DNA of 64,000 bases from Acidobacteriota bacterium (GTDB lineage Bacteria > Acidobacteriota > UBA890 > WLXD01). The stretch spans positions 1,504,001 to 1,568,000 of the forward strand of contig CBDBHB010000009.1 of the NCBI GenBank assembly GCA_965205505.1, written 5' to 3'. A model generated the notes under the pieces. It did no database searches. It was not told the origin of the DNA and saw only the letters and a program-made list of their open reading frames with translations. The position numbers were made by a program, and so were the translations under genes. Positions 1 through 64,000 of the stretch are shown here, one piece after another (position 1 is the first letter of the stretch; each line of letters begins with the position of its first letter).

Positions 1-612
1 CACGTCGATATCACTCGCGCGAACGTTGATCGGGATGGCGCCGGCCGACTGGGTCGCGTCGACCACCAACAGCGCGTCGTGGGCGTGGGCACCGTCTGCC
101 AGTTGCTTCAGGTCAAATCGCTGGCCGCTACCGAACTCGACGTGTGAGATGCAGACGACGGCGGTGCGCTCGTCGATCTGATCCAGCAGCTGATCGGGAT
201 CTACTCGCATGTTGCGGCTCGGTGCCAGCCGGATCTCACATCCGGTGCGGCGAGCCACGCGCACCCACGGATAGAGCGTGCTCGGGAACCCCACGTCGGT
301 GCCCACGATGTTGGTGTTGGCGGCCGGTGCCATCGCCCAGGCGAGGGAGCCCAGGAGCTCGCTGAAGCTGGCCGCCACGGCGATGTCGTCGGTGGTGGCG
401 CCAAACAACTGCGCGGCGGACTTGTGCAAGCCGTCGAAGACCGTTTCCTCGGGATTCTCGCCGAAGTTGACCGTGCCGTTGCGGGCTACATCCCGCTGCC
501 ACTCGATGATCGCCTCTTCGGCTGCGCGCGGCATCAACGCCACCGAGGCAGCGTTCAGGTAGGTGCGACCATCGACGCGGCGAAACTGGTCAGTGCCTGA
601 CAGATCGTTCAT
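1..612 (-). CDS. Class V PLP aminotransferase / cysteine desulfurase-like protein, runs off the window start
   Basis: Manual translation from ATG 612: MNDLSGTDQFRRVDGRTYLNAASVALMP...FPSTLYPW...VCISHVEFGSGQRFDL...LLVVDATQSAG. The YLNxA and VDATQS motifs are typical of class V. Absent from the ORF track because it has no stop in the window. Confidence 0.85.
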   Translation of the reverse strand, partial: MNDLSGTDQFRRVDGRTYLNAASVALMPRAAEEAIIEWQRDVARNGTVNFGENPEETVFDGLHKSAAQLFGATTDDIAVAASFSELLGSLAWAMAPAANTNIVGTDVGFPSTLYPWVRVARRTGCEIRLAPSRNMRVDPDQLLDQIDERTAVVCISHVEFGSGQRFDLKQLADGAHAHDALLVVDATQSAGAIPINVRASDIDV

Positions 613-791
613 CAGCTCGGAGGAGGTTCGTGGTGAGGAATAAGGCTGAGGCGGTGGGAAGGACGATGCGGCGTTGTCTCATGGCGCTGCGTTCATCAGC
701 TGACCCGATGCAACGCGCTTGCTTGAAGGCTAGTCTGTCGCTTGTCGAGTGGCCAACGTGCCGAGCGTATCCAAATGCCTCAGGAGTTGTG

Positions 792-3700
792 ATGACATCG
801 ACGTCTTCGTCCAGCCGATGCTACTACCCCGCAGTTGTCATGCCTGCCGCCTTGCTCGCGGCGACGCTCATCGTCGTGGCACCGGCCACCGCCGCGGCGC
901 AGATGGATGCGCCTGCGGCCTTGCAGCCGCTGCATTTCCGCCACATCGGTCCTGTCGGCAACCGTATCGCCGCGGTTGCGGGTGTCGAGGGCGACGCGCA
1001 CGTCTACTACGTCGGCGCAGCATCGGGCGGCATATGGAAGACCGAGGACGGCGGTCTCAACTGGCGACCGGTGTTCGACGACTACCCGGTGCACGCGATC
1101 GGATCGTTGGCGGTCGCCGCGAGCGACCCGCAGATCGTCTGGGCAGGCACCGGCGAGCCGCACATTCGATCCAACGTGTCGATCGGTAACGGCGTGTGGA
1201 AGTCGACCGACGGCGGCGACAGCTGGGAGCACATGGGGCTCGAGGCCACGGGTCGGATCTCCGACGTGATCATCCACCCGCGTGATCCGGACGTGGTGTA
1301 CGTGGCGGCGCTGGGGCACGGGCACAGCCCGCAGCCGGAGCGCGGCATTTTCCGTACTACCGACGGCGGCACCACCTGGGAGCAGGTGTTGTTCGTCGAC
1401 GAGAACACCGGTGCGTCGGATCTGGAGATGGATCCCAACAATGCGCGTATCCTGTTCGCCGGCATGTGGCAGGTATCGATCAATACCTGGGGCCGCGAGA
1501 GCGGTGGCCCCGGCAGCGGCATCTTCGTGACCCGCGATGGTGGTGATACCTGGGAGAAGCTCGAAGGCCACGGGCTGCCGACCCGGCCGGTGGGCAAGGT
1601 CGACGTCTGTATGACCGCCGCTGACAGCCGCCGTGTCTACGCCCTGATCGAAACCGGCGATGGGGTTCCGTGGCACGGCGAGGAGACCGACAGCGGCGAG
1701 CTCTGGCGCTCCGAGAACGGTGGGCGTGACTGGGAGCTGATCAACCACAGTCGTGACCTGGCAGGACGCAGCGCCTACTACACCGTTTGCCACGTCTCGC
1801 CGCAGGATGCCGACGAGGCGTACTTCCTGGCGGCGCCGTTTCTCTACTCGCTCGACGGCGGGCGCACGTACTCGCAGGCCGGATCTGCTGATGCCCTGAT
1901 GGCGCGTCCAGGCGGCGACAACCACGACATGTGGATCGATCCCGGCAACGCCGATCGCATGATCGTCGGCAACGATCCGGGCGTGGCGATCTCCACCAAC
2001 CGCGGTCGTAGCTGGATGCGTATCCAGCTGCCGATCGCCCAGATGTATCACGTTACAGTCGACAACAACGTGCCCTACTACGTGTACGGCAACCGCCAGG
2101 ACGGGCCGTCGTACCGCGGCCCGAGCAACAGTCGCACCGGCGGGTTCGGAGGCGGCTCCATCCCGCGGGGCATGTGGCATAGCGTCGGTGGCGGCGAGAG
2201 CGGGTTTGCCACCCCCGATCCGGAGGACCCCGATCTCATCTGGTCGAGCGCCTCCGGGGCCGGGGCTCGGGGCGGCATCGTGGTGCGCTACCGCGATAGC
2301 ACTCGCCAGTTCCGGCAGGTGGAAGTGTGGCCCGAGAGCACTGGAGGGTGGCCGGCCGAGGGCGTGAAGTATCGCTTCCAATGGACGTTCCCGCTGCTGA
2401 TATCGCCGCACGACAACGACACCGTGTACGTGACCAGCCAGCACGTTCACCGCACCACCAACGCTGGCCAGAGCTGGGATGTGATCAGCCCGGACCTCAG
2501 CACCAACGACGAGTCCAAGCAGGGGATCTCCGGTGGGCTCACGCCCGACAACATCGGGGTGGAGTACTGCTGTGTGATCTACGCGTTCGACGAGTCGTCG
2601 GCGCGGCAGGGCGTGCTCTGGGCCGGCACCAACGACGGGCTGGTGCAGGTCAGCCGCGACGGGGGCGCATCGTGGGACAACGTCACCGCCAACATCCCCG
2701 GCCTACCGCCCGACGGCGTGGTACGGGCAATCGAGGCGTCGAAGTGGGACGCCGGCAAGGCCTACGTGGCGATCGAGCACCACCAGGTGGGCGATTTCGC
2801 TCCCTACGTGTATCGAACCGCCGACTTCGGCGCCAGCTGGGACAAGATCACCGACGGGCTCGCGCCGGGTGTTCTGAGTTACGCGCGCCACATCGAAGAG
2901 GACCCGGTACGTCCAGGCCTGCTGTACCTCGGCACCGAGAACGCCCTGTACGTCAGCTTCGACGACGGCGACAGCTGGCAGTCGATGATGACCGATCTGC
3001 CGGCCTCGCCGGTGTACGGCATCGTCGTCCAGGAGCACTTCAACGACCTGGTGATCGGCACATACGGGCGCGGCTTCTGGATCATGGACGACCTGTCGGC
3101 GTTGCAGCAGCTCACCCCGGCGATGGCCGCTGCCGTACAGGCTGGAGCTGCGGGCGGGCCCGCGGCGCACCTGTTCGAGCCCCGGCGGGCGTACCGGTTC
3201 CACAACATCACCTCGCCGGCCAGCAGCGCTGGCGATCCCAGTGCTGGCGAGAATCCGCCGCGCGGGGCGTCGATCAACTACTGGCTCGGTGAGGAGCCGG
3301 AAGGACCGGTGACGGTTCGCATCAGCAATGCCGCAGGAGAGACCGTGAGCGAGCTGAGCGGCACCAAGACGGCGGGCATCAACCGTATTTGGTGGGATCT
3401 TCGTGGCGAGTCGGCCACACCGTTGCGCCTGCGCACCAGACCCGTCACCGCCGAGTGGTTTGATCTGGGCGCGGATCGCGTGCGTGAGGTGAACAGCCGC
3501 CCTGGCCTGCTGCAGCCGCCCGGAACCTACACCGTAACGCTCGAAGCCGCGGGGCAGATGTCCGAGCACACGCTCGAGGTGCTGAAGGATCCGAATTCCG
3601 AGGGTACCAACGCCGACGTCGCGTTGCAGACCGAGATGCTGATGCAGCTGCGCGGTGATCTCGAGACTACCGTGGCGATGATCAACCGCATCGAATGGAT

Positions 3701-4079
3701 CCGGCGCCAGCTCTACGATCTGCAGGCGGTGATGGCCGACACACCGGACTCCGAGCGTCTGATCGAGGCGGCCGGCGAGCTCGACGGTACGCTGCTGACG
3801 GTAGAGGAGGATCTGTACCAGACGCGGCTCAGCTACACCGGGCAGGATCGGGTGCGCTGGCCAACGCGCCTGTTCGGTCACCTGCAGTATCTGGAGGGTG
3901 CGGTTGCTACCGTCGATTTCCCGCCGACCGACCAAGCCCGTGAGGTGCAACAGGTGCTCGAGGAGCGTATGAATGACCTGTCCGAAGAGCTCGCCGGAGT
4001 CGTCGACGAGGACGTCGAGGCGTTCAACCGTCTATTGCGTGAGCTCGGCCTCGGCCCGCTGGTCACCGGGGTTGAGTAG
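792..4079 (+). CDS. Secreted BNR/Asp-box repeat (VPS10/sialidase-like) beta-propeller protein, putative glycosyl hydrolase
   Basis: Many S/T-x-D-G-G-x-S/T-W Asp-box repeats, signal-peptide-like N-terminus, C-terminal helical region. Start chosen at the ATG after AGGAG (782-786). Confidence 0.8.
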   Translation: MTSTSSSSRCYYPAVVMPAALLAATLIVVAPATAAAQMDAPAALQPLHFRHIGPVGNRIAAVAGVEGDAHVYYVGAASGGIWKTEDGGLNWRPVFDDYPVHAIGSLAVAASDPQIVWAGTGEPHIRSNVSIGNGVWKSTDGGDSWEHMGLEATGRISDVIIHPRDPDVVYVAALGHGHSPQPERGIFRTTDGGTTWEQVLFVDENTGASDLEMDPNNARILFAGMWQVSINTWGRESGGPGSGIFVTRDGGDTWEKLEGHGLPTRPVGKVDVCMTAADSRRVYALIETGDGVPWHGEETDSGELWRSENGGRDWELINHSRDLAGRSAYYTVCHVSPQDADEAYFLAAPFLYSLDGGRTYSQAGSADALMARPGGDNHDMWIDPGNADRMIVGNDPGVAISTNRGRSWMRIQLPIAQMYHVTVDNNVPYYVYGNRQDGPSYRGPSNSRTGGFGGGSIPRGMWHSVGGGESGFATPDPEDPDLIWSSASGAGARGGIVVRYRDSTRQFRQVEVWPESTGGWPAEGVKYRFQWTFPLLISPHDNDTVYVTSQHVHRTTNAGQSWDVISPDLSTNDESKQGISGGLTPDNIGVEYCCVIYAFDESSARQGVLWAGTNDGLVQVSRDGGASWDNVTANIPGLPPDGVVRAIEASKWDAGKAYVAIEHHQVGDFAPYVYRTADFGASWDKITDGLAPGVLSYARHIEEDPVRPGLLYLGTENALYVSFDDGDSWQSMMTDLPASPVYGIVVQEHFNDLVIGTYGRGFWIMDDLSALQQLTPAMAAAVQAGAAGGPAAHLFEPRRAYRFHNITSPASSAGDPSAGENPPRGASINYWLGEEPEGPVTVRISNAAGETVSELSGTKTAGINRIWWDLRGESATPLRLRTRPVTAEWFDLGADRVREVNSRPGLLQPPGTYTVTLEAAGQMSEHTLEVLKDPNSEGTNADVALQTEMLMQLRGDLETTVAMINRIEWIRRQLYDLQAVMADTPDSERLIEAAGELDGTLLTVEEDLYQTRLSYTGQDRVRWPTRLFGHLQYLEGAVATVDFPPTDQAREVQQVLEERMNDLSEELAGVVDEDVEAFNRLLRELGLGPLVTGVE

Positions 4080-5541
4080 ACTCATCACGGCGGCGCTTGC
4101 GCTGGGGCTGGTGCTGTCGATTACGCCGACGGCGAGCGGCGGCCAGCGAGCTTCGTCACTTTCCTCGGGCGAGCGCGAGCGGTCGACGGCGTGGTCGCGG
4201 TTCGGTGGCCCCAACGGCTCCGGCGTTGCCGAGACCTCGGCCCTGCCCATGCGCTTCGACGGCGACAGCCAACTCGTGTGGAAGACGACCTTGCCGCCGG
4301 GACACTCGTCGCCGGTGCTGTCAACGGATCGCATCTTCGTGACCGCGTTCGAGCGCGAGCAGCTTTCGACGCTCGCTGTGGATCGCGCCACCGGCGAAAT
4401 ACTGTGGCGACGCCAGGCACCGAGAGCGCGAACCGAGAAGCTCGACGCGCGCAACAACCCGGCGGCCCCCAGCCCGGCGACTGACGGCGAGCGCGTGGTG
4501 GTGTTTTTCGCGGAGTACGGCTTGCTGGCCTACGACGTCGACGGTAACGAGCTCTGGACGCTGCCGCTCGGCCCCTTCGACAACCTCTACGGCATGGGCG
4601 CGTCGCCGATCATCCACCAAGGCAAGGTCTTGCTGGTCTGCGATCAGCGAACCGACTCGTACCTGCTGGCGGTTGACGCGGCGACCGGTAGAGAGCTTTG
4701 GCGCGTCGATCGACCCGAGGCCGCCAGCTCCCATGCCACACCGATTATCTGGACGTCGCCCGAGGGTGAGGCGCAGCTCGTGGTTGTCGGGTCGTTCCTG
4801 CTCAGTGGCTACTCGGTGCAGACCGGAGAGCGACGCTGGTGGGTGCGCGGCATGATCCACGAGATGAAGTCGGTGCCGGTCGTCGGCGACGGCGTAGTCT
4901 ACGTCAACGGCTACGGCTCACCGCTCAACGACCCCGGCAACACCATGGACGTGGGGTCGTTCGAAGAGGCGCTGGCACTCAGCGACGCCAACGCCGACGG
5001 TTTGTTGACCGCGGAGGAGCTGCCAGAAGGGAGGGCGAAGCGGCGCTTCAGGGTTAGTGACCTCGATGGCGGCGGCACGCTGGATCAACGCGACTGGGAC
5101 TACTTCCGCAACTCGATGGCAATGACCAACGGCATGTTCGCCATTCGCCTCGGTGGCAGCGGCGACATGACCGCTGAGAGCTTTCTGTGGATCTATAGCC
5201 GGGCGGTGCCGCAGCTACCATCGCCGCTGCTGTACGAGGGGCTGCTCTACATGATCAACGACGGCGGCATCGTGACGATCCTCGACCCTGCCAGCGGCGA
5301 GCGCCTCGATCAGGGACGCATTCCGGGCGCGGTCGACAAGTTCTACGCCTCGCCGGTGGCCGGAGACGGCAAGATCTACATGCTCAGCGAGCTCGGCAAG
5401 GTGGCGGTGCTGAAGCCGGGCCCCGAGCTCGATGTGCTGGCGGTCAACGACCTCGACGACCTGGCCTATGGCACGCCAGCGATCTCGGACGGACACATCT
5501 ACGTGCGCACTCGTGAGACCCTCTACGCCTTCGGAAGCTAG
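4072..5541 (+). CDS. PQQ-binding-like (BamB family) beta-propeller protein with two EF-hand-like loops
   Basis: WSRFGGPNGSG, GHSSPV, SPATDGERV and SPVAGDGKIY propeller motifs; DANADGLLTAEE and DLDGGGTLDQRD loops; TTG start overlaps the upstream gene end. Confidence 0.8.
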   Translation: MSRLITAALALGLVLSITPTASGGQRASSLSSGERERSTAWSRFGGPNGSGVAETSALPMRFDGDSQLVWKTTLPPGHSSPVLSTDRIFVTAFEREQLSTLAVDRATGEILWRRQAPRARTEKLDARNNPAAPSPATDGERVVVFFAEYGLLAYDVDGNELWTLPLGPFDNLYGMGASPIIHQGKVLLVCDQRTDSYLLAVDAATGRELWRVDRPEAASSHATPIIWTSPEGEAQLVVVGSFLLSGYSVQTGERRWWVRGMIHEMKSVPVVGDGVVYVNGYGSPLNDPGNTMDVGSFEEALALSDANADGLLTAEELPEGRAKRRFRVSDLDGGGTLDQRDWDYFRNSMAMTNGMFAIRLGGSGDMTAESFLWIYSRAVPQLPSPLLYEGLLYMINDGGIVTILDPASGERLDQGRIPGAVDKFYASPVAGDGKIYMLSELGKVAVLKPGPELDVLAVNDLDDLAYGTPAISDGHIYVRTRETLYAFGS

Positions 5542-5613
5542 CTGGCTCAGTGCCCAGATGATCGCGGCGGTGCTGTTGATCCTGTTCTTGCTGCGCGGAG
5601 GCCCGTAGATCTG

Positions 5614-6723
5614 ATGAAGGTCGAGACATTCGAGCTCGAGAGAGTGCAGTCGTTGTGGGAGAACCTCGTCGACATCAACCTGACGGAGAGCGGGGTACAC
5701 CCGTACACTCTTGAAGAGTTGCTCACACCGGAGGAGATCGACGAGGTCACGCGGGTTCGCCTGGGTTACGGGCAGACCAACGGTTCGATCCCGCTACGGG
5801 AGCACATCAGCGGACTCTACGGCGACGCCGATGCCGACAACATTTTGGTGACCACGGGCTCGGCGGAGGCGAACTTTGTGGCCGCCTGGAACCTGCTCGA
5901 GACCGGCGACGAGCTCGCGCTGATGGTGCCCAATTACCTGCAGATTCGCGGCATTGGGCGCGCGTTCGGCGTCGACGTGCAGCCGTTCCACTTGCGCGAG
6001 GAGCTCGCCTGGGGACCCGATCTCGACGAGCTGCGAGCGGCGATCTCGCCGCGCACCAAGATGATCGCGCTGTGCAACCCGAACAACCCCACCGGCGCGG
6101 TGCTCAGCGCCGACGACATGAAGGTGATCGTCGACCTCGCCGCCGACGTCAACGCCTGGGTTTATGTCGACGAGGTCTATCGCGGCGTCGAGCTCGTGGA
6201 CCGCGATACGCCGACGTTCTGGGGAACCTACGACAAGGTCGTGGTCAACGGCGGGCTTTCGAAGGCCTACGCGCTTCCCGGCCTGCGAATCGGCTGGCTG
6301 GTGGGACCGCATCAGATGATCGCCGATTCCTGGGCGCGGCATGACTATACGACCATCGCTTGCGCCGTGATGAGCGATCAGATCGCCCAGATGGCGCTGA
6401 CCTCGCCGCGTCGTGAGCAGATCTTCGAGCGCAACAGGAGCTTGCTTCGCCACAACCTGGTGATCGTCCAGGACTGGGTCGCCGCGCATGGCAACGCGCT
6501 CCACTTCGTCCCGCCGCAGTCGGGTGGCATGGCGTTCATCCGCTACGACTTCGACATCAACTCCACCGAGCTGGCGACCCGCCTCCGCGACGAGGAAGGG
6601 CTGCTGGTGGTTGCCGGCGACTGTTTCGGTATAGATCGGCACCTGAGAATCGGCATCGGAGGTGAGTCCGAGCAGCTGATTACCGGGCTCGGTCGCATCG
6701 ACGACATGATCGGACGTCTCTAG
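5614..6723 (+). CDS. Class I/II PLP-dependent aminotransferase
   Basis: CNPNNPTG, VDEVY and GLSKAYALPGLRIGW motifs. Confidence 0.9.
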   Translation: MKVETFELERVQSLWENLVDINLTESGVHPYTLEELLTPEEIDEVTRVRLGYGQTNGSIPLREHISGLYGDADADNILVTTGSAEANFVAAWNLLETGDELALMVPNYLQIRGIGRAFGVDVQPFHLREELAWGPDLDELRAAISPRTKMIALCNPNNPTGAVLSADDMKVIVDLAADVNAWVYVDEVYRGVELVDRDTPTFWGTYDKVVVNGGLSKAYALPGLRIGWLVGPHQMIADSWARHDYTTIACAVMSDQIAQMALTSPRREQIFERNRSLLRHNLVIVQDWVAAHGNALHFVPPQSGGMAFIRYDFDINSTELATRLRDEEGLLVVAGDCFGIDRHLRIGIGGESEQLITGLGRIDDMIGRL

Positions 6724-6757
6724 TCTCGGCGCGTTGGCCGACCGGCTGAGCTGACCT

Positions 6758-7273
6758 CTACCTGTCCGGGCGTACCTTCACCTGACGACGCGCCTCCGCC
6801 CTGCTGCGAGCTTCGAGCAGCAGCGGGTCGGAGGTGCTGTCGTAGATGTTACCGACGTAATGCAGGCCCTTTCGCTTACCCTTGCTCTTACGACGGGCGC
6901 CGCGGAAATTGTCCTCGGGCACGGACTCCTGAATCATCAGCGAGCCCTTGGCGGACGTCGCTCCGTCGAGGGAGAAGATGGTCATCAGATAGGAGTCGGC
7001 GCCGAGGCCGTGCTCACACAGCTCGAAGGCGGTGTCGAATGACTGGCCAGAGCAGGTGGTGAAGATCTGGCCGTCGGTAATACCCTCGATCAGGATGTCG
7101 AAATCGGCGTTCTTGGTCCAGGCGACTTGCCAGCGCATGAAGCCGAATCCGATGGGCTGATAGGAATAGACGTCGCCGTCGCGAATCTCCCTACGGACCC
7201 CACTTTGGGCTCCGGCCGAGGCCGCGCTGACAACAACAACCAGCACCGAGATCGCCAGCAGTAGCTTTCGCAT
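6758..7273 (-). CDS. Hypothetical secreted protein
   Basis: Signal peptide MRKLLLAISVLVVVVSAASAGA from ATG 7273. The longer ORF-track start reads through a repeat element. Confidence 0.6.
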   Translation of the reverse strand: MRKLLLAISVLVVVVSAASAGAQSGVRREIRDGDVYSYQPIGFGFMRWQVAWTKNADFDILIEGITDGQIFTTCSGQSFDTAFELCEHGLGADSYLMTIFSLDGATSAKGSLMIQESVPEDNFRGARRKSKGKRKGLHYVGNIYDSTSDPLLLEARSRAEARRQVKVRPDR

Positions 7274-7284
7274 TTGAGAGCCCT

Positions 7285-7465
7285 CTAGCAGGCCGTGGTG
7301 AAAGTGTGGTGGGTCTGGTAACCCTTCGGGCGACAGGGGGTTGCGCGCGTATGCTGCGTCGTTCCTCGTCAACGATGGGGTAACCATCGCCTCCTCCTCT
7401 CTCCTTGCCTGCACTTCGCAAGACCCTGTCGCCAGACCCACCACACTTTCACCACGGCCTGCTAG
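7285..7465. mobile_element. MITE-like element, family A, short (181 bp) form
   Basis: Perfect ~34 bp terminal inverted repeats CTAGCAGGCCGTGGTGAAAGTGTGGTGGGTCTGG / CCAGACCCACCACACTTTCACCACGGCCTGCTAG, CTAG at both ends, near-identical inverted copy at 10614-10892. Confidence 0.85.
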
Positions 7466-7610
7466 CCCGCTGGAGGCGCGAAAGCGCGTGTCGACGCTGG
7501 GCACGACTCCGGGGAGCGACTGGGTCGGCGGGTCGACAGGGGACTCCTCTCATCGTAGCGCGCCGAGGGTGGTGGTTGCACGGACGCCGCCGGTCTGCGA
7601 GCTTCCGACC

Positions 7611-8792
7611 ATGACTACACCCTGGTGGGCACGTGACGGACTCGACGTTCGCGATGGTCGCATGTCGATCGCGGGTCAAGATGTGGAGGCGTTGGCACGT
7701 GCCCACGGCACGCCACTGTACGTGTACGACAGCTCCCGCATGGAGGCCAACCTGCGCCGGCTGCAGCGTGCGCTCGACGCCGCCGGCGTGCGTCATCATC
7801 TGCTCTACGCGCTCAAGTGCAATCGCCATCCGGACATCGTTGCCGGAATGCACGGCACCGGCGTGGGCGTCGATGTCTGCTCGCCGAACGAGATGGACAT
7901 GGCGTTGGCGGCCGGCTGGACGGCGGGAGAGATCTCGTACACCGGGACGAACCTCAGCTCGAGCGACCTGGAACGGATTCTTGCCCATCCGTTGGTCTTG
8001 AACCTCGACTCGCTGAGCGCCATCCGACACGTCGGCGCGCGGGCCGCTGGCAGGACGATTGGCCTGCGGCTCAACCCGGGAGTGGGAGCCTACTCGACGC
8101 GCACGACCACGGCGGGCAGCTGGCCGTCCAAGTTCGGTATCTACCCGGAGCAGCTGGACGAGGCGCTGGCGATCGCGGCCTCCCACCGGCTGCAGGTGGG
8201 AGGGCTGCATTTTCACATCGGCTCGGGCTGGCTCCAGGACATGCTCGGCGATTTCCGCCGCGCGGTTCAGGTGGTCAGTGACGTCGCTGCTCGGCTCACG
8301 GACCTCGAGTACATCAACGTCGGCGGCGGTATTGGCGTCCCGCTGCTGGCATCCTCGGTTCGCGTCGATCTCGATGCGTACGCAGCCCTGATCGCGGCGA
8401 GCTTTGGGCCACTCGGCGTGACCGTAATGTGCGAGCCCGGCGACTTCCTGGCGCGCGATGCCGGCGTGTTCTTGGTAGAAGTGGTGGGGGTGGACGAGCG
8501 CCGCGGCACGAAGTTCGTCGGTGTCGACGGGGGATACAACGCCTGTGGCATTCCGCATCTGTATCGCGAGCCCCAGGAGATCGTGCTTTGTCGAGCCGCC
8601 GACGCTGCCGCAAGCGAGACCTACACGGTCGCGGGCCACATCAACGAGGCCCGTGACGTGTTCGCCGACGACTCGCCGCTGCCGGAAGTTCAGGAGGGCG
8701 ACATCCTGGCGCTGCTGAACGTCGGCGGCTACGGGGCCGAGCTCGCTACCATCCATTGTGGCCGCCCGCACGCGGAACGGCTCGTACTCTAA
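7611..8792 (+). CDS. Diaminopimelate decarboxylase-like group IV PLP decarboxylase with an atypical active site
   Basis: HGTPLYVYD, YALKCN (PLP lysine), SKFG, HFHIGS, NVGGG and EPG motifs. The usual GPLCE motif reads GHINE. Confidence 0.8.
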   Translation: MTTPWWARDGLDVRDGRMSIAGQDVEALARAHGTPLYVYDSSRMEANLRRLQRALDAAGVRHHLLYALKCNRHPDIVAGMHGTGVGVDVCSPNEMDMALAAGWTAGEISYTGTNLSSSDLERILAHPLVLNLDSLSAIRHVGARAAGRTIGLRLNPGVGAYSTRTTTAGSWPSKFGIYPEQLDEALAIAASHRLQVGGLHFHIGSGWLQDMLGDFRRAVQVVSDVAARLTDLEYINVGGGIGVPLLASSVRVDLDAYAALIAASFGPLGVTVMCEPGDFLARDAGVFLVEVVGVDERRGTKFVGVDGGYNACGIPHLYREPQEIVLCRAADAAASETYTVAGHINEARDVFADDSPLPEVQEGDILALLNVGGYGAELATIHCGRPHAERLVL

Positions 8793-8900
8793 CCAAGGCC
8801 GGCTAGTCATTGTGCTCGCGCGCCAGTGCAACACCCCTTCGGATTCCTGACTCAGTACACTATCGACGCTCACGTTCGAGATCCGATAGCGAGATAGACC

Positions 8901-9449
8901 GTGCGAACGAATCATCGACGTAGGACAGCAGCACTGGTGCTCCTTCTGCCGCTCGCAGCAGGGGCTAGCTCCGCCGTGCACGAGCGCAAGGAAGTCGCCG
9001 GGATGATGGTGGTTTTCGGTGCCGAGCCTGAGCCAGCGATCACCGGGGAGAGGCAGGAGCTCGTCCCCGGTCCAGCTGCGCCCCTCGCGGGCAACGCGGC
9101 AACCGAAGTGATCGAAGCCTTCCACGCCGCGGTAGCCGTCGGCGACGGCGATCAGGCCCTGGCGTACCTGGCACCCGAGGTGGTCATTTTCGAGTCTGGC
9201 AACGCCGAGATGTCACGCGATGAATACGCATCTCACCATCTCGGCGGCGACATGCGCTTCGCCGGCGCGACCCAACGCGAGACCATCGACCAGCGCTACG
9301 AGATCGTCGGCGACATGGCGTTCGTGCTCACGCAGTCACGCACGACCGGAAGCTTCAGCGGTCGTCAGATCGACTCGACCGGTGTGGAGACCATGGTGCT
9401 GCGTCGTGTAGGAGGTCGTTGGCTCATCGTCCACATCCACTGGTCCTAG
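8901..9449 (+). CDS. Secreted NTF2/SnoaL-like (DUF4440-type) protein, possibly with a chimeric N-terminus
   Basis: Signal peptide; C-terminal VIEAFHAA...FESG...EYASHHL...ETMVLRR...WLIVHIHWS is typical of NTF2-like folds. Confidence 0.7.
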   Translation: MRTNHRRRTAALVLLLPLAAGASSAVHERKEVAGMMVVFGAEPEPAITGERQELVPGPAAPLAGNAATEVIEAFHAAVAVGDGDQALAYLAPEVVIFESGNAEMSRDEYASHHLGGDMRFAGATQRETIDQRYEIVGDMAFVLTQSRTTGSFSGRQIDSTGVETMVLRRVGGRWLIVHIHWS

Positions 9450-9501
9450 CGGAGCAACCAGCGGTAGAGCAGATCCCAAGTTCTGGGCACCGTAAGGTTG
9501 G

Positions 9502-10303
9502 CTACTGGACCGAGGTAGACCCTACCTGAAACCACTCCGAGGGTATGCGCAGCTTTCGTGCCTCGGCGCGAAGCGAGCGCTGGAGAGATTGCCAAGCCCG
9601 GAGCTCGCGGGAGGAGCCAGATCCCCTCTCGAGCTTGTCGATGCGGTCGCGCAGCCACAACGCCTGTTCCTCCCAGTAAACCCGGGTGGCAGGGTCCGGA
9701 CGGGACCAGTCGACCATTCCTGGTTGTGTTCTGGGCAGTTTGGGCAGTGTTCTTGGCCGCGCGCGGATCGCAGCCCGATTGCGGCGCCCGATCGTTGGTT
9801 GCACCGCATAGGAGCGTGCCCGCGTCGTCGTCGCCACCGTTGAACGCCGCGGCTCCGTTGGCGCCAGGGAGGACTCCGCCACAGGTGGCTCCGTGGTCGC
9901 CGTTGCTCGACGCGCCGTCCTCGGGGCTGCCGGCGCAGACTCACCGCGGGAGAGAGTCGGGGCGGCGGCGGACACGCTCGGTTCGACTGCCGAAGGTGCC
10001 GACAGTGGAGCGATCGGCTCCGGCTCGACCACCGAGGGCGCGGGCAGCGGCACGCTCAGCTCCGGTTCGACGCCCGCAGGGGCCACCGGCGTTGCGCTGG
10101 TGTCGGCGTCAAGACGGACGCGCTCGACGAAATCGGCTGACAACCGAACCACCACGCCGTGCACGACGAACAGCACGGCACCGTTCTCGACCCGTGCTCC
10201 CTCGACCTCCAGGGTGCGTCCGTTCTTCAGCCAAATCGTGTCGGCACTCGCCGGCGTTGGCAGCGATACCGAGGGCGATGAGCGCCGGCAGGAATGCACG
10301 CAT
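9502..10303 (-). CDS. Hypothetical secreted Pro/Ala/Thr-rich protein with a +1 frameshift near 10258
   Basis: Signal peptide MRAFLPALIALGIAA in one frame joins TPASADTIWLKNGRTLEV in another when one C is removed. Confidence 0.6.
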
Positions 10304-10389
10304 GACGCTACCTTGCATCGACGTCCGCGGTGCGTCCAGAGGGTCGGCTGACTTGACCCCCGAGTTGGCAAACGGGACGAGGAAGCGTC

Positions 10390-10518
10390 ATGGGTTCGAT
10401 CGCCAGCTACCGCGGGACAGATCGGGTGACCGTCGCCGGCTTGGAGGACATCTCGACGCTGTCCAACCTGGTGGCCGGGCTGCGCGGCCGAGGAGGGTGC
10501 CCGGTGTCAGCGACGTGA
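10390..10518 (+). pseudogene. Remnant resembling the C-terminus of an M19 membrane dipeptidase
   Basis: Translation contains AGLEDISTLSNLVAGLRGRG, similar to the GLEDVSKLPNLVAELLRRG motif. Only 42 aa. Confidence 0.45.
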
Positions 10519-10613
10519 TCAGTGCACAGGTACCCGCTCCGTGAGCTCCTTGGAACCAACTCAGAACGAGGTGGATGCGATCGAGCTCACCTGGTCACCT
10601 GGCCCCCGTGGGG

Positions 10614-10892
10614 CTAGCAGGCCGTGGTGAAAGTGTGGTGGGTCTGGCGACAGGGTCTTGCGAAGTGCAGGCAAGGAGAGAGGAGGAGGCGATGGTTACC
10701 GCATCGTTGACGAGGAACGACGCAGCATACGCGCGCAACCCCCTGTCGCCCGAAGGGTTACGGCGATTTGGGGCCATCTGCAGCGTTGCCCTTCCTCGAC
10801 GATGGCTAGGGCATCGCCTGTGTCAGGCCGCCTTGCATCTGGCCCCAACTCGCCGTAACCAGACCCACTACACTTTCACCATGGCCTGCTAG
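10614..10892. mobile_element. MITE-like element, family A, long (279 bp) form
   Basis: Same TIRs as 7285-7465 in opposite orientation, plus an extra 98 bp hairpin (10761-10858). CTAG at both ends. Confidence 0.85.
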
Positions 10893-10947
10893 GTCGCGGT
10901 TGACGGACCCTCGCCGACTGCGAAGCTCCGGTGCGCGCTAGCGCGCT

Positions 10948-11727
10948 TCAAATGCCCACCAGGTTGGGGCGAAGCTTGCGGTAGCCCTGTTCGCTGGCCC
11001 ACAGATCCAGCGGCAGGGCGACGATCTCGTCGACATCGGCGACGGCGCGCGGATCGGCCACCAGGCTGACGACGTGCAGGTAACGGTTGCAGCTCTCGCA
11101 GGCGCGAACCTGAAGCTGTGCGAGGTCGTCGGTTCCGTACCACGCCAGCCGGCCGTCGTCGGCTTGACTACACGCTGGGCAGCGGACACGAGGGAACGTC
11201 CATTCCGCCAGGCACAGCGAACAGATAAGGCTCAGGGCGGTGCCGTCGCTGCTGGTGCGCAAGCAGCCGACCTGCGGGGCCTGACCGCACCTCGGACAGG
11301 TGTCGACGGAGACGCCGGGGTTGGCGTCGCGGTGCTTGCAACCTGCCGCACCGACGGCTGCCGCCGGGCCCAGCAGCACGCGCGCGAAAAAGCTGCGCGG
11401 CGACTCGATATCGTCGCCGCGCCGGTGCGCCTCGAAGGCGAGCTCGCATTCCGCGGCGTCGAAGCGTCGGGCGGCGTGGCGCAATGGAGCGGGCGCGATC
11501 TGCGCGATCAGCTCCACCAGATCGGACCGGGATTCCGCCGGCGCCGCTGCCGAGACCCGCGCTTGGAATGCGGCGATGTCGGCGTAGAACTCCAGCGCCT
11601 GGCGCGCCGCCGGGTGGGACTCGGCAAGCGCCCGGGCACGGGCCTCGCGGCGCACGCAGAGGGAGCCGAAGTCCGGTTGCTCTGGTGGCGGCGCGGTCAG
11701 CGGAATGTCACTCTGTGGCGGCGGCAC
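10948..11727 (-). CDS. fdhE: Formate dehydrogenase accessory protein FdhE
   Basis: CPRCG, CSLCLAEW, CPAC and CESC Cys pairs; ends DLWASEQGYRKLRPNL; last gene of the fdn operon. Confidence 0.9.
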   Translation of the reverse strand: MPPPQSDIPLTAPPPEQPDFGSLCVRREARARALAESHPAARQALEFYADIAAFQARVSAAAPAESRSDLVELIAQIAPAPLRHAARRFDAAECELAFEAHRRGDDIESPRSFFARVLLGPAAAVGAAGCKHRDANPGVSVDTCPRCGQAPQVGCLRTSSDGTALSLICSLCLAEWTFPRVRCPACSQADDGRLAWYGTDDLAQLQVRACESCNRYLHVVSLVADPRAVADVDEIVALPLDLWASEQGYRKLRPNLVGI

Positions 11728-11752
11728 GCTGCTTTCGATGTCGGCAGCGCGC

Positions 11753-12379
11753 TCAGCGCCCGGAGATCTTGGCGTACCACTTGGCGTGATGCGAGGCCGC
11801 CCAGTCGGCGCTCACCCAGCCGCGAGTCATGGCGCGGAGGGAGCCAGGGATCGCCGCCACCGCCATGTAGATGTGGACGATGATGCCGCCGATGGCGACG
11901 ATCGCGGCGAGCGGGTGGATCAGCAGGGCAGCGAACGTCAGGCCGCGCGGTGCCGTTCCCGGAAACCACATCACCAGGCCGCTGGTCAGCAACGCAACAG
12001 CCGCCAGCGACTGCGCCCAGAACAGCATCTTCTGCCCGCCGTGGAAGCGGCCCGACTCGGGCATTCCGGCAGCGTCGTTCATGGCGTAGCGATGCGACTG
12101 CCGCAGCCACCTGCGGTCGTCGGCATCGACGCGCATCTGTCGCGCCCAACTCACGAACATCAGGCCGAGCACCGCGGCGAACAGGAGACCGCCCCATGGG
12201 TGCCCCCAGCGCGTCACCTCGCCGCCGCCGAATACCGTCGCCAGCCACAGCAGCTTCGGGCTCCAGAGCGATAGCCCGGTCGCTGTGGCATAGGCGAAGC
12301 TGCCAGCAACTAACCAGTGAACGGCCCGCTCGCGGAACGAGAAACGCTCGATGTGGTCGTGCTGGCGCGGCACGCTCAC
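11753..12379 (-). CDS. fdnI: Formate dehydrogenase-N cytochrome b (gamma) subunit
   Basis: RFSFRERAVHW, GRFHGGQK, HIYMA and WAASHHAKW motifs. GTG start overlaps the fdnH stop. Confidence 0.9.
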   Translation of the reverse strand: MSVPRQHDHIERFSFRERAVHWLVAGSFAYATATGLSLWSPKLLWLATVFGGGEVTRWGHPWGGLLFAAVLGLMFVSWARQMRVDADDRRWLRQSHRYAMNDAAGMPESGRFHGGQKMLFWAQSLAAVALLTSGLVMWFPGTAPRGLTFAALLIHPLAAIVAIGGIIVHIYMAVAAIPGSLRAMTRGWVSADWAASHHAKWYAKISGR

Positions 12380-13175
12380 GCCTCGCCACCGTGCTCTTGG
12401 CCGAGAGGGCCGACGCGCAAGTAGTGCAGCAGCACCCCCAGCAGGCCGCCGAAGAAGACCAGATTGCCCAGCCACTTCACCGGACCCTTCCACAGCTTCA
12501 CCGTCCAGTGCACGGTGGGGTTCGCCGGCAGCCCGTAGATCTGCGGCTGCGAGGCGTCCTTGAGCACGTACAGTACGTTGGTGCCACCGACGCCGAGCGG
12601 GTTGTAGACGCCGGCGCTCTGGTGACCGGCGCCGCGAAGATCCTCGGCACGGTTCTCGGCTACTTGCAGAAGGTCGTCGCGAGTACCGAAGGTGAGGCAG
12701 CTCGTCGGACAAGCCTTGACGCATGCGGGCTCCAGGCCCACCGATGTGCTGGTCGGAGCACAGCGTGCACTTGTAGGACCTTCTGCGTAACCGGCGACAG
12801 GCGAGGGATGTCGAACGGGCAGCCGGCGATGCAATAGCCACAGCCGATGCACAGGTTGTGGTCGAAATCGACGATGCCGTTGTCGTGCCGGAAGATCGCC
12901 CCCGGGACGGGGCAAACGTCCATGCACCCAGGTTCTACACAGTGCATGCACTGGTACTTGGAGAAGATCCAGTCGAGGCTGTTGTCCTCGTGCTCGATCT
13001 CTTTGAACTTGATCAGGTTCCAGAAGTCGTGGCGCACTTCGGGCATCGTTTGATAGGTGCCGTCGAATGTACCGTAGGTGGTTCCCTGGTCGTTCCATTG
13101 CTGACAGGCGGCCTCGCAGGCCTTGCAGCCGATGCAAGTGGTGGTGTCGATCAGCTTGGCGACGATCTCGGCCAT
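12376..13175 (-). CDS. fdnH: Formate dehydrogenase-N iron-sulfur (beta) subunit, with two +1 frameshifts near 12780 and 12750
   Basis: CIGCKACEAAC, CMHCVEPGC, CIGCGYCIAGCPF, KCTLC and EPACVKACP spread over three frames; C-terminal TM anchor. Removing two single bases restores KVYKCTLCSDRTSVGLEPAC. Confidence 0.88.
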
Positions 13176-13179
13176 GAGC

Positions 13180-16100
13180 TCAGAGCTTCTCCAGATTCAC
13201 CAGGAACCCTTTGTACTCGGGCGTACCGGAGTTGGGGTCGAGCACCGAGGGCGTCAGGTTGTTCACCAATGGCCCGCGCACCCGGCCGACGAAGCCCCAG
13301 TGGATCGGAATCCCCACCTGGTAGACGGGCCGCTCAGCCACCTGCAGGGCGCGCAACCGCTTGGTCACCATTGCCGGGCCCTCGACCCTGCCGCGCGCCG
13401 CCGTGACGGCGACGCGATCGCCGCTGGTAATACCCTTCTCGCGCGCTAGCCCCTCGGGCACCTCGACGAAGAACTCCGACTGCAGCTGCGAGTTGGCGGC
13501 CACGTGCTTGGTCCAGTAGTGGTAGTGCTCGGTGAGCCTGAAGGTCACCGCCACATAGGGGTACTCGTCGGCGCTGCCCAGCGGGTCGAGCTCGCCATCC
13601 ATGATGATTGCCATCGGGTTGGCGTTGACTGTCGGGTGCAGCAGATTGTCGACGGGCGATTCCACCGGCTCGTAGTGCTCCGGGAACGGTCCCTCGACGA
13701 AGTCCGGCGCGAACAGCTTCGCCACACCTTCGGCGAGCATGATGAACGAGCCGTACTGTTCGGGTGGTGCGGTCGCCGCGTAGTCGGCAACGTCACCGAG
13801 ATAGCGGCCTTGGTCCCAGCGGATCGGCGCGCGCGTTGCGTCCCACGGCCGCCCGTTGGCGTCGGCCGAGGCGCGGTTATAGAGCACGCGGCGATTGGCG
13901 GGCCAACTCCAGGCGTAGTCGGCGAACAGACCCAGCCCGGTCGGATCTTCCTGGCCGTGCCGATCCATCATGTTGCCGTCCTCGTTGAAGGAGCCCGAGT
14001 ACAGCCAGTTGCCGCAGAGTGTCGATCCGTCGGCGCGCAGCTCGCCGAAGCCGGCCACCTGGCGGGCATCACCTATCGACCGGCCGCTGATTTCTTTGGC
14101 CACCTCGGTCAGCGACGGCGACACCGCGTTGCCGTAGTCCCAGGCGATGTTCAGCAGCGGATCCGGCGCCGTGCCGCCCTCCTGCCGGTACAGCTCGCGC
14201 AGCTTCAGGAACAGCCGGGCGATGATCTCCTGGTCGTTCATGGCGTCGCCCGGCGGCGGCAGGGCAGCGTCTTTCCATTGCAGCCAGCGCGATGAGTTCA
14301 CGAAGGTGCCGTCCTTCTCCGCAAAGCAGCCGGCCGGCAGCAGGAAGACCTCGGTGTCGATGTCGGCCGGGTCCAGCGCGCCCGGGTAGTACTCGCCGGC
14401 GAGCTCCTGTGCCTTCCAGAACGCCGCCGTCTCGGTCTCGAAGTTCTCGACCACGATCATCCACTCGAGCTTGCCGAGCGCGTCGATCATCTTCGGGGTG
14501 TTGGGGCCGTTGGCCACCGGGTTCATACCGAACGTGATCAGCCCTTCCATCTCGCCCTTCGACATGCGGTCGAAGATCTGCCCCCAGCTGTGGTCGGCGT
14601 TCTCGTCGAGCTTCGGCAGCCAGTCGTAGCCGAAGTCGTTCGAGGCCTCGGCGTTGGCTCCGTAGTAGGCCTTGAGCAAGCTGGCCATGAAGCGCGGCGT
14701 GCTGCCCCAGTAGTTCATCGAGTTCGGACGCAGCGCTCGCGGCGAGTTGGCGGCGTTGTACTCGGCCAGCGACGTCCACTGCGCCCGTGGGACCTTCAGA
14801 TAGCCCGGCAACATGTTCCAGGCGCCCATATCGGTGGCGCCCTGGATGTTGGAGTGGCCGCGCTGGGCGTTGACCCCACCGCCGGGCATGCCGACGTTGC
14901 CAAGCAATAGCTGCAACATCGCGGCACAGTGGATCAGCTGCACCGAATGGCTGTGCTGGGTCCAGCCAAGCGCGTACAGGATCGTGCCGGAGCGGCCCGC
15001 ACGGCCGGACGAGGTGATCACCTCGGCGGCGCGCTCGAACTCCTCGGCGGTGCAGCCGCTGATCGATGCGACGACGTCGGAGGTGTAGCGCGAGTAGTGG
15101 CGCGCCATGAGCTGGAACACACAGCGCGGATGCTGCAGCGTGGGATCGACGCGGGCGTGGCCGCGGGAGTCGAGCTCGTAGCTCCAGGTCGACTTGTCGT
15201 AGGCCTTGCGTTCCGCGTCCCAGCCCGAGAAGTGCCCGTCCTCGAAACCGAAGCCGTCCTGGATCAGGAACGCGGCATTGGTGTGCTGTGCGACGTACTC
15301 TCGGTGGTAGCGATCGTTGCTCAGCGCGTAGTTGATTAGCCCGCCGAGGAAGGCGATGTCGCTGCCGGCGCGGATGGCGACGTACTCATCGGAGACCGCC
15401 GCCGTGCGGTTGAAGCGCGGGTCGATGCATACCAGCTTGGCGTTGCGGTTCTTCTTGGCCTGCATGACGAAGCGGAATCCCACCGGATGGTTCTCGGCCG
15501 GGTTGCCCCCCATGACTAAAATCACATCGGCGTTGGCGACGTCCGTCCAGCCGTTGGTCATTGCCCCGCGACCGAACGTGGCGGCCAGACTGGCCACCGT
15601 GGGGCCGTGTCATAAACGTGCCTGGTTCTCGTACGGCAGGATCCCGAGGCCGAAGCGCAGCTTGCCGAGCAGGTAGTTGACCTCGTTGGTGTCGGTACAG
15701 CCGCCGATCAGCGCCAGGTTGGTGAGGCGGTTTACCGTACGGCCCTGCGCGTCGCGCTCCTCGAACCCGGCGTCACGTGTGTCCTTGATGCGGCGCGCCA
15801 TGCGATCGAGAGCCTCGTCCCATGAGATGGGCTCGAAATCCGTCCCCCCGGGGGCGCGGTACAGGGGTCGTTCCAGCCTGCGGTCATTGTTGACATAGTC
15901 CTTCAGGCTGATGCCCTTCGGGCAAAGCGTGCCGCGGTTGATCGGGCTGTCGGGATCGCCCTCGATGTGTACCACCGTTGGCTTCACGTTGTCGGCACGA
16001 TCGCCGAGCGTGTGGATGACGACGCTGCAGCCGACGGCGCAATAGGGGCAAATGCTGTGGGTCTGTGTGGTGCGCGCGATCTTGAGCTGGCGGACCGCGG

Positions 16101-16194
16101 CGTGTGCTGGGCGCAGATCGAAGCCGAACGCGGTGGTCGCGATTGCCGCCGCGCCTGCCTTGAACAGCTGCCGTCTCGATACGTCCACACCCAT
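13180..16194 (-). CDS. fdnG: Selenocysteine-containing formate dehydrogenase-N alpha subunit (Tat-exported), UGA/Sec at 15612-15610
   Basis: Tat signal SRRQLFK, CPYCAVGC, then ENQARL-UGA-HGPTVASLAATFGRGAMTN in frame across two track ORFs (~1004 aa). RGHSNIQG motif present. Confidence 0.93.
15580..15609 (-). promoter_or_regulatory. Bacterial SECIS element of fdnG
   Basis: UGA, then 11 nt (CACGGCCCCAC), then the stem-loop GGUGGCCA-GUC-UGGCCGCC. Spacing and loop match the E. coli fdhF/fdnG SECIS pattern. Confidence 0.88.
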
Positions 16195-16439
16195 TCGCTC
16201 GCCACCCCGACACGTTGATCCTACGGCGTTTCTTGGAGTATCAACGAAGCCGCTCTGCCGAGACTATACCTGTCCGCGAGCGTATTGTGAGAATGGCGGC
16301 GATTGAGTCGCCCTCGCGCCGGGCGCCTGGTCGTCCACCGAGCGTCGTCGATGTCGTCACGATGGATGCCCCGGAGCACGCTACATGTACCCTCAGCGAA
16401 CGTATCCGGCCGCGCGTATCGGAGGCTTGAACCAAAACC

Positions 16440-16973
16440 ATGAGACGCCCTGCGCCGTCGGCGTTCGTGCTGATAGTCGGGATGTGCGGTGCCGCCGGAG
16501 CGTCGCCGAGCGCCGCGTCGCAGCAGCCGTCGGCGGCTGATCGGGCAATCACGTCGCCCATCCGGCGCCAGATCATCGCCCCGACGGCAGCGACCAGCGA
16601 CGTCAAGGCAACGCGGCGAACGCTTGCCGAGACCCTGGAGTTTTGCCTATCCAACAGCGACAAGCGCGCCCTGTCGGCGCACCACATAACCGACGGGTGG
16701 GAGCGTCACTTCAACGCCGATCGGCTGCAGACCACGGCGTCCACCTTCAAGACGTTGGTGCTGATTGGCTACGCGGAGGCGGTGGCCGATGGACGCGTCG
16801 CGCCGCACGGCGCGCCGGGGGGACGCGCGATCAACCCCGACAAGCTCATGACGCTGTCCGGCGCGACCACCGTCTCGGTGGCCGACAAATTCCTCCTCGG
16901 CGTCGTCGATCCGAACGGCAAGCTCAAGGAGAACGTGGAGAACAACAACGTTGCCTACCAGAGAATCCGTTAG
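16440..16973 (+). pseudogene. Internally deleted secreted protein: serine beta-lactamase-like fragment fused to a CARDB-like C-terminal fragment
   Basis: Signal peptide; FNADRLQTTASTFKTLVL carries an SxxK motif but the rest of the fold is missing; ends VVDPNGKLKENVENNN (CARDB-like). Confidence 0.55.
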
Positions 16974-17052
16974 CAGTTGGGATGCCTGCGCTTGACTCAC
17001 TGAAGATCATAGATAGTCATTGTTTGTCGATGATTAGTCGCTGAATTTCGAG

Positions 17053-17826
17053 ATGGCCGTGTCGCCTGTCGGTGCGCTACGTTACCCACTCAGCCTCGGG
17101 CGCCGTTGTCTGCTTTCGGCTTCGCTGGCTGCCGGCCTGGTGGCCAGCTCTTTGTCCGTCCCGGCTGCGTCGCAAGAGGGGACAACGGTGCACGACGCGG
17201 TGTTCAGCAGCGCGCAAGTCGAACGCGGCCAGGTCAGCTACGAGACCCACTGCGCCTCCTGTCACGGCGCCGATCTCGGGGGCGACAGCGCCGGCGCTCT
17301 TGTCGGAGAGGACTTTCTGCGTAGCTGGACCGGCCTGTCGCTCAGCGGGCTGTTCGAGTTCGTCCAGGCCATGCCTCCAGAAGCCGCGTCGAGCCTCGGC
17401 GACCAGACCTATCTGGACATCCTCAGCCACATCCTCCACACCAACGGGTTTCCGACCGGAGCGGAGGACCTGCGTACCGACGTCCTGGCGGCGGTGCTGC
17501 TGCAGGGCACCGAAGGCCCTCAGGAAGTACCCGACTACTCGCTGGTGCAGGTGGTCGGTTGTCTGACCCGAGGATCCGACGACGCATGGATCGTGACTCA
17601 AGCGAGCGTCCCGATCCGCACCCGGAACCCCGCGGCATCGACCGGCGGCGCGCTGCTGGGCGCGAGTTCGGTGGCCCGCGGCTCGGCGTCCTTCGAGCTG
17701 TTGAACGTGTTTCCGCGCCCGGACGATCTGCAAGGACGCCGCGTCGAGGTGAAGGGCTTTCTTATCCGCGGCGATCGGGACGCGCTCAACGTCACGGCAT
17801 TGTCGAGTTTGTCAGCACCCTGCTAG
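17053..17826 (+). CDS. Periplasmic monoheme cytochrome c with a C-terminal VVGCL-type domain
   Basis: Signal peptide, CASCH heme motif, distal MPP. Stop codon lies in the CTAG of the adjacent MITE. Confidence 0.85.
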   Translation: MAVSPVGALRYPLSLGRRCLLSASLAAGLVASSLSVPAASQEGTTVHDAVFSSAQVERGQVSYETHCASCHGADLGGDSAGALVGEDFLRSWTGLSLSGLFEFVQAMPPEAASSLGDQTYLDILSHILHTNGFPTGAEDLRTDVLAAVLLQGTEGPQEVPDYSLVQVVGCLTRGSDDAWIVTQASVPIRTRNPAASTGGALLGASSVARGSASFELLNVFPRPDDLQGRRVEVKGFLIRGDRDALNVTALSSLSAPC

Positions 17827-18007
17827 TGGCCTGTAACAGATGATCGTTGCATTTCGCCGCCATCCTACGGACAGATGGGCAGTTGCGGGCGATATCGGCG
17901 TTGCGCCTCGTCGACGATGCCCACCGCATCGACATCCTAGCCGCGCCTTGATCTCACCCGCAAATCCCATCTGCGATATGCAACGATCATCTGTTACAGG
18001 CCACTAG
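17823..18007. mobile_element. MITE-like element, family B, short (185 bp) form
   Basis: 30 bp TIRs CTAGTGGCCTGTAACAGATGATCGTTGCAT / ATGCAACGATCATCTGTTACAGGCCACTAG; related ends at 28510-28788. Confidence 0.85.
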
Positions 18008-19524
18008 TGTCCAGCGCTCGTTTCCCCCTCCGGCTGAGCGACCGGATCGATGCCCTCACGGAGCATGATGTCGAGGATTGCTGCGGCGGTGGGCCGTGAG
18101 CTGATGATGTTCATACCCCGGTGGACACCTTCGGCGATCTCGAGTGGCGTCCAGCCCCTCGAGTTCTGCCGATTCCAGACGGCAACGTCAGCTCCCTCGT
18201 CGGCGAGCAGCCGGACGACCTCGGGTACCGCCTTGTAGGCGGCGCCGTGCATCGCTGTCTCGCCCTTGAGGTCCACGGCGTTGATGTTGCCTCCTAGCTC
18301 GAGTGCCAGCCTGACGGCCTCGATCACCTCGGGCTCTGTGCCCGGATCCTCGCCCGGTGACGAGGTGCCGAGGCCGGCGGCAACCATTAGCGCCGTCGAC
18401 CCATCGTCGTTGGTCAGCAGCGGATCGGCCCCCAACTCGACGAGGAGGCGCATGTAGTCGGCGTCGGCCGTCCGTGCGGCCAGCAGAAACGGCGTCCCAC
18501 CCACGAAGTTCAGCGCCGTAATTCCGGCGGGCGGACGCTTGGTTACCCGTGCGTTCACGTCCGCACCGGCCGCCACGAGCTTGCGGACAAGCTCGAGGCT
18601 CTCCATGTCACCCGAGCCCTCGGGCGCCGGGTTGTTGCTTCCGGCGATGCCCGCCTTCCGTACCCACGTGACCTGGTGGAGGGCGGTCCAGCCGCGCGGC
18701 GCCGCGTTCGGGTCGGCGCCGCGATCCAGGAGCTTGGCAGCGAGCTCGTAGTGCGCGTTGCCGACGGCCAGCAGAAAGGCGTTGACCCCCACGTCGGAGG
18801 ACGAGTCTCGTTCTAGACCGCCCGCGGTCCGCCGTGCATTCACTGTTAGCGACTCGTCGAGGCTGGACCCGGCATCCAGCAGGGCCTCGACGGCTCCGAT
18901 GTGCCCTTCGCGGGCTGCGAACAGCAACGCGGTGAACGCCTTCTCGGAGGCGGCGTGGACGTCCGCATCATGCGCGAGTAGCGCCTTGATCACGTCGATG
19001 TGGCCCTCTGCGGCGGCCCACATCAGCGCCGTCTGCCCGCGCCAGCTCTCGGTCGCATTGATGCGGGCTCCGTGCGCGAGCAGAAGCTCGACCGCCGGCA
19101 AGCTACCGGTGCGGGCAGCTGTCATCAGGACGGTCTCGCCCTCCGCGAGCGTGGCGTTCACGTCGGCGCCCGCGTCTAGCAGCGCCAGGATGATCGACGC
19201 GTCGCCGTTGACGGCGGCGAGGGAGATCGGCTGCACGCCGTAACGGTTCGTCGAGGTGGCGGTGGCACCCGCCGCCAGCAGCAACTCGATCACTTCGGCG
19301 TCGTTTCGATACGCGGCCCAGTGAAGCGCGGTCGTCCCGTCTGCCTCGGGCTCGTCGACGTCGACGCCCTCTGACAGCAACGACCGAACGGCTGCTGCGT
19401 CGGTGCGCTTGACGGCGTCGACCAGAGCCGCATCGGCGGCCGCGGCGCTGCTGCCGGCGGCGACCACAAAGACGACGGTCGCGGCAAGGGAACGGAGCAT
19501 GCTCAGCTTCAATGCGGTGATCAT
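18004..19524 (-). CDS. Secreted ankyrin-repeat protein
   Basis: Signal peptide; repeated GxTALHWAA / GETVLMTAA / LLxxGADVN ankyrin motifs. Confidence 0.9.
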   Translation of the reverse strand: MITALKLSMLRSLAATVVFVVAAGSSAAAADAALVDAVKRTDAAAVRSLLSEGVDVDEPEADGTTALHWAAYRNDAEVIELLLAAGATATSTNRYGVQPISLAAVNGDASIILALLDAGADVNATLAEGETVLMTAARTGSLPAVELLLAHGARINATESWRGQTALMWAAAEGHIDVIKALLAHDADVHAASEKAFTALLFAAREGHIGAVEALLDAGSSLDESLTVNARRTAGGLERDSSSDVGVNAFLLAVGNAHYELAAKLLDRGADPNAAPRGWTALHQVTWVRKAGIAGSNNPAPEGSGDMESLELVRKLVAAGADVNARVTKRPPAGITALNFVGGTPFLLAARTADADYMRLLVELGADPLLTNDDGSTALMVAAGLGTSSPGEDPGTEPEVIEAVRLALELGGNINAVDLKGETAMHGAAYKAVPEVVRLLADEGADVAVWNRQNSRGWTPLEIAEGVHRGMNIISSRPTAAAILDIMLREGIDPVAQPEGETSAGH

Positions 19525-19546
19525 GTCACACCCGAATATCGAGCCA

Positions 19547-20893
19547 TCACAGGCTCATCGGCGCGAGCACTTCGCCCGCCCGGCCGGTGCTGTCGACGAA
19601 GCTGTCCAGGTGCACCCCGACGTGATCCAGCAGCGCCAGGTGCAAGTTTGCCAGCGGCATGGCCTCGTCGTACTTGATATGCCACCCACCCTTGACCTGC
19701 CCGGCGCCGCCGCGGGCAACTACGATCGGCAGGTTGGTGTGGTCGTGCACATCCGGGTTGCCCATCCCGCTCCCCAGCAGATAGGTCGTGTGGTCGAGCA
19801 GCGTGCCGTCGCCATCCGGGGTCGACCGCAACCTCTCGAGCAGATACCCGAAGAGCGAGACGTGATGTGCGTTGATCTTGGCCAGCTTGGCCAGCTTGAC
19901 GGGGTCGTTGACGTGATGAGACACGGGATGATGGGGCTCCGGCACGCCGATTTGCGCGTAAGTTCTCGTGCTGCCCTCGCGCGCCAGCTGAAACGTGATA
20001 ATCCGGGTCATGTCGGCCTGCAGTGCCAGCACCTGCAGATCGAACATCAGCTTGACGTGCTCCTCCCACGACTCGGGCACGCTGGCGGGACGATCGAGGC
20101 CCGGAAGCGGCGTCGAGTCGGCATGTTGCTCGGCCCGCTGGATGCGGCGCTCGACCTCGCGCACCGTATCGAGGTACTCGTCGACCTTGGCACGATCTCC
20201 ACCCCCGAGCTTCGCCTGCAGCCGGATCATGTCGTTCATCACCCAGTCGAGGATGCTGGCGTTTGTCTTCATCTGTGCCTGGCGCTGCTCGAGCGTGCCG
20301 CCGTCACCGAACAATCGCTCGAAGACGGCGCGCGGGTCGGATTCCGGCGGCAGCGGCGTCGTTGGTGACGACCACGACAAGCTGTTCATGTAGACGCAGG
20401 CGTAGCCGTTGTCGCAGTTGCCAACCTGCGCAATCAGATCGGTGCCCAGCTCGAGCGAGGGAATCGGCGTCGCCCCGCCGATCTGCGCTGCCGCGATCTG
20501 GTCGACGGTCGTGCCCAGCTGGTAGTCGCTACCTTCGGTGCGCTTGCCCCCGGTACAGCTCAGGAACGCAGCATTGGACGACGCGTGATTTCCGGTCGTG
20601 TAGGCGTTGCGCAGCTCCGTGTTGGTGACCACGGTCAGGTGATCGAGGTAGGGGGTGAGCGAAGCCAAAGACGGTGACAGCTCGGTGATGGCGCCCTCTC
20701 CCTTGGGAATCCACGGCAGTGGGTTCATTCCCATCGGGATGAACACATATCCGAGCCGCCGCACGGGGTTCGCCGCGGTTCCGACCTGTGCGGACAGCGC
20801 CGGCACCATGGCGTCCAACAGGGGAAGCGCCAGAGTGGCGCCGACACCGCGCAGGAACGTGCGGCGCGGCAAGGCCATTTTGGTGACGATCAT
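19547..20893 (-). CDS. DUF1552 family protein with a Tat-like signal
   Basis: LPRRTFLRGVGATLALPLLDAM, TTVDQIAA, SLELG, HHPVSHH and HDHTNLP motifs. Confidence 0.85.
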   Translation of the reverse strand: MIVTKMALPRRTFLRGVGATLALPLLDAMVPALSAQVGTAANPVRRLGYVFIPMGMNPLPWIPKGEGAITELSPSLASLTPYLDHLTVVTNTELRNAYTTGNHASSNAAFLSCTGGKRTEGSDYQLGTTVDQIAAAQIGGATPIPSLELGTDLIAQVGNCDNGYACVYMNSLSWSSPTTPLPPESDPRAVFERLFGDGGTLEQRQAQMKTNASILDWVMNDMIRLQAKLGGGDRAKVDEYLDTVREVERRIQRAEQHADSTPLPGLDRPASVPESWEEHVKLMFDLQVLALQADMTRIITFQLAREGSTRTYAQIGVPEPHHPVSHHVNDPVKLAKLAKINAHHVSLFGYLLERLRSTPDGDGTLLDHTTYLLGSGMGNPDVHDHTNLPIVVARGGAGQVKGGWHIKYDEAMPLANLHLALLDHVGVHLDSFVDSTGRAGEVLAPMSL

Positions 20894-23284
20894 TGCGACC
20901 TCCGCATCTGAAACGGACGACTCTTTGTGATGGCGAGCACGAGCGACGAGAAACGATAGTCGTTTTGTGCCGCGTTTCGCACGATGGCGCGCACGGCTGG
21001 GGCATCGTGGTAGTCGACGCCACGGCCCAGGGCGAACGTAAGCAACTTTTCCGTCATCGTACCGACGAACACCTGCGGCCGGGCCAGGATCGCCGAGCGC
21101 AGTCCCGCTACGCCCTCGAAAGTCGCACCGCCGGGGAGGCTCCCCGACACGTCGATCGACGTGCGGTTCTCGCCGAGATCGCGCCATCGTCCAACGGCGT
21201 CGAAGTTCTCCATCGCCAGGCCGGCCGGGTCCATCAGCTGGTGACAGGCGGCGCACACCGGATTGGCGCGGTGCTCGACCATGCGTTCGCGCATCGACAA
21301 GGCCCTGCGGCCCGGTTCAGTCTCCGGTAACGGCGGCACCGTCGTGGGCGGCGGCGGCGGTGGCATCCCGAGGATGTTGCTGAGGACCCACTTTCCACGC
21401 AGCACGGGTGAGGTGCGCGTCGCGTACGAGGTCACCGTCAGGATGCTGCCGTGCCCCAGCAGTCCGGCCCGCTCGCTTTCCTCGGACAGCTGCACCCGTC
21501 GAAAATGGTCGCCGTAGATGTGCGGCATTCCGTAGTGTCTGGCGACACGCTCGTTGACATAAGTGTAGTCGGCGGTCAGCAGATCGACGACGTTGCGGTC
21601 TTCGCGGACGATGCTGTCGAACAAGAGCTCTGTCTCGCGACGAAATCCCTGGCGCAGGTTGTCGTCGAAGTCGGGAAACAACCGCAAATTAGGCCGGGCG
21701 GCATCCAAGTTTCGCAAGTGCAGCCACTGCCCGGCGAAGTTGGTGCTCAGCGACTCGGCCCGCGGGTCCATCAGCATCCGGCGAACCTGAGACTCGAGCA
21801 CATCCGGTTTCCCGAGCTCGCCGCGCCTGGCGACGGCCAGTAGCTCGTCGTCCGGAATGCTGCTCCAGAGAAAGAAGGACAGGCGCGTTGCCAGCTCCAG
21901 ATCGCTGAGCAGATACGCCTCGCCCGAGGCGACATGGTCGGCGTCTCGCTCGATACGGAACAGGAACTCGGTGCTCGACAGCAGCGCCCTGAGCGCTGTC
22001 TCGATCCCGGCCTCGAAGCTCCCCGTCGCGCGGGCGTTCCGATAGAACGAGAGCAATGCGGCGCTGTCAGCGTCGGTCACGGGGCGCCGATACGCACGTC
22101 GGGCCAACTTCGAAATGATCGTGCGCGCGCACGCTTGTTCGTCGTCCGCTGAGGCGCTGGCCGGCTGGCACACGAAGATCCGCTCACGGCTCGGCGTGGC
22201 GCCTGAGCCGGCGGCTTCGAACGGACCGGCGACGGCGACCGAGTGCACCCCCGGTTGCGTCCTGGGATGCCGGTCCATGTTGAAGTGAGCGTGGTAGGGC
22301 TGTCGCTCGGTTTCGATGAGTGCGGAGTTCTTCTTGATGAACGTCGCCGTAACAAACATGCGGGCCGGCCTCGACCGGCACTCGAGTCACCAGATCCTTG
22401 TCGACATCCACGTCGGAGTAGTAGTCGCCGAAGTTATTTCGATTCGGCGTGATCGTGAAGAGCTGGAGCCGCTCGCCGTCCAGGGCGAGCTCCATGACGT
22501 GGGGCTCCGTCAAGCCTTCGACGTTCTCGTTGCGGTTGCGCGAAAGTCGGACCCGGAGCTCGTATTCACCCTCGAGGGGAAAGTTGTAGCTGACGGCGGT
22601 GCCGCCGCGCGTGCCGAACGGCAGCCCGTCGAAGTGGTCTTCCTGTGTGAGATCGGCGGGGAGGACCACGACATGACTCCCCGGAGCCAGCAAGGCACTG
22701 CCGACGGCCGCCCGACTGACCTTCTGTGCGGCCGACAGATACCGATCCATCAGCATCGGCGAGAGACCGACGGCGCCGACGTTGTCGAACCCGTAGCTGG
22801 CGTCGTCGCGCGGCAGCAGCGCGGTCACGTCCACATCGAGCGCCAGCAGATCTCGCACCGCGTTCTGATACTCCGTCCGGTTGAGCCGGCGAAATGTGTC
22901 GGTACGGCCAGGGTCCGGGTTGCTGGTCGCAACGCGGTCGAGCTCGGTCTCCAGATACGCCAGCAGGTCTTCGTAGCTGGCCTCATCGGGCCGGGCGATC
23001 CGGGCCGGTGGCATGGCCCGAGCATTCAGCTTCCTGACGACCTTCTCCCAGACCTCGACGCGCTCGTCGATGCGGTCGAGCTTGACGGTATCGAGGGCAA
23101 GTCCGCCCGCCAGGGTTTGCTCGTTGTGACAGCTGGAGCAATAGGTCTCGACGAGTGCCGATTGCACCGAGACGTTCGGCGCGGCTTGCGCTGGGGTCGC
23201 CCGCGCACCATTGGGTGGCCAATAGACAACCGACAGCCCAATGGCCGCGCCCACCAGTACTCGTCTCGTGGTACGCACCGTCAT
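20890..23284 (-). CDS. DUF1592/PSD-domain (planctomycete-type) cytochrome c protein, +1 frameshift near 22357
   Basis: CSSCH, RRLNRTEYQNAVRDLL, ELATRLSFFLWSSIPD, TSPVLRGKWVL and CAACH; split over two frames by one extra T. Confidence 0.85.
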
Positions 23285-23385
23285 ATCTGCACCTCCCGGC
23301 TTCCCCGGATGACGCGGATTATACGGCAGACACAGCCTTGCAACACAGTGGAGATGGGGCGGCGTCGCGCTGGTCTCGGAGGCGG

Positions 23386-24726
23386 TTACCGGGATGGGAA
23401 CAGCGCCCGGTTCAGGATCGACTCGAAGAGCTCTTGCTTGGCGCTACGAGTCTCCGGCGCGGCGTTCGTGGATGCGATCTCATAGAGGTCGACGAACTCC
23501 AACTCACCGGATTCGAAAGCAGCCCCGGGAGCGGAGCGGAAGCTTGCGTAGCGTTCGTCGCGCAATCGCAGATAATCCGACTCCTCGAGGATGCTTGCCG
23601 CAACCAGCAGGGCACTTGCAAAGGTATCCATACCGGTAATGTGGGCGATGAACAGGTCATCCGCGTCGGTCGAGTTGCGGCGCAGCTTGGCGTCGAAATT
23701 GACTCCGCCGGTTCCGAGCCCGCCGGCTTGGAGCAATACGAGCATCGCCTCGGTAGTTTCGTATAGATCCACCGGGAACTGGTCGGTGTCCCAGCCGCTC
23801 TGGTAGTCGCCGCGGTTGGCGTCGATGCTGCCGAGAAGACCGGCATCAGCGGCCACCTGGAGCTCGTGCTGGAAGGTATGGCCGGCGAGCGTCGCGTGGT
23901 TGACTTCGATGTTGAGCTTGAAGTCATCGAGCAGGTCGAACTCGCGCAAGAAACCGACCGCGGTTGCGGCATCGTAGTCGTACTGGTGCTTCATCGGCTC
24001 CTGCGGCTTCGGCTCGATCAGGAAGACGCCGTCGAAGCCGTGGCTACGCGCGTAGTCGCGGGCGGCGTGCAGAAAGCGCGCCAGGTGCTCGCGCTCGCGC
24101 TGCATATCGGTGTTGAGCAGGCTCATATAGCCTTCTCGCCCGCCCCAGAACACGTAGTTGCTGCCGCCTAGAGCAATGGTGGCATCGAGCGCGCACTTCA
24201 CCTGGGCGGCGGCGTGGGCGACGACTGCGAAATCGGGGTTGGTGGCGGCGCCGTTCATATAGCGCGGGTGCGAGAACAGGTTGGCGGTACCCCAAAGCAG
24301 CTGCACGCCGGAGGCACGTTGCTTCTCGGCCGCATACTCGACGGCTGCTCGCAGGCGACGCTCGGACTCGCCAACGGAGTCGCCCTCGGCGACCAGGTCG
24401 ACGTCGTGGAAGCAGTAGAACGGCACCCCGAGCTTGGTGATGAACTCGAACGCTGCATCCATCTTCAACCGCGCCGCGGCGAGCGGATCGGGCTCCGTCG
24501 ACCAGGGGAACTCACGTGTCGGCGCGCCGAACGGGTCGCCGCCCCCAACGCCGAAGCTGTGCCAGTAGGCAACCGCGAAGCGCAGGTGCTCAGCGAGCGT
24601 CTTGCCGGCCACGGTGCGACCGGAGTCATAGGTCTTGAAAGCAAGCGGGTTGCGGGAGTCTGGTCCTTCGAACGCGATCTCCCCGACCTGCGGATAGAAC
24701 TCGTGGTCTCCGATCGTTACGGGCAT
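23386..24726 (-). CDS. xylA: Xylose isomerase (class II)
   Basis: [38 protein letters not shown] and GWDTDQF motifs. Confidence 0.95.
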
Positions 24727-26237
24727 TTCGGTTGCTCCTGCACGTCGTGGCCGGCGAGCGCCCCTTCAAGGTGACGGCACCATCGATCATAGGCGGCGGC
24801 GTATTCCGAGCGCAGTAGATCGTCGGGCTCCACGAGGGCGCTCGCGATGAGGCCGGTGAATGCATCCGCGGTGGTCTCGTAGACCCCGGCACCGAGGCCG
24901 GCGCCGCGCGCCGCTCCCTGCGCTCCATCGGTCTCGTATAGCTCGATCGTTGCGCCGGTTGTGGTTGCCAGCGCCTGCCGGAAGATCGGGCTGGCGAACA
25001 TGTTGCCCGATCCGGCACGGATTACTCGCGGCTCGATTCCGGTGCCGCGCAGGACGTCCAGCCCGTAGCGGAAGGCGAAGGCGATGCCCTCCTGTGCGGC
25101 GCGCAAAAGGTGGGACTTCTGGTGCCGATTGAACCTCAGTCCGTGGATCTGACACCCGAGGTCCCGATTCTCGAGTAGTCGTTCCGCACCGTTTCCGAAG
25201 GGGAGAACGGCCACCCCGTCGCTGCCAACAGGCACCTGCCCGGCAGCGGTGTTCATGGCGTGGTAGTCAGTTCCCGAGGAGCACACTTGTCGCCGAAGCC
25301 AGGCGTTGAGAATGCCGGCGCCGTTGATGCACAGCAGCACACCGAGCCGCGGTGCGCTGCTTTCGTGGTTCAGGTGGGCGAATGTGTTCACCCGCCAGCG
25401 CGCGTCCGGCTGAGCAACGTCGCTGACGCCGTAAACTACCCCCGACGTGCCAGCGGTGGCGGCGATCTCACCCGGCTCGAATACGTCGAGCGACAGCGCG
25501 TTGTTGGGCTGGTCGCCGGCGCGATAGCTGACCGGGACTCCAGCCTCCAGCCCGAGCTCGGAGGCGGCAGCTCTTGTCAGGCTGCCTTGGGCACCAAACG
25601 TGGGGACTACATCCGGCAGCAGCGAATCGTCGAGCTCGAAATGGCGGAGCAGGGGCGACGAGATCTGGTCGTTGACGAAATCCCACAGGATGCCTTCCGA
25701 CAGGCCCGACACGGTGGTGGAAATGGCACCGGTCATGCGCATCGCGATCCAGTCGCCCGGTAGCATCATCTTGTAGACGCGGGCGAATATATCTGGCTCG
25801 TACGCCTTCACCCAGGCGAGCTTGGAGGCGGTGAAGTTGCCTGGCGAGTTCAGCAGATAACGCTGGCAATAGTCGAATCCGAGCGACTCGAGGGCGTCCT
25901 CGCCAAGCGTTACGGCGCGGCTGTCGCACCAAATGATTGCCGGCCGCAGGACCGCGCCTTGCTCGTCGACCAGGACGAGCCCATGCATCTGGTAGGCGAT
26001 GCCGATGGCACCGACATGGTCGGCCCGTACGGCCGCCCCTTCGAGCACCGCAGCCGTGGCGCGCACCAGGTGGCGCCACCAAAGCTCCGGATGCTGTTCC
26101 GCGTACCCGGGCCGCGTCGCGTCGATCGCCATCTCGTCGGCTGGCGATGATGCCGATGCGACACAGGCGCCGGTGTCGGCTTCAAGGAGGGCCGCTTTGA
26201 CCGACGAGCTTCCGACGTCGTATCCGAGGAGGTACAT
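24717..26237 (-). CDS. xylB: Xylulokinase (FGGY family)
   Basis: [24 protein letters not shown] and AGDQPNNA motifs; overlaps the xylA start. Confidence 0.9.
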
Positions 26238-26244
26238 CGGTCGG

Positions 26245-27450
26245 CTACGAGACCGCGCCGTAGTCCACGTCGATCTGTCGGCGTGAGGCGGCTGATGACA
26301 GCACGGCGTCACACACCACGGCGGCGCGATAACCGTCCACGAAGGTCGCCCCGTGGGGCGTGACATCGCGATCGTTGGCGATGCAGTCGAGCAGGTGAGC
26401 GAACTCGTGTACGAACGTGTGCTCCCAACCGATGATGTGTCCGTGAGGCCACCAGTGTTCCCAGAACGGGTGGTGTGCTTCGGTTACCAGTACATCGTGG
26501 AAGCCCTGCGTCTCGCGAGGCTCGTCGTCGACCCAGAACACCTGGAGCTCGTTGAGGCGTTCGAGGTTGAAGCAGATGCTGCCAAGCTCGCCGTTGATCT
26601 CTACGACCTGGTGATTCTTGCGGCCGGCCGCAAAGCGCGACGATTCGAGCGTTCCCAGAGCTCCGTTGGCGAATTCCACGGTGGCAACGAAGGCATCGTC
26701 GACGTCGACCTTGGCGTTGCCGGAGCCATCCGGCAAGGGCCTTTCGTCGATGAACGTGCGCGTCGCGGCGCCGACGCTGGCAATGTCGCCCACCAGGTAG
26801 TGCGCCAAGTCGATGATGTGCGCGCCCAGGTCGCCCAGTGCTCCGCTACCGGCGTGCTCCTTGTCGAGTCGCCAGATTCTCGGCGTGCCGTAGTGCGGCA
26901 GGATCCACTCCTGAAGGTAGACCGCACGATAGTGGTAGATACGGCCCAGCGCGCCGCTCTCGATCAGCTGGCGAGCCTGGCGTATGGCGGGCACGAAACG
27001 GTAGTTGAACGCCACCATGTGTTTGACGCCCGCGTCGCGTACCGCCGCCAGCATTGTCGCAGCCTCTTCCACGTTGCGGGCCAGGGGTTTTTCGCAGATC
27101 ACGTGCTTGCCGGCAGCGGCGGCGGCGATGCAGGGCTCGGCATGGACGTCGTTGGGTCCACCGTTGTCGAACAATTGCACGCGCTCGTCGTCGATGAGGT
27201 CGCGCCAGTCCGTGTAGTGCCTCGCGTAGCCGTAACGTCGCGCTGCTTCGGCGACGGCGCCCGCGTCGCGGCCGCAGATCGCTACCAACTCGGGTATCGC
27301 CGGTGGCGGGTAGATCATGTAGGGGAGCGTCTTGAGCGCGTTCGAGTGCGCCTTTCCCATGAAGGAGTAGCCGAGCACACCGACACCTATGCTGGGTACG
27401 TCGAGATCGGTCGTTGCCGCCGCCATGTCGGTGAAGGACTGCTCACCCAT
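26245..27450 (-). CDS. Gfo/Idh/MocA family NAD-dependent sugar oxidoreductase
   Basis: GYSFMGKAH, CEKPLA and GALGDLGAHIID motifs. Confidence 0.9.
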   Translation of the reverse strand: MGEQSFTDMAAATTDLDVPSIGVGVLGYSFMGKAHSNALKTLPYMIYPPPAIPELVAICGRDAGAVAEAARRYGYARHYTDWRDLIDDERVQLFDNGGPNDVHAEPCIAAAAAGKHVICEKPLARNVEEAATMLAAVRDAGVKHMVAFNYRFVPAIRQARQLIESGALGRIYHYRAVYLQEWILPHYGTPRIWRLDKEHAGSGALGDLGAHIIDLAHYLVGDIASVGAATRTFIDERPLPDGSGNAKVDVDDAFVATVEFANGALGTLESSRFAAGRKNHQVVEINGELGSICFNLERLNELQVFWVDDEPRETQGFHDVLVTEAHHPFWEHWWPHGHIIGWEHTFVHEFAHLLDCIANDRDVTPHGATFVDGYRAAVVCDAVLSSAASRRQIDVDYGAVS

Positions 27451-27480
27451 CCTTGTGCTCCCTACCTAGGGTAAACCGCA

Positions 27481-28479
27481 TCAGTCGTCGGCGAACGCCG
27501 CGTCGAACGCCACATCCGAGGGTGCGAAGTCCTGGTCGCGAACCATCTGTAGCGCCTCTTGCGCACCCCATTCCCGATCCATGCCGCTGTCTTCCCACTC
27601 GATCGACAAGGGACCGTTGTAGCCGATGCGGTTGAGCGCTCGTACGATTGGATCCCACTCTACGTCGCCACGCCCAGGAGACACGAAATCCCAACCCCGC
27701 CGAGGGTCACCGAAGTCCAAGTGTGACGACAGGATGCTGTTGCGTCCGTCCAACTGCAGCCGAGCGTCCTTCACATGGACGTGGAAGATACGGTCGGGAA
27801 ACTCCTCGATGAAGGTCACCGGCTCGATGAACTGGTGAACCAGATGGCTAGGATCGAAGTTGAACCCGAAGCTGGGGTGGTTGTCGATCGCGTCCAGCGC
27901 GCGCCGCGCCGTGATGGTGTCGTAGGCGATCTCGGTCGGGTGCACCTCGAGCGCGTAGCGCACCCCTTGTTCGGCGAATACACCGAGGACGGGCTGCCAA
28001 CGCTCGGCGAAATCGCTGTATCCAGCGTCGATATCGCCCTGGGTCGTGGGTGGGAAGAAGTAGAGCTTGGACCACACGCTACTGCCGGTGAATCCGTTGA
28101 CCACGTCGACACCGAACCGTCGCGCCGCCCGTGCTGTGTCGGCGATCTCCGCGGCGGCACGTTGCCGGACCCCCTCGGGCTCACCGTCTCCCCAGATACG
28201 GGGCGGCAAGATCCCACGGTGCCGTTCGTCGATCGGATCACACACGCACTGGCCTACCAAGTGGGTGCTGATGGCCGAGCACGACAGTCCGTGGCGCTCG
28301 AGTAGCTCCCGCTTGGCGTCGACGTAGGCGTCGTCGCTGAGCGCCTGGTCAACCTCGAAATGATCACCCCAGCAAGCCAGCTCGAGCCCATCGAAGCCCC
28401 ATTCGGCAGCCTTCGCAGCCAATGTCACCAAAGGCAGGTCAGCCCACTGGCCGGTGAACAGGGTGATCGCTCGTGACAT
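27481..28479 (-). CDS. Sugar phosphate isomerase/epimerase-like TIM barrel (IolE/AP endonuclease 2 family)
   Basis: [41 protein letters not shown] and SIEWED motifs. Confidence 0.88.
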
Positions 28480-28509
28480 CGAGAATCTCCTTTGTGGTGC
28501 CTAGGACGC

Positions 28510-28788
28510 CTAGTGCCCTGTAACAGAGGTTCGTTGCATATTGCTGGGTCGAGATGGGGGCAAGCTCAAGGCGCGATGAGGATGGCGATGCGGTGTCCAT
28601 CGTCGACGAATCGCAACGCTGAGATTGCCCCCATATCGACCCAGCCCTCCGGGTGGCCGCGGGACTGGCCACCTCCGGCGTCGGCTCTCCTCTGCGATAC
28701 GCTCAGCATCGCCGTCGTCGTGCCTCCTTGGATTCAGCTCAGTCGCGCGCGCCACAATATGCAACGAACCTCTGTTACAGGACACTAG
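28510..28788. mobile_element. MITE-like element, family B, long (279 bp) form
   Basis: TIRs CTAGTGCCCTGTAACAGAGGTTCGTTGCATATTG / CAATATGCAACGAACCTCTGTTACAGGACACTAG (1 mismatch); two internal cores; CTAG at both ends. Confidence 0.85.
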
Positions 28789-28961
28789 CTCCGCGGCAAT
28801 TTACGCGGGCGGCCGTCGCGAAACAACGTGCACTTTCGCTGATCGCAGGTCGCGGCTATATTCTGCGCTCGGGCTTCCGAAAGGGAATTCGTTCGTAGCG
28901 CCTGGCGCGCTCGCCCGCGCCCGCCAGCGCTGCCCCACCGGAGTTGGCGAGCCGCACCCCG

Positions 28962-30149
28962 ATGCATGACGAGCAGGCCTACGAGCGTGAGCCGTACCTC
29001 ACCGAGCTCCTTGTCGAGGTGATCTCGGTAGGCGACGAGGAGGGTCGTGCGTTCGCAATTCTCGACGACACGATTCTGTATCCGGAGGGCGGCGGCCAGC
29101 CAGCGGATCATGGCTCAGTCGGCGACGTGCCGGTAGTCGATGTGCAACGGGTTGACCGCGACATCCGCCACTATGTCGATCGCCCGATAGAGCCGGGGTC
29201 GGCGCGACTGACCCTGGACTGGTCGCGCCGATTCGATCACATGCAGCAGCACACTGCACAACACCTGATCACTGCACTGGCCGACGCGCAGCACGGCTGG
29301 GAGACGACTTCGTTTCATCTTGGTGAGCAGCGCTGCGACATCGAGCTCAACACACCGTTGCCGGATACGGCCTCCCTGGCTCGTTTGGAAGACGTCGTGA
29401 TGGGAGTGGTGCGATCGAATCGCCGGGTCAACGCGCGCCGTGTGTCGCCGGCTGAGGTTGGCACGCTCGAGATACGTACCCGCGGGCTGCCATCGGGGCA
29501 TCAGGGCAGTGTGCGCTTGGTCGAGATCGACGGCATCGATGTGGGCGCTTGCGGTGGCACGCACCTGTCGTCGACCGCCGAGATCGAGGCCGTCAAGCTA
29601 CTGGGGGTTGAAGCGATGCGGGGAGGATGCCGGCTGCACTGGGTAGCCGGTGGTCGGGTCCGCGCTCGGCTAGGCGGGCACGAAGCTCGCGCCCGCCAGC
29701 TGCGCGCCCAGCTCGACGCCGCCGATGAAGATCTCGTCGACGTCGTCGCGGGTCGCCTGGAGCGACTCAAGACGGCGGAGAGGCGCGTGCGCCGTGTGGA
29801 GAGTGACCTGGCCCGACAGGTTGCGCATCGGCTCGGCGGCGCCGATACGCCGGTCGTGGAGGCTCACTTCGACGACGCGAATGCCGGGTTCCTGCAGCTC
29901 GTCGCGCGCCATCTTGCCGTCGCTGCCGGTGCTCGCATCGCTTTCCTCACCGCCTCCGATGCCGGCGAGCATTTCTTCTTGCTCGCCACCGATGCCGATA
30001 GCTCAGTGCAGCTGCGCGGGCCTGGAGCGCAGGTTGCCGAGCTGCTCGACGGCCGAGGTGGGGGCTCCGGAACGCTCTTTCAAGGCAAGGCCGGCAGCCT
30101 GAACCGCCGTTGCGAGGCGGTGGCGCTGCTCGAGAAGCTCCGCGACTGA
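28962..30149 (+). CDS. Alanyl-tRNA editing protein (AlaX-L type)
   Basis: TILYPEGGGQPAD, MQQHTAQH and CGGTH zinc motifs; C-terminal GRGGG DHHA1-like domain. Confidence 0.9.
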   Translation: MHDEQAYEREPYLTELLVEVISVGDEEGRAFAILDDTILYPEGGGQPADHGSVGDVPVVDVQRVDRDIRHYVDRPIEPGSARLTLDWSRRFDHMQQHTAQHLITALADAQHGWETTSFHLGEQRCDIELNTPLPDTASLARLEDVVMGVVRSNRRVNARRVSPAEVGTLEIRTRGLPSGHQGSVRLVEIDGIDVGACGGTHLSSTAEIEAVKLLGVEAMRGGCRLHWVAGGRVRARLGGHEARARQLRAQLDAADEDLVDVVAGRLERLKTAERRVRRVESDLARQVAHRLGGADTPVVEAHFDDANAGFLQLVARHLAVAAGARIAFLTASDAGEHFFLLATDADSSVQLRGPGAQVAELLDGRGGGSGTLFQGKAGSLNRRCEAVALLEKLRD

Positions 30150-30209
30150 ATACTGTCGCCCACGCGCTTATCGACGCTGCCGTTTCGGGATCGCTGGATG
30201 GTGGTGTCC

Positions 30210-31826
30210 TCAGCCAGCGCTCGTCTCCCGGACGACGCCGACGCCGGCGCGAGTCCATTCGCCGTCAACGTGACGCCAAACGCCGGCTGGGTTCGCGTCG
30301 CGGAGCAAGCTCGGCAGACGGTGCTGACGAACGTTGTCGTAGCACTCCAGCATCGCGAAACGACTCAGCGAGGTCGGAATCCCGACCGCAGTGAAACCCG
30401 GATGACCGGTAGCCGGGTAGGGGCCACCGTGGTTCATCGCCGCCGTGACCGCTACACCGGTAGGCATCTTGTCGTTCAGTAGCCGCCCGACGCGGCGGCG
30501 CAAGGGCTTGGCGATGCGCTCGTAGAGGGCGTCGTCGTCACCGCCGGTGTGCGAGTAGACGCTGCCGGTGAGGTTGCCCTCGAGGCGCTCGGCGATGCGC
30601 TCCATCTCCGCGGCGTCGGTCGCCACGACGATGAGATTGGAGTTGCCGAATGCCTCGGTTTGCAGGCCTTCTGGATCGGCCAGGAACGCCGCACCGCTAG
30701 TACGTAACAAGGTGTTCTGGAAGCGACAACCTTGCCCCTCGATAGCCTCGCCGCCGGTGAGTAGCTCGGCGCCGGCTCTTTGAAGGGTATCGACCGCCGC
30801 CACCAGCCCTTGCACGCCTCCAGCACCCAGGAGTGCACCCACGTCCGCGCCTGTGAAGCGGGCGCGAAGGTCGTCGAGAAAGGCCTCGGCATCGTCGCCT
30901 GCCTGGACAACAAGCACACCCGGGTTGGTGCAAAACTGGCCCGTACCCAGCAGCGCCGAGCCGACGAACTCCTCGGCAAGGGCCTCGCGGCGCTCGGCCA
31001 GCGCGCCCGGCAGCACGAACACCGGGTTGATGCTGGAGAGCTCGAGATAGATCGGCTTGCCGACGCGGTCGGCTGCTTCCTTCAAAACCAAGCCGGCGGC
31101 GCGTGAGCCCGTGTAGCCGGTAGCGGCCACCAACGGATGCGCCACGAGATAGGCGCCGTCAGCGTGCGATGTGCGGTAGATCATCTGAACCGTTGCCGGT
31201 GGTAGCTCGGTCTCCTGAAGGGCCGGAACCACGGCCTCGGTGAGCAACTGCGTGGTGCGCGGGTGGCTGGAGTGCGCTTTGGAGATCACCGGGTTGCCGG
31301 CCGCGATGGCAGCGGCGAAATCGCCGCCGCAGGCTCCGTTGAAGGCGAGCGGGAAGTTGTTCGGTCCGAACACCACCACGGGTCCGCCTAGAGCACCGAA
31401 CATCGATCGGATGTTGCTGGCGGTATCGATCGTCGGCTGTCGCCAGCTGCCACAGCGAGCAGCAGCCGCCGCCTGTCGCAGCTGATCGGTGGTTCGCGGT
31501 AGCTCCACGTCCGCCAAGCGGGGGGACACCGGTAGCGCCGTCTCGAGGCTGGCAGCTACGGTGATCTCGTCCTTGGCGGCGTCGATACGGTGAGCGTAGC
31601 CGTCGAGGAACGCGGCGATGCGCTCCGGCTCGGCATCGGCCAGGGTGCGTGCCGCCTCTGCGCCTGCATGTAGCGCCGCGTCGATGTCGGCCCGACTGCT
31701 TACCGGGTAGACGTGAGGCAGCGACTCGCCGGTATCCGGGTTGCCGGCCTGGAACGTTCCGGTGGCGTTGGCTGGTCGCCAGTCTCCGTCTATGAGTATC
31801 TTCTCCAAGTGCTGCTCCACTGCCAT
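30210..31826 (-). CDS. NADP-dependent aldehyde dehydrogenase, alpha-ketoglutaric semialdehyde dehydrogenase-like
   Basis: FGPNNFPLAF, GGDFAAA, YTGS, ELSSINP, GQFCTNPG and HGGPYPAT motifs. Confidence 0.88.
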   Translation of the reverse strand: MAVEQHLEKILIDGDWRPANATGTFQAGNPDTGESLPHVYPVSSRADIDAALHAGAEAARTLADAEPERIAAFLDGYAHRIDAAKDEITVAASLETALPVSPRLADVELPRTTDQLRQAAAAARCGSWRQPTIDTASNIRSMFGALGGPVVVFGPNNFPLAFNGACGGDFAAAIAAGNPVISKAHSSHPRTTQLLTEAVVPALQETELPPATVQMIYRTSHADGAYLVAHPLVAATGYTGSRAAGLVLKEAADRVGKPIYLELSSINPVFVLPGALAERREALAEEFVGSALLGTGQFCTNPGVLVVQAGDDAEAFLDDLRARFTGADVGALLGAGGVQGLVAAVDTLQRAGAELLTGGEAIEGQGCRFQNTLLRTSGAAFLADPEGLQTEAFGNSNLIVVATDAAEMERIAERLEGNLTGSVYSHTGGDDDALYERIAKPLRRRVGRLLNDKMPTGVAVTAAMNHGGPYPATGHPGFTAVGIPTSLSRFAMLECYDNVRQHRLPSLLRDANPAGVWRHVDGEWTRAGVGVVRETSAG

Positions 31827-32174
31827 GAGTTTCCATCGGATGGTGCCGGCGTCCCTGCTGCGAAAGGCGCCGGCAGTTTGGAAGGTGGCGAGCCACAGAA
31901 TCTACAACTCGTGGCTCGCCCGCGTAGCCGTCTCGCGTACCGCATGTCGGTGAGGTGCGGGTACGGCGGGTTCCCCGATTCGCTAGCTTGGGTGGCCTCG
32001 GGGGACCAGCTTGCTCGATTCAGCCCGCGTGTTCGCGGATATGATGGCTCGAGTGCCGACTCTCCAGCGGCGCTGCCAAGCTTCCGCTACCTGCCCTGGT
32101 AGGCGTTTGCTACGATTCCGGAACCGGTCGCGCTGCCGCGTCGACCGCCGTCGATCCCTGCGTTTCTGATCCCT

Positions 32175-32318
32175 ATGATCGTTCCGAAGGACGCCCCGAT
32201 CTATGTTGCTGGCCATCGTGGCCTCGTTGGTTCCTGCGTTGTGCGGCATCTCGAAAAGAGGGGTTTTACCAACATATCGCGGAGCGCTTCTGAGGCAGGT
32301 AAGGCTGGTGCACAATGA
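32175..32318 (+). pseudogene. fcl: N-terminal fragment of GDP-L-fucose synthase
   Basis: [34 protein letters not shown] matches the Fcl/WcaG N-terminus, then diverges and stops after 47 aa. Confidence 0.75.
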
Positions 32319-32355
32319 CACCTGACCGAACCTCGGTCAGAACGTTGCTCCCCGG

Positions 32356-35085
32356 TCACTCGTATCGCAGCGCCTTTACTGGATCGACGCCGGCCGCGCG
32401 TCGGGCCGGAAGCCAAGTCGCTAGAGCGCCGGTTATCCCGAGCAACAACGCCGTGCCCGCCAGGGTCATCGGGTCGGTCGGTGTTACGCCATACAGTTGT
32501 GCGGCGATCGCGGGAGTGACCAGCCAGGACGCGCCGATGCCGATTGCCACGGCGACTCCGACCACAACGAGCACTTCGCCGAGCACCATCCGCGCCACCT
32601 GGGCGTTGCCGGCGCCGAGCGCCATGCGGATTCCCACCTCGCGTGTGCGCCGCTGCACCGAGAAGGCAACCACCGCATATAGCCCGAGGCTCGCAAGTGC
32701 GAGGCCCAGCAGACCGAATCCCGAGACCAGCGCTGTTCCCAACCGCGAAAGGGCCAACCCGTCGGACAAGTGTTCGTCCAGCGTCTTGAGCTCCAATGCA
32801 GTCAGCGCCGGGTTGATGGTCGCCAGCTCTGCACGCATCGCGGGCAACAGCGCGCTGGCATCGCGGGACGATCGTGCCATGAGGTACACGGCGGTGCCGG
32901 ATTGCTGGCCTAGCGATCGATAGAAAAGCGGCGTCGGTGCTTCGGTGAGGTCGCGGACCTTCACGTCTGCGACAACACCGACGATTTGTTGCCATCCATC
33001 AGGTACGCCCTGCCAACGAAAGCGTTCGCCGACCGCATCGCTGCGACCCCAGTAGGCGCGCGCCATGGCCTCGGATATCACCGCCACGGATGAGCTATCC
33101 GGCGTGTCTTCGGGCGCAAACGTGCGGCCGTGCAGTAACCGTATCTCGAGTGTTTCGAAGTACCCCGGCCCGGCGCTTGCACGTAGCACCTCGACAGAGT
33201 CGGTTCCCGTCGGGGGCGTGTAGCCGTCGATCACCAGTGTGCTGGAGCCGCCGAAGCCACGAACCGGCAGTTGGCCGGCGAGGGCGACGCTCTCGACGCC
33301 GGGAAGCGTCTCGTATCGGCGGCGAAGCTCCTCGAACAGCGGCACCGCCTCGGCAGCGTCATAGCCGGCGTGCTTGAAGTCGGTGGCGAGGAACGCGACG
33401 TTGTCCGGTATGGCGCCGAACCCGGCATCCACCGACGCGGAGTTGACCAGGCTGCGGGCAAACAGGCCGGCGGCGACCAGGATCACAAAGGAGACTGCCA
33501 CCTGGGCGACCACCAACAGGTTGCGCAAGGTGAATCGTCCACGATGAAATGACAGCGGCGTGCCCTCGTCGCGCAACGAGCCGACGACGTTGGCGCGCGC
33601 CAGCCGCAGCGCCGGCAACAGCCCGAACAGGAAGCCGGTCAACAACGACACCACCAACGTGAAAGCGAGTACGCGCAGGTCGGGGCGCAGGTCCATCGGT
33701 GCGGGCATGCCCAGCGGTAGCTGGGCGGCGCTGAAGGCTCGGGTCGCCCAAACTGCCAACAGCAGCCCCAGCGCGCCGCCGGTCAACGACAACACCACGC
33801 TCTCCGACAACATGTACAAGATCGCCCACGGGAGGCGCCCACAGCCAGTCGCACCGAAACCTCGCGGCCGCGCGTCGAGGCGCGAACCAGCAACAAGTTG
33901 GCGAGGTTGCTGCAGGCGATGACCAGCACTAGCCCGACGATGGTCATCAGGCCCGCCGCCAGCTGCAGGAGGTTGCCGTCGAACGAGGGGTGAAGGCGCA
34001 CAGCGCCCGCACCGAAGACGGTGATATCCCGCCCGGTGTTCATCTCCGGGAACTCGGCTGCCAACCGCGTCGCCAAGGCATCCATCGCAGCCTGCGCCTG
34101 GGGAGCCGTAATACCTTCTGCGAGCCGCGCCTTGACGATGAACCAGTGGTCGGCGCGGCGATCCAGCGTTGTGGCAGCGTATTCTCCCATCGTGTAGCGC
34201 ATGGTCGACAGCGAAAGCCACAAGTCGCGCCTGAAGCCGGGCATGATGCCGGTGTAGCCTGGAGGGCCGATGCCGACGATGGTGATCGGTGAGCCCACCA
34301 GGCGCACCTTTTTCCCCAGGATCTCCGGATCGCTGCCGAATCGCTCGCGCCAGGCGAGATGGCTCACGATCGCCACCGGCTCGCCGCCATCCACGTCCTC
34401 CTGCGGCAGAAACGCCCGACCGACGGTGGGGGCCAGGCCGAGCACGTCGAAGTAGTTCGACGTCACGTACTCCACCGCCACGCTCTCCACGCCATCGTCG
34501 TTCATGAGCGTGGCGTTGAAGGGCATGATGGCCGCCGCACCAGAGAAGATCTCTGCATGCGCCGCGATGTCGCGATATGCCGGGAACGAGCTCGAGGTCG
34601 GCTCGCCGTCATCCGAGTCCTGGTACACATCCACCAGCTCGGCCGGCCGAGCGAACGGCTGCGGACGTACCAACACGGCGTCGACGAAGGTGAACATCGC
34701 GGCATTGGCGCCGATTCCGAGGCCAATAATGACGACCGCGGTAACGCTGAAGAACGGGTGCCTTGACCAGTCGTCGCGCCGCCTGTCGGAGCTCGCGAAG
34801 CGTAGTGTCGATCATTTCGAATCGTTCCCGGGGAGTGGGCTTGTCAGAAAGAGGCGCTGGGTGGTGCAGAGGGCTGCGGTGTTGCCATCGGCGGGTGCGT
34901 TCGGCGAACGCGTTACGCACCAAGTCGTCGAAGGCGAACGCCCAGAAGGATGCGCTGGCAAAAGGCTGTGCCCGCCGCCGAGCACGGTTGTGCTGCACGC
35001 GGAGCAGATCGAGCATGGCGGCGCCGTACTCGCGTCGGAAGGGGCGTGGGTAAGCGAGCAGCAACACGCGGTAGAGCAGCTCCAT
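32356..35085 (-). CDS. ADOP-family duplicated MacB/FtsX ABC permease, frameshifted near 34765 and 33825
   Basis: LLLAYPRPFRREYG N-terminus, LGIGAN, IACSNLANLLL, RRTREVGIRMALGA and PARRAAGVDPVKALRYE, spread over three ORF-track frames. Confidence 0.85.
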
Positions 35086-35435
35086 CAGACGTTGCCCGAT
35101 AGCACGTGACGGCGCTTGGCGACATCGACGATACGTGCCAGGCGCGCCGCCTCCGCCTGCAGCACCTCGAGGCCGATGTCGGTCAACCGGTAGTATTTGC
35201 GGCGCGGATCGTCGCCGGATTCCGCCGAGCCGACCTGTTCCACCAGCCGCGCCGCGGCCATCTCTTTCAGCGACCGGTACAGCGTGCCGGGGCCGAGCCG
35301 GATCTCTCCTCCGGTCTCCCTCTCGATGGCGTCGGCGATGCCCAGCCCATGCAGTTGGCCGGGGCTCAGAGCCAGCAGGATGTGCAGCACCGCCGGCTTG
35401 AGCGGCGAGATAGTCGGTAGCTTACCGTAGGTCAT
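35085..35435 (-). CDS. PadR-family transcriptional regulator
   Basis: HILLAL...HGLGI...GPGTLYRSL...RRKYYRLT; abuts the ADOP permease. Confidence 0.92.
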   Translation of the reverse strand: MTYGKLPTISPLKPAVLHILLALSPGQLHGLGIADAIERETGGEIRLGPGTLYRSLKEMAAARLVEQVGSAESGDDPRRKYYRLTDIGLEVLQAEAARLARIVDVAKRRHVLSGNV

Positions 35436-35471
35436 ACGCTGTCTTGTTGCTCGGTGGTGGGGAGAATGATT

Positions 35472-35501
35472 TATCCAATATAGATATATCCAATTCGGAT
35501 A
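35472..35501. promoter_or_regulatory. Putative PadR operator: two tandem 15 bp imperfect palindromes TATC-N7-GATA
   Basis: TATCCAATATAGATA and TATCCAATTCGGATA in an AT-rich patch ~37-66 bp upstream of padR. Confidence 0.6.
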
Positions 35502-35637
35502 ACTTGCAAGCACCGAGCGAAATGGCTGTAGAGATGGTGGTGACCGAGGTCGCGAACAGCCCGCTGGCCGCGACGTGACGCTGCGCCTCGCGCTCCGCGG
35601 AATGGACGCCCCACGGCCCTGCTAGCATGGTCGGGCC

Positions 35638-37233
35638 ATGAGCAACGATCGCCGTCACGAGATTCCCGACCTGCTGCAGCAGGCCGGTGGCCTGACCGAG
35701 GGAACAGCGCGCCGGATTGCCGAAGAGACCGGCATCCCGGAAGCCGACATCTATGGGGTCGGCAGCTTCTACCACATGCTCGCGAGGCCGGACGCCAAGG
35801 TACGCGTCTGCACCGGGCTGTCGTGTCAGATGGCGGGCGCCGACAAGGTGCTCCGAGCTGCCGAGTTAGCCGGGCTGCCCGTTGAGGGCTGCTCGTGCCT
35901 CGCCGGCTGTGATGTTCCGCCGGCGGTGCTGCGAGACCGCAGGGTGCTGCCGAGCGTCAGCATCGAGGATATCCACGCGGCCGATGGCGACTGGGAACAG
36001 CTCCGCGCCGCCGCCAACGTCCCTGACGAGCACTGGCTCGGATACGTGGGCCCGGAGATCGACGATCCGGACACCCTGGCGTGCAATCTTCTGGGCGCAC
36101 CGGACTACAGCGGCAGCGCCTTCGCGCTGGCAGCGGAGATGGGTGCCGAAGCGGTGGTTACGGCGATCGAGGAATCCGGCCTGCAGGGCCGTGGCGGCGC
36201 CGGCTTTCCAGCCCATATCAAGTGGAAGGGGACTCGTAGTCAGGCGGAGACTACGCGCTACGTGGTGTTGAACGCCGACGAGGGCGAGCCCGGTACGTTC
36301 AAGGATCGCGAGGTCATGCAGCGCCGGCCCGACAAGGTGCTCGAGGGGCTGGCGATTGCCGCCAAAGCCATCGAGTCGACCGAGGTCTATTTGTACTTGC
36401 GTGGCGAGTTCGAGATCCCGTGGAAGGTCATCGAGGAGGCCATCCAGCGATACAAGGACAGCGGCGTACTCGGCGATGTCAACTTCCACATGCATGCCGG
36501 CAACGGCGCCTATATCTGCGGCGAGGAGACAGCGTTGCTGGAGGCGCTCGAGGGTAAGCGCGGCATGCCGCGTTTGAAGCCTCCGTTTCCGGTCGAGTTC
36601 GGCTTGTGGGGCAAGCCGACGTTGATGCACAACGTCGAGACCATCGCCTGCGTGCCGTCGATCATCGAGCGCGGCGGCGAGTGGTTCCGCCAATTGGGTC
36701 GCGATGAAGCGGGCAGCAAGCTCTATTGCATCAGCGGACACGTCGCCAGGCCGGGCACGTACGAGCTGCCGCTCGGGGTGACGCTCGACGAGCTGGTCGA
36801 GGCCGCCGGCGGCTATGTTGGCGAGTTCAAGGCGTTCAGTCCCGGCGGTGCCAGCTCTGGGTTCCTGCCGCCGTCCGAGCGCGGCCGGCCGCTCGCCTTC
36901 AAACCCCTCGGCGAAGTGGGCTCAATGCTCGGCTCAGCTGGCGTGGTGGTACTCAACGCCACCGTCGACATGCGCGACGCGGTGCGCTCGCAGCTGGTGT
37001 TCTTCGAGGCCGAAAGCTGCGGGCAGTGTGCGCCATGCCGCATCGGCACGCGCTATTTACGTATAGGATTAGACAAGCACATGGACGGCAACGGCGCTTC
37101 GGCCGACGCGCTACTTCACGTCGCCGACGCCGCATGGCAGATGAACGAAGGGTCGATCTGTGGGCTGGGCCAGGCCGCCCCATTGCCGCTGACGCTGGCG
37201 CTAGAGCATTTCCCAGAGGATTTCGAGGCATGA
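35638..37233 (+). CDS. Fused NuoE-like/NuoF-like NAD(H)/FMN-binding subunit of a cytoplasmic formate dehydrogenase
   Basis: CTGLSC...CLAGC 2Fe-2S site; GRGGAGF, NADEGEPGTFKDR, GAYICGEETAL and ESCGQCAPCRIG...SICGLG; ATGA overlap with the alpha subunit. Confidence 0.9.
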   Translation: MSNDRRHEIPDLLQQAGGLTEGTARRIAEETGIPEADIYGVGSFYHMLARPDAKVRVCTGLSCQMAGADKVLRAAELAGLPVEGCSCLAGCDVPPAVLRDRRVLPSVSIEDIHAADGDWEQLRAAANVPDEHWLGYVGPEIDDPDTLACNLLGAPDYSGSAFALAAEMGAEAVVTAIEESGLQGRGGAGFPAHIKWKGTRSQAETTRYVVLNADEGEPGTFKDREVMQRRPDKVLEGLAIAAKAIESTEVYLYLRGEFEIPWKVIEEAIQRYKDSGVLGDVNFHMHAGNGAYICGEETALLEALEGKRGMPRLKPPFPVEFGLWGKPTLMHNVETIACVPSIIERGGEWFRQLGRDEAGSKLYCISGHVARPGTYELPLGVTLDELVEAAGGYVGEFKAFSPGGASSGFLPPSERGRPLAFKPLGEVGSMLGSAGVVVLNATVDMRDAVRSQLVFFEAESCGQCAPCRIGTRYLRIGLDKHMDGNGASADALLHVADAAWQMNEGSICGLGQAAPLPLTLALEHFPEDFEA

Positions 37234-40109
37234 GCGACGACACGATCAAGCTCAACGGTCGCGAGTACGCGTTCACGCGAGGCGAGACCGTGCTCGACGT
37301 CGCCGCCCGTCACGACATCTATATCCCGACGCTGTGCCATGATCCGCGGCTCGACCCGGCCGGCGCCTGTCGTACCTGCCTGGTCGAGATCGACGGCTGG
37401 CGCAAGCTTCCCCCCGCCTGTGCAACCGTGGCGACGGCGGGCATGGAAATCACCACCGAGAACCCGCGTATCGACCGTCATCGCAAGACTTTGCTCGGGC
37501 TCTACATGACCGACCATCCGGGCACCCGCGAGGAGGCCGAGCCCGGCGCCCGCAACGAGCTGTTCGACATGGCGGTGAAGTACGACGCACCGACCGATTG
37601 GGGGTACATGGAACCGGTGCGCACGGCGCGGCCCGATGACCGCAACCCTTACATCAACTTCGATCCGGATTTGTGCATTCTGTGCGCGCGCTGCGTGCGC
37701 TACTGCGACGAGATCGAGGGCGTAACGGCGATTACGCTGGCCAACCGTGGCTCCGAGACCACCATCTCGACGGTCGACGAGCTGTCGCTCATGGACACCA
37801 CCTGTGAGCTCTGCGGCGGCTGCATCGACGTCTGCCCGACCGGGGCGATGGGCGAAAAGATGCCGCTCATCCGCGGTCACAAGCCCGAGCGCGAGCTCAC
37901 CAAGGTGCGCAGCACCTGCAACTTCTGCGGCGTTGGTTGCCAGCTCGACCTCAACGTCGATCCGGAAGGCCGCGACGGCATGGGCAGTCTGGTCAAGGTC
38001 ACCAGCCCGCCGGTGGGTACCACGACCAACGATGGCAACCTGTGCGTGAAGGGCCGCTTCGCCTACGACTTCGTGCATCACGAGGACCGTCTGACCACGC
38101 CGATGGTGCGTGGCGACGACGGCGAGATGCACGAGGCCAGCTGGGATGAGGCGCTCGAGGCTGCGGCGGCCGGGCTACTCGGGGTCAAGGAGCGGCACGG
38201 GTCCGACGGCCTCGGTTTCGTTTCGTCGTCGCGCTGCACCATGGAAGAGAACTTCCTGGTGCAGAAGATGGCGCGAGCGGTGTTCGGGACGAACAACGTG
38301 CATCAATGCGCTGCCACGTGACACGCCCCCACCGTGGCCGGTCTGGTCACAACGTTCGGCGCCGGCGCGATGACCAACTCCATCGGCGAGATCCGCGACG
38401 CCGACTTCCTGTTCGTCATCGGTAGCAATACCTCCGAAGCGCACCCGATCATCGCCATGGAGATGAAGCAGGCGGTGCGTCGCGGCGCCACCATGGTGGT
38501 GGCCGATCCGCGCTCGATCTGGATGGCGTCGATCGCCGAGAAGCACCTGCAGCTGCGCCCCGGCACCGATGTGTGGCTGCTCAACTCGATTGCCAACGTC
38601 ATCGTTACCGAGGGCCTCGTCGACCAGGAGTTCATCGACTCCAACACCGAGGATTGGGAGTCGGTGCGCGATACCGTGCTGCGCTACCCGCCCGAGGAAG
38701 CGGAGAAGGTCACCGGTATACCTGCCGAGGACATCCGCTGGACGGCGCGACGCTACGCCACCACCAAGAAGGCGGGTATCTACTACACGCTCGGCATCAC
38801 CGAGCACTCGCACGGCACCGACAACGTCTACTGCCTCGCCAACCTCGTGCTGATGACCGGCCACCTGGGCAAGCCGTCGTCCGGCATGAACCCGCTGCGC
38901 GGTCAGAACAATGTGCAGGGTGCCAACGACGCCGGCGCGACGCCGATCTACCTGCCGGGCTACCAGCGCGTCGACGACCCCGAGGTGCACGCCAAGTACG
39001 AGAAGTCGTGGGGCGTGAAGCTGTCGCCCGACCCCGGTATGAACCTCAACATCATGATGAAAGAGGTGGGCAAGCGTATCAAAGGCATGTTCGTCATGGG
39101 CGAGGACATCGTGTTGTCGGAGCCCAATGTCAAGCATCTCGAGGAAGGGCTCAACAACATCGACTTCCTGGTCTACCAGGACATCTTTCTCAACGAGACC
39201 GCCCGTTTCGCCGACGTGATCCTACCGGCCGCGGTGTTTGCCGAGAAGGAGGGCACGTTCACCAATTCAGAGCGCCGCGTGCAGCGCGTACGCAAGGCGG
39301 TGGAGCCGCCGGGGATGGCGCGCCCCGACTGGGAGATCATCAGAAATCTTGCCAATGCCGCCGGCGCTTCGTGGAACTACGAGAGCGCGGCCGAGGTCTA
39401 CGACGAGCTCGCCCGCGATACCCACCAGTTCGCCGGCATCAGCCACGCCCGCATCGATGCCGAGGCGCATCGCGGCAAGACGGGTATCCAGTGGCCCTGC
39501 CCGGATCCGCAACACCCGGGAACGGAGTTCTTGCACGAGGGTGGCGCGCTGCGCGGCAAGGCACTCTTCGTTGCCGCCGACTACCGCCCGTCGATGGAAG
39601 TCGAAGACGAGGACTACGGGCTGCTGCTGTCAACCGGGCGCACGCTGTACCACTACAACTGCGCTACCCAGACACGCCGTGAGACCGGCCTGCACATGAA
39701 GCAGTCGGAGCCGTTCGTCGAGATCCACCGGCGCGATGCCCGCAAGCGCGGCATCGAACATGGTGACCTCATCGAAGTGTCGACTCGCCGCGGCGCCGTC
39801 CAGGTGCGCGCCATCGTCTCGCGCCAGGTGCGCCCGGGCTGTATCTGGATGCCGCTGCACTTTGCCGAGGCACGCGCCAACCTGCTCACCAACGACGCCG
39901 GCGATCCGGTCACCCAGACGGCCGAGTACAAGGTTTGCGCCGCGGAGATCACCAAGGTCGCATCGGCGACCGAGCCCGAGCGCTCCGAGCTGTTCCCCGG
40001 CACCTACTACGGCATCCAGGGTCCCGGCTACAACGTCACCGAGTTCAACGGTGGCGCGGTGGAGGTTCCCGCCCCGGTGCTGCACAGCCCCGGCCGCGGC
40101 GACGGCTGA
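37230..40109 (+). CDS. fdhF: Selenocysteine-containing formate dehydrogenase alpha subunit with NuoG-like N-terminus, UGA/Sec at 38319-38321
   Basis: IPTLCH..GACRTCLV, CILCARC, CELCGGCIDVCP, CNFCGVGC, then NNVHQCAAT-UGA-HAPTVAGLVTTFGAGAMTN in frame; RGQNNVQG. About 959 aa, no signal peptide. Confidence 0.9.
38322..38350 (+). promoter_or_regulatory. Bacterial SECIS element of the fdhF-type gene
   Basis: UGA + CACGCCCCCACC + stem-loop GUGGCCG-GUC-UGGUCAC. Confidence 0.85.
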
Positions 40110-40251
40110 TCGACCGACGCCGGCCAGCTCCGCGACATGGCCTGTTCTCACGATCCCCGGTAGCCCTTGCCGCCGGGTTCGTTAGCTGTTCCTCGCTCGG
40201 CAAGAGCGCAGCGGCGTGCGCACCCGCATGATCCGGGTCGGTCCGTGGCCC

Positions 40252-40421
40252 TCAGGCAACAACCAGTTCGACGCGGCAGCGGATGCCCGGGATTCTCGCC
40301 AGCGCCGAGTCGCAGGTAAGCAGGGTTGCTTCCAGACCTTCCGCCAGAGCGATGTACGTGGCGTCATAGGCGCTGGCATTGTCGCGAAGCTCCCAGATCC
40401 GCTCCAGCAGGTGGCGACCAT
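40252..40421 (-). pseudogene. vapC: C-terminal half of a VapC/PIN-domain toxin (remnant)
   Basis: HLLERIWELRDNASAYDATYIALAEGLEATLLTCDSALAR contains the YDAxY-ALA and T-x-D PIN motifs. The N-terminal half is absent. Confidence 0.75.
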
Positions 40422-40491
40422 ATACAGTACGTTTCTCCTGGACTACCAGCCCTCGTCAAGGGTGCACGTGAGTGGGCGGGAGCGCGGCACG

Positions 40492-43335
40492 CTAGCGCTC
40501 GGGTTGTCGCCCATCCTTCGATAGCTCCAAGCCCAACGTCTTGCCTTTCTCGATCGCAGGGATGCCCTCCGCCAGCCATCTCGGTGCCGGTGCTCCTTTC
40601 AGGTAGTGGTCGAAGAACTGCTGCATGCGGATGTTCCAGTCGACCTTGTTGGCGTGCGTCGTGGGCCAATGGGGCTCGCCGTTGTAGTTGATTAGCCAGG
40701 CGGGCTTGCCGAGCCGTCGCAGGGCCACGAACATCTCGATGCCCTGCTCCCAGGGCACGGCGCTATCGTGGTCGTTGTGCATCATCATCAAAGGAGTCTC
40801 GATCTTGTCGGCCCAGAAGAGCGGCGAATTCTCCAGGTAGCGCATGGGCGCTTCCCAGAGGGTGGCGCCGAGCCGGCTCTGCGTTTTCTCGTACTGGAAC
40901 ATGCGGCTCATGCCGGTGCCCCAGCGGATGCCGCCGTAGGCCGAGGTCATGTTGGCGACCACGGCACCGCCGGCGGCGGCCTTGAAGATGTTGGTCTTGG
41001 TGACCATGTAGGCGATCTGGTAGCCGCCCCATGAGTGCCCCTGCACACCGATGTTGTGTTCGTCGACGTAGCCCCGGTCGATCATGTGGAGCACGCCGGA
41101 GACGACGTCCTTGAGGGCGCTCTCGCCGGGGTAGCCGACTTGGTAGGTGATGTCGGGGGTGAACACCACATAGCCACGCGAAGCGTAGAACCCCTGACGA
41201 ATCACCGAGCGATGTGGTGTCGGTGGGTGGTGCTGGTGCAGGTTGTCGGCGTTGCGCTCATAGAAGGTCACCAGCAGCGGGTACTTGTTCGATGGGTTGA
41301 AGTCGGCCGGCTTGTGGATCAGCCCCTCGAGTCGCTCGCCGTCGAGCGAGCGCCAGGTGGTGAGCTCGGCGGTGGCCCAGTTGTAGTCGCCCTGCTGTGG
41401 GTTGGCGTCGCTGACCTGGCGAGCATCGGTCATGCCGAGATCGCTGATCCACAGGTCGGCGAACTCGTCGACGCTCTCGCGGGTGAACAGTAGGGTGTCG
41501 GCCTCGGCCGCCTTGGCGGGTCGGCCGTAACGGTGCGGCGAGTCGACCAGCACGGACGGCTCGCCCACGCCGTCGATCCGGTGGCGCCAGAAGCCGGCGT
41601 TCTTCGTTTCCTCGTTGAACGCTGACAGCAGCAGCGGGACGGCAGGATCAAACGTCTCCCGCTCGGGATCTAGCGGCACGATCCTCAGCCGCGTGGCGGA
41701 CGCACGGCCGGTGCCGTCGGTTATCGGAAGCGGCTCCGCTTCGCCACTCGGATCGAGCGCCCAGACGTCATAGCGGTCGTAGACGAGAGCGCTCCCGTCA
41801 TCGGTCCAGCCGGCGAAGCCGTGCGGCTGCGGACGGTACGCCCAGTCGTGCCGCTCGTCGTGGAACGGCTCGTCGAGCTCGTGGGTGAGCTCGACGCAGG
41901 TTGGCGGCGCGCCTGTCGTAGCCCCGGTCCACGAGCATCCCCGCCAGCCCAATCCGCGGTCGTCCCAGAGCAGCGCGTGATGGCCGTCGGGGGCGAGCTC
42001 GAACGCGCCTTGGTGTGCGCCGCTGATCTTGCGTCGCGCTCCGGTGTTCGTTTCGATCACATAGTGGTCGTGGATGCGCGGCGAATCCCAGGAGATCTCC
42101 TTGCGGTAGGGGACGCCGGACTCCCCGTGTAGGAACGAGTCGTCGTCGCCCACGGGCTCCGCGTCGGGGACCTCTGGATCGGCGAGCTGCACCACGTGGC
42201 CGTCGTCGAGGTGGACGACGGCGAGGTAGGTCCGCTTGGCTTCCTCCTCGGCCTGAAGAAGCTGCATGGGCTGCAGTAGCGGATCCTGCCAGTGCCAGAC
42301 ATCGACGACCACCTTCTCTTCGTCGAGCAGCTCCGCCGCTTCGGGCTCGGCCGGCGGGCTTGGCGCTGTCCCGAAGTAGAGTCGCTCGCCGTCACGCGAG
42401 TACTCCGGTCCACGGTGCTCGCTTACCGACCAGCCGGTCGGTAGACCGGCCGTACCGGCGGCGGCTAGCCGACGGGCCTCGCCGCCGCCGTCCCAGCCGT
42501 AGACGGCGAACTCGGGCTGGTCGGCCTCACGGTCGTCCCGATCTGTCAAGAACGCGACCTGACTCCCGGCGTCGTCAAGAGCTAGCTGCGTATAACGTCC
42601 GGCACCCTGGAGCGCGGTCGCGATGTCGCCGTTGCCGGTTCGCAGCACGAACGCGCCGTCTGCTGCTCCATCGACCGTCGAGGTGAGGTAGGCGAGCAGC
42701 GCGCCGTCGTCGGAGGCGGCGTATTCGGCGACGCTCTCGAGCCGGGTCTCGACGCCGCTGTCGAGATCTCGGTACACGAGCGGCGAGCCCGTGGTTTTGT
42801 CGCCGTCGTCGGGCTCGCTGCCGGTGCCGGTGCCGGTGTCGTTGTCGGTCTCGTCGTCTGTGGCATCGGGTGCCTCCTCGAGAAGGTACGCTACCCAGCC
42901 GCCGGCTTTCTCCGGCAGGGCGAACGACTTAACGCTCTCGACTCGTGAGATCGTCCCGGTCGACAGGTCGATAATGCCGAGCTCCGCCCTCGGCTTATCG
43001 TCGCCGTCGAGGCGCGCACGCCGAGCCTCTTCCTTGGCGGGCTGAACCAGCGCCACGACGTGACCACCGGCGGCGGAAAAGCGGGCGTCCGTTGCACGTG
43101 GAAGTCGCATCTCGCGGTCGTCCGTCAGGCTGCGCACGACGAGCTCCGGGTCGCCGTTCTGGAGGGTGAGCCGGTACATCACCCAGCGGCCGTCACGCGA
43201 CAGAGCCTCGTCGGCGATGCCGTGCCAGATCTCGTAGGCGCCGTGATCGAGTGGCCTCGTCGCCTGCGCCAAGGCGTCGGATCGAGTCAACAACAGTGCG
43301 AGGCCAATGACGATCACGGCTAGGCGACGATTCAT
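40492..43335 (-). CDS. Secreted S9 family (prolyl oligopeptidase-like) peptidase
   Basis: Signal peptide, propeller region, GHSWGG nucleophile, HNDHDSAV and GEPH motifs. Confidence 0.92.
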   Translation of the reverse strand: MNRRLAVIVIGLALLLTRSDALAQATRPLDHGAYEIWHGIADEALSRDGRWVMYRLTLQNGDPELVVRSLTDDREMRLPRATDARFSAAGGHVVALVQPAKEEARRARLDGDDKPRAELGIIDLSTGTISRVESVKSFALPEKAGGWVAYLLEEAPDATDDETDNDTGTGTGSEPDDGDKTTGSPLVYRDLDSGVETRLESVAEYAASDDGALLAYLTSTVDGAADGAFVLRTGNGDIATALQGAGRYTQLALDDAGSQVAFLTDRDDREADQPEFAVYGWDGGGEARRLAAAGTAGLPTGWSVSEHRGPEYSRDGERLYFGTAPSPPAEPEAAELLDEEKVVVDVWHWQDPLLQPMQLLQAEEEAKRTYLAVVHLDDGHVVQLADPEVPDAEPVGDDDSFLHGESGVPYRKEISWDSPRIHDHYVIETNTGARRKISGAHQGAFELAPDGHHALLWDDRGLGWRGCSWTGATTGAPPTCVELTHELDEPFHDERHDWAYRPQPHGFAGWTDDGSALVYDRYDVWALDPSGEAEPLPITDGTGRASATRLRIVPLDPERETFDPAVPLLLSAFNEETKNAGFWRHRIDGVGEPSVLVDSPHRYGRPAKAAEADTLLFTRESVDEFADLWISDLGMTDARQVSDANPQQGDYNWATAELTTWRSLDGERLEGLIHKPADFNPSNKYPLLVTFYERNADNLHQHHPPTPHRSVIRQGFYASRGYVVFTPDITYQVGYPGESALKDVVSGVLHMIDRGYVDEHNIGVQGHSWGGYQIAYMVTKTNIFKAAAGGAVVANMTSAYGGIRWGTGMSRMFQYEKTQSRLGATLWEAPMRYLENSPLFWADKIETPLMMMHNDHDSAVPWEQGIEMFVALRRLGKPAWLINYNGEPHWPTTHANKVDWNIRMQQFFDHYLKGAPAPRWLAEGIPAIEKGKTLGLELSKDGRQPER

Positions 43336-43513
43336 CGAGTATCTCTCCGGCGGTTGTCGGTGGATGGGCGTACCCATGTTGCCGGCGAGCCGGCCTTACA
43401 GCAACGTGGTAGAAGTTAGCGGTCGGCGCCATGCGCCTGTGACTTCCGCACCAACTCGCACTGAGCCGGGGCCTGTCTGCGACACCCGGCGGCTCATGAG
43501 AGGACACATTTCG

Positions 43514-44875
43514 ATGGGCTCGTTTGTCGACGACATCCTCGCTGCCGTAAAGGCCATCAATCCGGCCGAGCCGGAGTTCCATCAGGCCGTTCACGAAGTG
43601 CTGGAGTCGCTCGAGCCGGTGCTCGAGCAACGCCCGGAGTATCGACGCTACAAGATCGTCGAGCGCATGGTGGAGCCCGAGCGGGTGATCATGTTCCGTG
43701 TTCCCTGGGTCGACGACAGCGGCACCGTGCAGGTGAATCGAGGATTCCGGATCGAGATGAACAGCGCCATCGGCCCCTACAAGGGCGGCCTGCGCTTTCA
43801 CCCCTCGGTAACCCTCGGAATCCTGAAGTTCCTCGCCTTCGAACAGGTGTTCAAGAACGCTCTTACGACGCTGCCGATGGGGGGCGGCAAGGGCGGCTCG
43901 GACTTCAACCCTAAAGGTAAGAGCGACACCGAGGTGATGCGTTTCTGCCAGAGCTTCATGAGCGAGCTGTGCCGCCATATCGGACCCAACACCGACGTGC
44001 CCGCCGGTGATATCGGCGTCGGGGGACGCGAGATTGGGTTCCTTTTCGGTCAGTACAAGCGTCTTCGCAATGAATTCACCGGTGTGCTCACCGGCAAGGG
44101 CCTGGGCTGGGGCGGCTCGTTGATCCGCCCGGAGGCCACCGGTTACGGGTCGGTCTATTTCGCCGCGGAGATGGCGGCCACTCGGGGCGAGACGCTCGAG
44201 AACAAGGTGTGCCTCGTATCGGGCTCCGGCAACGTGGCGCAGTTCACCGTCGAGAAGATCCTGCAGCTGGGTGGCAAGGTCGTGACGCTCTCCGACTCCA
44301 GCGGATCGATTTACGACGAGACGGGGATCGACGGCGAGAAGCTCGAGTTCGTCAAGGAGCTGAAGAACGCGCGTCGGGGCCGCATCAAGGAGTACGCCGA
44401 GAAGTACCCCAAGGCGGTGTACTCGGTCGAGAATCCCGACGACGATCACAACCCGCTCTGGGATCACCCAGCCGATTGTGCCTTCCCTAGCTCGACGCAG
44501 AACGAGATCAACGGGAAGGATGCCGCAAATCTGCTGGCCGGCGGCGTCTGGCTAGTCTGCGAGGGCGCCAACATGCCGACTACGCTCGACGGGGTAGACG
44601 CGTTCATTGACGCCGGCATTCTGTTCGCTCCGGGCAAGGCCGCCAATGCGGGGGGGGTGGCCACGTCGGGGCTCGAGATGTCGCAGAACAGCATGCGACT
44701 GTCGTGGAGTCGTGCCGAGGTCGACGGCAAGCTCCATGGCATCATGCGTGAGATCCACCGCGCCTGCCAAACGACATCGGAGCAGTTCGGGGTGCCCGGC
44801 AACTACGTGTTGGGAGCCAATATCGCGGGCTTCGTCAAGGTGGCGGACGCGATGATCGACCAGGGGGTCGTGTAG
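43514..44875 (+). CDS. gdhA: NADP-specific glutamate dehydrogenase
   Basis: EPEFHQAV, GPYKGGLRFH, MGGGKGG, DVPAGDIGVG, RPEATGYG and PGKAANAGGV motifs. Confidence 0.95.
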   Translation: MGSFVDDILAAVKAINPAEPEFHQAVHEVLESLEPVLEQRPEYRRYKIVERMVEPERVIMFRVPWVDDSGTVQVNRGFRIEMNSAIGPYKGGLRFHPSVTLGILKFLAFEQVFKNALTTLPMGGGKGGSDFNPKGKSDTEVMRFCQSFMSELCRHIGPNTDVPAGDIGVGGREIGFLFGQYKRLRNEFTGVLTGKGLGWGGSLIRPEATGYGSVYFAAEMAATRGETLENKVCLVSGSGNVAQFTVEKILQLGGKVVTLSDSSGSIYDETGIDGEKLEFVKELKNARRGRIKEYAEKYPKAVYSVENPDDDHNPLWDHPADCAFPSSTQNEINGKDAANLLAGGVWLVCEGANMPTTLDGVDAFIDAGILFAPGKAANAGGVATSGLEMSQNSMRLSWSRAEVDGKLHGIMREIHRACQTTSEQFGVPGNYVLGANIAGFVKVADAMIDQGVV

Positions 44876-44902
44876 CGGGGACTCCGGATCTCAGGACTAT
44901 CG

Positions 44903-49789
<4,887 letters not shown>

Positions 49790-49997
49790 AGAGCGCTCGC
49801 CCCAAAACTGGGGATTTGTCGAGGTGGGGGAGCAAGAAAGCCACACCCAATCGGGGATCGTGACGTCTTGGCAGGCAGCTGAATCGTAGCGGGTTCTTGC
49901 TCCGCGGCAGTGCGTCCAACTACCATGCCGGTCTGCTGTCGCCGGTTCATGCACCGGTCCTTGCCAGGGTTGCCGCAGGGCACCTGCTGGAGTCGCT

Positions 49998-52109
49998 GTG
50001 GAGCTTCCGGAAACTATCGGCCGGTTCGAGATCGAACGCATCCTGGGCCGCGGTGCGATGGGCGTCGTCTACCTGGCCAAGGATCCGGTCCTGGATCGCG
50101 AGGTCGCCGTCAAGGTCATTCAGCTGCACCCCGGCCTCGACGAGAAGGACGTCAGTGAGCTCAGGAGCCGCTTCGAGGTAGAAGCTCGCGCTGCCGCGCG
50201 GATGTCGCACCCCAACCTGGTGACGATCTTCGACGCCGGCCTACAGGACGAGAGCCTCTATCTGGCGATGGAGTACGTTCGTGGCGAAGCTCTCGACTCG
50301 ATCATTGCGTCGGAGCGCATACTCACGTACAAGGAAACCGCCGACATCCTGTTGCAGCTCGGCGGCGGGCTCGATTTCGCCCACGATCACGGCATTGTCC
50401 ACCGCGATATCAAGCCGGCGAACATTCTCATCAACCGGCGCGGCCAGCCCAAGATCACCGACTTCGGTGTCGCCCGCGAGGCCACTTCCAACCTCACCAC
50501 CACCGGGACGATCATTGGCACGCCGGCGTACATGTCGCCCGAGCAGATCACCGGGCACAAGGTCTCCGGCGCCTCCGATCAGTTCTCCTTGGCGGTCATG
50601 GTTTACGAGATGTTGACCGGCAGAAAACCGTTCTTCGGTGCCGGTGCTACGACGATCATGTACAAGATCGTGCACGAGGACCCCGAGCAGCTGGACGAAG
50701 TGTGCAAGACGCTTCCCGCTGGGATCAATGAGGTCGTGATGCGGGCGCTTGCCAAGGAGCCTGCGGATCGTTATGCGAGCTGCTACGAGTTCGCCGAGAC
50801 GGTGCGCGATGTTCTCGGTGCGGCGCCCGCGGACGAGGCCGTCATGCTCAGCGCGACCGCCAAGCGCAAGGCGATGGACGTCGACAAGAAGACGATGAAG
50901 CTGGCGACGCCTGCGGCGGCAGAGGCAGCCACCCAGCTTGCTACTCTGGGCGCTGTGGTCGGCGAGGCGGCGGATCAGCCGGCGGCTGCAGCGTGGCTAG
51001 CGAGCGTCACGGACTTCCTATAGACCACGAACGGCAAGATCGCCGCCGGTGGCGGTGCTGCGGTGCTGCTCGTGGTGCTGGCGATTGCCATGTTTGCCGG
51101 CGGCGGCAGCGAGTCGACTCCGGCTGCCGCGCCCTCGCCGCCTTCTGCCCCGCCGCCGGTGGCTGCAGAGCCGATTGTCGAGGCAACGACACCCGAGCCA
51201 CGGGCGGCGAGCGACTCGAGTGCCGTGGATACGGGGGCCGATCCCGAGGCGGATGCTGACGGAGGTGGCGCCGGCGACCCTGCGGATGTCGCAGGTGTGA
51301 CTGCGGTACTGGACTCCGAAGAATTGACGGCGGACGCTAATGTACCCCTGGAACCGGCTCCTATCGAGGTGGCACCGGCACCGGGAGGCGTGCTTTCCGA
51401 GGCAACGCTATTCGCCCTTGCGGAGGCGCGGAGCCAGGCGACACCGAGCGATGTCATCTACCAGTTCGTCACCAGGCCGAACGGCGCCAGTATTCTGCTC
51501 AACGGCCGTCGGCTCGACGGCACGACGCCGCTGGCGGTGGCGATCGATCCCTCAGAGCACTATTCCGTCCTGATCGAGCAAGTCGGGCACTATCCGGTGA
51601 GCTGGGCCTTCGTGGCAGAAGAGCTCCCCGAGGAACAGCAGGCGAACCGTCGCCTCTACTTCCCGATGCGTTCGGTGCCGGCGGCCCGCGTCGATCCCGA
51701 GCCGGCGACACCCGACGAGTCGGAAGAGCAGCGGACTCCGCCTCCAGTCGTGGCCGAGCCGCAGCCCTCCCCGGTCGTGGTTCTGCCGCCGGTGGATCCG
51801 GTCCAGGTGCGCGGCAGCATCACGGCTCCCGAGGTGGTGGAGAAATCTGACATCGAGCTGCCAGACTGGGCCGTCGAGATGGGTCTGCCGCGGTACGTGC
51901 TCCCGGAACTGGTGATCGACCGTGAGGCACGAGTTCGCGAGGTCGAGGTGGTCCGAGCCGTGCACCCCGAGCTCGAGCGGCTCGCGATCGAGGCGGTGCG
52001 GACGTGGCGGTTCAACCCCGCGACTCGCGACGGGGTACCGATCGACGTCTTCTTCAATGTGGCCGTAGCGTTCAATGAGCCGGATGGCGGCGGAGCAGGA
52101 CGCCCCTGA
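49998..52109 (+). CDS. Hanks-type Ser/Thr kinase - TM - PEGA-like - TonB C-terminal fusion, interrupted by an in-frame TAG at 51021-51023
   Basis: GRGAMGVV, HRDIKPAN, DFG and GTPAYMSPE. The frame continues after TAG into a TM helix, a PEGA-like segment (TRPNGASILLNG...GTTP) and TonB_C (AIEAVRTWRFNPATRDG). Confidence 0.82.
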
Positions 52110-52112
52110 AGG

Positions 52113-52403
52113 GTGCGCTACGTCAGCCTCGTCGATTTGGGCTCCAATAGCGCGCGCCTTGTTGTCTTCGAGCTCGATCCCGGCAAGGGGTTTCGCCTAC
52201 TTGACGAGATCCGTGAGGTCATCCAGCTGGGCGCCGGGATCGCCCGAAACGGTGAGCTGAGCGACGACAGCATCGCGCGGGCGCTTGCGGCGCTGCGCAC
52301 GTTCTCCGACTTTGCCAAAGCTGCGTCGCTGCCGCGGCCACGCATCATGGCGACATCTGCGGTGCGCAGCGCCGCCAATCGCGACGCTCCCTGTTCCAGT
52401 TAG
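52113..52403 (+). pseudogene. ppx: N-terminal fragment of a Ppx/GppA exopolyphosphatase
   Basis: VDLGSNSARLVV and ATSAVRSAAN motifs; stops after 96 aa. Confidence 0.8.
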
Positions 52404-52468
52404 CGTACCAGCGCCGTCTGGTGCTCGTCGTGGCACCCACCTGAAGGCCGGTACCGACCGAAGCGGCG

Positions 52469-52966
52469 TCATCGTCGGTCGAGAAGACGCGGCGGCAGAA
52501 ACCACAGAAGCCTGCCGCAGGAGGGCTCGACACACGACCAGCCATCGGGTGCGAGCTTGATACAAGCGACCGCCGCGGTGGGGAAGGCTACCGAGGCGGC
52601 GCCCAGCAGCAACGACAAGGTGGCCGATAACCCGGGCTCGTGAGCGACCAGCATGACCGCTTCCAGGCTGTCATCGATCGCGCCGATCACGTCGAAGATC
52701 GCGGTTGGAAGCGCTTCGTAGAGCGCCTCCTCGAGGCGCAGGTCCGCGCTCCAAGCGCCTGCCTCGTGGGCGATCTCGGCGGTCATGCGCGCGCGCGTCG
52801 CCGTCGAGCAAACGACCAGCTCCGGGGGCCGTCTGGTCTGCGTGATCCAGCGGCCCATCGCCTTCGCGGCTCGTCGCCCCCGAGCATTGATCGGTCGTTC
52901 GTGGTCAGATCCGAAAGCCGCTCCCCAGTCGGATTTCGCATGCCGCATCAAGTACAGGGTTCTCAT
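52469..52966 (-). CDS. sixA: SixA-like histidine phosphatase
   Basis: MRHAKSDW, DHERP, STATRARMT and LVAHEPG motifs. Confidence 0.85.
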   Translation of the reverse strand: MRTLYLMRHAKSDWGAAFGSDHERPINARGRRAAKAMGRWITQTRRPPELVVCSTATRARMTAEIAHEAGAWSADLRLEEALYEALPTAIFDVIGAIDDSLEAVMLVAHEPGLSATLSLLLGAASVAFPTAAVACIKLAPDGWSCVEPSCGRLLWFLPPRLLDRR

Positions 52967-53049
52967 GTGCCGGTTCCTGCGTGCCGGTGTGGTTTTGCTG
53001 GCAGCTCCCTATACTAAGGTCTCTCGTGCGACGCTGATTTCGCTGCCCT

Positions 53050-53549
53050 GCGCGGCGCTCGCTTACCCATCCGTGATCGCGGCGCCCCATGGAATCAAGA
53101 CTGGCGACCCGATCATGGCGCTCTATCGTGCTTCGCGGGCCGGTGTTCAGCTCGATCTGCAGGTACGCGGCATCTGCTGCCTGCGACCCGGGGTGGAAGG
53201 CGTCAGCGAGAACATTCGCGTCAAGTCGATCCTCGGCCGTTTCCTGGAGCATGCCCGCATTTACTATTTCCGCAACGGCGGCGACGAGGAGCTGCTCATC
53301 GGCAGCGCAGACCTCATGCCGCGAAACTTCGACAACCGCATCGAAGTGCTGTTGCCGGTCCGCGACGCGGGGCTGCGCGACGGAATCCGGCGATGGATCA
53401 TGGCAACCCATTTGGCGGACAACGTCAACGCGCGGCGTCTTACTGCGGACGGCGAGTATGTTCCGTCGGACACGGCGGCGGTCGACGGGCTCGACTCGCA
53501 GCAGTGGATGATCGAACACCGGGGCACTTGGTCAACCAGCCCACTCTGA
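53050..53549 (+). pseudogene. ppk: C-terminal fragment of polyphosphate kinase 1
   Basis: ALYRASRAGV...VRGICCLRPG...SILGRFLEHARI...GSADLMPRNFDNRIE. Most of the protein is missing; start coordinate approximate. Confidence 0.8.
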
Positions 53550-53752
53550 CACCATGTCCCGCTGCGGGCGTGGCTTGAAGCGCATCCGGTGCTCAGCGAT
53601 AATCGGCCGGCGGCGAGGCTTCGCATCGGGCCTACCGTCGCCAGTCAGCCCCGCAGCGACGGTATGAGCGAGGGGCCTGTTTCTTGGGCTCAGATGGTGA
53701 AGCCTTCACGGACTTCTGAGTCGAGCCTCGGTCGGGGTGACCGGAAGAGACC

Positions 53753-54283
53753 ATGCTTGCCGCACAGGCAACCTTCTACTACATGGCCGGAGCCAGCGTT
53801 GCGAGCGCGCTTCTGGCGGTGACCCGGAAGAACCCGGTTCACAGCATGCTCTGGGTGCTGGCGCTTTTCCTGCACGTCGCGGGCATCTTTCTGCTGCTCG
53901 GTGCTGAGTTCCTGGCGGTGGTACAGATCATCGTGTACGCGGGCGCCATTCTGATCTTTTACCTTTTCGTGCTGATGCTGCTTGACCTTCCGGGTGAGGA
54001 GGCTCGGCCGCGCTTCGGAAGACACTGGCCGTTCGCCGCTGCCGTTGGACTTTCCTTTGGAGCTCTGGCCTGGCTTGCCCAGCTCGAGACCTTCGACCGT
54101 GCCGCAGCCTCCGGCGCAACCGTCAGGCGCGTGGCGGCCGAAGCCCTGGCGCCGGGTGGTCTCGAGGAGATCGGCATGGCGCTGTTCGGCCCGTTCGCAC
54201 TGCCCTTCGAGATCGCTGGGCTGGTGCTCCTGGCCGCCATCGTGGGGGCTGTCGTCCTCGCCCGAAAGAGGGGCCCGTCTTGA
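53753..54283 (+). CDS. nuoJ: Complex I subunit J
   Basis: KNPVHS, LGAEFLAVVQIIVYAGAI and FALPFE motifs. Confidence 0.92.
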   Translation: MLAAQATFYYMAGASVASALLAVTRKNPVHSMLWVLALFLHVAGIFLLLGAEFLAVVQIIVYAGAILIFYLFVLMLLDLPGEEARPRFGRHWPFAAAVGLSFGALAWLAQLETFDRAAASGATVRRVAAEALAPGGLEEIGMALFGPFALPFEIAGLVLLAAIVGAVVLARKRGPS

Positions 54284-54585
54284 TTCCGCCCATCGGTACG
54301 ATCCTGGGATTGAGCGCGATCCTCTTCGGGATCGGTGCGTTCGGTTTTCTCGCCCGGCGCAACATCATCCTGATGTTCGTCTCGGTCGAGGTGATGCTCA
54401 ATGCCGTAAACCTCAGTCTGGCGGGCTTCAGCCGCCACCTGGATGATCCGCGCGGCCAGGTGCTGGCCCTGTTTGTCATCGCGGTGGCGGCGGCAGAGGC
54501 AGGCGTTGGCCTGGGGCTCGTGATCGCGTTGAACCGGAACAAGCCCGGGGCTGGCGTGGCGGATCTGACCGAGCTCAAGTGGTGA
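54280..54585 (+). CDS. nuoK: Complex I subunit K
   Basis: RRNII...EVMLNAVNL...VAAAEAGVGL motifs. Confidence 0.92.
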   Translation: MIPPIGTILGLSAILFGIGAFGFLARRNIILMFVSVEVMLNAVNLSLAGFSRHLDDPRGQVLALFVIAVAAAEAGVGLGLVIALNRNKPGAGVADLTELKW

Positions 54586-54595
54586 TCCTGTCGGC

Positions 54596-56053
54596 ATGCC
54601 CTTGCTCCCGCTCCTAATCGTCCTCGTCCCGGCCGTCGGCGCACTTCTCATCGCGTGTACCGGCGAGCGGCGCGCCAACCTGCGTGAGCTCTGGTCGGTT
54701 GCGGCCGGCGTCGTCATGTTCGTCCTGACGGCGTCCATGGTTCCCGAGGTCCTGGCGGGGGGAACGCCCGGAAGCGTGCTGTTCCACATCCTGCCGGGCG
54801 TCGAGCTGGCCTTCCGAGTCGACGCTTTCGGTCTGCTGTTTGCTCTGGGCGCGTCGTTGCTCTGGATCCTCACGTCTTTTTACTCGATCGGCTACATGCG
54901 CACCCTCGAGGAGCACGCCCAGACCCGCTATTTCTCCTGCTTCGCCCTGGCGCTGTCGACCACTGTTGCGGTCGCATTCTCGGCCAACCTGTTTACCTTG
55001 TTCGTCTTCTACGAAGGATTGACCTTCGTTACCTACCCACTGGTTGCGCACAAGGAGACCGACGAGGCGCGGGCGGGGGCGCGCAAATACCTCATCTACC
55101 TTCTCGGCGCCGCGAAGCTTTGCCTGCTGCCCGCGATCATCTTGATCTACAACCTCGCCGGCACTTTGGAGTTCCGCAGCGGCGGCATCGTGGAGGCGGC
55201 GCAGGCAGCGCAACAGCCCACGCTGCTGCTGGTGATCTTCGCGCTCTTCTTGTTCGGGTTCGCCAAGAACGCGCTCATGCCGCTGCATAGCTGGTTACCG
55301 GCTGCGATGGTAGCGCCGACACCGGTGAGCGCGTTGCTGCATGCCGTGGCGGTGGTCAAGACAGGTGTTTTCTCCACACTCAGGGTGTTTCTCTTTGTCT
55401 TCGGTGCGGACGCCATGCGCGAGATCGGCGCGGATCAGCTGGCCCTAGTGGTTGCCTCGGTGACCATCCTGACGGCGTCGCTGCTGGCGCTCGGTCAAGA
55501 CAACCTCAAGGCCCGGTTGGCGTTCTCCACCGTCAGCCAGCTCTCGTACATCATCCTGGGCGCGGCGTTGCTGAATGCCAGCGGCGTTATGGGCGGGGCC
55601 GCCCACATCACCAACCACGCTGTCTCGAAGATCACGCTGTTCATGTGTGCCGGGTCGATCTACGCGTCCACGCACAAAACCGAGATCAGTCAGATGTCCG
55701 GCATCGCCCGGCGCCTGCCGTGGACCATGGCGGCGTTTGCGCTGGCCTCCCTGAGCATCGTGGGGATTCCGCTTACCAGCGGCTTCGTCTCCAAGTGGAA
55801 TATCGCTCTGGGCACCGTGGACGGCGATAGCACCGTGCTCTTGGGCGTGCTCTTGCTGAGCTCGCTGCTGAGCGCCGGGTACCTGGGCCCGGTCGTCTAC
55901 AAGGCGTATTTCGAGGAGGAATCGCCCGGCGCGGAGGAGGTTCGGGAGGTGCCGTGGATGGTGGCGCCGCTGGTGATCAGCGCCGCGGCAAGCTTACTCC
56001 TGGGTATCTTCCCGGGCTTCGTCCTGGAGTTGGCCGGCAGGGTCATGCCGTGA
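54596..56053 (+). CDS. Antiporter-like proton-translocating subunit (NuoL/MrpD family) lacking the NuoL C-terminal extension
   Basis: FYE, HSWLPAAMVAPTPVSALLHAVAVVK, LAFSTVSQL and KITLFMCAG motifs; 485 aa. Confidence 0.85.
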   Translation: MPLLPLLIVLVPAVGALLIACTGERRANLRELWSVAAGVVMFVLTASMVPEVLAGGTPGSVLFHILPGVELAFRVDAFGLLFALGASLLWILTSFYSIGYMRTLEEHAQTRYFSCFALALSTTVAVAFSANLFTLFVFYEGLTFVTYPLVAHKETDEARAGARKYLIYLLGAAKLCLLPAIILIYNLAGTLEFRSGGIVEAAQAAQQPTLLLVIFALFLFGFAKNALMPLHSWLPAAMVAPTPVSALLHAVAVVKTGVFSTLRVFLFVFGADAMREIGADQLALVVASVTILTASLLALGQDNLKARLAFSTVSQLSYIILGAALLNASGVMGGAAHITNHAVSKITLFMCAGSIYASTHKTEISQMSGIARRLPWTMAAFALASLSIVGIPLTSGFVSKWNIALGTVDGDSTVLLGVLLLSSLLSAGYLGPVVYKAYFEEESPGAEEVREVPWMVAPLVISAAASLLLGIFPGFVLELAGRVMP

Positions 56054-56313
56054 GCTTCTTGCAGAGGCAGCTGGAGGATCCCGTTCGCTTCGCGCGCATC
56101 AAGTGGTTGTTCTACATCGGCCTGGCGCTGATCGTGTTGGCCGAGGTCGGTCTGCCGTTGGTGTACGGACACGGCCACCCGCACTTCTCCTTCGAGACCT
56201 GGCCCGCGTGGGGGTCTGCGTACGGGTTGATCTCGTGCGTAGCGATCATCGTCATCTCGAAGCTCATCGGAAAGGCCTGGTTGATGCGCCCTGAGGGCTA
56301 CTATGAGGACTGA
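56050..56313 (+). CDS. Small two-TM hypothetical subunit of the operon
   Basis: GTGA overlap with the upstream stop; two hydrophobic helices flanking HGHPHF; ends LMRPEGYYED. Confidence 0.75.
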   Translation: MSFLQRQLEDPVRFARIKWLFYIGLALIVLAEVGLPLVYGHGHPHFSFETWPAWGSAYGLISCVAIIVISKLIGKAWLMRPEGYYED

Positions 56314-56319
56314 GCGGCG

Positions 56320-58083
56320 ATGAGCCTCGAGTGGGTCCACCCCGGCCTTATCCTCATTTTCGGCGCGTGGGCGATACCCGTCCTCAAGGGTCAGCTCAAG
56401 CGCGCGGCGATGCTGGCGGTGCCAGCCGCGGCGGTCGTCGCCTGCTGGACGATGGCTCCGGGGACGTACGGTGCGGTGCGCTTCCTCGGGCAGGAGCTGG
56501 TGTTCGGCCGTGTCGACAGCCTCAGCCTGGTGTTCTCCTATGTGTTCTCGATCATGGCCTTCGTGGGCATGGTCTACGCGCTTCACGTCGACGACGACTC
56601 CCAGCACGTCAGCGCCCTGACGTACGCGGGCGGCGCGCTCGGGGTGACCTTCGCTGGGGACTTCCTGTCGCTCTATGTTTTCTGGGAGCTGATGGCGGTT
56701 TCCTCGGTCTTCCTGGTGTGGCTGCGCCGCGAGGAATCAGCCGTGGCGGCCGGGTTCCGCTACCTGTTGGTACACGTCGTCGGCGGCCTTGTCCTGCTGG
56801 CGGGGATCGTGCTCCACTGGTCCGCAGCGGGGTCGCTTGCGTTCGGGGACATGGGCGCGTTCTCCGGCGGCGCTGCGTGGACGCTCATCCTCATCGCCTT
56901 CCTCATCAACGCCGCGGTCCCGCCCTTCGGGGCGTGGCTTCCTGATGCCTACCCCGAGGCCACGGTCACCGGCGGCGTCTTCATGACCGCCTTCACCACC
57001 AAGTCGGCGGTCTATGTGCTGATCCGCGGGTTCGCCGGCACCGAGCTGCTGGTGTGGCTGGGAGCGGCGATGGCGGTGTATGGCGTCGTCTATGCGGTAC
57101 TGGAGAACGACGCACGCCGGTTGCTCGCGTACCACATCATCAGCCAGGTGGGCTACATGGTCTGTGGCGTCGGTATAGGAACGGCGCTGGCCATCAACGG
57201 CGCCACCGCGCACGCATTCGCGCATATTCTCTACAAGGCGTTACTGTTCATGGGCGCGGGCGCGGTGCTGCAGGTGACCGGCCGTCGCAAACTCAGCGAG
57301 ATGGGTGGTCTCTACAAGACTATGCCGATCACCCTCGGGCTCTACATGATCGGCGCATTCGCGATCTCGGCAGTGCCCTTGTTCAGTGGCTTCGTGAGCA
57401 AGTCGATGGTGGTGTCTGCCGCCGGCGAGGCCCATATGCCGTGGATCTTTCTGACGCTGACGCTGGCTTCGGCCGGGACCTTCCTGCACACCGGTCTGAA
57501 GCTCCCGTACTACATGTTCTTCGGCAAGGACTCAGGCGTGCGCGCTCAGGAGCCGCCCCGGAACATGCTGGCGGCGATGGGCCTCGCGGCGGTAGCGTGC
57601 ACCGTGATCGGGCTGTTTCCCGGGCTCCTGTACCAGTACTTGCCTAACCCAGTCGACTACCACCCCTACACGCTGGCGCACGTCACCAATACGCTCGGCA
57701 TGCTCGGCTTCACCGCGCTGGGCTTCTTCTTACTGCTCAGGCAACTCGACCCGGAGCCCAAGGTCAGCCTCGACACCGACTGGTTCTACCGCCGAGGCAC
57801 CGTCCGGTTCCTGGCCCTGGTGAACGAGCCGCTGACGCGGCTCGAGTACGGCTTCGTGGGTCAGACCTACGAGTTCGTGATTCAACGGCCGGTGTTGAGC
57901 GTGGCGCGTTTCATGCGTAGCTTCGACAGCATCGTCGTCGATTCCGGAATCATCGGCGTCGGGCGCCTGACGCAAATGGTGAGCCGGGTAACGCAGTTCG
58001 CGGTGAGCGGACATGCGCAGCAGTACGGGTTGATCATGGCGGCCGGAATCGTCGCTGTGCTCGTCTGGGTGCTGGCGCGATGA
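56320..58083 (+). CDS. Antiporter-like subunit (Na+/H+ antiporter subunit D-like core) with a NuoL-type lateral-helix C-terminus
   Basis: FWE, WLPDAYPEAT, LLAYHIISQVGY and YKALLFM motifs; C-terminal FDSIVVD...SGHAQQY + TM resembles NuoL. Confidence 0.85.
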   Translation: MSLEWVHPGLILIFGAWAIPVLKGQLKRAAMLAVPAAAVVACWTMAPGTYGAVRFLGQELVFGRVDSLSLVFSYVFSIMAFVGMVYALHVDDDSQHVSALTYAGGALGVTFAGDFLSLYVFWELMAVSSVFLVWLRREESAVAAGFRYLLVHVVGGLVLLAGIVLHWSAAGSLAFGDMGAFSGGAAWTLILIAFLINAAVPPFGAWLPDAYPEATVTGGVFMTAFTTKSAVYVLIRGFAGTELLVWLGAAMAVYGVVYAVLENDARRLLAYHIISQVGYMVCGVGIGTALAINGATAHAFAHILYKALLFMGAGAVLQVTGRRKLSEMGGLYKTMPITLGLYMIGAFAISAVPLFSGFVSKSMVVSAAGEAHMPWIFLTLTLASAGTFLHTGLKLPYYMFFGKDSGVRAQEPPRNMLAAMGLAAVACTVIGLFPGLLYQYLPNPVDYHPYTLAHVTNTLGMLGFTALGFFLLLRQLDPEPKVSLDTDWFYRRGTVRFLALVNEPLTRLEYGFVGQTYEFVIQRPVLSVARFMRSFDSIVVDSGIIGVGRLTQMVSRVTQFAVSGHAQQYGLIMAAGIVAVLVWVLAR

Positions 58084-59549
58084 TGAGCTATCCGGTGCTG
58101 TCGGTCACGACGTTCCTGCCGCTACTGGGCGCCGTGGTGATCCTGCTCGTCGGCGGAGCGCGGCGGGCGCGTTGGATTGCGCTGGCCACGACATCAGCGA
58201 CGCTGGCTGTCTCGGTGCCGCTGTACACGGGCTTCGACAAGGGCTCGGGCGCACTGCAGTTCGTCGAGTCGGCCCATTGGATCCCGGCCTGGAACATCAC
58301 CTACAGCATGGGTGTGGACGGAATCAGCCTGCCGTTTATTTTCCTCGCAACGCTGCTGAGCGTGCTCTGTGTGAGCGTCTCGTGGACCGCGGTGCAGACC
58401 AAGCCGCGCGAGTTCTACGCCGCGCTCATGGTGGCCGAGACGGCGATGATAGGCTTGTTCGCCGCCTCGAACCTGTTCTTGTTCTTTGTTTTCTGGGAGC
58501 TCATCGTCGTTCCGATCTTTCTGCTGGTCGGTGTTTGGGGCGGACCGGGGCGCGTCTTTGCCTCGGTCAAGTTCCTTATCTTCACCTTGACCGGAAGCGT
58601 CTTGATGCTCGTGGGGATGATCGCGCTGCACCAGGCGGCCGGCACCCTCGATTTCAGGGCGCTCGCCCTTGCCCAACAGCAACTCGATCCGGTAACTCAG
58701 GGCTGGCTCTTCGCTGCTTTCCTGGCCGCGTTCGCCGTCAAGGTGCCGATGTTCCCGGTGCACACGTGGCTGCCGAACGCCCACACCGAGGCACCCACGG
58801 CAGGTAGCGTGATTCTGGCCGGAATTCTCCTGAAGATGGGCGCCTACGGGTTCTTGCGGGTCTCGCTCCCCATCCTTCCCGAGGGCGTGCAGCTGTTCCT
58901 CACCCCCATGCTGGTGCTCTCCGCGGTGGCGATCGTCTACGGCGCCTATGTGACCTTGGTGCAGACAGACGTCAAACGTCTGATCGCCTATTCCAGCGTC
59001 AGCCACATGGGCTTCGTCACGCTGGGCATATTCACCCTCGACCAGAGCGGTGTCGAGGGCGCGATCCTGCAGATGATCAACCACGGGATCATCTCCGCGG
59101 CGCTCTTCCTGTGCGTCGGGATGATCTACGAGCGCACCCACACGCGCGAGATCAAGGACTACGGTGGCGTCGCCAGGCTGGCGCCGGTCTACAGCACGAT
59201 GCTGGCGTTCTTCTGCCTGGCGGCCACCGGGTTGCCGGGATTGAACTCCTTCGTCGGCGAGTTCCTCATCGTCAGCGGCGCGTTCAGAACGCAGGTATGG
59301 CTCGGTGTCGCCGCTGTCTGGGGCGTTGCCCTGGGAACGGCGTACATGGTCTGGCTGTACTACCGAGTGGTGATGGGGCGGCCGAACCCGGGGCTCGAGG
59401 GGCTCAAGCTCGAGCTCAATTCGCGTGAGTTCGTGACCTTGGCGCCGCTGGTCTTGCTCGCCTTGTGCCTGGGTCTCTATCCCGAGCTCGTCCTGTCCTA
59501 TCTTCGCGTGCCTGTGGCGGAACTCTTGGCCATCGGAGGCCTGCAGTGA
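58080..59549 (+). CDS. nuoM: Complex I subunit M
   Basis: GVDGIS, FWE, KVPMFPVHTWLPNAHTEAPTAGSVILAGILLKMG and AYSSVSHMG motifs. Confidence 0.93.
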   Translation: MMSYPVLSVTTFLPLLGAVVILLVGGARRARWIALATTSATLAVSVPLYTGFDKGSGALQFVESAHWIPAWNITYSMGVDGISLPFIFLATLLSVLCVSVSWTAVQTKPREFYAALMVAETAMIGLFAASNLFLFFVFWELIVVPIFLLVGVWGGPGRVFASVKFLIFTLTGSVLMLVGMIALHQAAGTLDFRALALAQQQLDPVTQGWLFAAFLAAFAVKVPMFPVHTWLPNAHTEAPTAGSVILAGILLKMGAYGFLRVSLPILPEGVQLFLTPMLVLSAVAIVYGAYVTLVQTDVKRLIAYSSVSHMGFVTLGIFTLDQSGVEGAILQMINHGIISAALFLCVGMIYERTHTREIKDYGGVARLAPVYSTMLAFFCLAATGLPGLNSFVGEFLIVSGAFRTQVWLGVAAVWGVALGTAYMVWLYYRVVMGRPNPGLEGLKLELNSREFVTLAPLVLLALCLGLYPELVLSYLRVPVAELLAIGGLQ

Positions 59550-60967
59550 GGGCCCCCAACGCCGCCGATCTGGCCTTGCTGGTGCCGGAGATGATTCTCG
59601 TCGTCGCCGTGCTGGCGCTCATGCTCGCGGCGCGCCGCATTCGACAGGGGCATGTCGCCTCCATAGGCACCGCAGTCGCCGCGCTGGCCGCAGGGATTGC
59701 CGCGAGTCAGGCTTCGTTATCGGGCGTGACCAGCGGCTTCGCCGGCATGTTCGTGCTGGATGGCTACTCACAGTTCTTCAAGTTGCTGATCGCCGCGGCA
59801 CTGCTGTTAGCCACCCTGCTCTCGGTAGGGCGCCGTCAGGACGACGGCATCCCGCGCGGCGACTACCACGTGCTGCTGCTTCTGGCTGCCACCGGAATGA
59901 TGATCTCGGTTTCGGCCGCCGACCTCATTCCGCTATACCTCGCCCTCGAGCTGATGACCCTCTGCTCGTACATCCTCGTCGGCATCCGGGTGGAGAGGCC
60001 GGCGTCCAATGAGGCGGCGATCAAGTATTTCCTGCTCGGTTCCTTTGCTTCGGCGTTGTTGCTTTTCGGCATCAGCCTCACGTATGGGCTCACCGGCACG
60101 ACCGCCTATGAGGGCATCGCCTCGGCGCTGTACTCGCGAGGCCTGGTAAGCCAGCCGTTCCTGCTGGTCGCCATCGGACTGGTGGTGGGCGGGCTTGCCT
60201 TCAAGATCGCCGCGGTGCCATTCCACGCGTGGGCGCCGGATGCCTACCAGGGCGCCAGCGCACCGGTTGCCGGGTTCCTGGCGGCCGGTTCCAAGGCGGC
60301 CGGCCTGGCAGCGCTCGGGCGGGTCCTGATGGTCGCGTTCGGTACGGAGGCCGCCGTGCTCTCGACAATCGTGGTGGCGTTGGCTGGGCTGTCCCTGCTC
60401 GTCGGCAGCATCCTGGCGCTGTCGCAGACCGACATGAAACGCCTGCTGGCCTATTCGTCCATCGCCCACGCAGGGTACGCGCTGCTCGGTCTCGTTGCCG
60501 GCACGCCCTCGGGCGCCTCCGCCACCATGACGTATGCTTTCTTCTATGTGTTCATGACGCTCGGAGCCTTCGGCGTGGTCATCGCGCTGGGCGAGCGCGG
60601 CGAGAAGCTGGACGGCTTTCAAGGGTTGGCTGCGCAACGACCAGCGCTGGCCGCGGTCATGCTGCTGTTCCTGCTGTCGCTCACCGGGTTCCCACCGACG
60701 GCGGGATTCGTGGCCAAGTTCGGGGTCATTACGAGCGCGGTGCAGGCAGGCTACGTTGCCCTGGCGATTCTTGCGGTTGGCTGCAGCGTGATCACCGCGT
60801 TCGTCTACATGCGGGTGGCGGTGCTCATGTATATGAGCAGTACCGTTGCACCGCCGCCGCCGCGTTTCCCGCTGGCGGTGACGGCGGCGCTGGCGGTAGC
60901 GGCGTTGGTCACCCTGGCCGGTGGGATCTTCCCTGCTGGCCTGATGTCCTGGGCGGTGTCGCCATGA
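59546..60967 (+). CDS. nuoN: Complex I subunit N
   Basis: EAAIKYFLLG, FKIAAVPFHAWAPDAYQGA, LAYSSIAHAGY and GFPPTAGFVAK motifs. Confidence 0.92.
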   Translation: MRAPNAADLALLVPEMILVVAVLALMLAARRIRQGHVASIGTAVAALAAGIAASQASLSGVTSGFAGMFVLDGYSQFFKLLIAAALLLATLLSVGRRQDDGIPRGDYHVLLLLAATGMMISVSAADLIPLYLALELMTLCSYILVGIRVERPASNEAAIKYFLLGSFASALLLFGISLTYGLTGTTAYEGIASALYSRGLVSQPFLLVAIGLVVGGLAFKIAAVPFHAWAPDAYQGASAPVAGFLAAGSKAAGLAALGRVLMVAFGTEAAVLSTIVVALAGLSLLVGSILALSQTDMKRLLAYSSIAHAGYALLGLVAGTPSGASATMTYAFFYVFMTLGAFGVVIALGERGEKLDGFQGLAAQRPALAAVMLLFLLSLTGFPPTAGFVAKFGVITSAVQAGYVALAILAVGCSVITAFVYMRVAVLMYMSSTVAPPPPRFPLAVTAALAVAALVTLAGGIFPAGLMSWAVSP

Positions 60968-61055
60968 ACCCGACAACGGTGCGAGATGCCGCGTTCCCGC
61001 CCGTGCTAGATTTCAAAGTCCTTCTTCAACTGCCCGCTACCAAGGTCGTCGACTC

Positions 61056-61409
61056 GTGAACGAGTACATCGGCATTGCCGTCATTTTCGTGCTCGCCGGT
61101 GGCCTCGCCGGCGTCATGGTCTGGCTGGGCTCGGTGCTGGGGAAAAAGAACTCCACCGCCGAGAAGCTGGGCCCTTTCGAGTGCGGTCAGGAGCCCTTTT
61201 CCTTGCCCATCGGGAAGCTGGCGGTGAAGTTCTATCTAACCGCGATTCTGTTCATTCTGTTCGACGTCGAGCTCGTCTTTCTCTACCCCTGGGCCGTGCT
61301 CTACCGCCGGCTAGGGCTCCTCGGTCTGGTGGAGATGGGGGTGTTTCTCGGCATCCTGATCGTCGGCTACGTGTACGCCCGCGACAACGGCGCCCTGGAC
61401 TGGAAGTGA
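61056..61409 (+). CDS. nuoA: Complex I subunit A
   Basis: PFECG, FILFDVE, YPWA and GALDW motifs. Confidence 0.93.
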   Translation: MNEYIGIAVIFVLAGGLAGVMVWLGSVLGKKNSTAEKLGPFECGQEPFSLPIGKLAVKFYLTAILFILFDVELVFLYPWAVLYRRLGLLGLVEMGVFLGILIVGYVYARDNGALDWK

Positions 61410-61410
61410 C

Positions 61411-61932
61411 ATGCAGAAAGACCCGTCTTACTTCGGCCAAAGCGAACCGTCGTACTTCACCAGCCGTCTCGATGCGGCGATCGGCTGGGCCCGCAAGTAC
61501 TCGATCTTTCAGTACCCGTTCGTCACCGCCTGTTGCGGCATGGAGTACATGGCCGCTGCTTGCTCCCACTACGACGTCGACCGATTCGGCGCAGGGCTAC
61601 CGCGATTCTCCCCCCGTCAGGCCGACGTGCTCTTCGTCGTCGGCACCATCAGCCACAAGATGGCTCCGGTGCTGAAGCGCATCCACGAGCAGATGGCAGA
61701 TCCCAACTGGGTCGTCGCTTTCGGGGTGTGCACGTGCACCGGCGGCTTCTACGACAACTACGCGACCGTCATGGGCATCGACACGATCATGCCGGTGGAT
61801 GTCTACATTCCCGGATGTCCACCGCGGCCGGAGATGGTCCTGGACGGGCTGATGAAGCTGCAAGACAAGATCCAAGCGCAGCACACGACCGGCAAGCGCC
61901 CCGAGCCGGAACAACGGCCGGACATCTTCTGA
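61411..61932 (+). CDS. nuoB: Complex I subunit B (N2 cluster)
   Basis: ACCGME, SPRQAD, GVC and YIPGCPPRPE motifs. Confidence 0.93.
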   Translation: MQKDPSYFGQSEPSYFTSRLDAAIGWARKYSIFQYPFVTACCGMEYMAAACSHYDVDRFGAGLPRFSPRQADVLFVVGTISHKMAPVLKRIHEQMADPNWVVAFGVCTCTGGFYDNYATVMGIDTIMPVDVYIPGCPPRPEMVLDGLMKLQDKIQAQHTTGKRPEPEQRPDIF

Positions 61933-61934
61933 CC

Positions 61935-62516
61935 ATGGACAACTCCTCGTTGCTCGCATCGGTCACCGACCGATTCCCGGATGCGGTGCTTGCCTCGCAC
62001 GCGTACCGCGGCGACGCCACGCTGCTGTTGCGTCCGGAGTCACTGCTCGCGGTTGCGCGCTTCCTCAAGGAGGACGCGGCGCTGCGGATGAACTTCCTGG
62101 TGGACGTGACCGCGGTCGACTATTCCGCTTTCGGAAAGGCGCCGGCACGCGCGTTCTTCGCATCCTCTGGTGTATCTGTGAGGCCTTCTGCGCAGATACC
62201 CGACCCGGACCCATGGCCCGGACCCCAGAGCGAGGGGCGCTTCGCAGTCGTGTACCACTTCTATTCGATGACCCAAAAGCATCGACTCCGGCTGGTGGTA
62301 CCGGCGCAGGAGGATGAGCCAGAGGTGGACTCGCTGATCTCGCTGTGGCCGGCAGCCAACTGGCTCGAGCGTGAGGTGTGGGACATGTTCGGGATCAGTT
62401 TCACCGGACACCCTGACCTCCGGCGGATTCTCATGTACGAGCCCTTCGAAGGCCACCCGTTGCGCAAGGACTATCCCGTCAACAAGCGCCAGCCCCTCAT
62501 CGGGCCGCAGAACTAG
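61935..62516 (+). CDS. nuoC: Complex I subunit C with an internal insertion
   Basis: DVTAVDY, RFAVVYH, EREVWDMFG and GHPLRKDYP motifs. Confidence 0.9.
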   Translation: MDNSSLLASVTDRFPDAVLASHAYRGDATLLLRPESLLAVARFLKEDAALRMNFLVDVTAVDYSAFGKAPARAFFASSGVSVRPSAQIPDPDPWPGPQSEGRFAVVYHFYSMTQKHRLRLVVPAQEDEPEVDSLISLWPAANWLEREVWDMFGISFTGHPDLRRILMYEPFEGHPLRKDYPVNKRQPLIGPQN

Positions 62517-62530
62517 ACGGTCTGCTCGCC

Positions 62531-63916
62531 ATGGCCATGCAAAAGAACCCGATAGTGGAGACGAGATCGATCTCCGAGCCGGATGCTGCCGGACTCGAAA
62601 CGCGCGACATGATGCTCAACATCGGTCCCGCCCATCCGGCCATGCACGGCATTATTCGCATCGTCGCCAAGCTCGAGGGCGAGCAGATCGAAGCCGCCGA
62701 CGTCGAGATCGGCTATCTCCACCGCGGCTTCGAGAAGATGTCGGAGACGGTCGACTACAACGGCGTCGTGCCCTACACCGATCGACTCAACTACGTATCG
62801 CCACTGATCAACAACATGGGCTACTGCATGGCGGTGGAGAAGCTCCTCGGGATCTCGGTGCCCGAGCGTTGTCACTACGTGCGCGTCATCATGTCCGAGA
62901 TCTCGCGCGTCTCGGACCATCTCACGTGCGTTGGTGCCACCGCCATGGAGCTCGGCGCCTTCACCGTCTTCCTCTACATGATCAAGGCGCGCGAGTATCT
63001 CTGGGAGCTCGTGGAGCAGGTCACCGGGGCGCGGCTGACCATCACCTACTGTCGTGTTGGCGGAGTGAAGGCTGACCTTCCAGACGGGTTCGCCGAGGCT
63101 TGCGTCGAGGCGTTCAAGGAGACCCGCAAGGTGCTGGAGGAGTCCAACGCGCTCCTCACCCGCAACCGCATCTTCGCAGATCGCATGAACGACACCGGCG
63201 CGATCTCGGCGGAAGACGCCATCGCCTATGGGATCACCGGGCCGTTCCTGCGCGCCAGCGGCGCCGAGTACGACGTCCGTAAGGATTGCCCGTACGCCGT
63301 CTACGACCAGATCGACTTCGATGTGCCGGTGGGCACTCGCGGCGACAACATGGATCGGTATCTGGTGCGTATGGAGGAGATGGAGCAATCCATGCGCATC
63401 GTCGAAAGGGCACTGGAGCAGATACCCGGTGGCCCAGTGCTGGTGAATCCCGAGACCGGGCGTCCAATCCCGGCTGCGGAGATGGTCGACCTCGCCAAGA
63501 TGGGCGACATCGGCGCGTTCTCGGGCGGATGCGCCGTGACCGGTCCGACCCTCGAGGGTTCGGGTCGTCTCTACCTTCCATCGATCGCCACCGACGAGAA
63601 GCGCGCTTTCTTCCCTGCGAAGGAGGACAGCTACGGCAACATCGAGGGGCTCATGCAGCAGTTCAAGCTCGTCATGCACGGCCACGGCGTGCGTCCTCCG
63701 GTAGGAGAGGTTTACCACCCGGTGGAGGGTGCCAACGGCGAGCTCGGGTTCTACGTGGTGAGCGATGGCGCCGGCAACGCCTACCGGGTTCGGGTGCGGC
63801 CGCCATGCTTTGCCATCATGTCAGCGCTATCGAAGCTGCTCGAAGGCGAAATGATCGCCGATATGGTTCCCACCTTCGGCTCGGTCAACATGATCGGCGG
63901 GGAGCTCGATCGGTGA
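62531..63916 (+). CDS. nuoD: Complex I subunit D with an internal insertion
   Basis: NIGPAHPAMHG, GYLHRGFEK, DRLNY, EGANGELG and GELDR motifs; no NiFe CxxC pairs. Confidence 0.93.
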   Translation: MAMQKNPIVETRSISEPDAAGLETRDMMLNIGPAHPAMHGIIRIVAKLEGEQIEAADVEIGYLHRGFEKMSETVDYNGVVPYTDRLNYVSPLINNMGYCMAVEKLLGISVPERCHYVRVIMSEISRVSDHLTCVGATAMELGAFTVFLYMIKAREYLWELVEQVTGARLTITYCRVGGVKADLPDGFAEACVEAFKETRKVLEESNALLTRNRIFADRMNDTGAISAEDAIAYGITGPFLRASGAEYDVRKDCPYAVYDQIDFDVPVGTRGDNMDRYLVRMEEMEQSMRIVERALEQIPGGPVLVNPETGRPIPAAEMVDLAKMGDIGAFSGGCAVTGPTLEGSGRLYLPSIATDEKRAFFPAKEDSYGNIEGLMQQFKLVMHGHGVRPPVGEVYHPVEGANGELGFYVVSDGAGNAYRVRVRPPCFAIMSALSKLLEGEMIADMVPTFGSVNMIGGELDR

Positions 63917-64000
63917 ACCTGCCGGATCTCGAGGGTCAGGCACGGGAGATCGTGCAGCTTTACGAGTACCCCAAGGCGGCGATGCTGCCGGTGCTGTGGC
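63913..64000 (+). CDS. nuoE: Probable complex I subunit E, N-terminus only
   Basis: GTGA overlap with nuoD; MNLPDLEGQAREIVQLYEYPKAAMLPVLW resembles the NuoE N-terminus. Confidence 0.7.
   Translation, partial: MNLPDLEGQAREIVQLYEYPKAAMLPVLW

Follow-up and report, generated by a model that had tools for sequence, protein, structure and literature searches.

A strand-asymmetric structured core at the tip of TA/CTAG-bounded hairpin MITEs in several bacterial phyla

Results

Four CTAG-bounded elements carry six copies of one core

The window analysed here is a stretch of 64,000 nucleotides (C9:1504001-1568000) from a genome labelled Acidobacteriota. It contains four elements with CTAG at both ends and with arms (TIRs) of 34-35 nt that are 97-100% complementary, placed and delimited as in an earlier note on this DNA. 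The pattern GCGTYG-N11-CGATR-N7-CATCG-N13/14-CCTTG, referred to as the core, was matched exactly six times, at the places and on the strands given in that note; in 100 dinucleotide-preserving shuffles of the window it was matched 0.00 times. The strand on which the pattern is written is called the reader's strand, and the CAAGG-reading strand opposite to it the sense strand. The features are as follows.

7285..7465, A-type single-module MITE of 181 bp with CTAG ends; TIRs 7285-7318 and 7432-7465 (34 nt, 100% complementary)
7356..7407, + (reader's strand; sense strand minus), core of subfamily 0, 52 nt, exact match
10614..10892, A-type two-module MITE of 279 bp; TIRs 10614-10647 and 10859-10892
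10672..10723, - (sense strand plus), core of subfamily 0, exact match
10761..10855, inner hairpin module with the second core; short inverted ends CGGCG../..CGCCG, each adjoined by TA
10783..10835, +, core of subfamily 1, 53 nt, exact match
17823..18007, B-type single-module MITE of 185 bp; TIRs 17823-17857 and 17973-18007, IS630-end-like
17898..17950, + (sense strand minus), core of subfamily 2, exact match
28510..28788, B-type two-module MITE of 279 bp; TIRs 28510-28543 and 28755-28788
28567..28619, - (sense strand plus), core of the subfamily 2 group, b2 variant, exact match
28678..28730, +, core of subfamily 5, exact match

The inner module at 10761..10855 resembles a mini-MITE that has inserted into an A1-like element. 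Five comparable separate elements of 90 nt, with flanks TTAC/GTAA, were found; the A1/A2 empty site is off by one base, so that the nesting is something we infer.

The elements belong to abundant families. Near-full-length blastn matches in the genome numbered 11 for the element at 7285..7465 (at least 90% of length), 52 for that at 10614..10892, of which 49 full copies were aligned, and 41 for that at 28510..28788, C-type elements among them. The genome holds 129 exact core copies and about 259 cores with up to three substitutions, compared to one in a reversed-genome control; subfamily 0 comprises 64 copies. At least nine core subfamilies are distributed over at least five TIR types (A, A', B, B' and C), and all two-module architectures listed are ordered (-,+). 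A TIR pair was located for 106 of 175 core groups, with CTAG on both sides in 64; in most of the remaining TIR-pair groups the script had chosen an inner TA.

Constraint acts on the core more than on the TIRs, as had been proposed. Among the 49 full A2 copies, the number of variants per position that are common to at least two copies was lowest in the four boxes (0.74), compared with 1.50 for the TIRs and 3.25 for the remaining sequence, and the core is kept across TIR families and phyla. Box variants also occur in abundant C-type elements, namely CCTAC (33 copies) and GCGTCA together with GGATG (25 copies), and in genome G041 six 64-bp derivatives without a core were found at different loci.

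B-type ends resemble IS630 ends, and the core is absent from the searched IS630 elements

IS630 elements of genomes G000, G004, G007, G013 and G020 are CTAG-bounded. TIR B2 agreed with the right end of the G007 element at approximately 28 of 33 positions (hand count), and B- and B'-type ends also resemble the ends of IS_a, which encodes DDE_3 and HTH domains. For the A- and C-type TIRs, no matching IS was found. The MITEs themselves (181-279 bp) lack a transposase gene. As far as tested the entire window does so too, as the earlier note had stated: all DDE_3 matches of the genome (six) and its DDE_Tnp_1 matches lie outside it, and self-comparison of the genome revealed no multi-copy elements of at least 600 bp within its range.

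The core was found inside none of 19 IS630 loci, nine from this order and ten from plasmids of five phyla; strong core matches near IS630 occurred only in L133, beyond the IS boundaries. A and B had been described as two unrelated MITE families. This is too strong: together with the further types they share one modular architecture and form one superfamily. B TIRs match IS630 ends. The outcome that the earlier note had set against its own proposal, namely that A and B are alignable descendants of one described IS or MITE with the core simply inherited, applies in part: within a MITE superfamily the families are related and inherit the core, but it does not stem from a described IS, as none of the 19 IS630 loci has it inside the IS.

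Several other candidates for a parental element were discarded. An IS5/IS1182-like parent was rejected since the sole PF01609 match has no TIR A nearby. The three TIR-A pairs spaced 1.3-4.8 kb apart all enclose ordinary genes, and ten solo TIRs in a Eubacteriaceae genome adjoin no transposase. A blastn search with a sphingomonad element against plasmids gave no match.

The core folds into two helices with conserved loops

As first noticed, the N11 and N13/14 segments are variable and pyrimidine-rich on the reader's strand. The first four nucleotides of N11 pair with those located just before the last two of N13/14, and G6 pairs with an invariant C, forming a helix termed P1. In 45 diverse sequences both sides change in four of the five P1 pairs, and the covariation score is 0.264 vs 0.092 ± 0.014 in shuffled alignments (0/500 reach 0.264) and at most 0.143 with the partners slid. 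In the window, the core at 10783..10835 has P1 GCCC/AGGC with one C-A mismatch (subfamily 1 consensus GCCT/AGGC), and in subfamily 5 cores of the genome P1 alternates between GGCTC/GAGCC and GGCCC/GGGCC. The second helix, P2, is a nearly invariant inverted repeat with fixed spacing. Compensatory P2 variants are present in partner cores that were themselves unconstrained (CAATG/CATTG, CGATA/TATCG), and L048 has a different stem.

Covariation had originally been ascribed to complementary stems closing the core. The flanks do pair, but the clearest covariation lies inside the core, in P1. The idea that the core has programmable loops on two sides, as in IS110 bridge RNA, did not hold up, because the ends of the variable segments are paired to one another and what is left unpaired, approximately TCSTCGA and CCTSCKTC on the reader's strand, is conserved across elements with different TIRs. 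For the latter reason the loops cannot encode TIR or target specificity. On the CAAGG strand the internal loop consists of purine-purine oppositions. Read along its probable functional strand, the module has the order 5'-CAAGG - M - P1 - purine-rich internal loop - CGAUG(C) - variable loop - (G)CAUCG - purine-rich loop - P1' - R - ACGC-3'.

One strand is favoured

Of 42 cluster representatives, 41 had a lower RNA folding energy on the CAAGG..CGAUG..CAUCG..CRACGC strand (Wilcoxon p = 3.4e-8), by -13.95 kcal/mol on average. Transition mismatches in the 55 nt of arm beyond the core gave G.U on the CAAGG strand in 170 cases vs 52 on the other strand (p = 8e-16); by cluster, 37 of 42 leaned towards the CAAGG strand, three leaned the opposite way and two were ties, the clusters not being fully independent of each other. 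In the window's own modules the asymmetry is weak, with the sense strand favoured in five of six by 1 to 8 kcal/mol (module MFE -46.1 on the sense strand and -44.6 on the reader's strand for the core at 7356..7407; -56.9 and -49.1 for that at 17898..17950). At the basal pair of P1 (alignment columns 4/47, 0-based), 29 of 48 representatives have T.G and 15 have C.T, and these wobble counts favour the strand opposite to CAAGG. Taken together, the data support the view that the core behaves as a folded single strand.

These results bear on the possibility that the core is bound as duplex DNA: a host architectural protein or the transposase would recognise a dimer site in CGATG-N7-CATCG and bend the short element, and the apparent pairing would be a by-product of palindrome maintenance. 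The almost invariant, fixed-spaced P2 repeat would suit such a site, as would the central position of a MITE-specific core and independence of orientation. This explanation nevertheless accounts neither for the covariation of P1 with its free sequence, nor for the compensatory P2 variants, nor for the strong strand asymmetry of the arm mismatches, and we regard it as improbable.

The core is not coding

A protein-coding fragment was rejected because of stop codons in subfamilies 1, 4 and 7 (1 and 4 in the forward frame). A conserved frame was likewise discarded: the 13/14 indel breaks it ahead of CCTTG, and the boxes show no variation at any codon position. The reverse frame was rejected too, as were the reading frames opened at the core ATG, of which 79 of 268 stop within 10 codons and none is transposase-like. 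The module is neither coding nor a piece of a transposase gene or its leader.

A relic of an IS630-clade 5' leader, in which an SD-like purine run and an ATG were sequestered in a fold-back hairpin that the MITEs inherited, would explain conservation by selection in autonomous parents. On the CAAGG strand many families do show a GGAGG-like run followed by an ATG within P2, and in the A type the distance of 79 nt between this ATG and the end of the element equals that of the start codon in IS_a. Such an origin is very improbable in view of the IS630 loci that lack an internal core, of the reading frames just described, and of the loss of the ATG in L015 and L048, whose P2 is variant. Moreover, the G.U bias extends along the arms of the complete MITE hairpin, a fold that an IS of 1.1 kb would be unable to adopt.

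The core recurs in other genomes and phyla

The exact core pattern was present in 17 of 41 related genomes, and a backwards-pattern control was absent from all of them. Model R1 matched in 38 of 151 Acidobacteriota genomes, a count that takes in G000 and one unpublished genome, G072. A pattern scan of genome contigs yielded at least 96 loci in at least nine phyla by record label; as the four boxes were set by the search pattern, their invariance across phyla is partly circular. Of 27 model matches that do not fit the pattern, 25 include the 5' box, and GCGTYG is kept in 17 of these 25.

Forty loci were inspected by eye, and in all but L093 the core lies at the tip of TA/CTAG-bounded inverted repeats. 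L093, from a Paenarthrobacter record, has no hairpin context and was taken as a chance match; it was excluded from alignment A1 and is among the 42 representatives of the folding and arm-mismatch tests. The context-checked loci represent seven phyla by label (Actinomycetota, Bacillota, Bacteroidota, Pseudomonadota, Myxococcota, Elusimicrobia and Acidobacteriota). The arms are unrelated, and they are AT-rich in Bacteroides and Eubacteriaceae records; the module is GC-rich even in AT-rich hosts.

At gathering threshold, SECIS_3 was the sole Rfam match in the window, and 12 loci from other phyla gave no relevant match at E ≤0.1. The core was not described in the literature that was searched.

Gene context, transcription and replication

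Among 94 loci, 56 of which were unusable, tandem gene neighbours had the same orientation as the element in 11 cases and the opposite one in nine; in a Eubacteriaceae genome with 16 elements the split was four vs three, both counts being based on crude gene calls. This lack of orientation bias argues against a role in host transcripts. The core might otherwise serve the host as an RNA element of 3' or 5' UTRs, arising by insertion at stop codons and acting in mRNA stability, processing, Rho loading or ribosome standby. Singleton (private) substitutions in A2 copies are mildly depleted in the boxes (7 vs 14.9 expected; p = 0.013) and not in the TIRs (25 vs 24.1), and in several Kribbella records orthologous insertions are retained directly upstream of start codons, both in line with such a function. 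Copy numbers of up to hundreds, and the recurrence of the same module across phyla amid unrelated gene contexts, speak against it as well, and we give a host function little credence.

Neither a sigma-70-like promoter nor an intrinsic terminator was found in the two elements scanned. Four runs labelled as RNA, a label that for two of them was a guess, gave contigs that span no more of 10300-11200 than its MITE part, and their flanks are those of other copies; the libraries possibly contained DNA, and the contigs are silent on transcription, strand and ends.

With respect to replication, the sense strand was leading in 91 and lagging in 111 cases, i.e. without strong bias (29:18 in family 0 and 10:24 in family 1). 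The strand-specific structure could in principle be single-stranded DNA, with a hairpin extruding from one strand, for instance on the lagging-strand template or in a cruciform. As an architectural cue or a timer, it might promote synapsis and cleavage of a very short element by the IS630 transposase. A DNA hairpin tolerant of G.T pairs would yield the same covariation and strand asymmetry. The empty promoter scan, the missing orientation bias relative to genes and the constraint on the boxes at the level of proliferating lineages are all compatible with DNA, and in two-module elements each strand would carry one correctly oriented module. On the other hand, up to 12 of 68 predicted pairs in element L038 are G.U, which is easy for RNA and costly for DNA, and the replication data show no strong preference. 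To our knowledge, no single-stranded step is part of Tc1/mariner/IS630 transposition. ISY100, a member of the IS630 family, is reported to need only its transposase, which binds duplex TIRs (PMC2170065). On balance we consider single-stranded DNA a somewhat unlikely form of the module.

Discussion

Our preferred explanation, towards which we lean only tentatively, is that the six repeats of the window represent one apical module of a widespread superfamily of TA/CTAG hairpin-MITEs which are moved by IS630 and in which the module is strand-specific, probably RNA, and cis-acting. Each element is built from a TIR pair and complementary arms that carry the module at their apex, and would insert at TA, preferably inside CTAG, by means of IS630-family DDE transposases. 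The acidobacterial 279-bp forms comprise two hairpins such that the module is met in the same orientation when reading inward from either TIR. The module itself may be a strand-specific single-stranded structure, most likely of RNA, that acts in cis for proliferation of the MITE, e.g. by serving, once transcribed, as a binding partner of the transposase or of a universal host factor.

Several observations temper this explanation. The cis-acting RNA reading is weakened by the failure to find a promoter or terminator in the two elements scanned, by the lack of orientation bias relative to genes, by the weak asymmetry of the window's own modules and by the wobble counts at the base of P1, and the cis-acting role also by the fact that box variants still spread in abundant C-type elements. 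The six coreless derivatives of G041 suggest that the core may be dispensable. A more far-reaching version holds that a dedicated RNA or single-stranded DNA module, absent from autonomous IS, lets a transposase-less element capture a transposase or universal host factor in trans; we think this unlikely.

MITEs are usually regarded as junk enclosed by TIRs. The elements described here retain one 52-nt module at their apex although their ends and arms share nothing else, which raises the testable question of what, beyond its ends, makes a non-autonomous transposon succeed. If the more far-reaching version is true, it would add a nucleic-acid-assisted step to the mobilisation of non-autonomous cut-and-paste transposons. 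In any case the core is a very widespread candidate structured motif that has no Rfam entry. New are its breadth, the P1 structure, the strand asymmetry, the finding that the core is not inherited from the IS630 elements searched, and the lack of an Rfam match.

Comparison with known systems

IS110 bridge RNAs resemble the core as hairpins with internal loops that are tied to mobile DNA. In contrast to them, the cores lie in MITEs and not beside IS110 genes, their variable segments pair mutually, and their loops are TIR-independent. The genome does hold an IS110-family element, for which a B-type TIR end is merely the target. REP/BIME sequences, which occur with RAYT (Y1 HUH) transposases, also combine a conserved short flank with an imperfect hairpin, are strand-specific and often occur as inverted pairs. 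The elements described here differ by their long TIRs and TA/CTAG flanks, and no match to Y1_Tnp (PF01797) was found in the genome studied here (G000, 96% complete), which sets them apart from REP/RAYT systems.

RPEs of Rickettsia, to which the earlier note had likened the layout, are palindromic dispersed repeats as well. They insert in-frame in genes, whereas the elements studied here are intergenic and have CTAG ends. Correia (NEMIS) and ERIC elements are MITEs that insert at TA; their transcripts form hairpins and influence how RNA is processed. They are alike in being palindromic MITEs for which an RNA-level hairpin matters and whose effects can depend on orientation. Those families are, however, clade-restricted, and no relation to the core was found by sequence or Rfam; we know of no report of a pan-phylum conserved core in them.

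The elements also resemble bacterial MITEs mobilised by IS630/Tc1-mariner transposases, such as RUP of Streptococcus pneumoniae, which is attributed to IS630-Spn1. Like these, they are short, non-coding and TIR-bounded, have a putative TA target within CTAG, occur in many copies and have TIRs similar to those of IS630-family IS of the same clade. Compared to this group as described, they differ by a module that covaries, is strand-asymmetric and is absent from the searched IS630 elements, and that forms a 52-53 nt apical unit common to unrelated TIRs and arms across phyla.

Occurrence of the core in the window and in the source genome

The four CTAG-bounded elements and their inverted ends were recovered as first described. 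The 52-53 nt core that they carry, GCGTYG-N11-CGATR-N7-CATCG-N13/14-CCTTG (sense strand CAAGG...CRACGC), was found in the window at exactly the six places reported, while none was expected from shuffled sequence. The assembly holding the window at C9:1504001-1568000 (5.98 Mb, 64% G+C) contains 129 exact occurrences. When up to three substitutions were allowed, the number rose to 259, compared with one in the reversed genome. These copies form 17 clusters, nine of which have at least six members (64, 48, 37, 33, 25, 20, 10, 8 and 6), and consensus flanks distinguished at least five types of TIR associated with the core (A, A', B, B' and C). Among 175 core groups, 93 are single, 81 double and one quadruple. 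The order is (-,+) in every double architecture listed, so that the core is met in the same orientation reading inward from either end. Judged by its sequence, the two-module 279-bp A form (A2) resembles a 181-bp form carrying a nested mini-element of 95 nt, which is bounded by inverted ends of its own beside TA.

Rfam searched over the window at the gathering threshold returned nothing but SECIS_3 (69.8 bits; 15557-15615, minus strand), away from the cores; given this match, a selenoprotein gene should be expected there.

Folded structure of the core

Pairing was analysed in 48 cluster representatives of 163 unique cores. P1, the helix formed by the ends of N11 and N13/14, joins the first four nucleotides of N11 to the four that precede the final two of N13/14, and also includes a pair between G6 and an invariant C. 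Watson-Crick pairs occupy the five positions in 47, 38, 33, 27 and 38 of the 48 representatives, with CG, GC, AU and UA all in use. Covariation, which the earlier note placed in stems closing the core, was clearest inside the core, in P1: the score in an alignment of 45 diverse cores was 0.264 as against 0.092 ± 0.014 after shuffling (0 of 500 shuffles reached it) and at most 0.143 with slid partners. In the lineages of loci L108 and L056, N11 and N13 are paired over their full length. The P2 stem (CGATG/CATCG) was fixed by the search pattern; the 27 of 98 model hits outside the pattern include compensatory P2 variants and one element with a different stem.

N11 and N13/14 had been described as variable, which holds for their P1 ends but not for the remainder, where approximately TCSTCGA is conserved in one segment and CCTSCKTC in the other. 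With ends that pair together and a conserved remainder, the core is not bridge-RNA-like, contrary to the suggested likeness to IS110 loops. The internal loop of the CAAGG strand is made up of A.G, G.A, A.A and G.G oppositions flanked by Watson-Crick or G.U pairs. Such purine-purine oppositions are common in folded RNAs.

Strand asymmetry

RNA folding with flanks of 55 nt gave the lower energy to the CAAGG...CRACGC strand in 41 of 42 representatives, with a mean difference of -13.95 kcal/mol (single examples: -57.0 vs -32.5 and -78.8 vs -58.3). As the core itself supplies part of this difference, mismatches were counted in the arms only. Transition mismatches there were G.U on the CAAGG strand in 170 cases and on the other strand in 52; 37 clusters leaned toward the CAAGG strand and three toward the opposite one. 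Arms of different groups are unrelated, and elements lie in either genomic orientation; the asymmetry can therefore come only from something tied to core orientation, which argues that the element exists in single-stranded form, with a defined polarity, for periods that are under selection. Two signals are contrary. One concerns the foot of P1, where the Y of GCGTYG (core position 5) faces the second-to-last position before CCTTG: on the GCGTYG strand, 44 of 48 representatives have T.G or C.T here, bases that are correlated (T with G 29, C with T 15) but not complementary. Moreover, the window's own modules show little difference between strands.

We infer that the module works as RNA, since G.U accounts for up to 12 of 68 predicted pairs in one element; single-stranded DNA as the working form is a serious rival. 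If the module does act as RNA, this RNA would arise from transcription entering the element in the right direction, two-module elements being competent from either side, and would then help to mobilise the element in trans.

Constraint on the core

In 49 full A2 copies, variants common to at least two copies were fewest in the four fixed boxes of the core (0.74 per position, TIRs 1.50, elsewhere 3.25), which bears out the view that the core, and not the TIR, is most constrained. Private changes were mildly depleted in the boxes (7 vs 14.9 expected, p = 0.013) and showed no depletion in the TIRs. Element orientation was even with respect to neighbouring genes and nearly even with respect to replication. 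Together with the variant pattern, this is more readily reconciled with a role in cis in proliferation than with one in host transcripts.

Two observations speak against an absolute need for the core. Abundant C-type elements have altered boxes, and six 64-bp core-less elements consisting of two TIRs only occur at separate loci of one genome (L178-L183, G041). Their deletion end points are identical and lie at an 11-nt direct repeat; they could be either mobile without the core or products of recurrent deletion between the repeats.

Distribution

Of 41 related genomes, 17 contained the exact pattern (7 of 10 from one family, 9 of 15 from another and none of 15 single genomes of other families), the backwards-pattern control being 0 in all. 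Of 151 genomes searched within the phylum, 38 had a match to model R1, which was built from 45 sequences; the 38 take in the unpublished genome G072. At least 96 loci carried the core in a scan with each species represented by a single genome. Forty were inspected, and in all except L093 the core forms the apex of inverted repeats bounded by TA or CTAG. From group to group the arms have nothing in common; in Bacteroides, Lachnospiraceae and Eubacteriaceae records they are AT-rich. According to record titles, which may be wrong for MAGs, carriers belong to Actinomycetota (Kribbella, Streptomyces, Leucobacter, Streptosporangiales), Bacillota, Bacteroidota, Alphaproteobacteria (Sphingomonadales, Kiloniellales, Rhodospirillales, Aureimonas), Myxococcota, Elusimicrobia and Acidobacteriota; further matches, beyond the 40 inspected loci, are in Gemmatimonadota- and Brocadiaceae-labelled records. 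In one Eubacteriaceae genome its own TIR matched 34 times forward and 33 times reverse.

The same insertion with its flanks is kept in several species at L026/L087 and at L038/L083/L074 (Kribbella and a Streptomyces-labelled record), ending 2-4 nt ahead of a start codon. These are old fixed copies, possibly co-opted.

Relation to insertion sequences

The source genome is very IS-rich, with self-comparison families of about 31, 21, 19, 13 and 10 copies; its contig ends hold several duplicated blocks of multi-kb size. Elements considered here are:

1190 bp, CTAG-bounded IS630-family element with DDE_3 and HTH domains
1145 bp, CTAG-bounded IS630-family element
contig C8, 403802-405239, IS110-family element (outside the window)
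contig C9, 1190199-1191915, IS110-family element (outside the window)
about 29 more copies of the IS110-family element (outside the window)

The ends of the 1190-bp IS630 element are similar to TIRs B' and B, and the B-type variant B2 is identical at about 28 of 33 positions to the right end of an IS630 element of genome G007; no IS matching TIR types A and C was found. Presence of the core and of IS630 were not associated across related genomes: no DDE_3 match was obtained in G003, which has 40 exact cores, whereas G007 has 43 DDE_3 matches but one exact core (additional cores there have a 6-nt loop). MITEs frequently abut an IS630 end at a shared CTAG, including two-module MITEs in either orientation (L132, L134 and L138 in G007, L133 in G013), as would be expected if each insertion recreates a target. 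Of 19 IS630 loci, including ten on plasmids from five phyla, none had a core inside the IS, which indicates that the core was not inherited from the IS.

The commonest IS of the source genome is the IS110-family element (about 31 copies; DEDD_Tnp_IS110 and Transposase_20, 348 aa). In all 19 probe hits the left end of this element adjoins the terminal bases of a B-type TIR (..AGGCCACT in 18, ..AGGTCACT in one), and its right end is followed by AG and then varied flanks; the target of this IS110 element is therefore the TIR terminus in these MITEs.

Comparison with known elements

Coding sequence and REP/RAYT were both rejected as identities of the core, which matched no Rfam family in the window or at twelve loci from other phyla and for which no description was found in the part of the published literature searched. 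It constitutes an apical module of IS630-type MITEs that is conserved, covarying, strand-biased and absent from the IS630 elements examined. The known elements with which it is to be compared are RUP, Correia, ERIC, REP and RPE.
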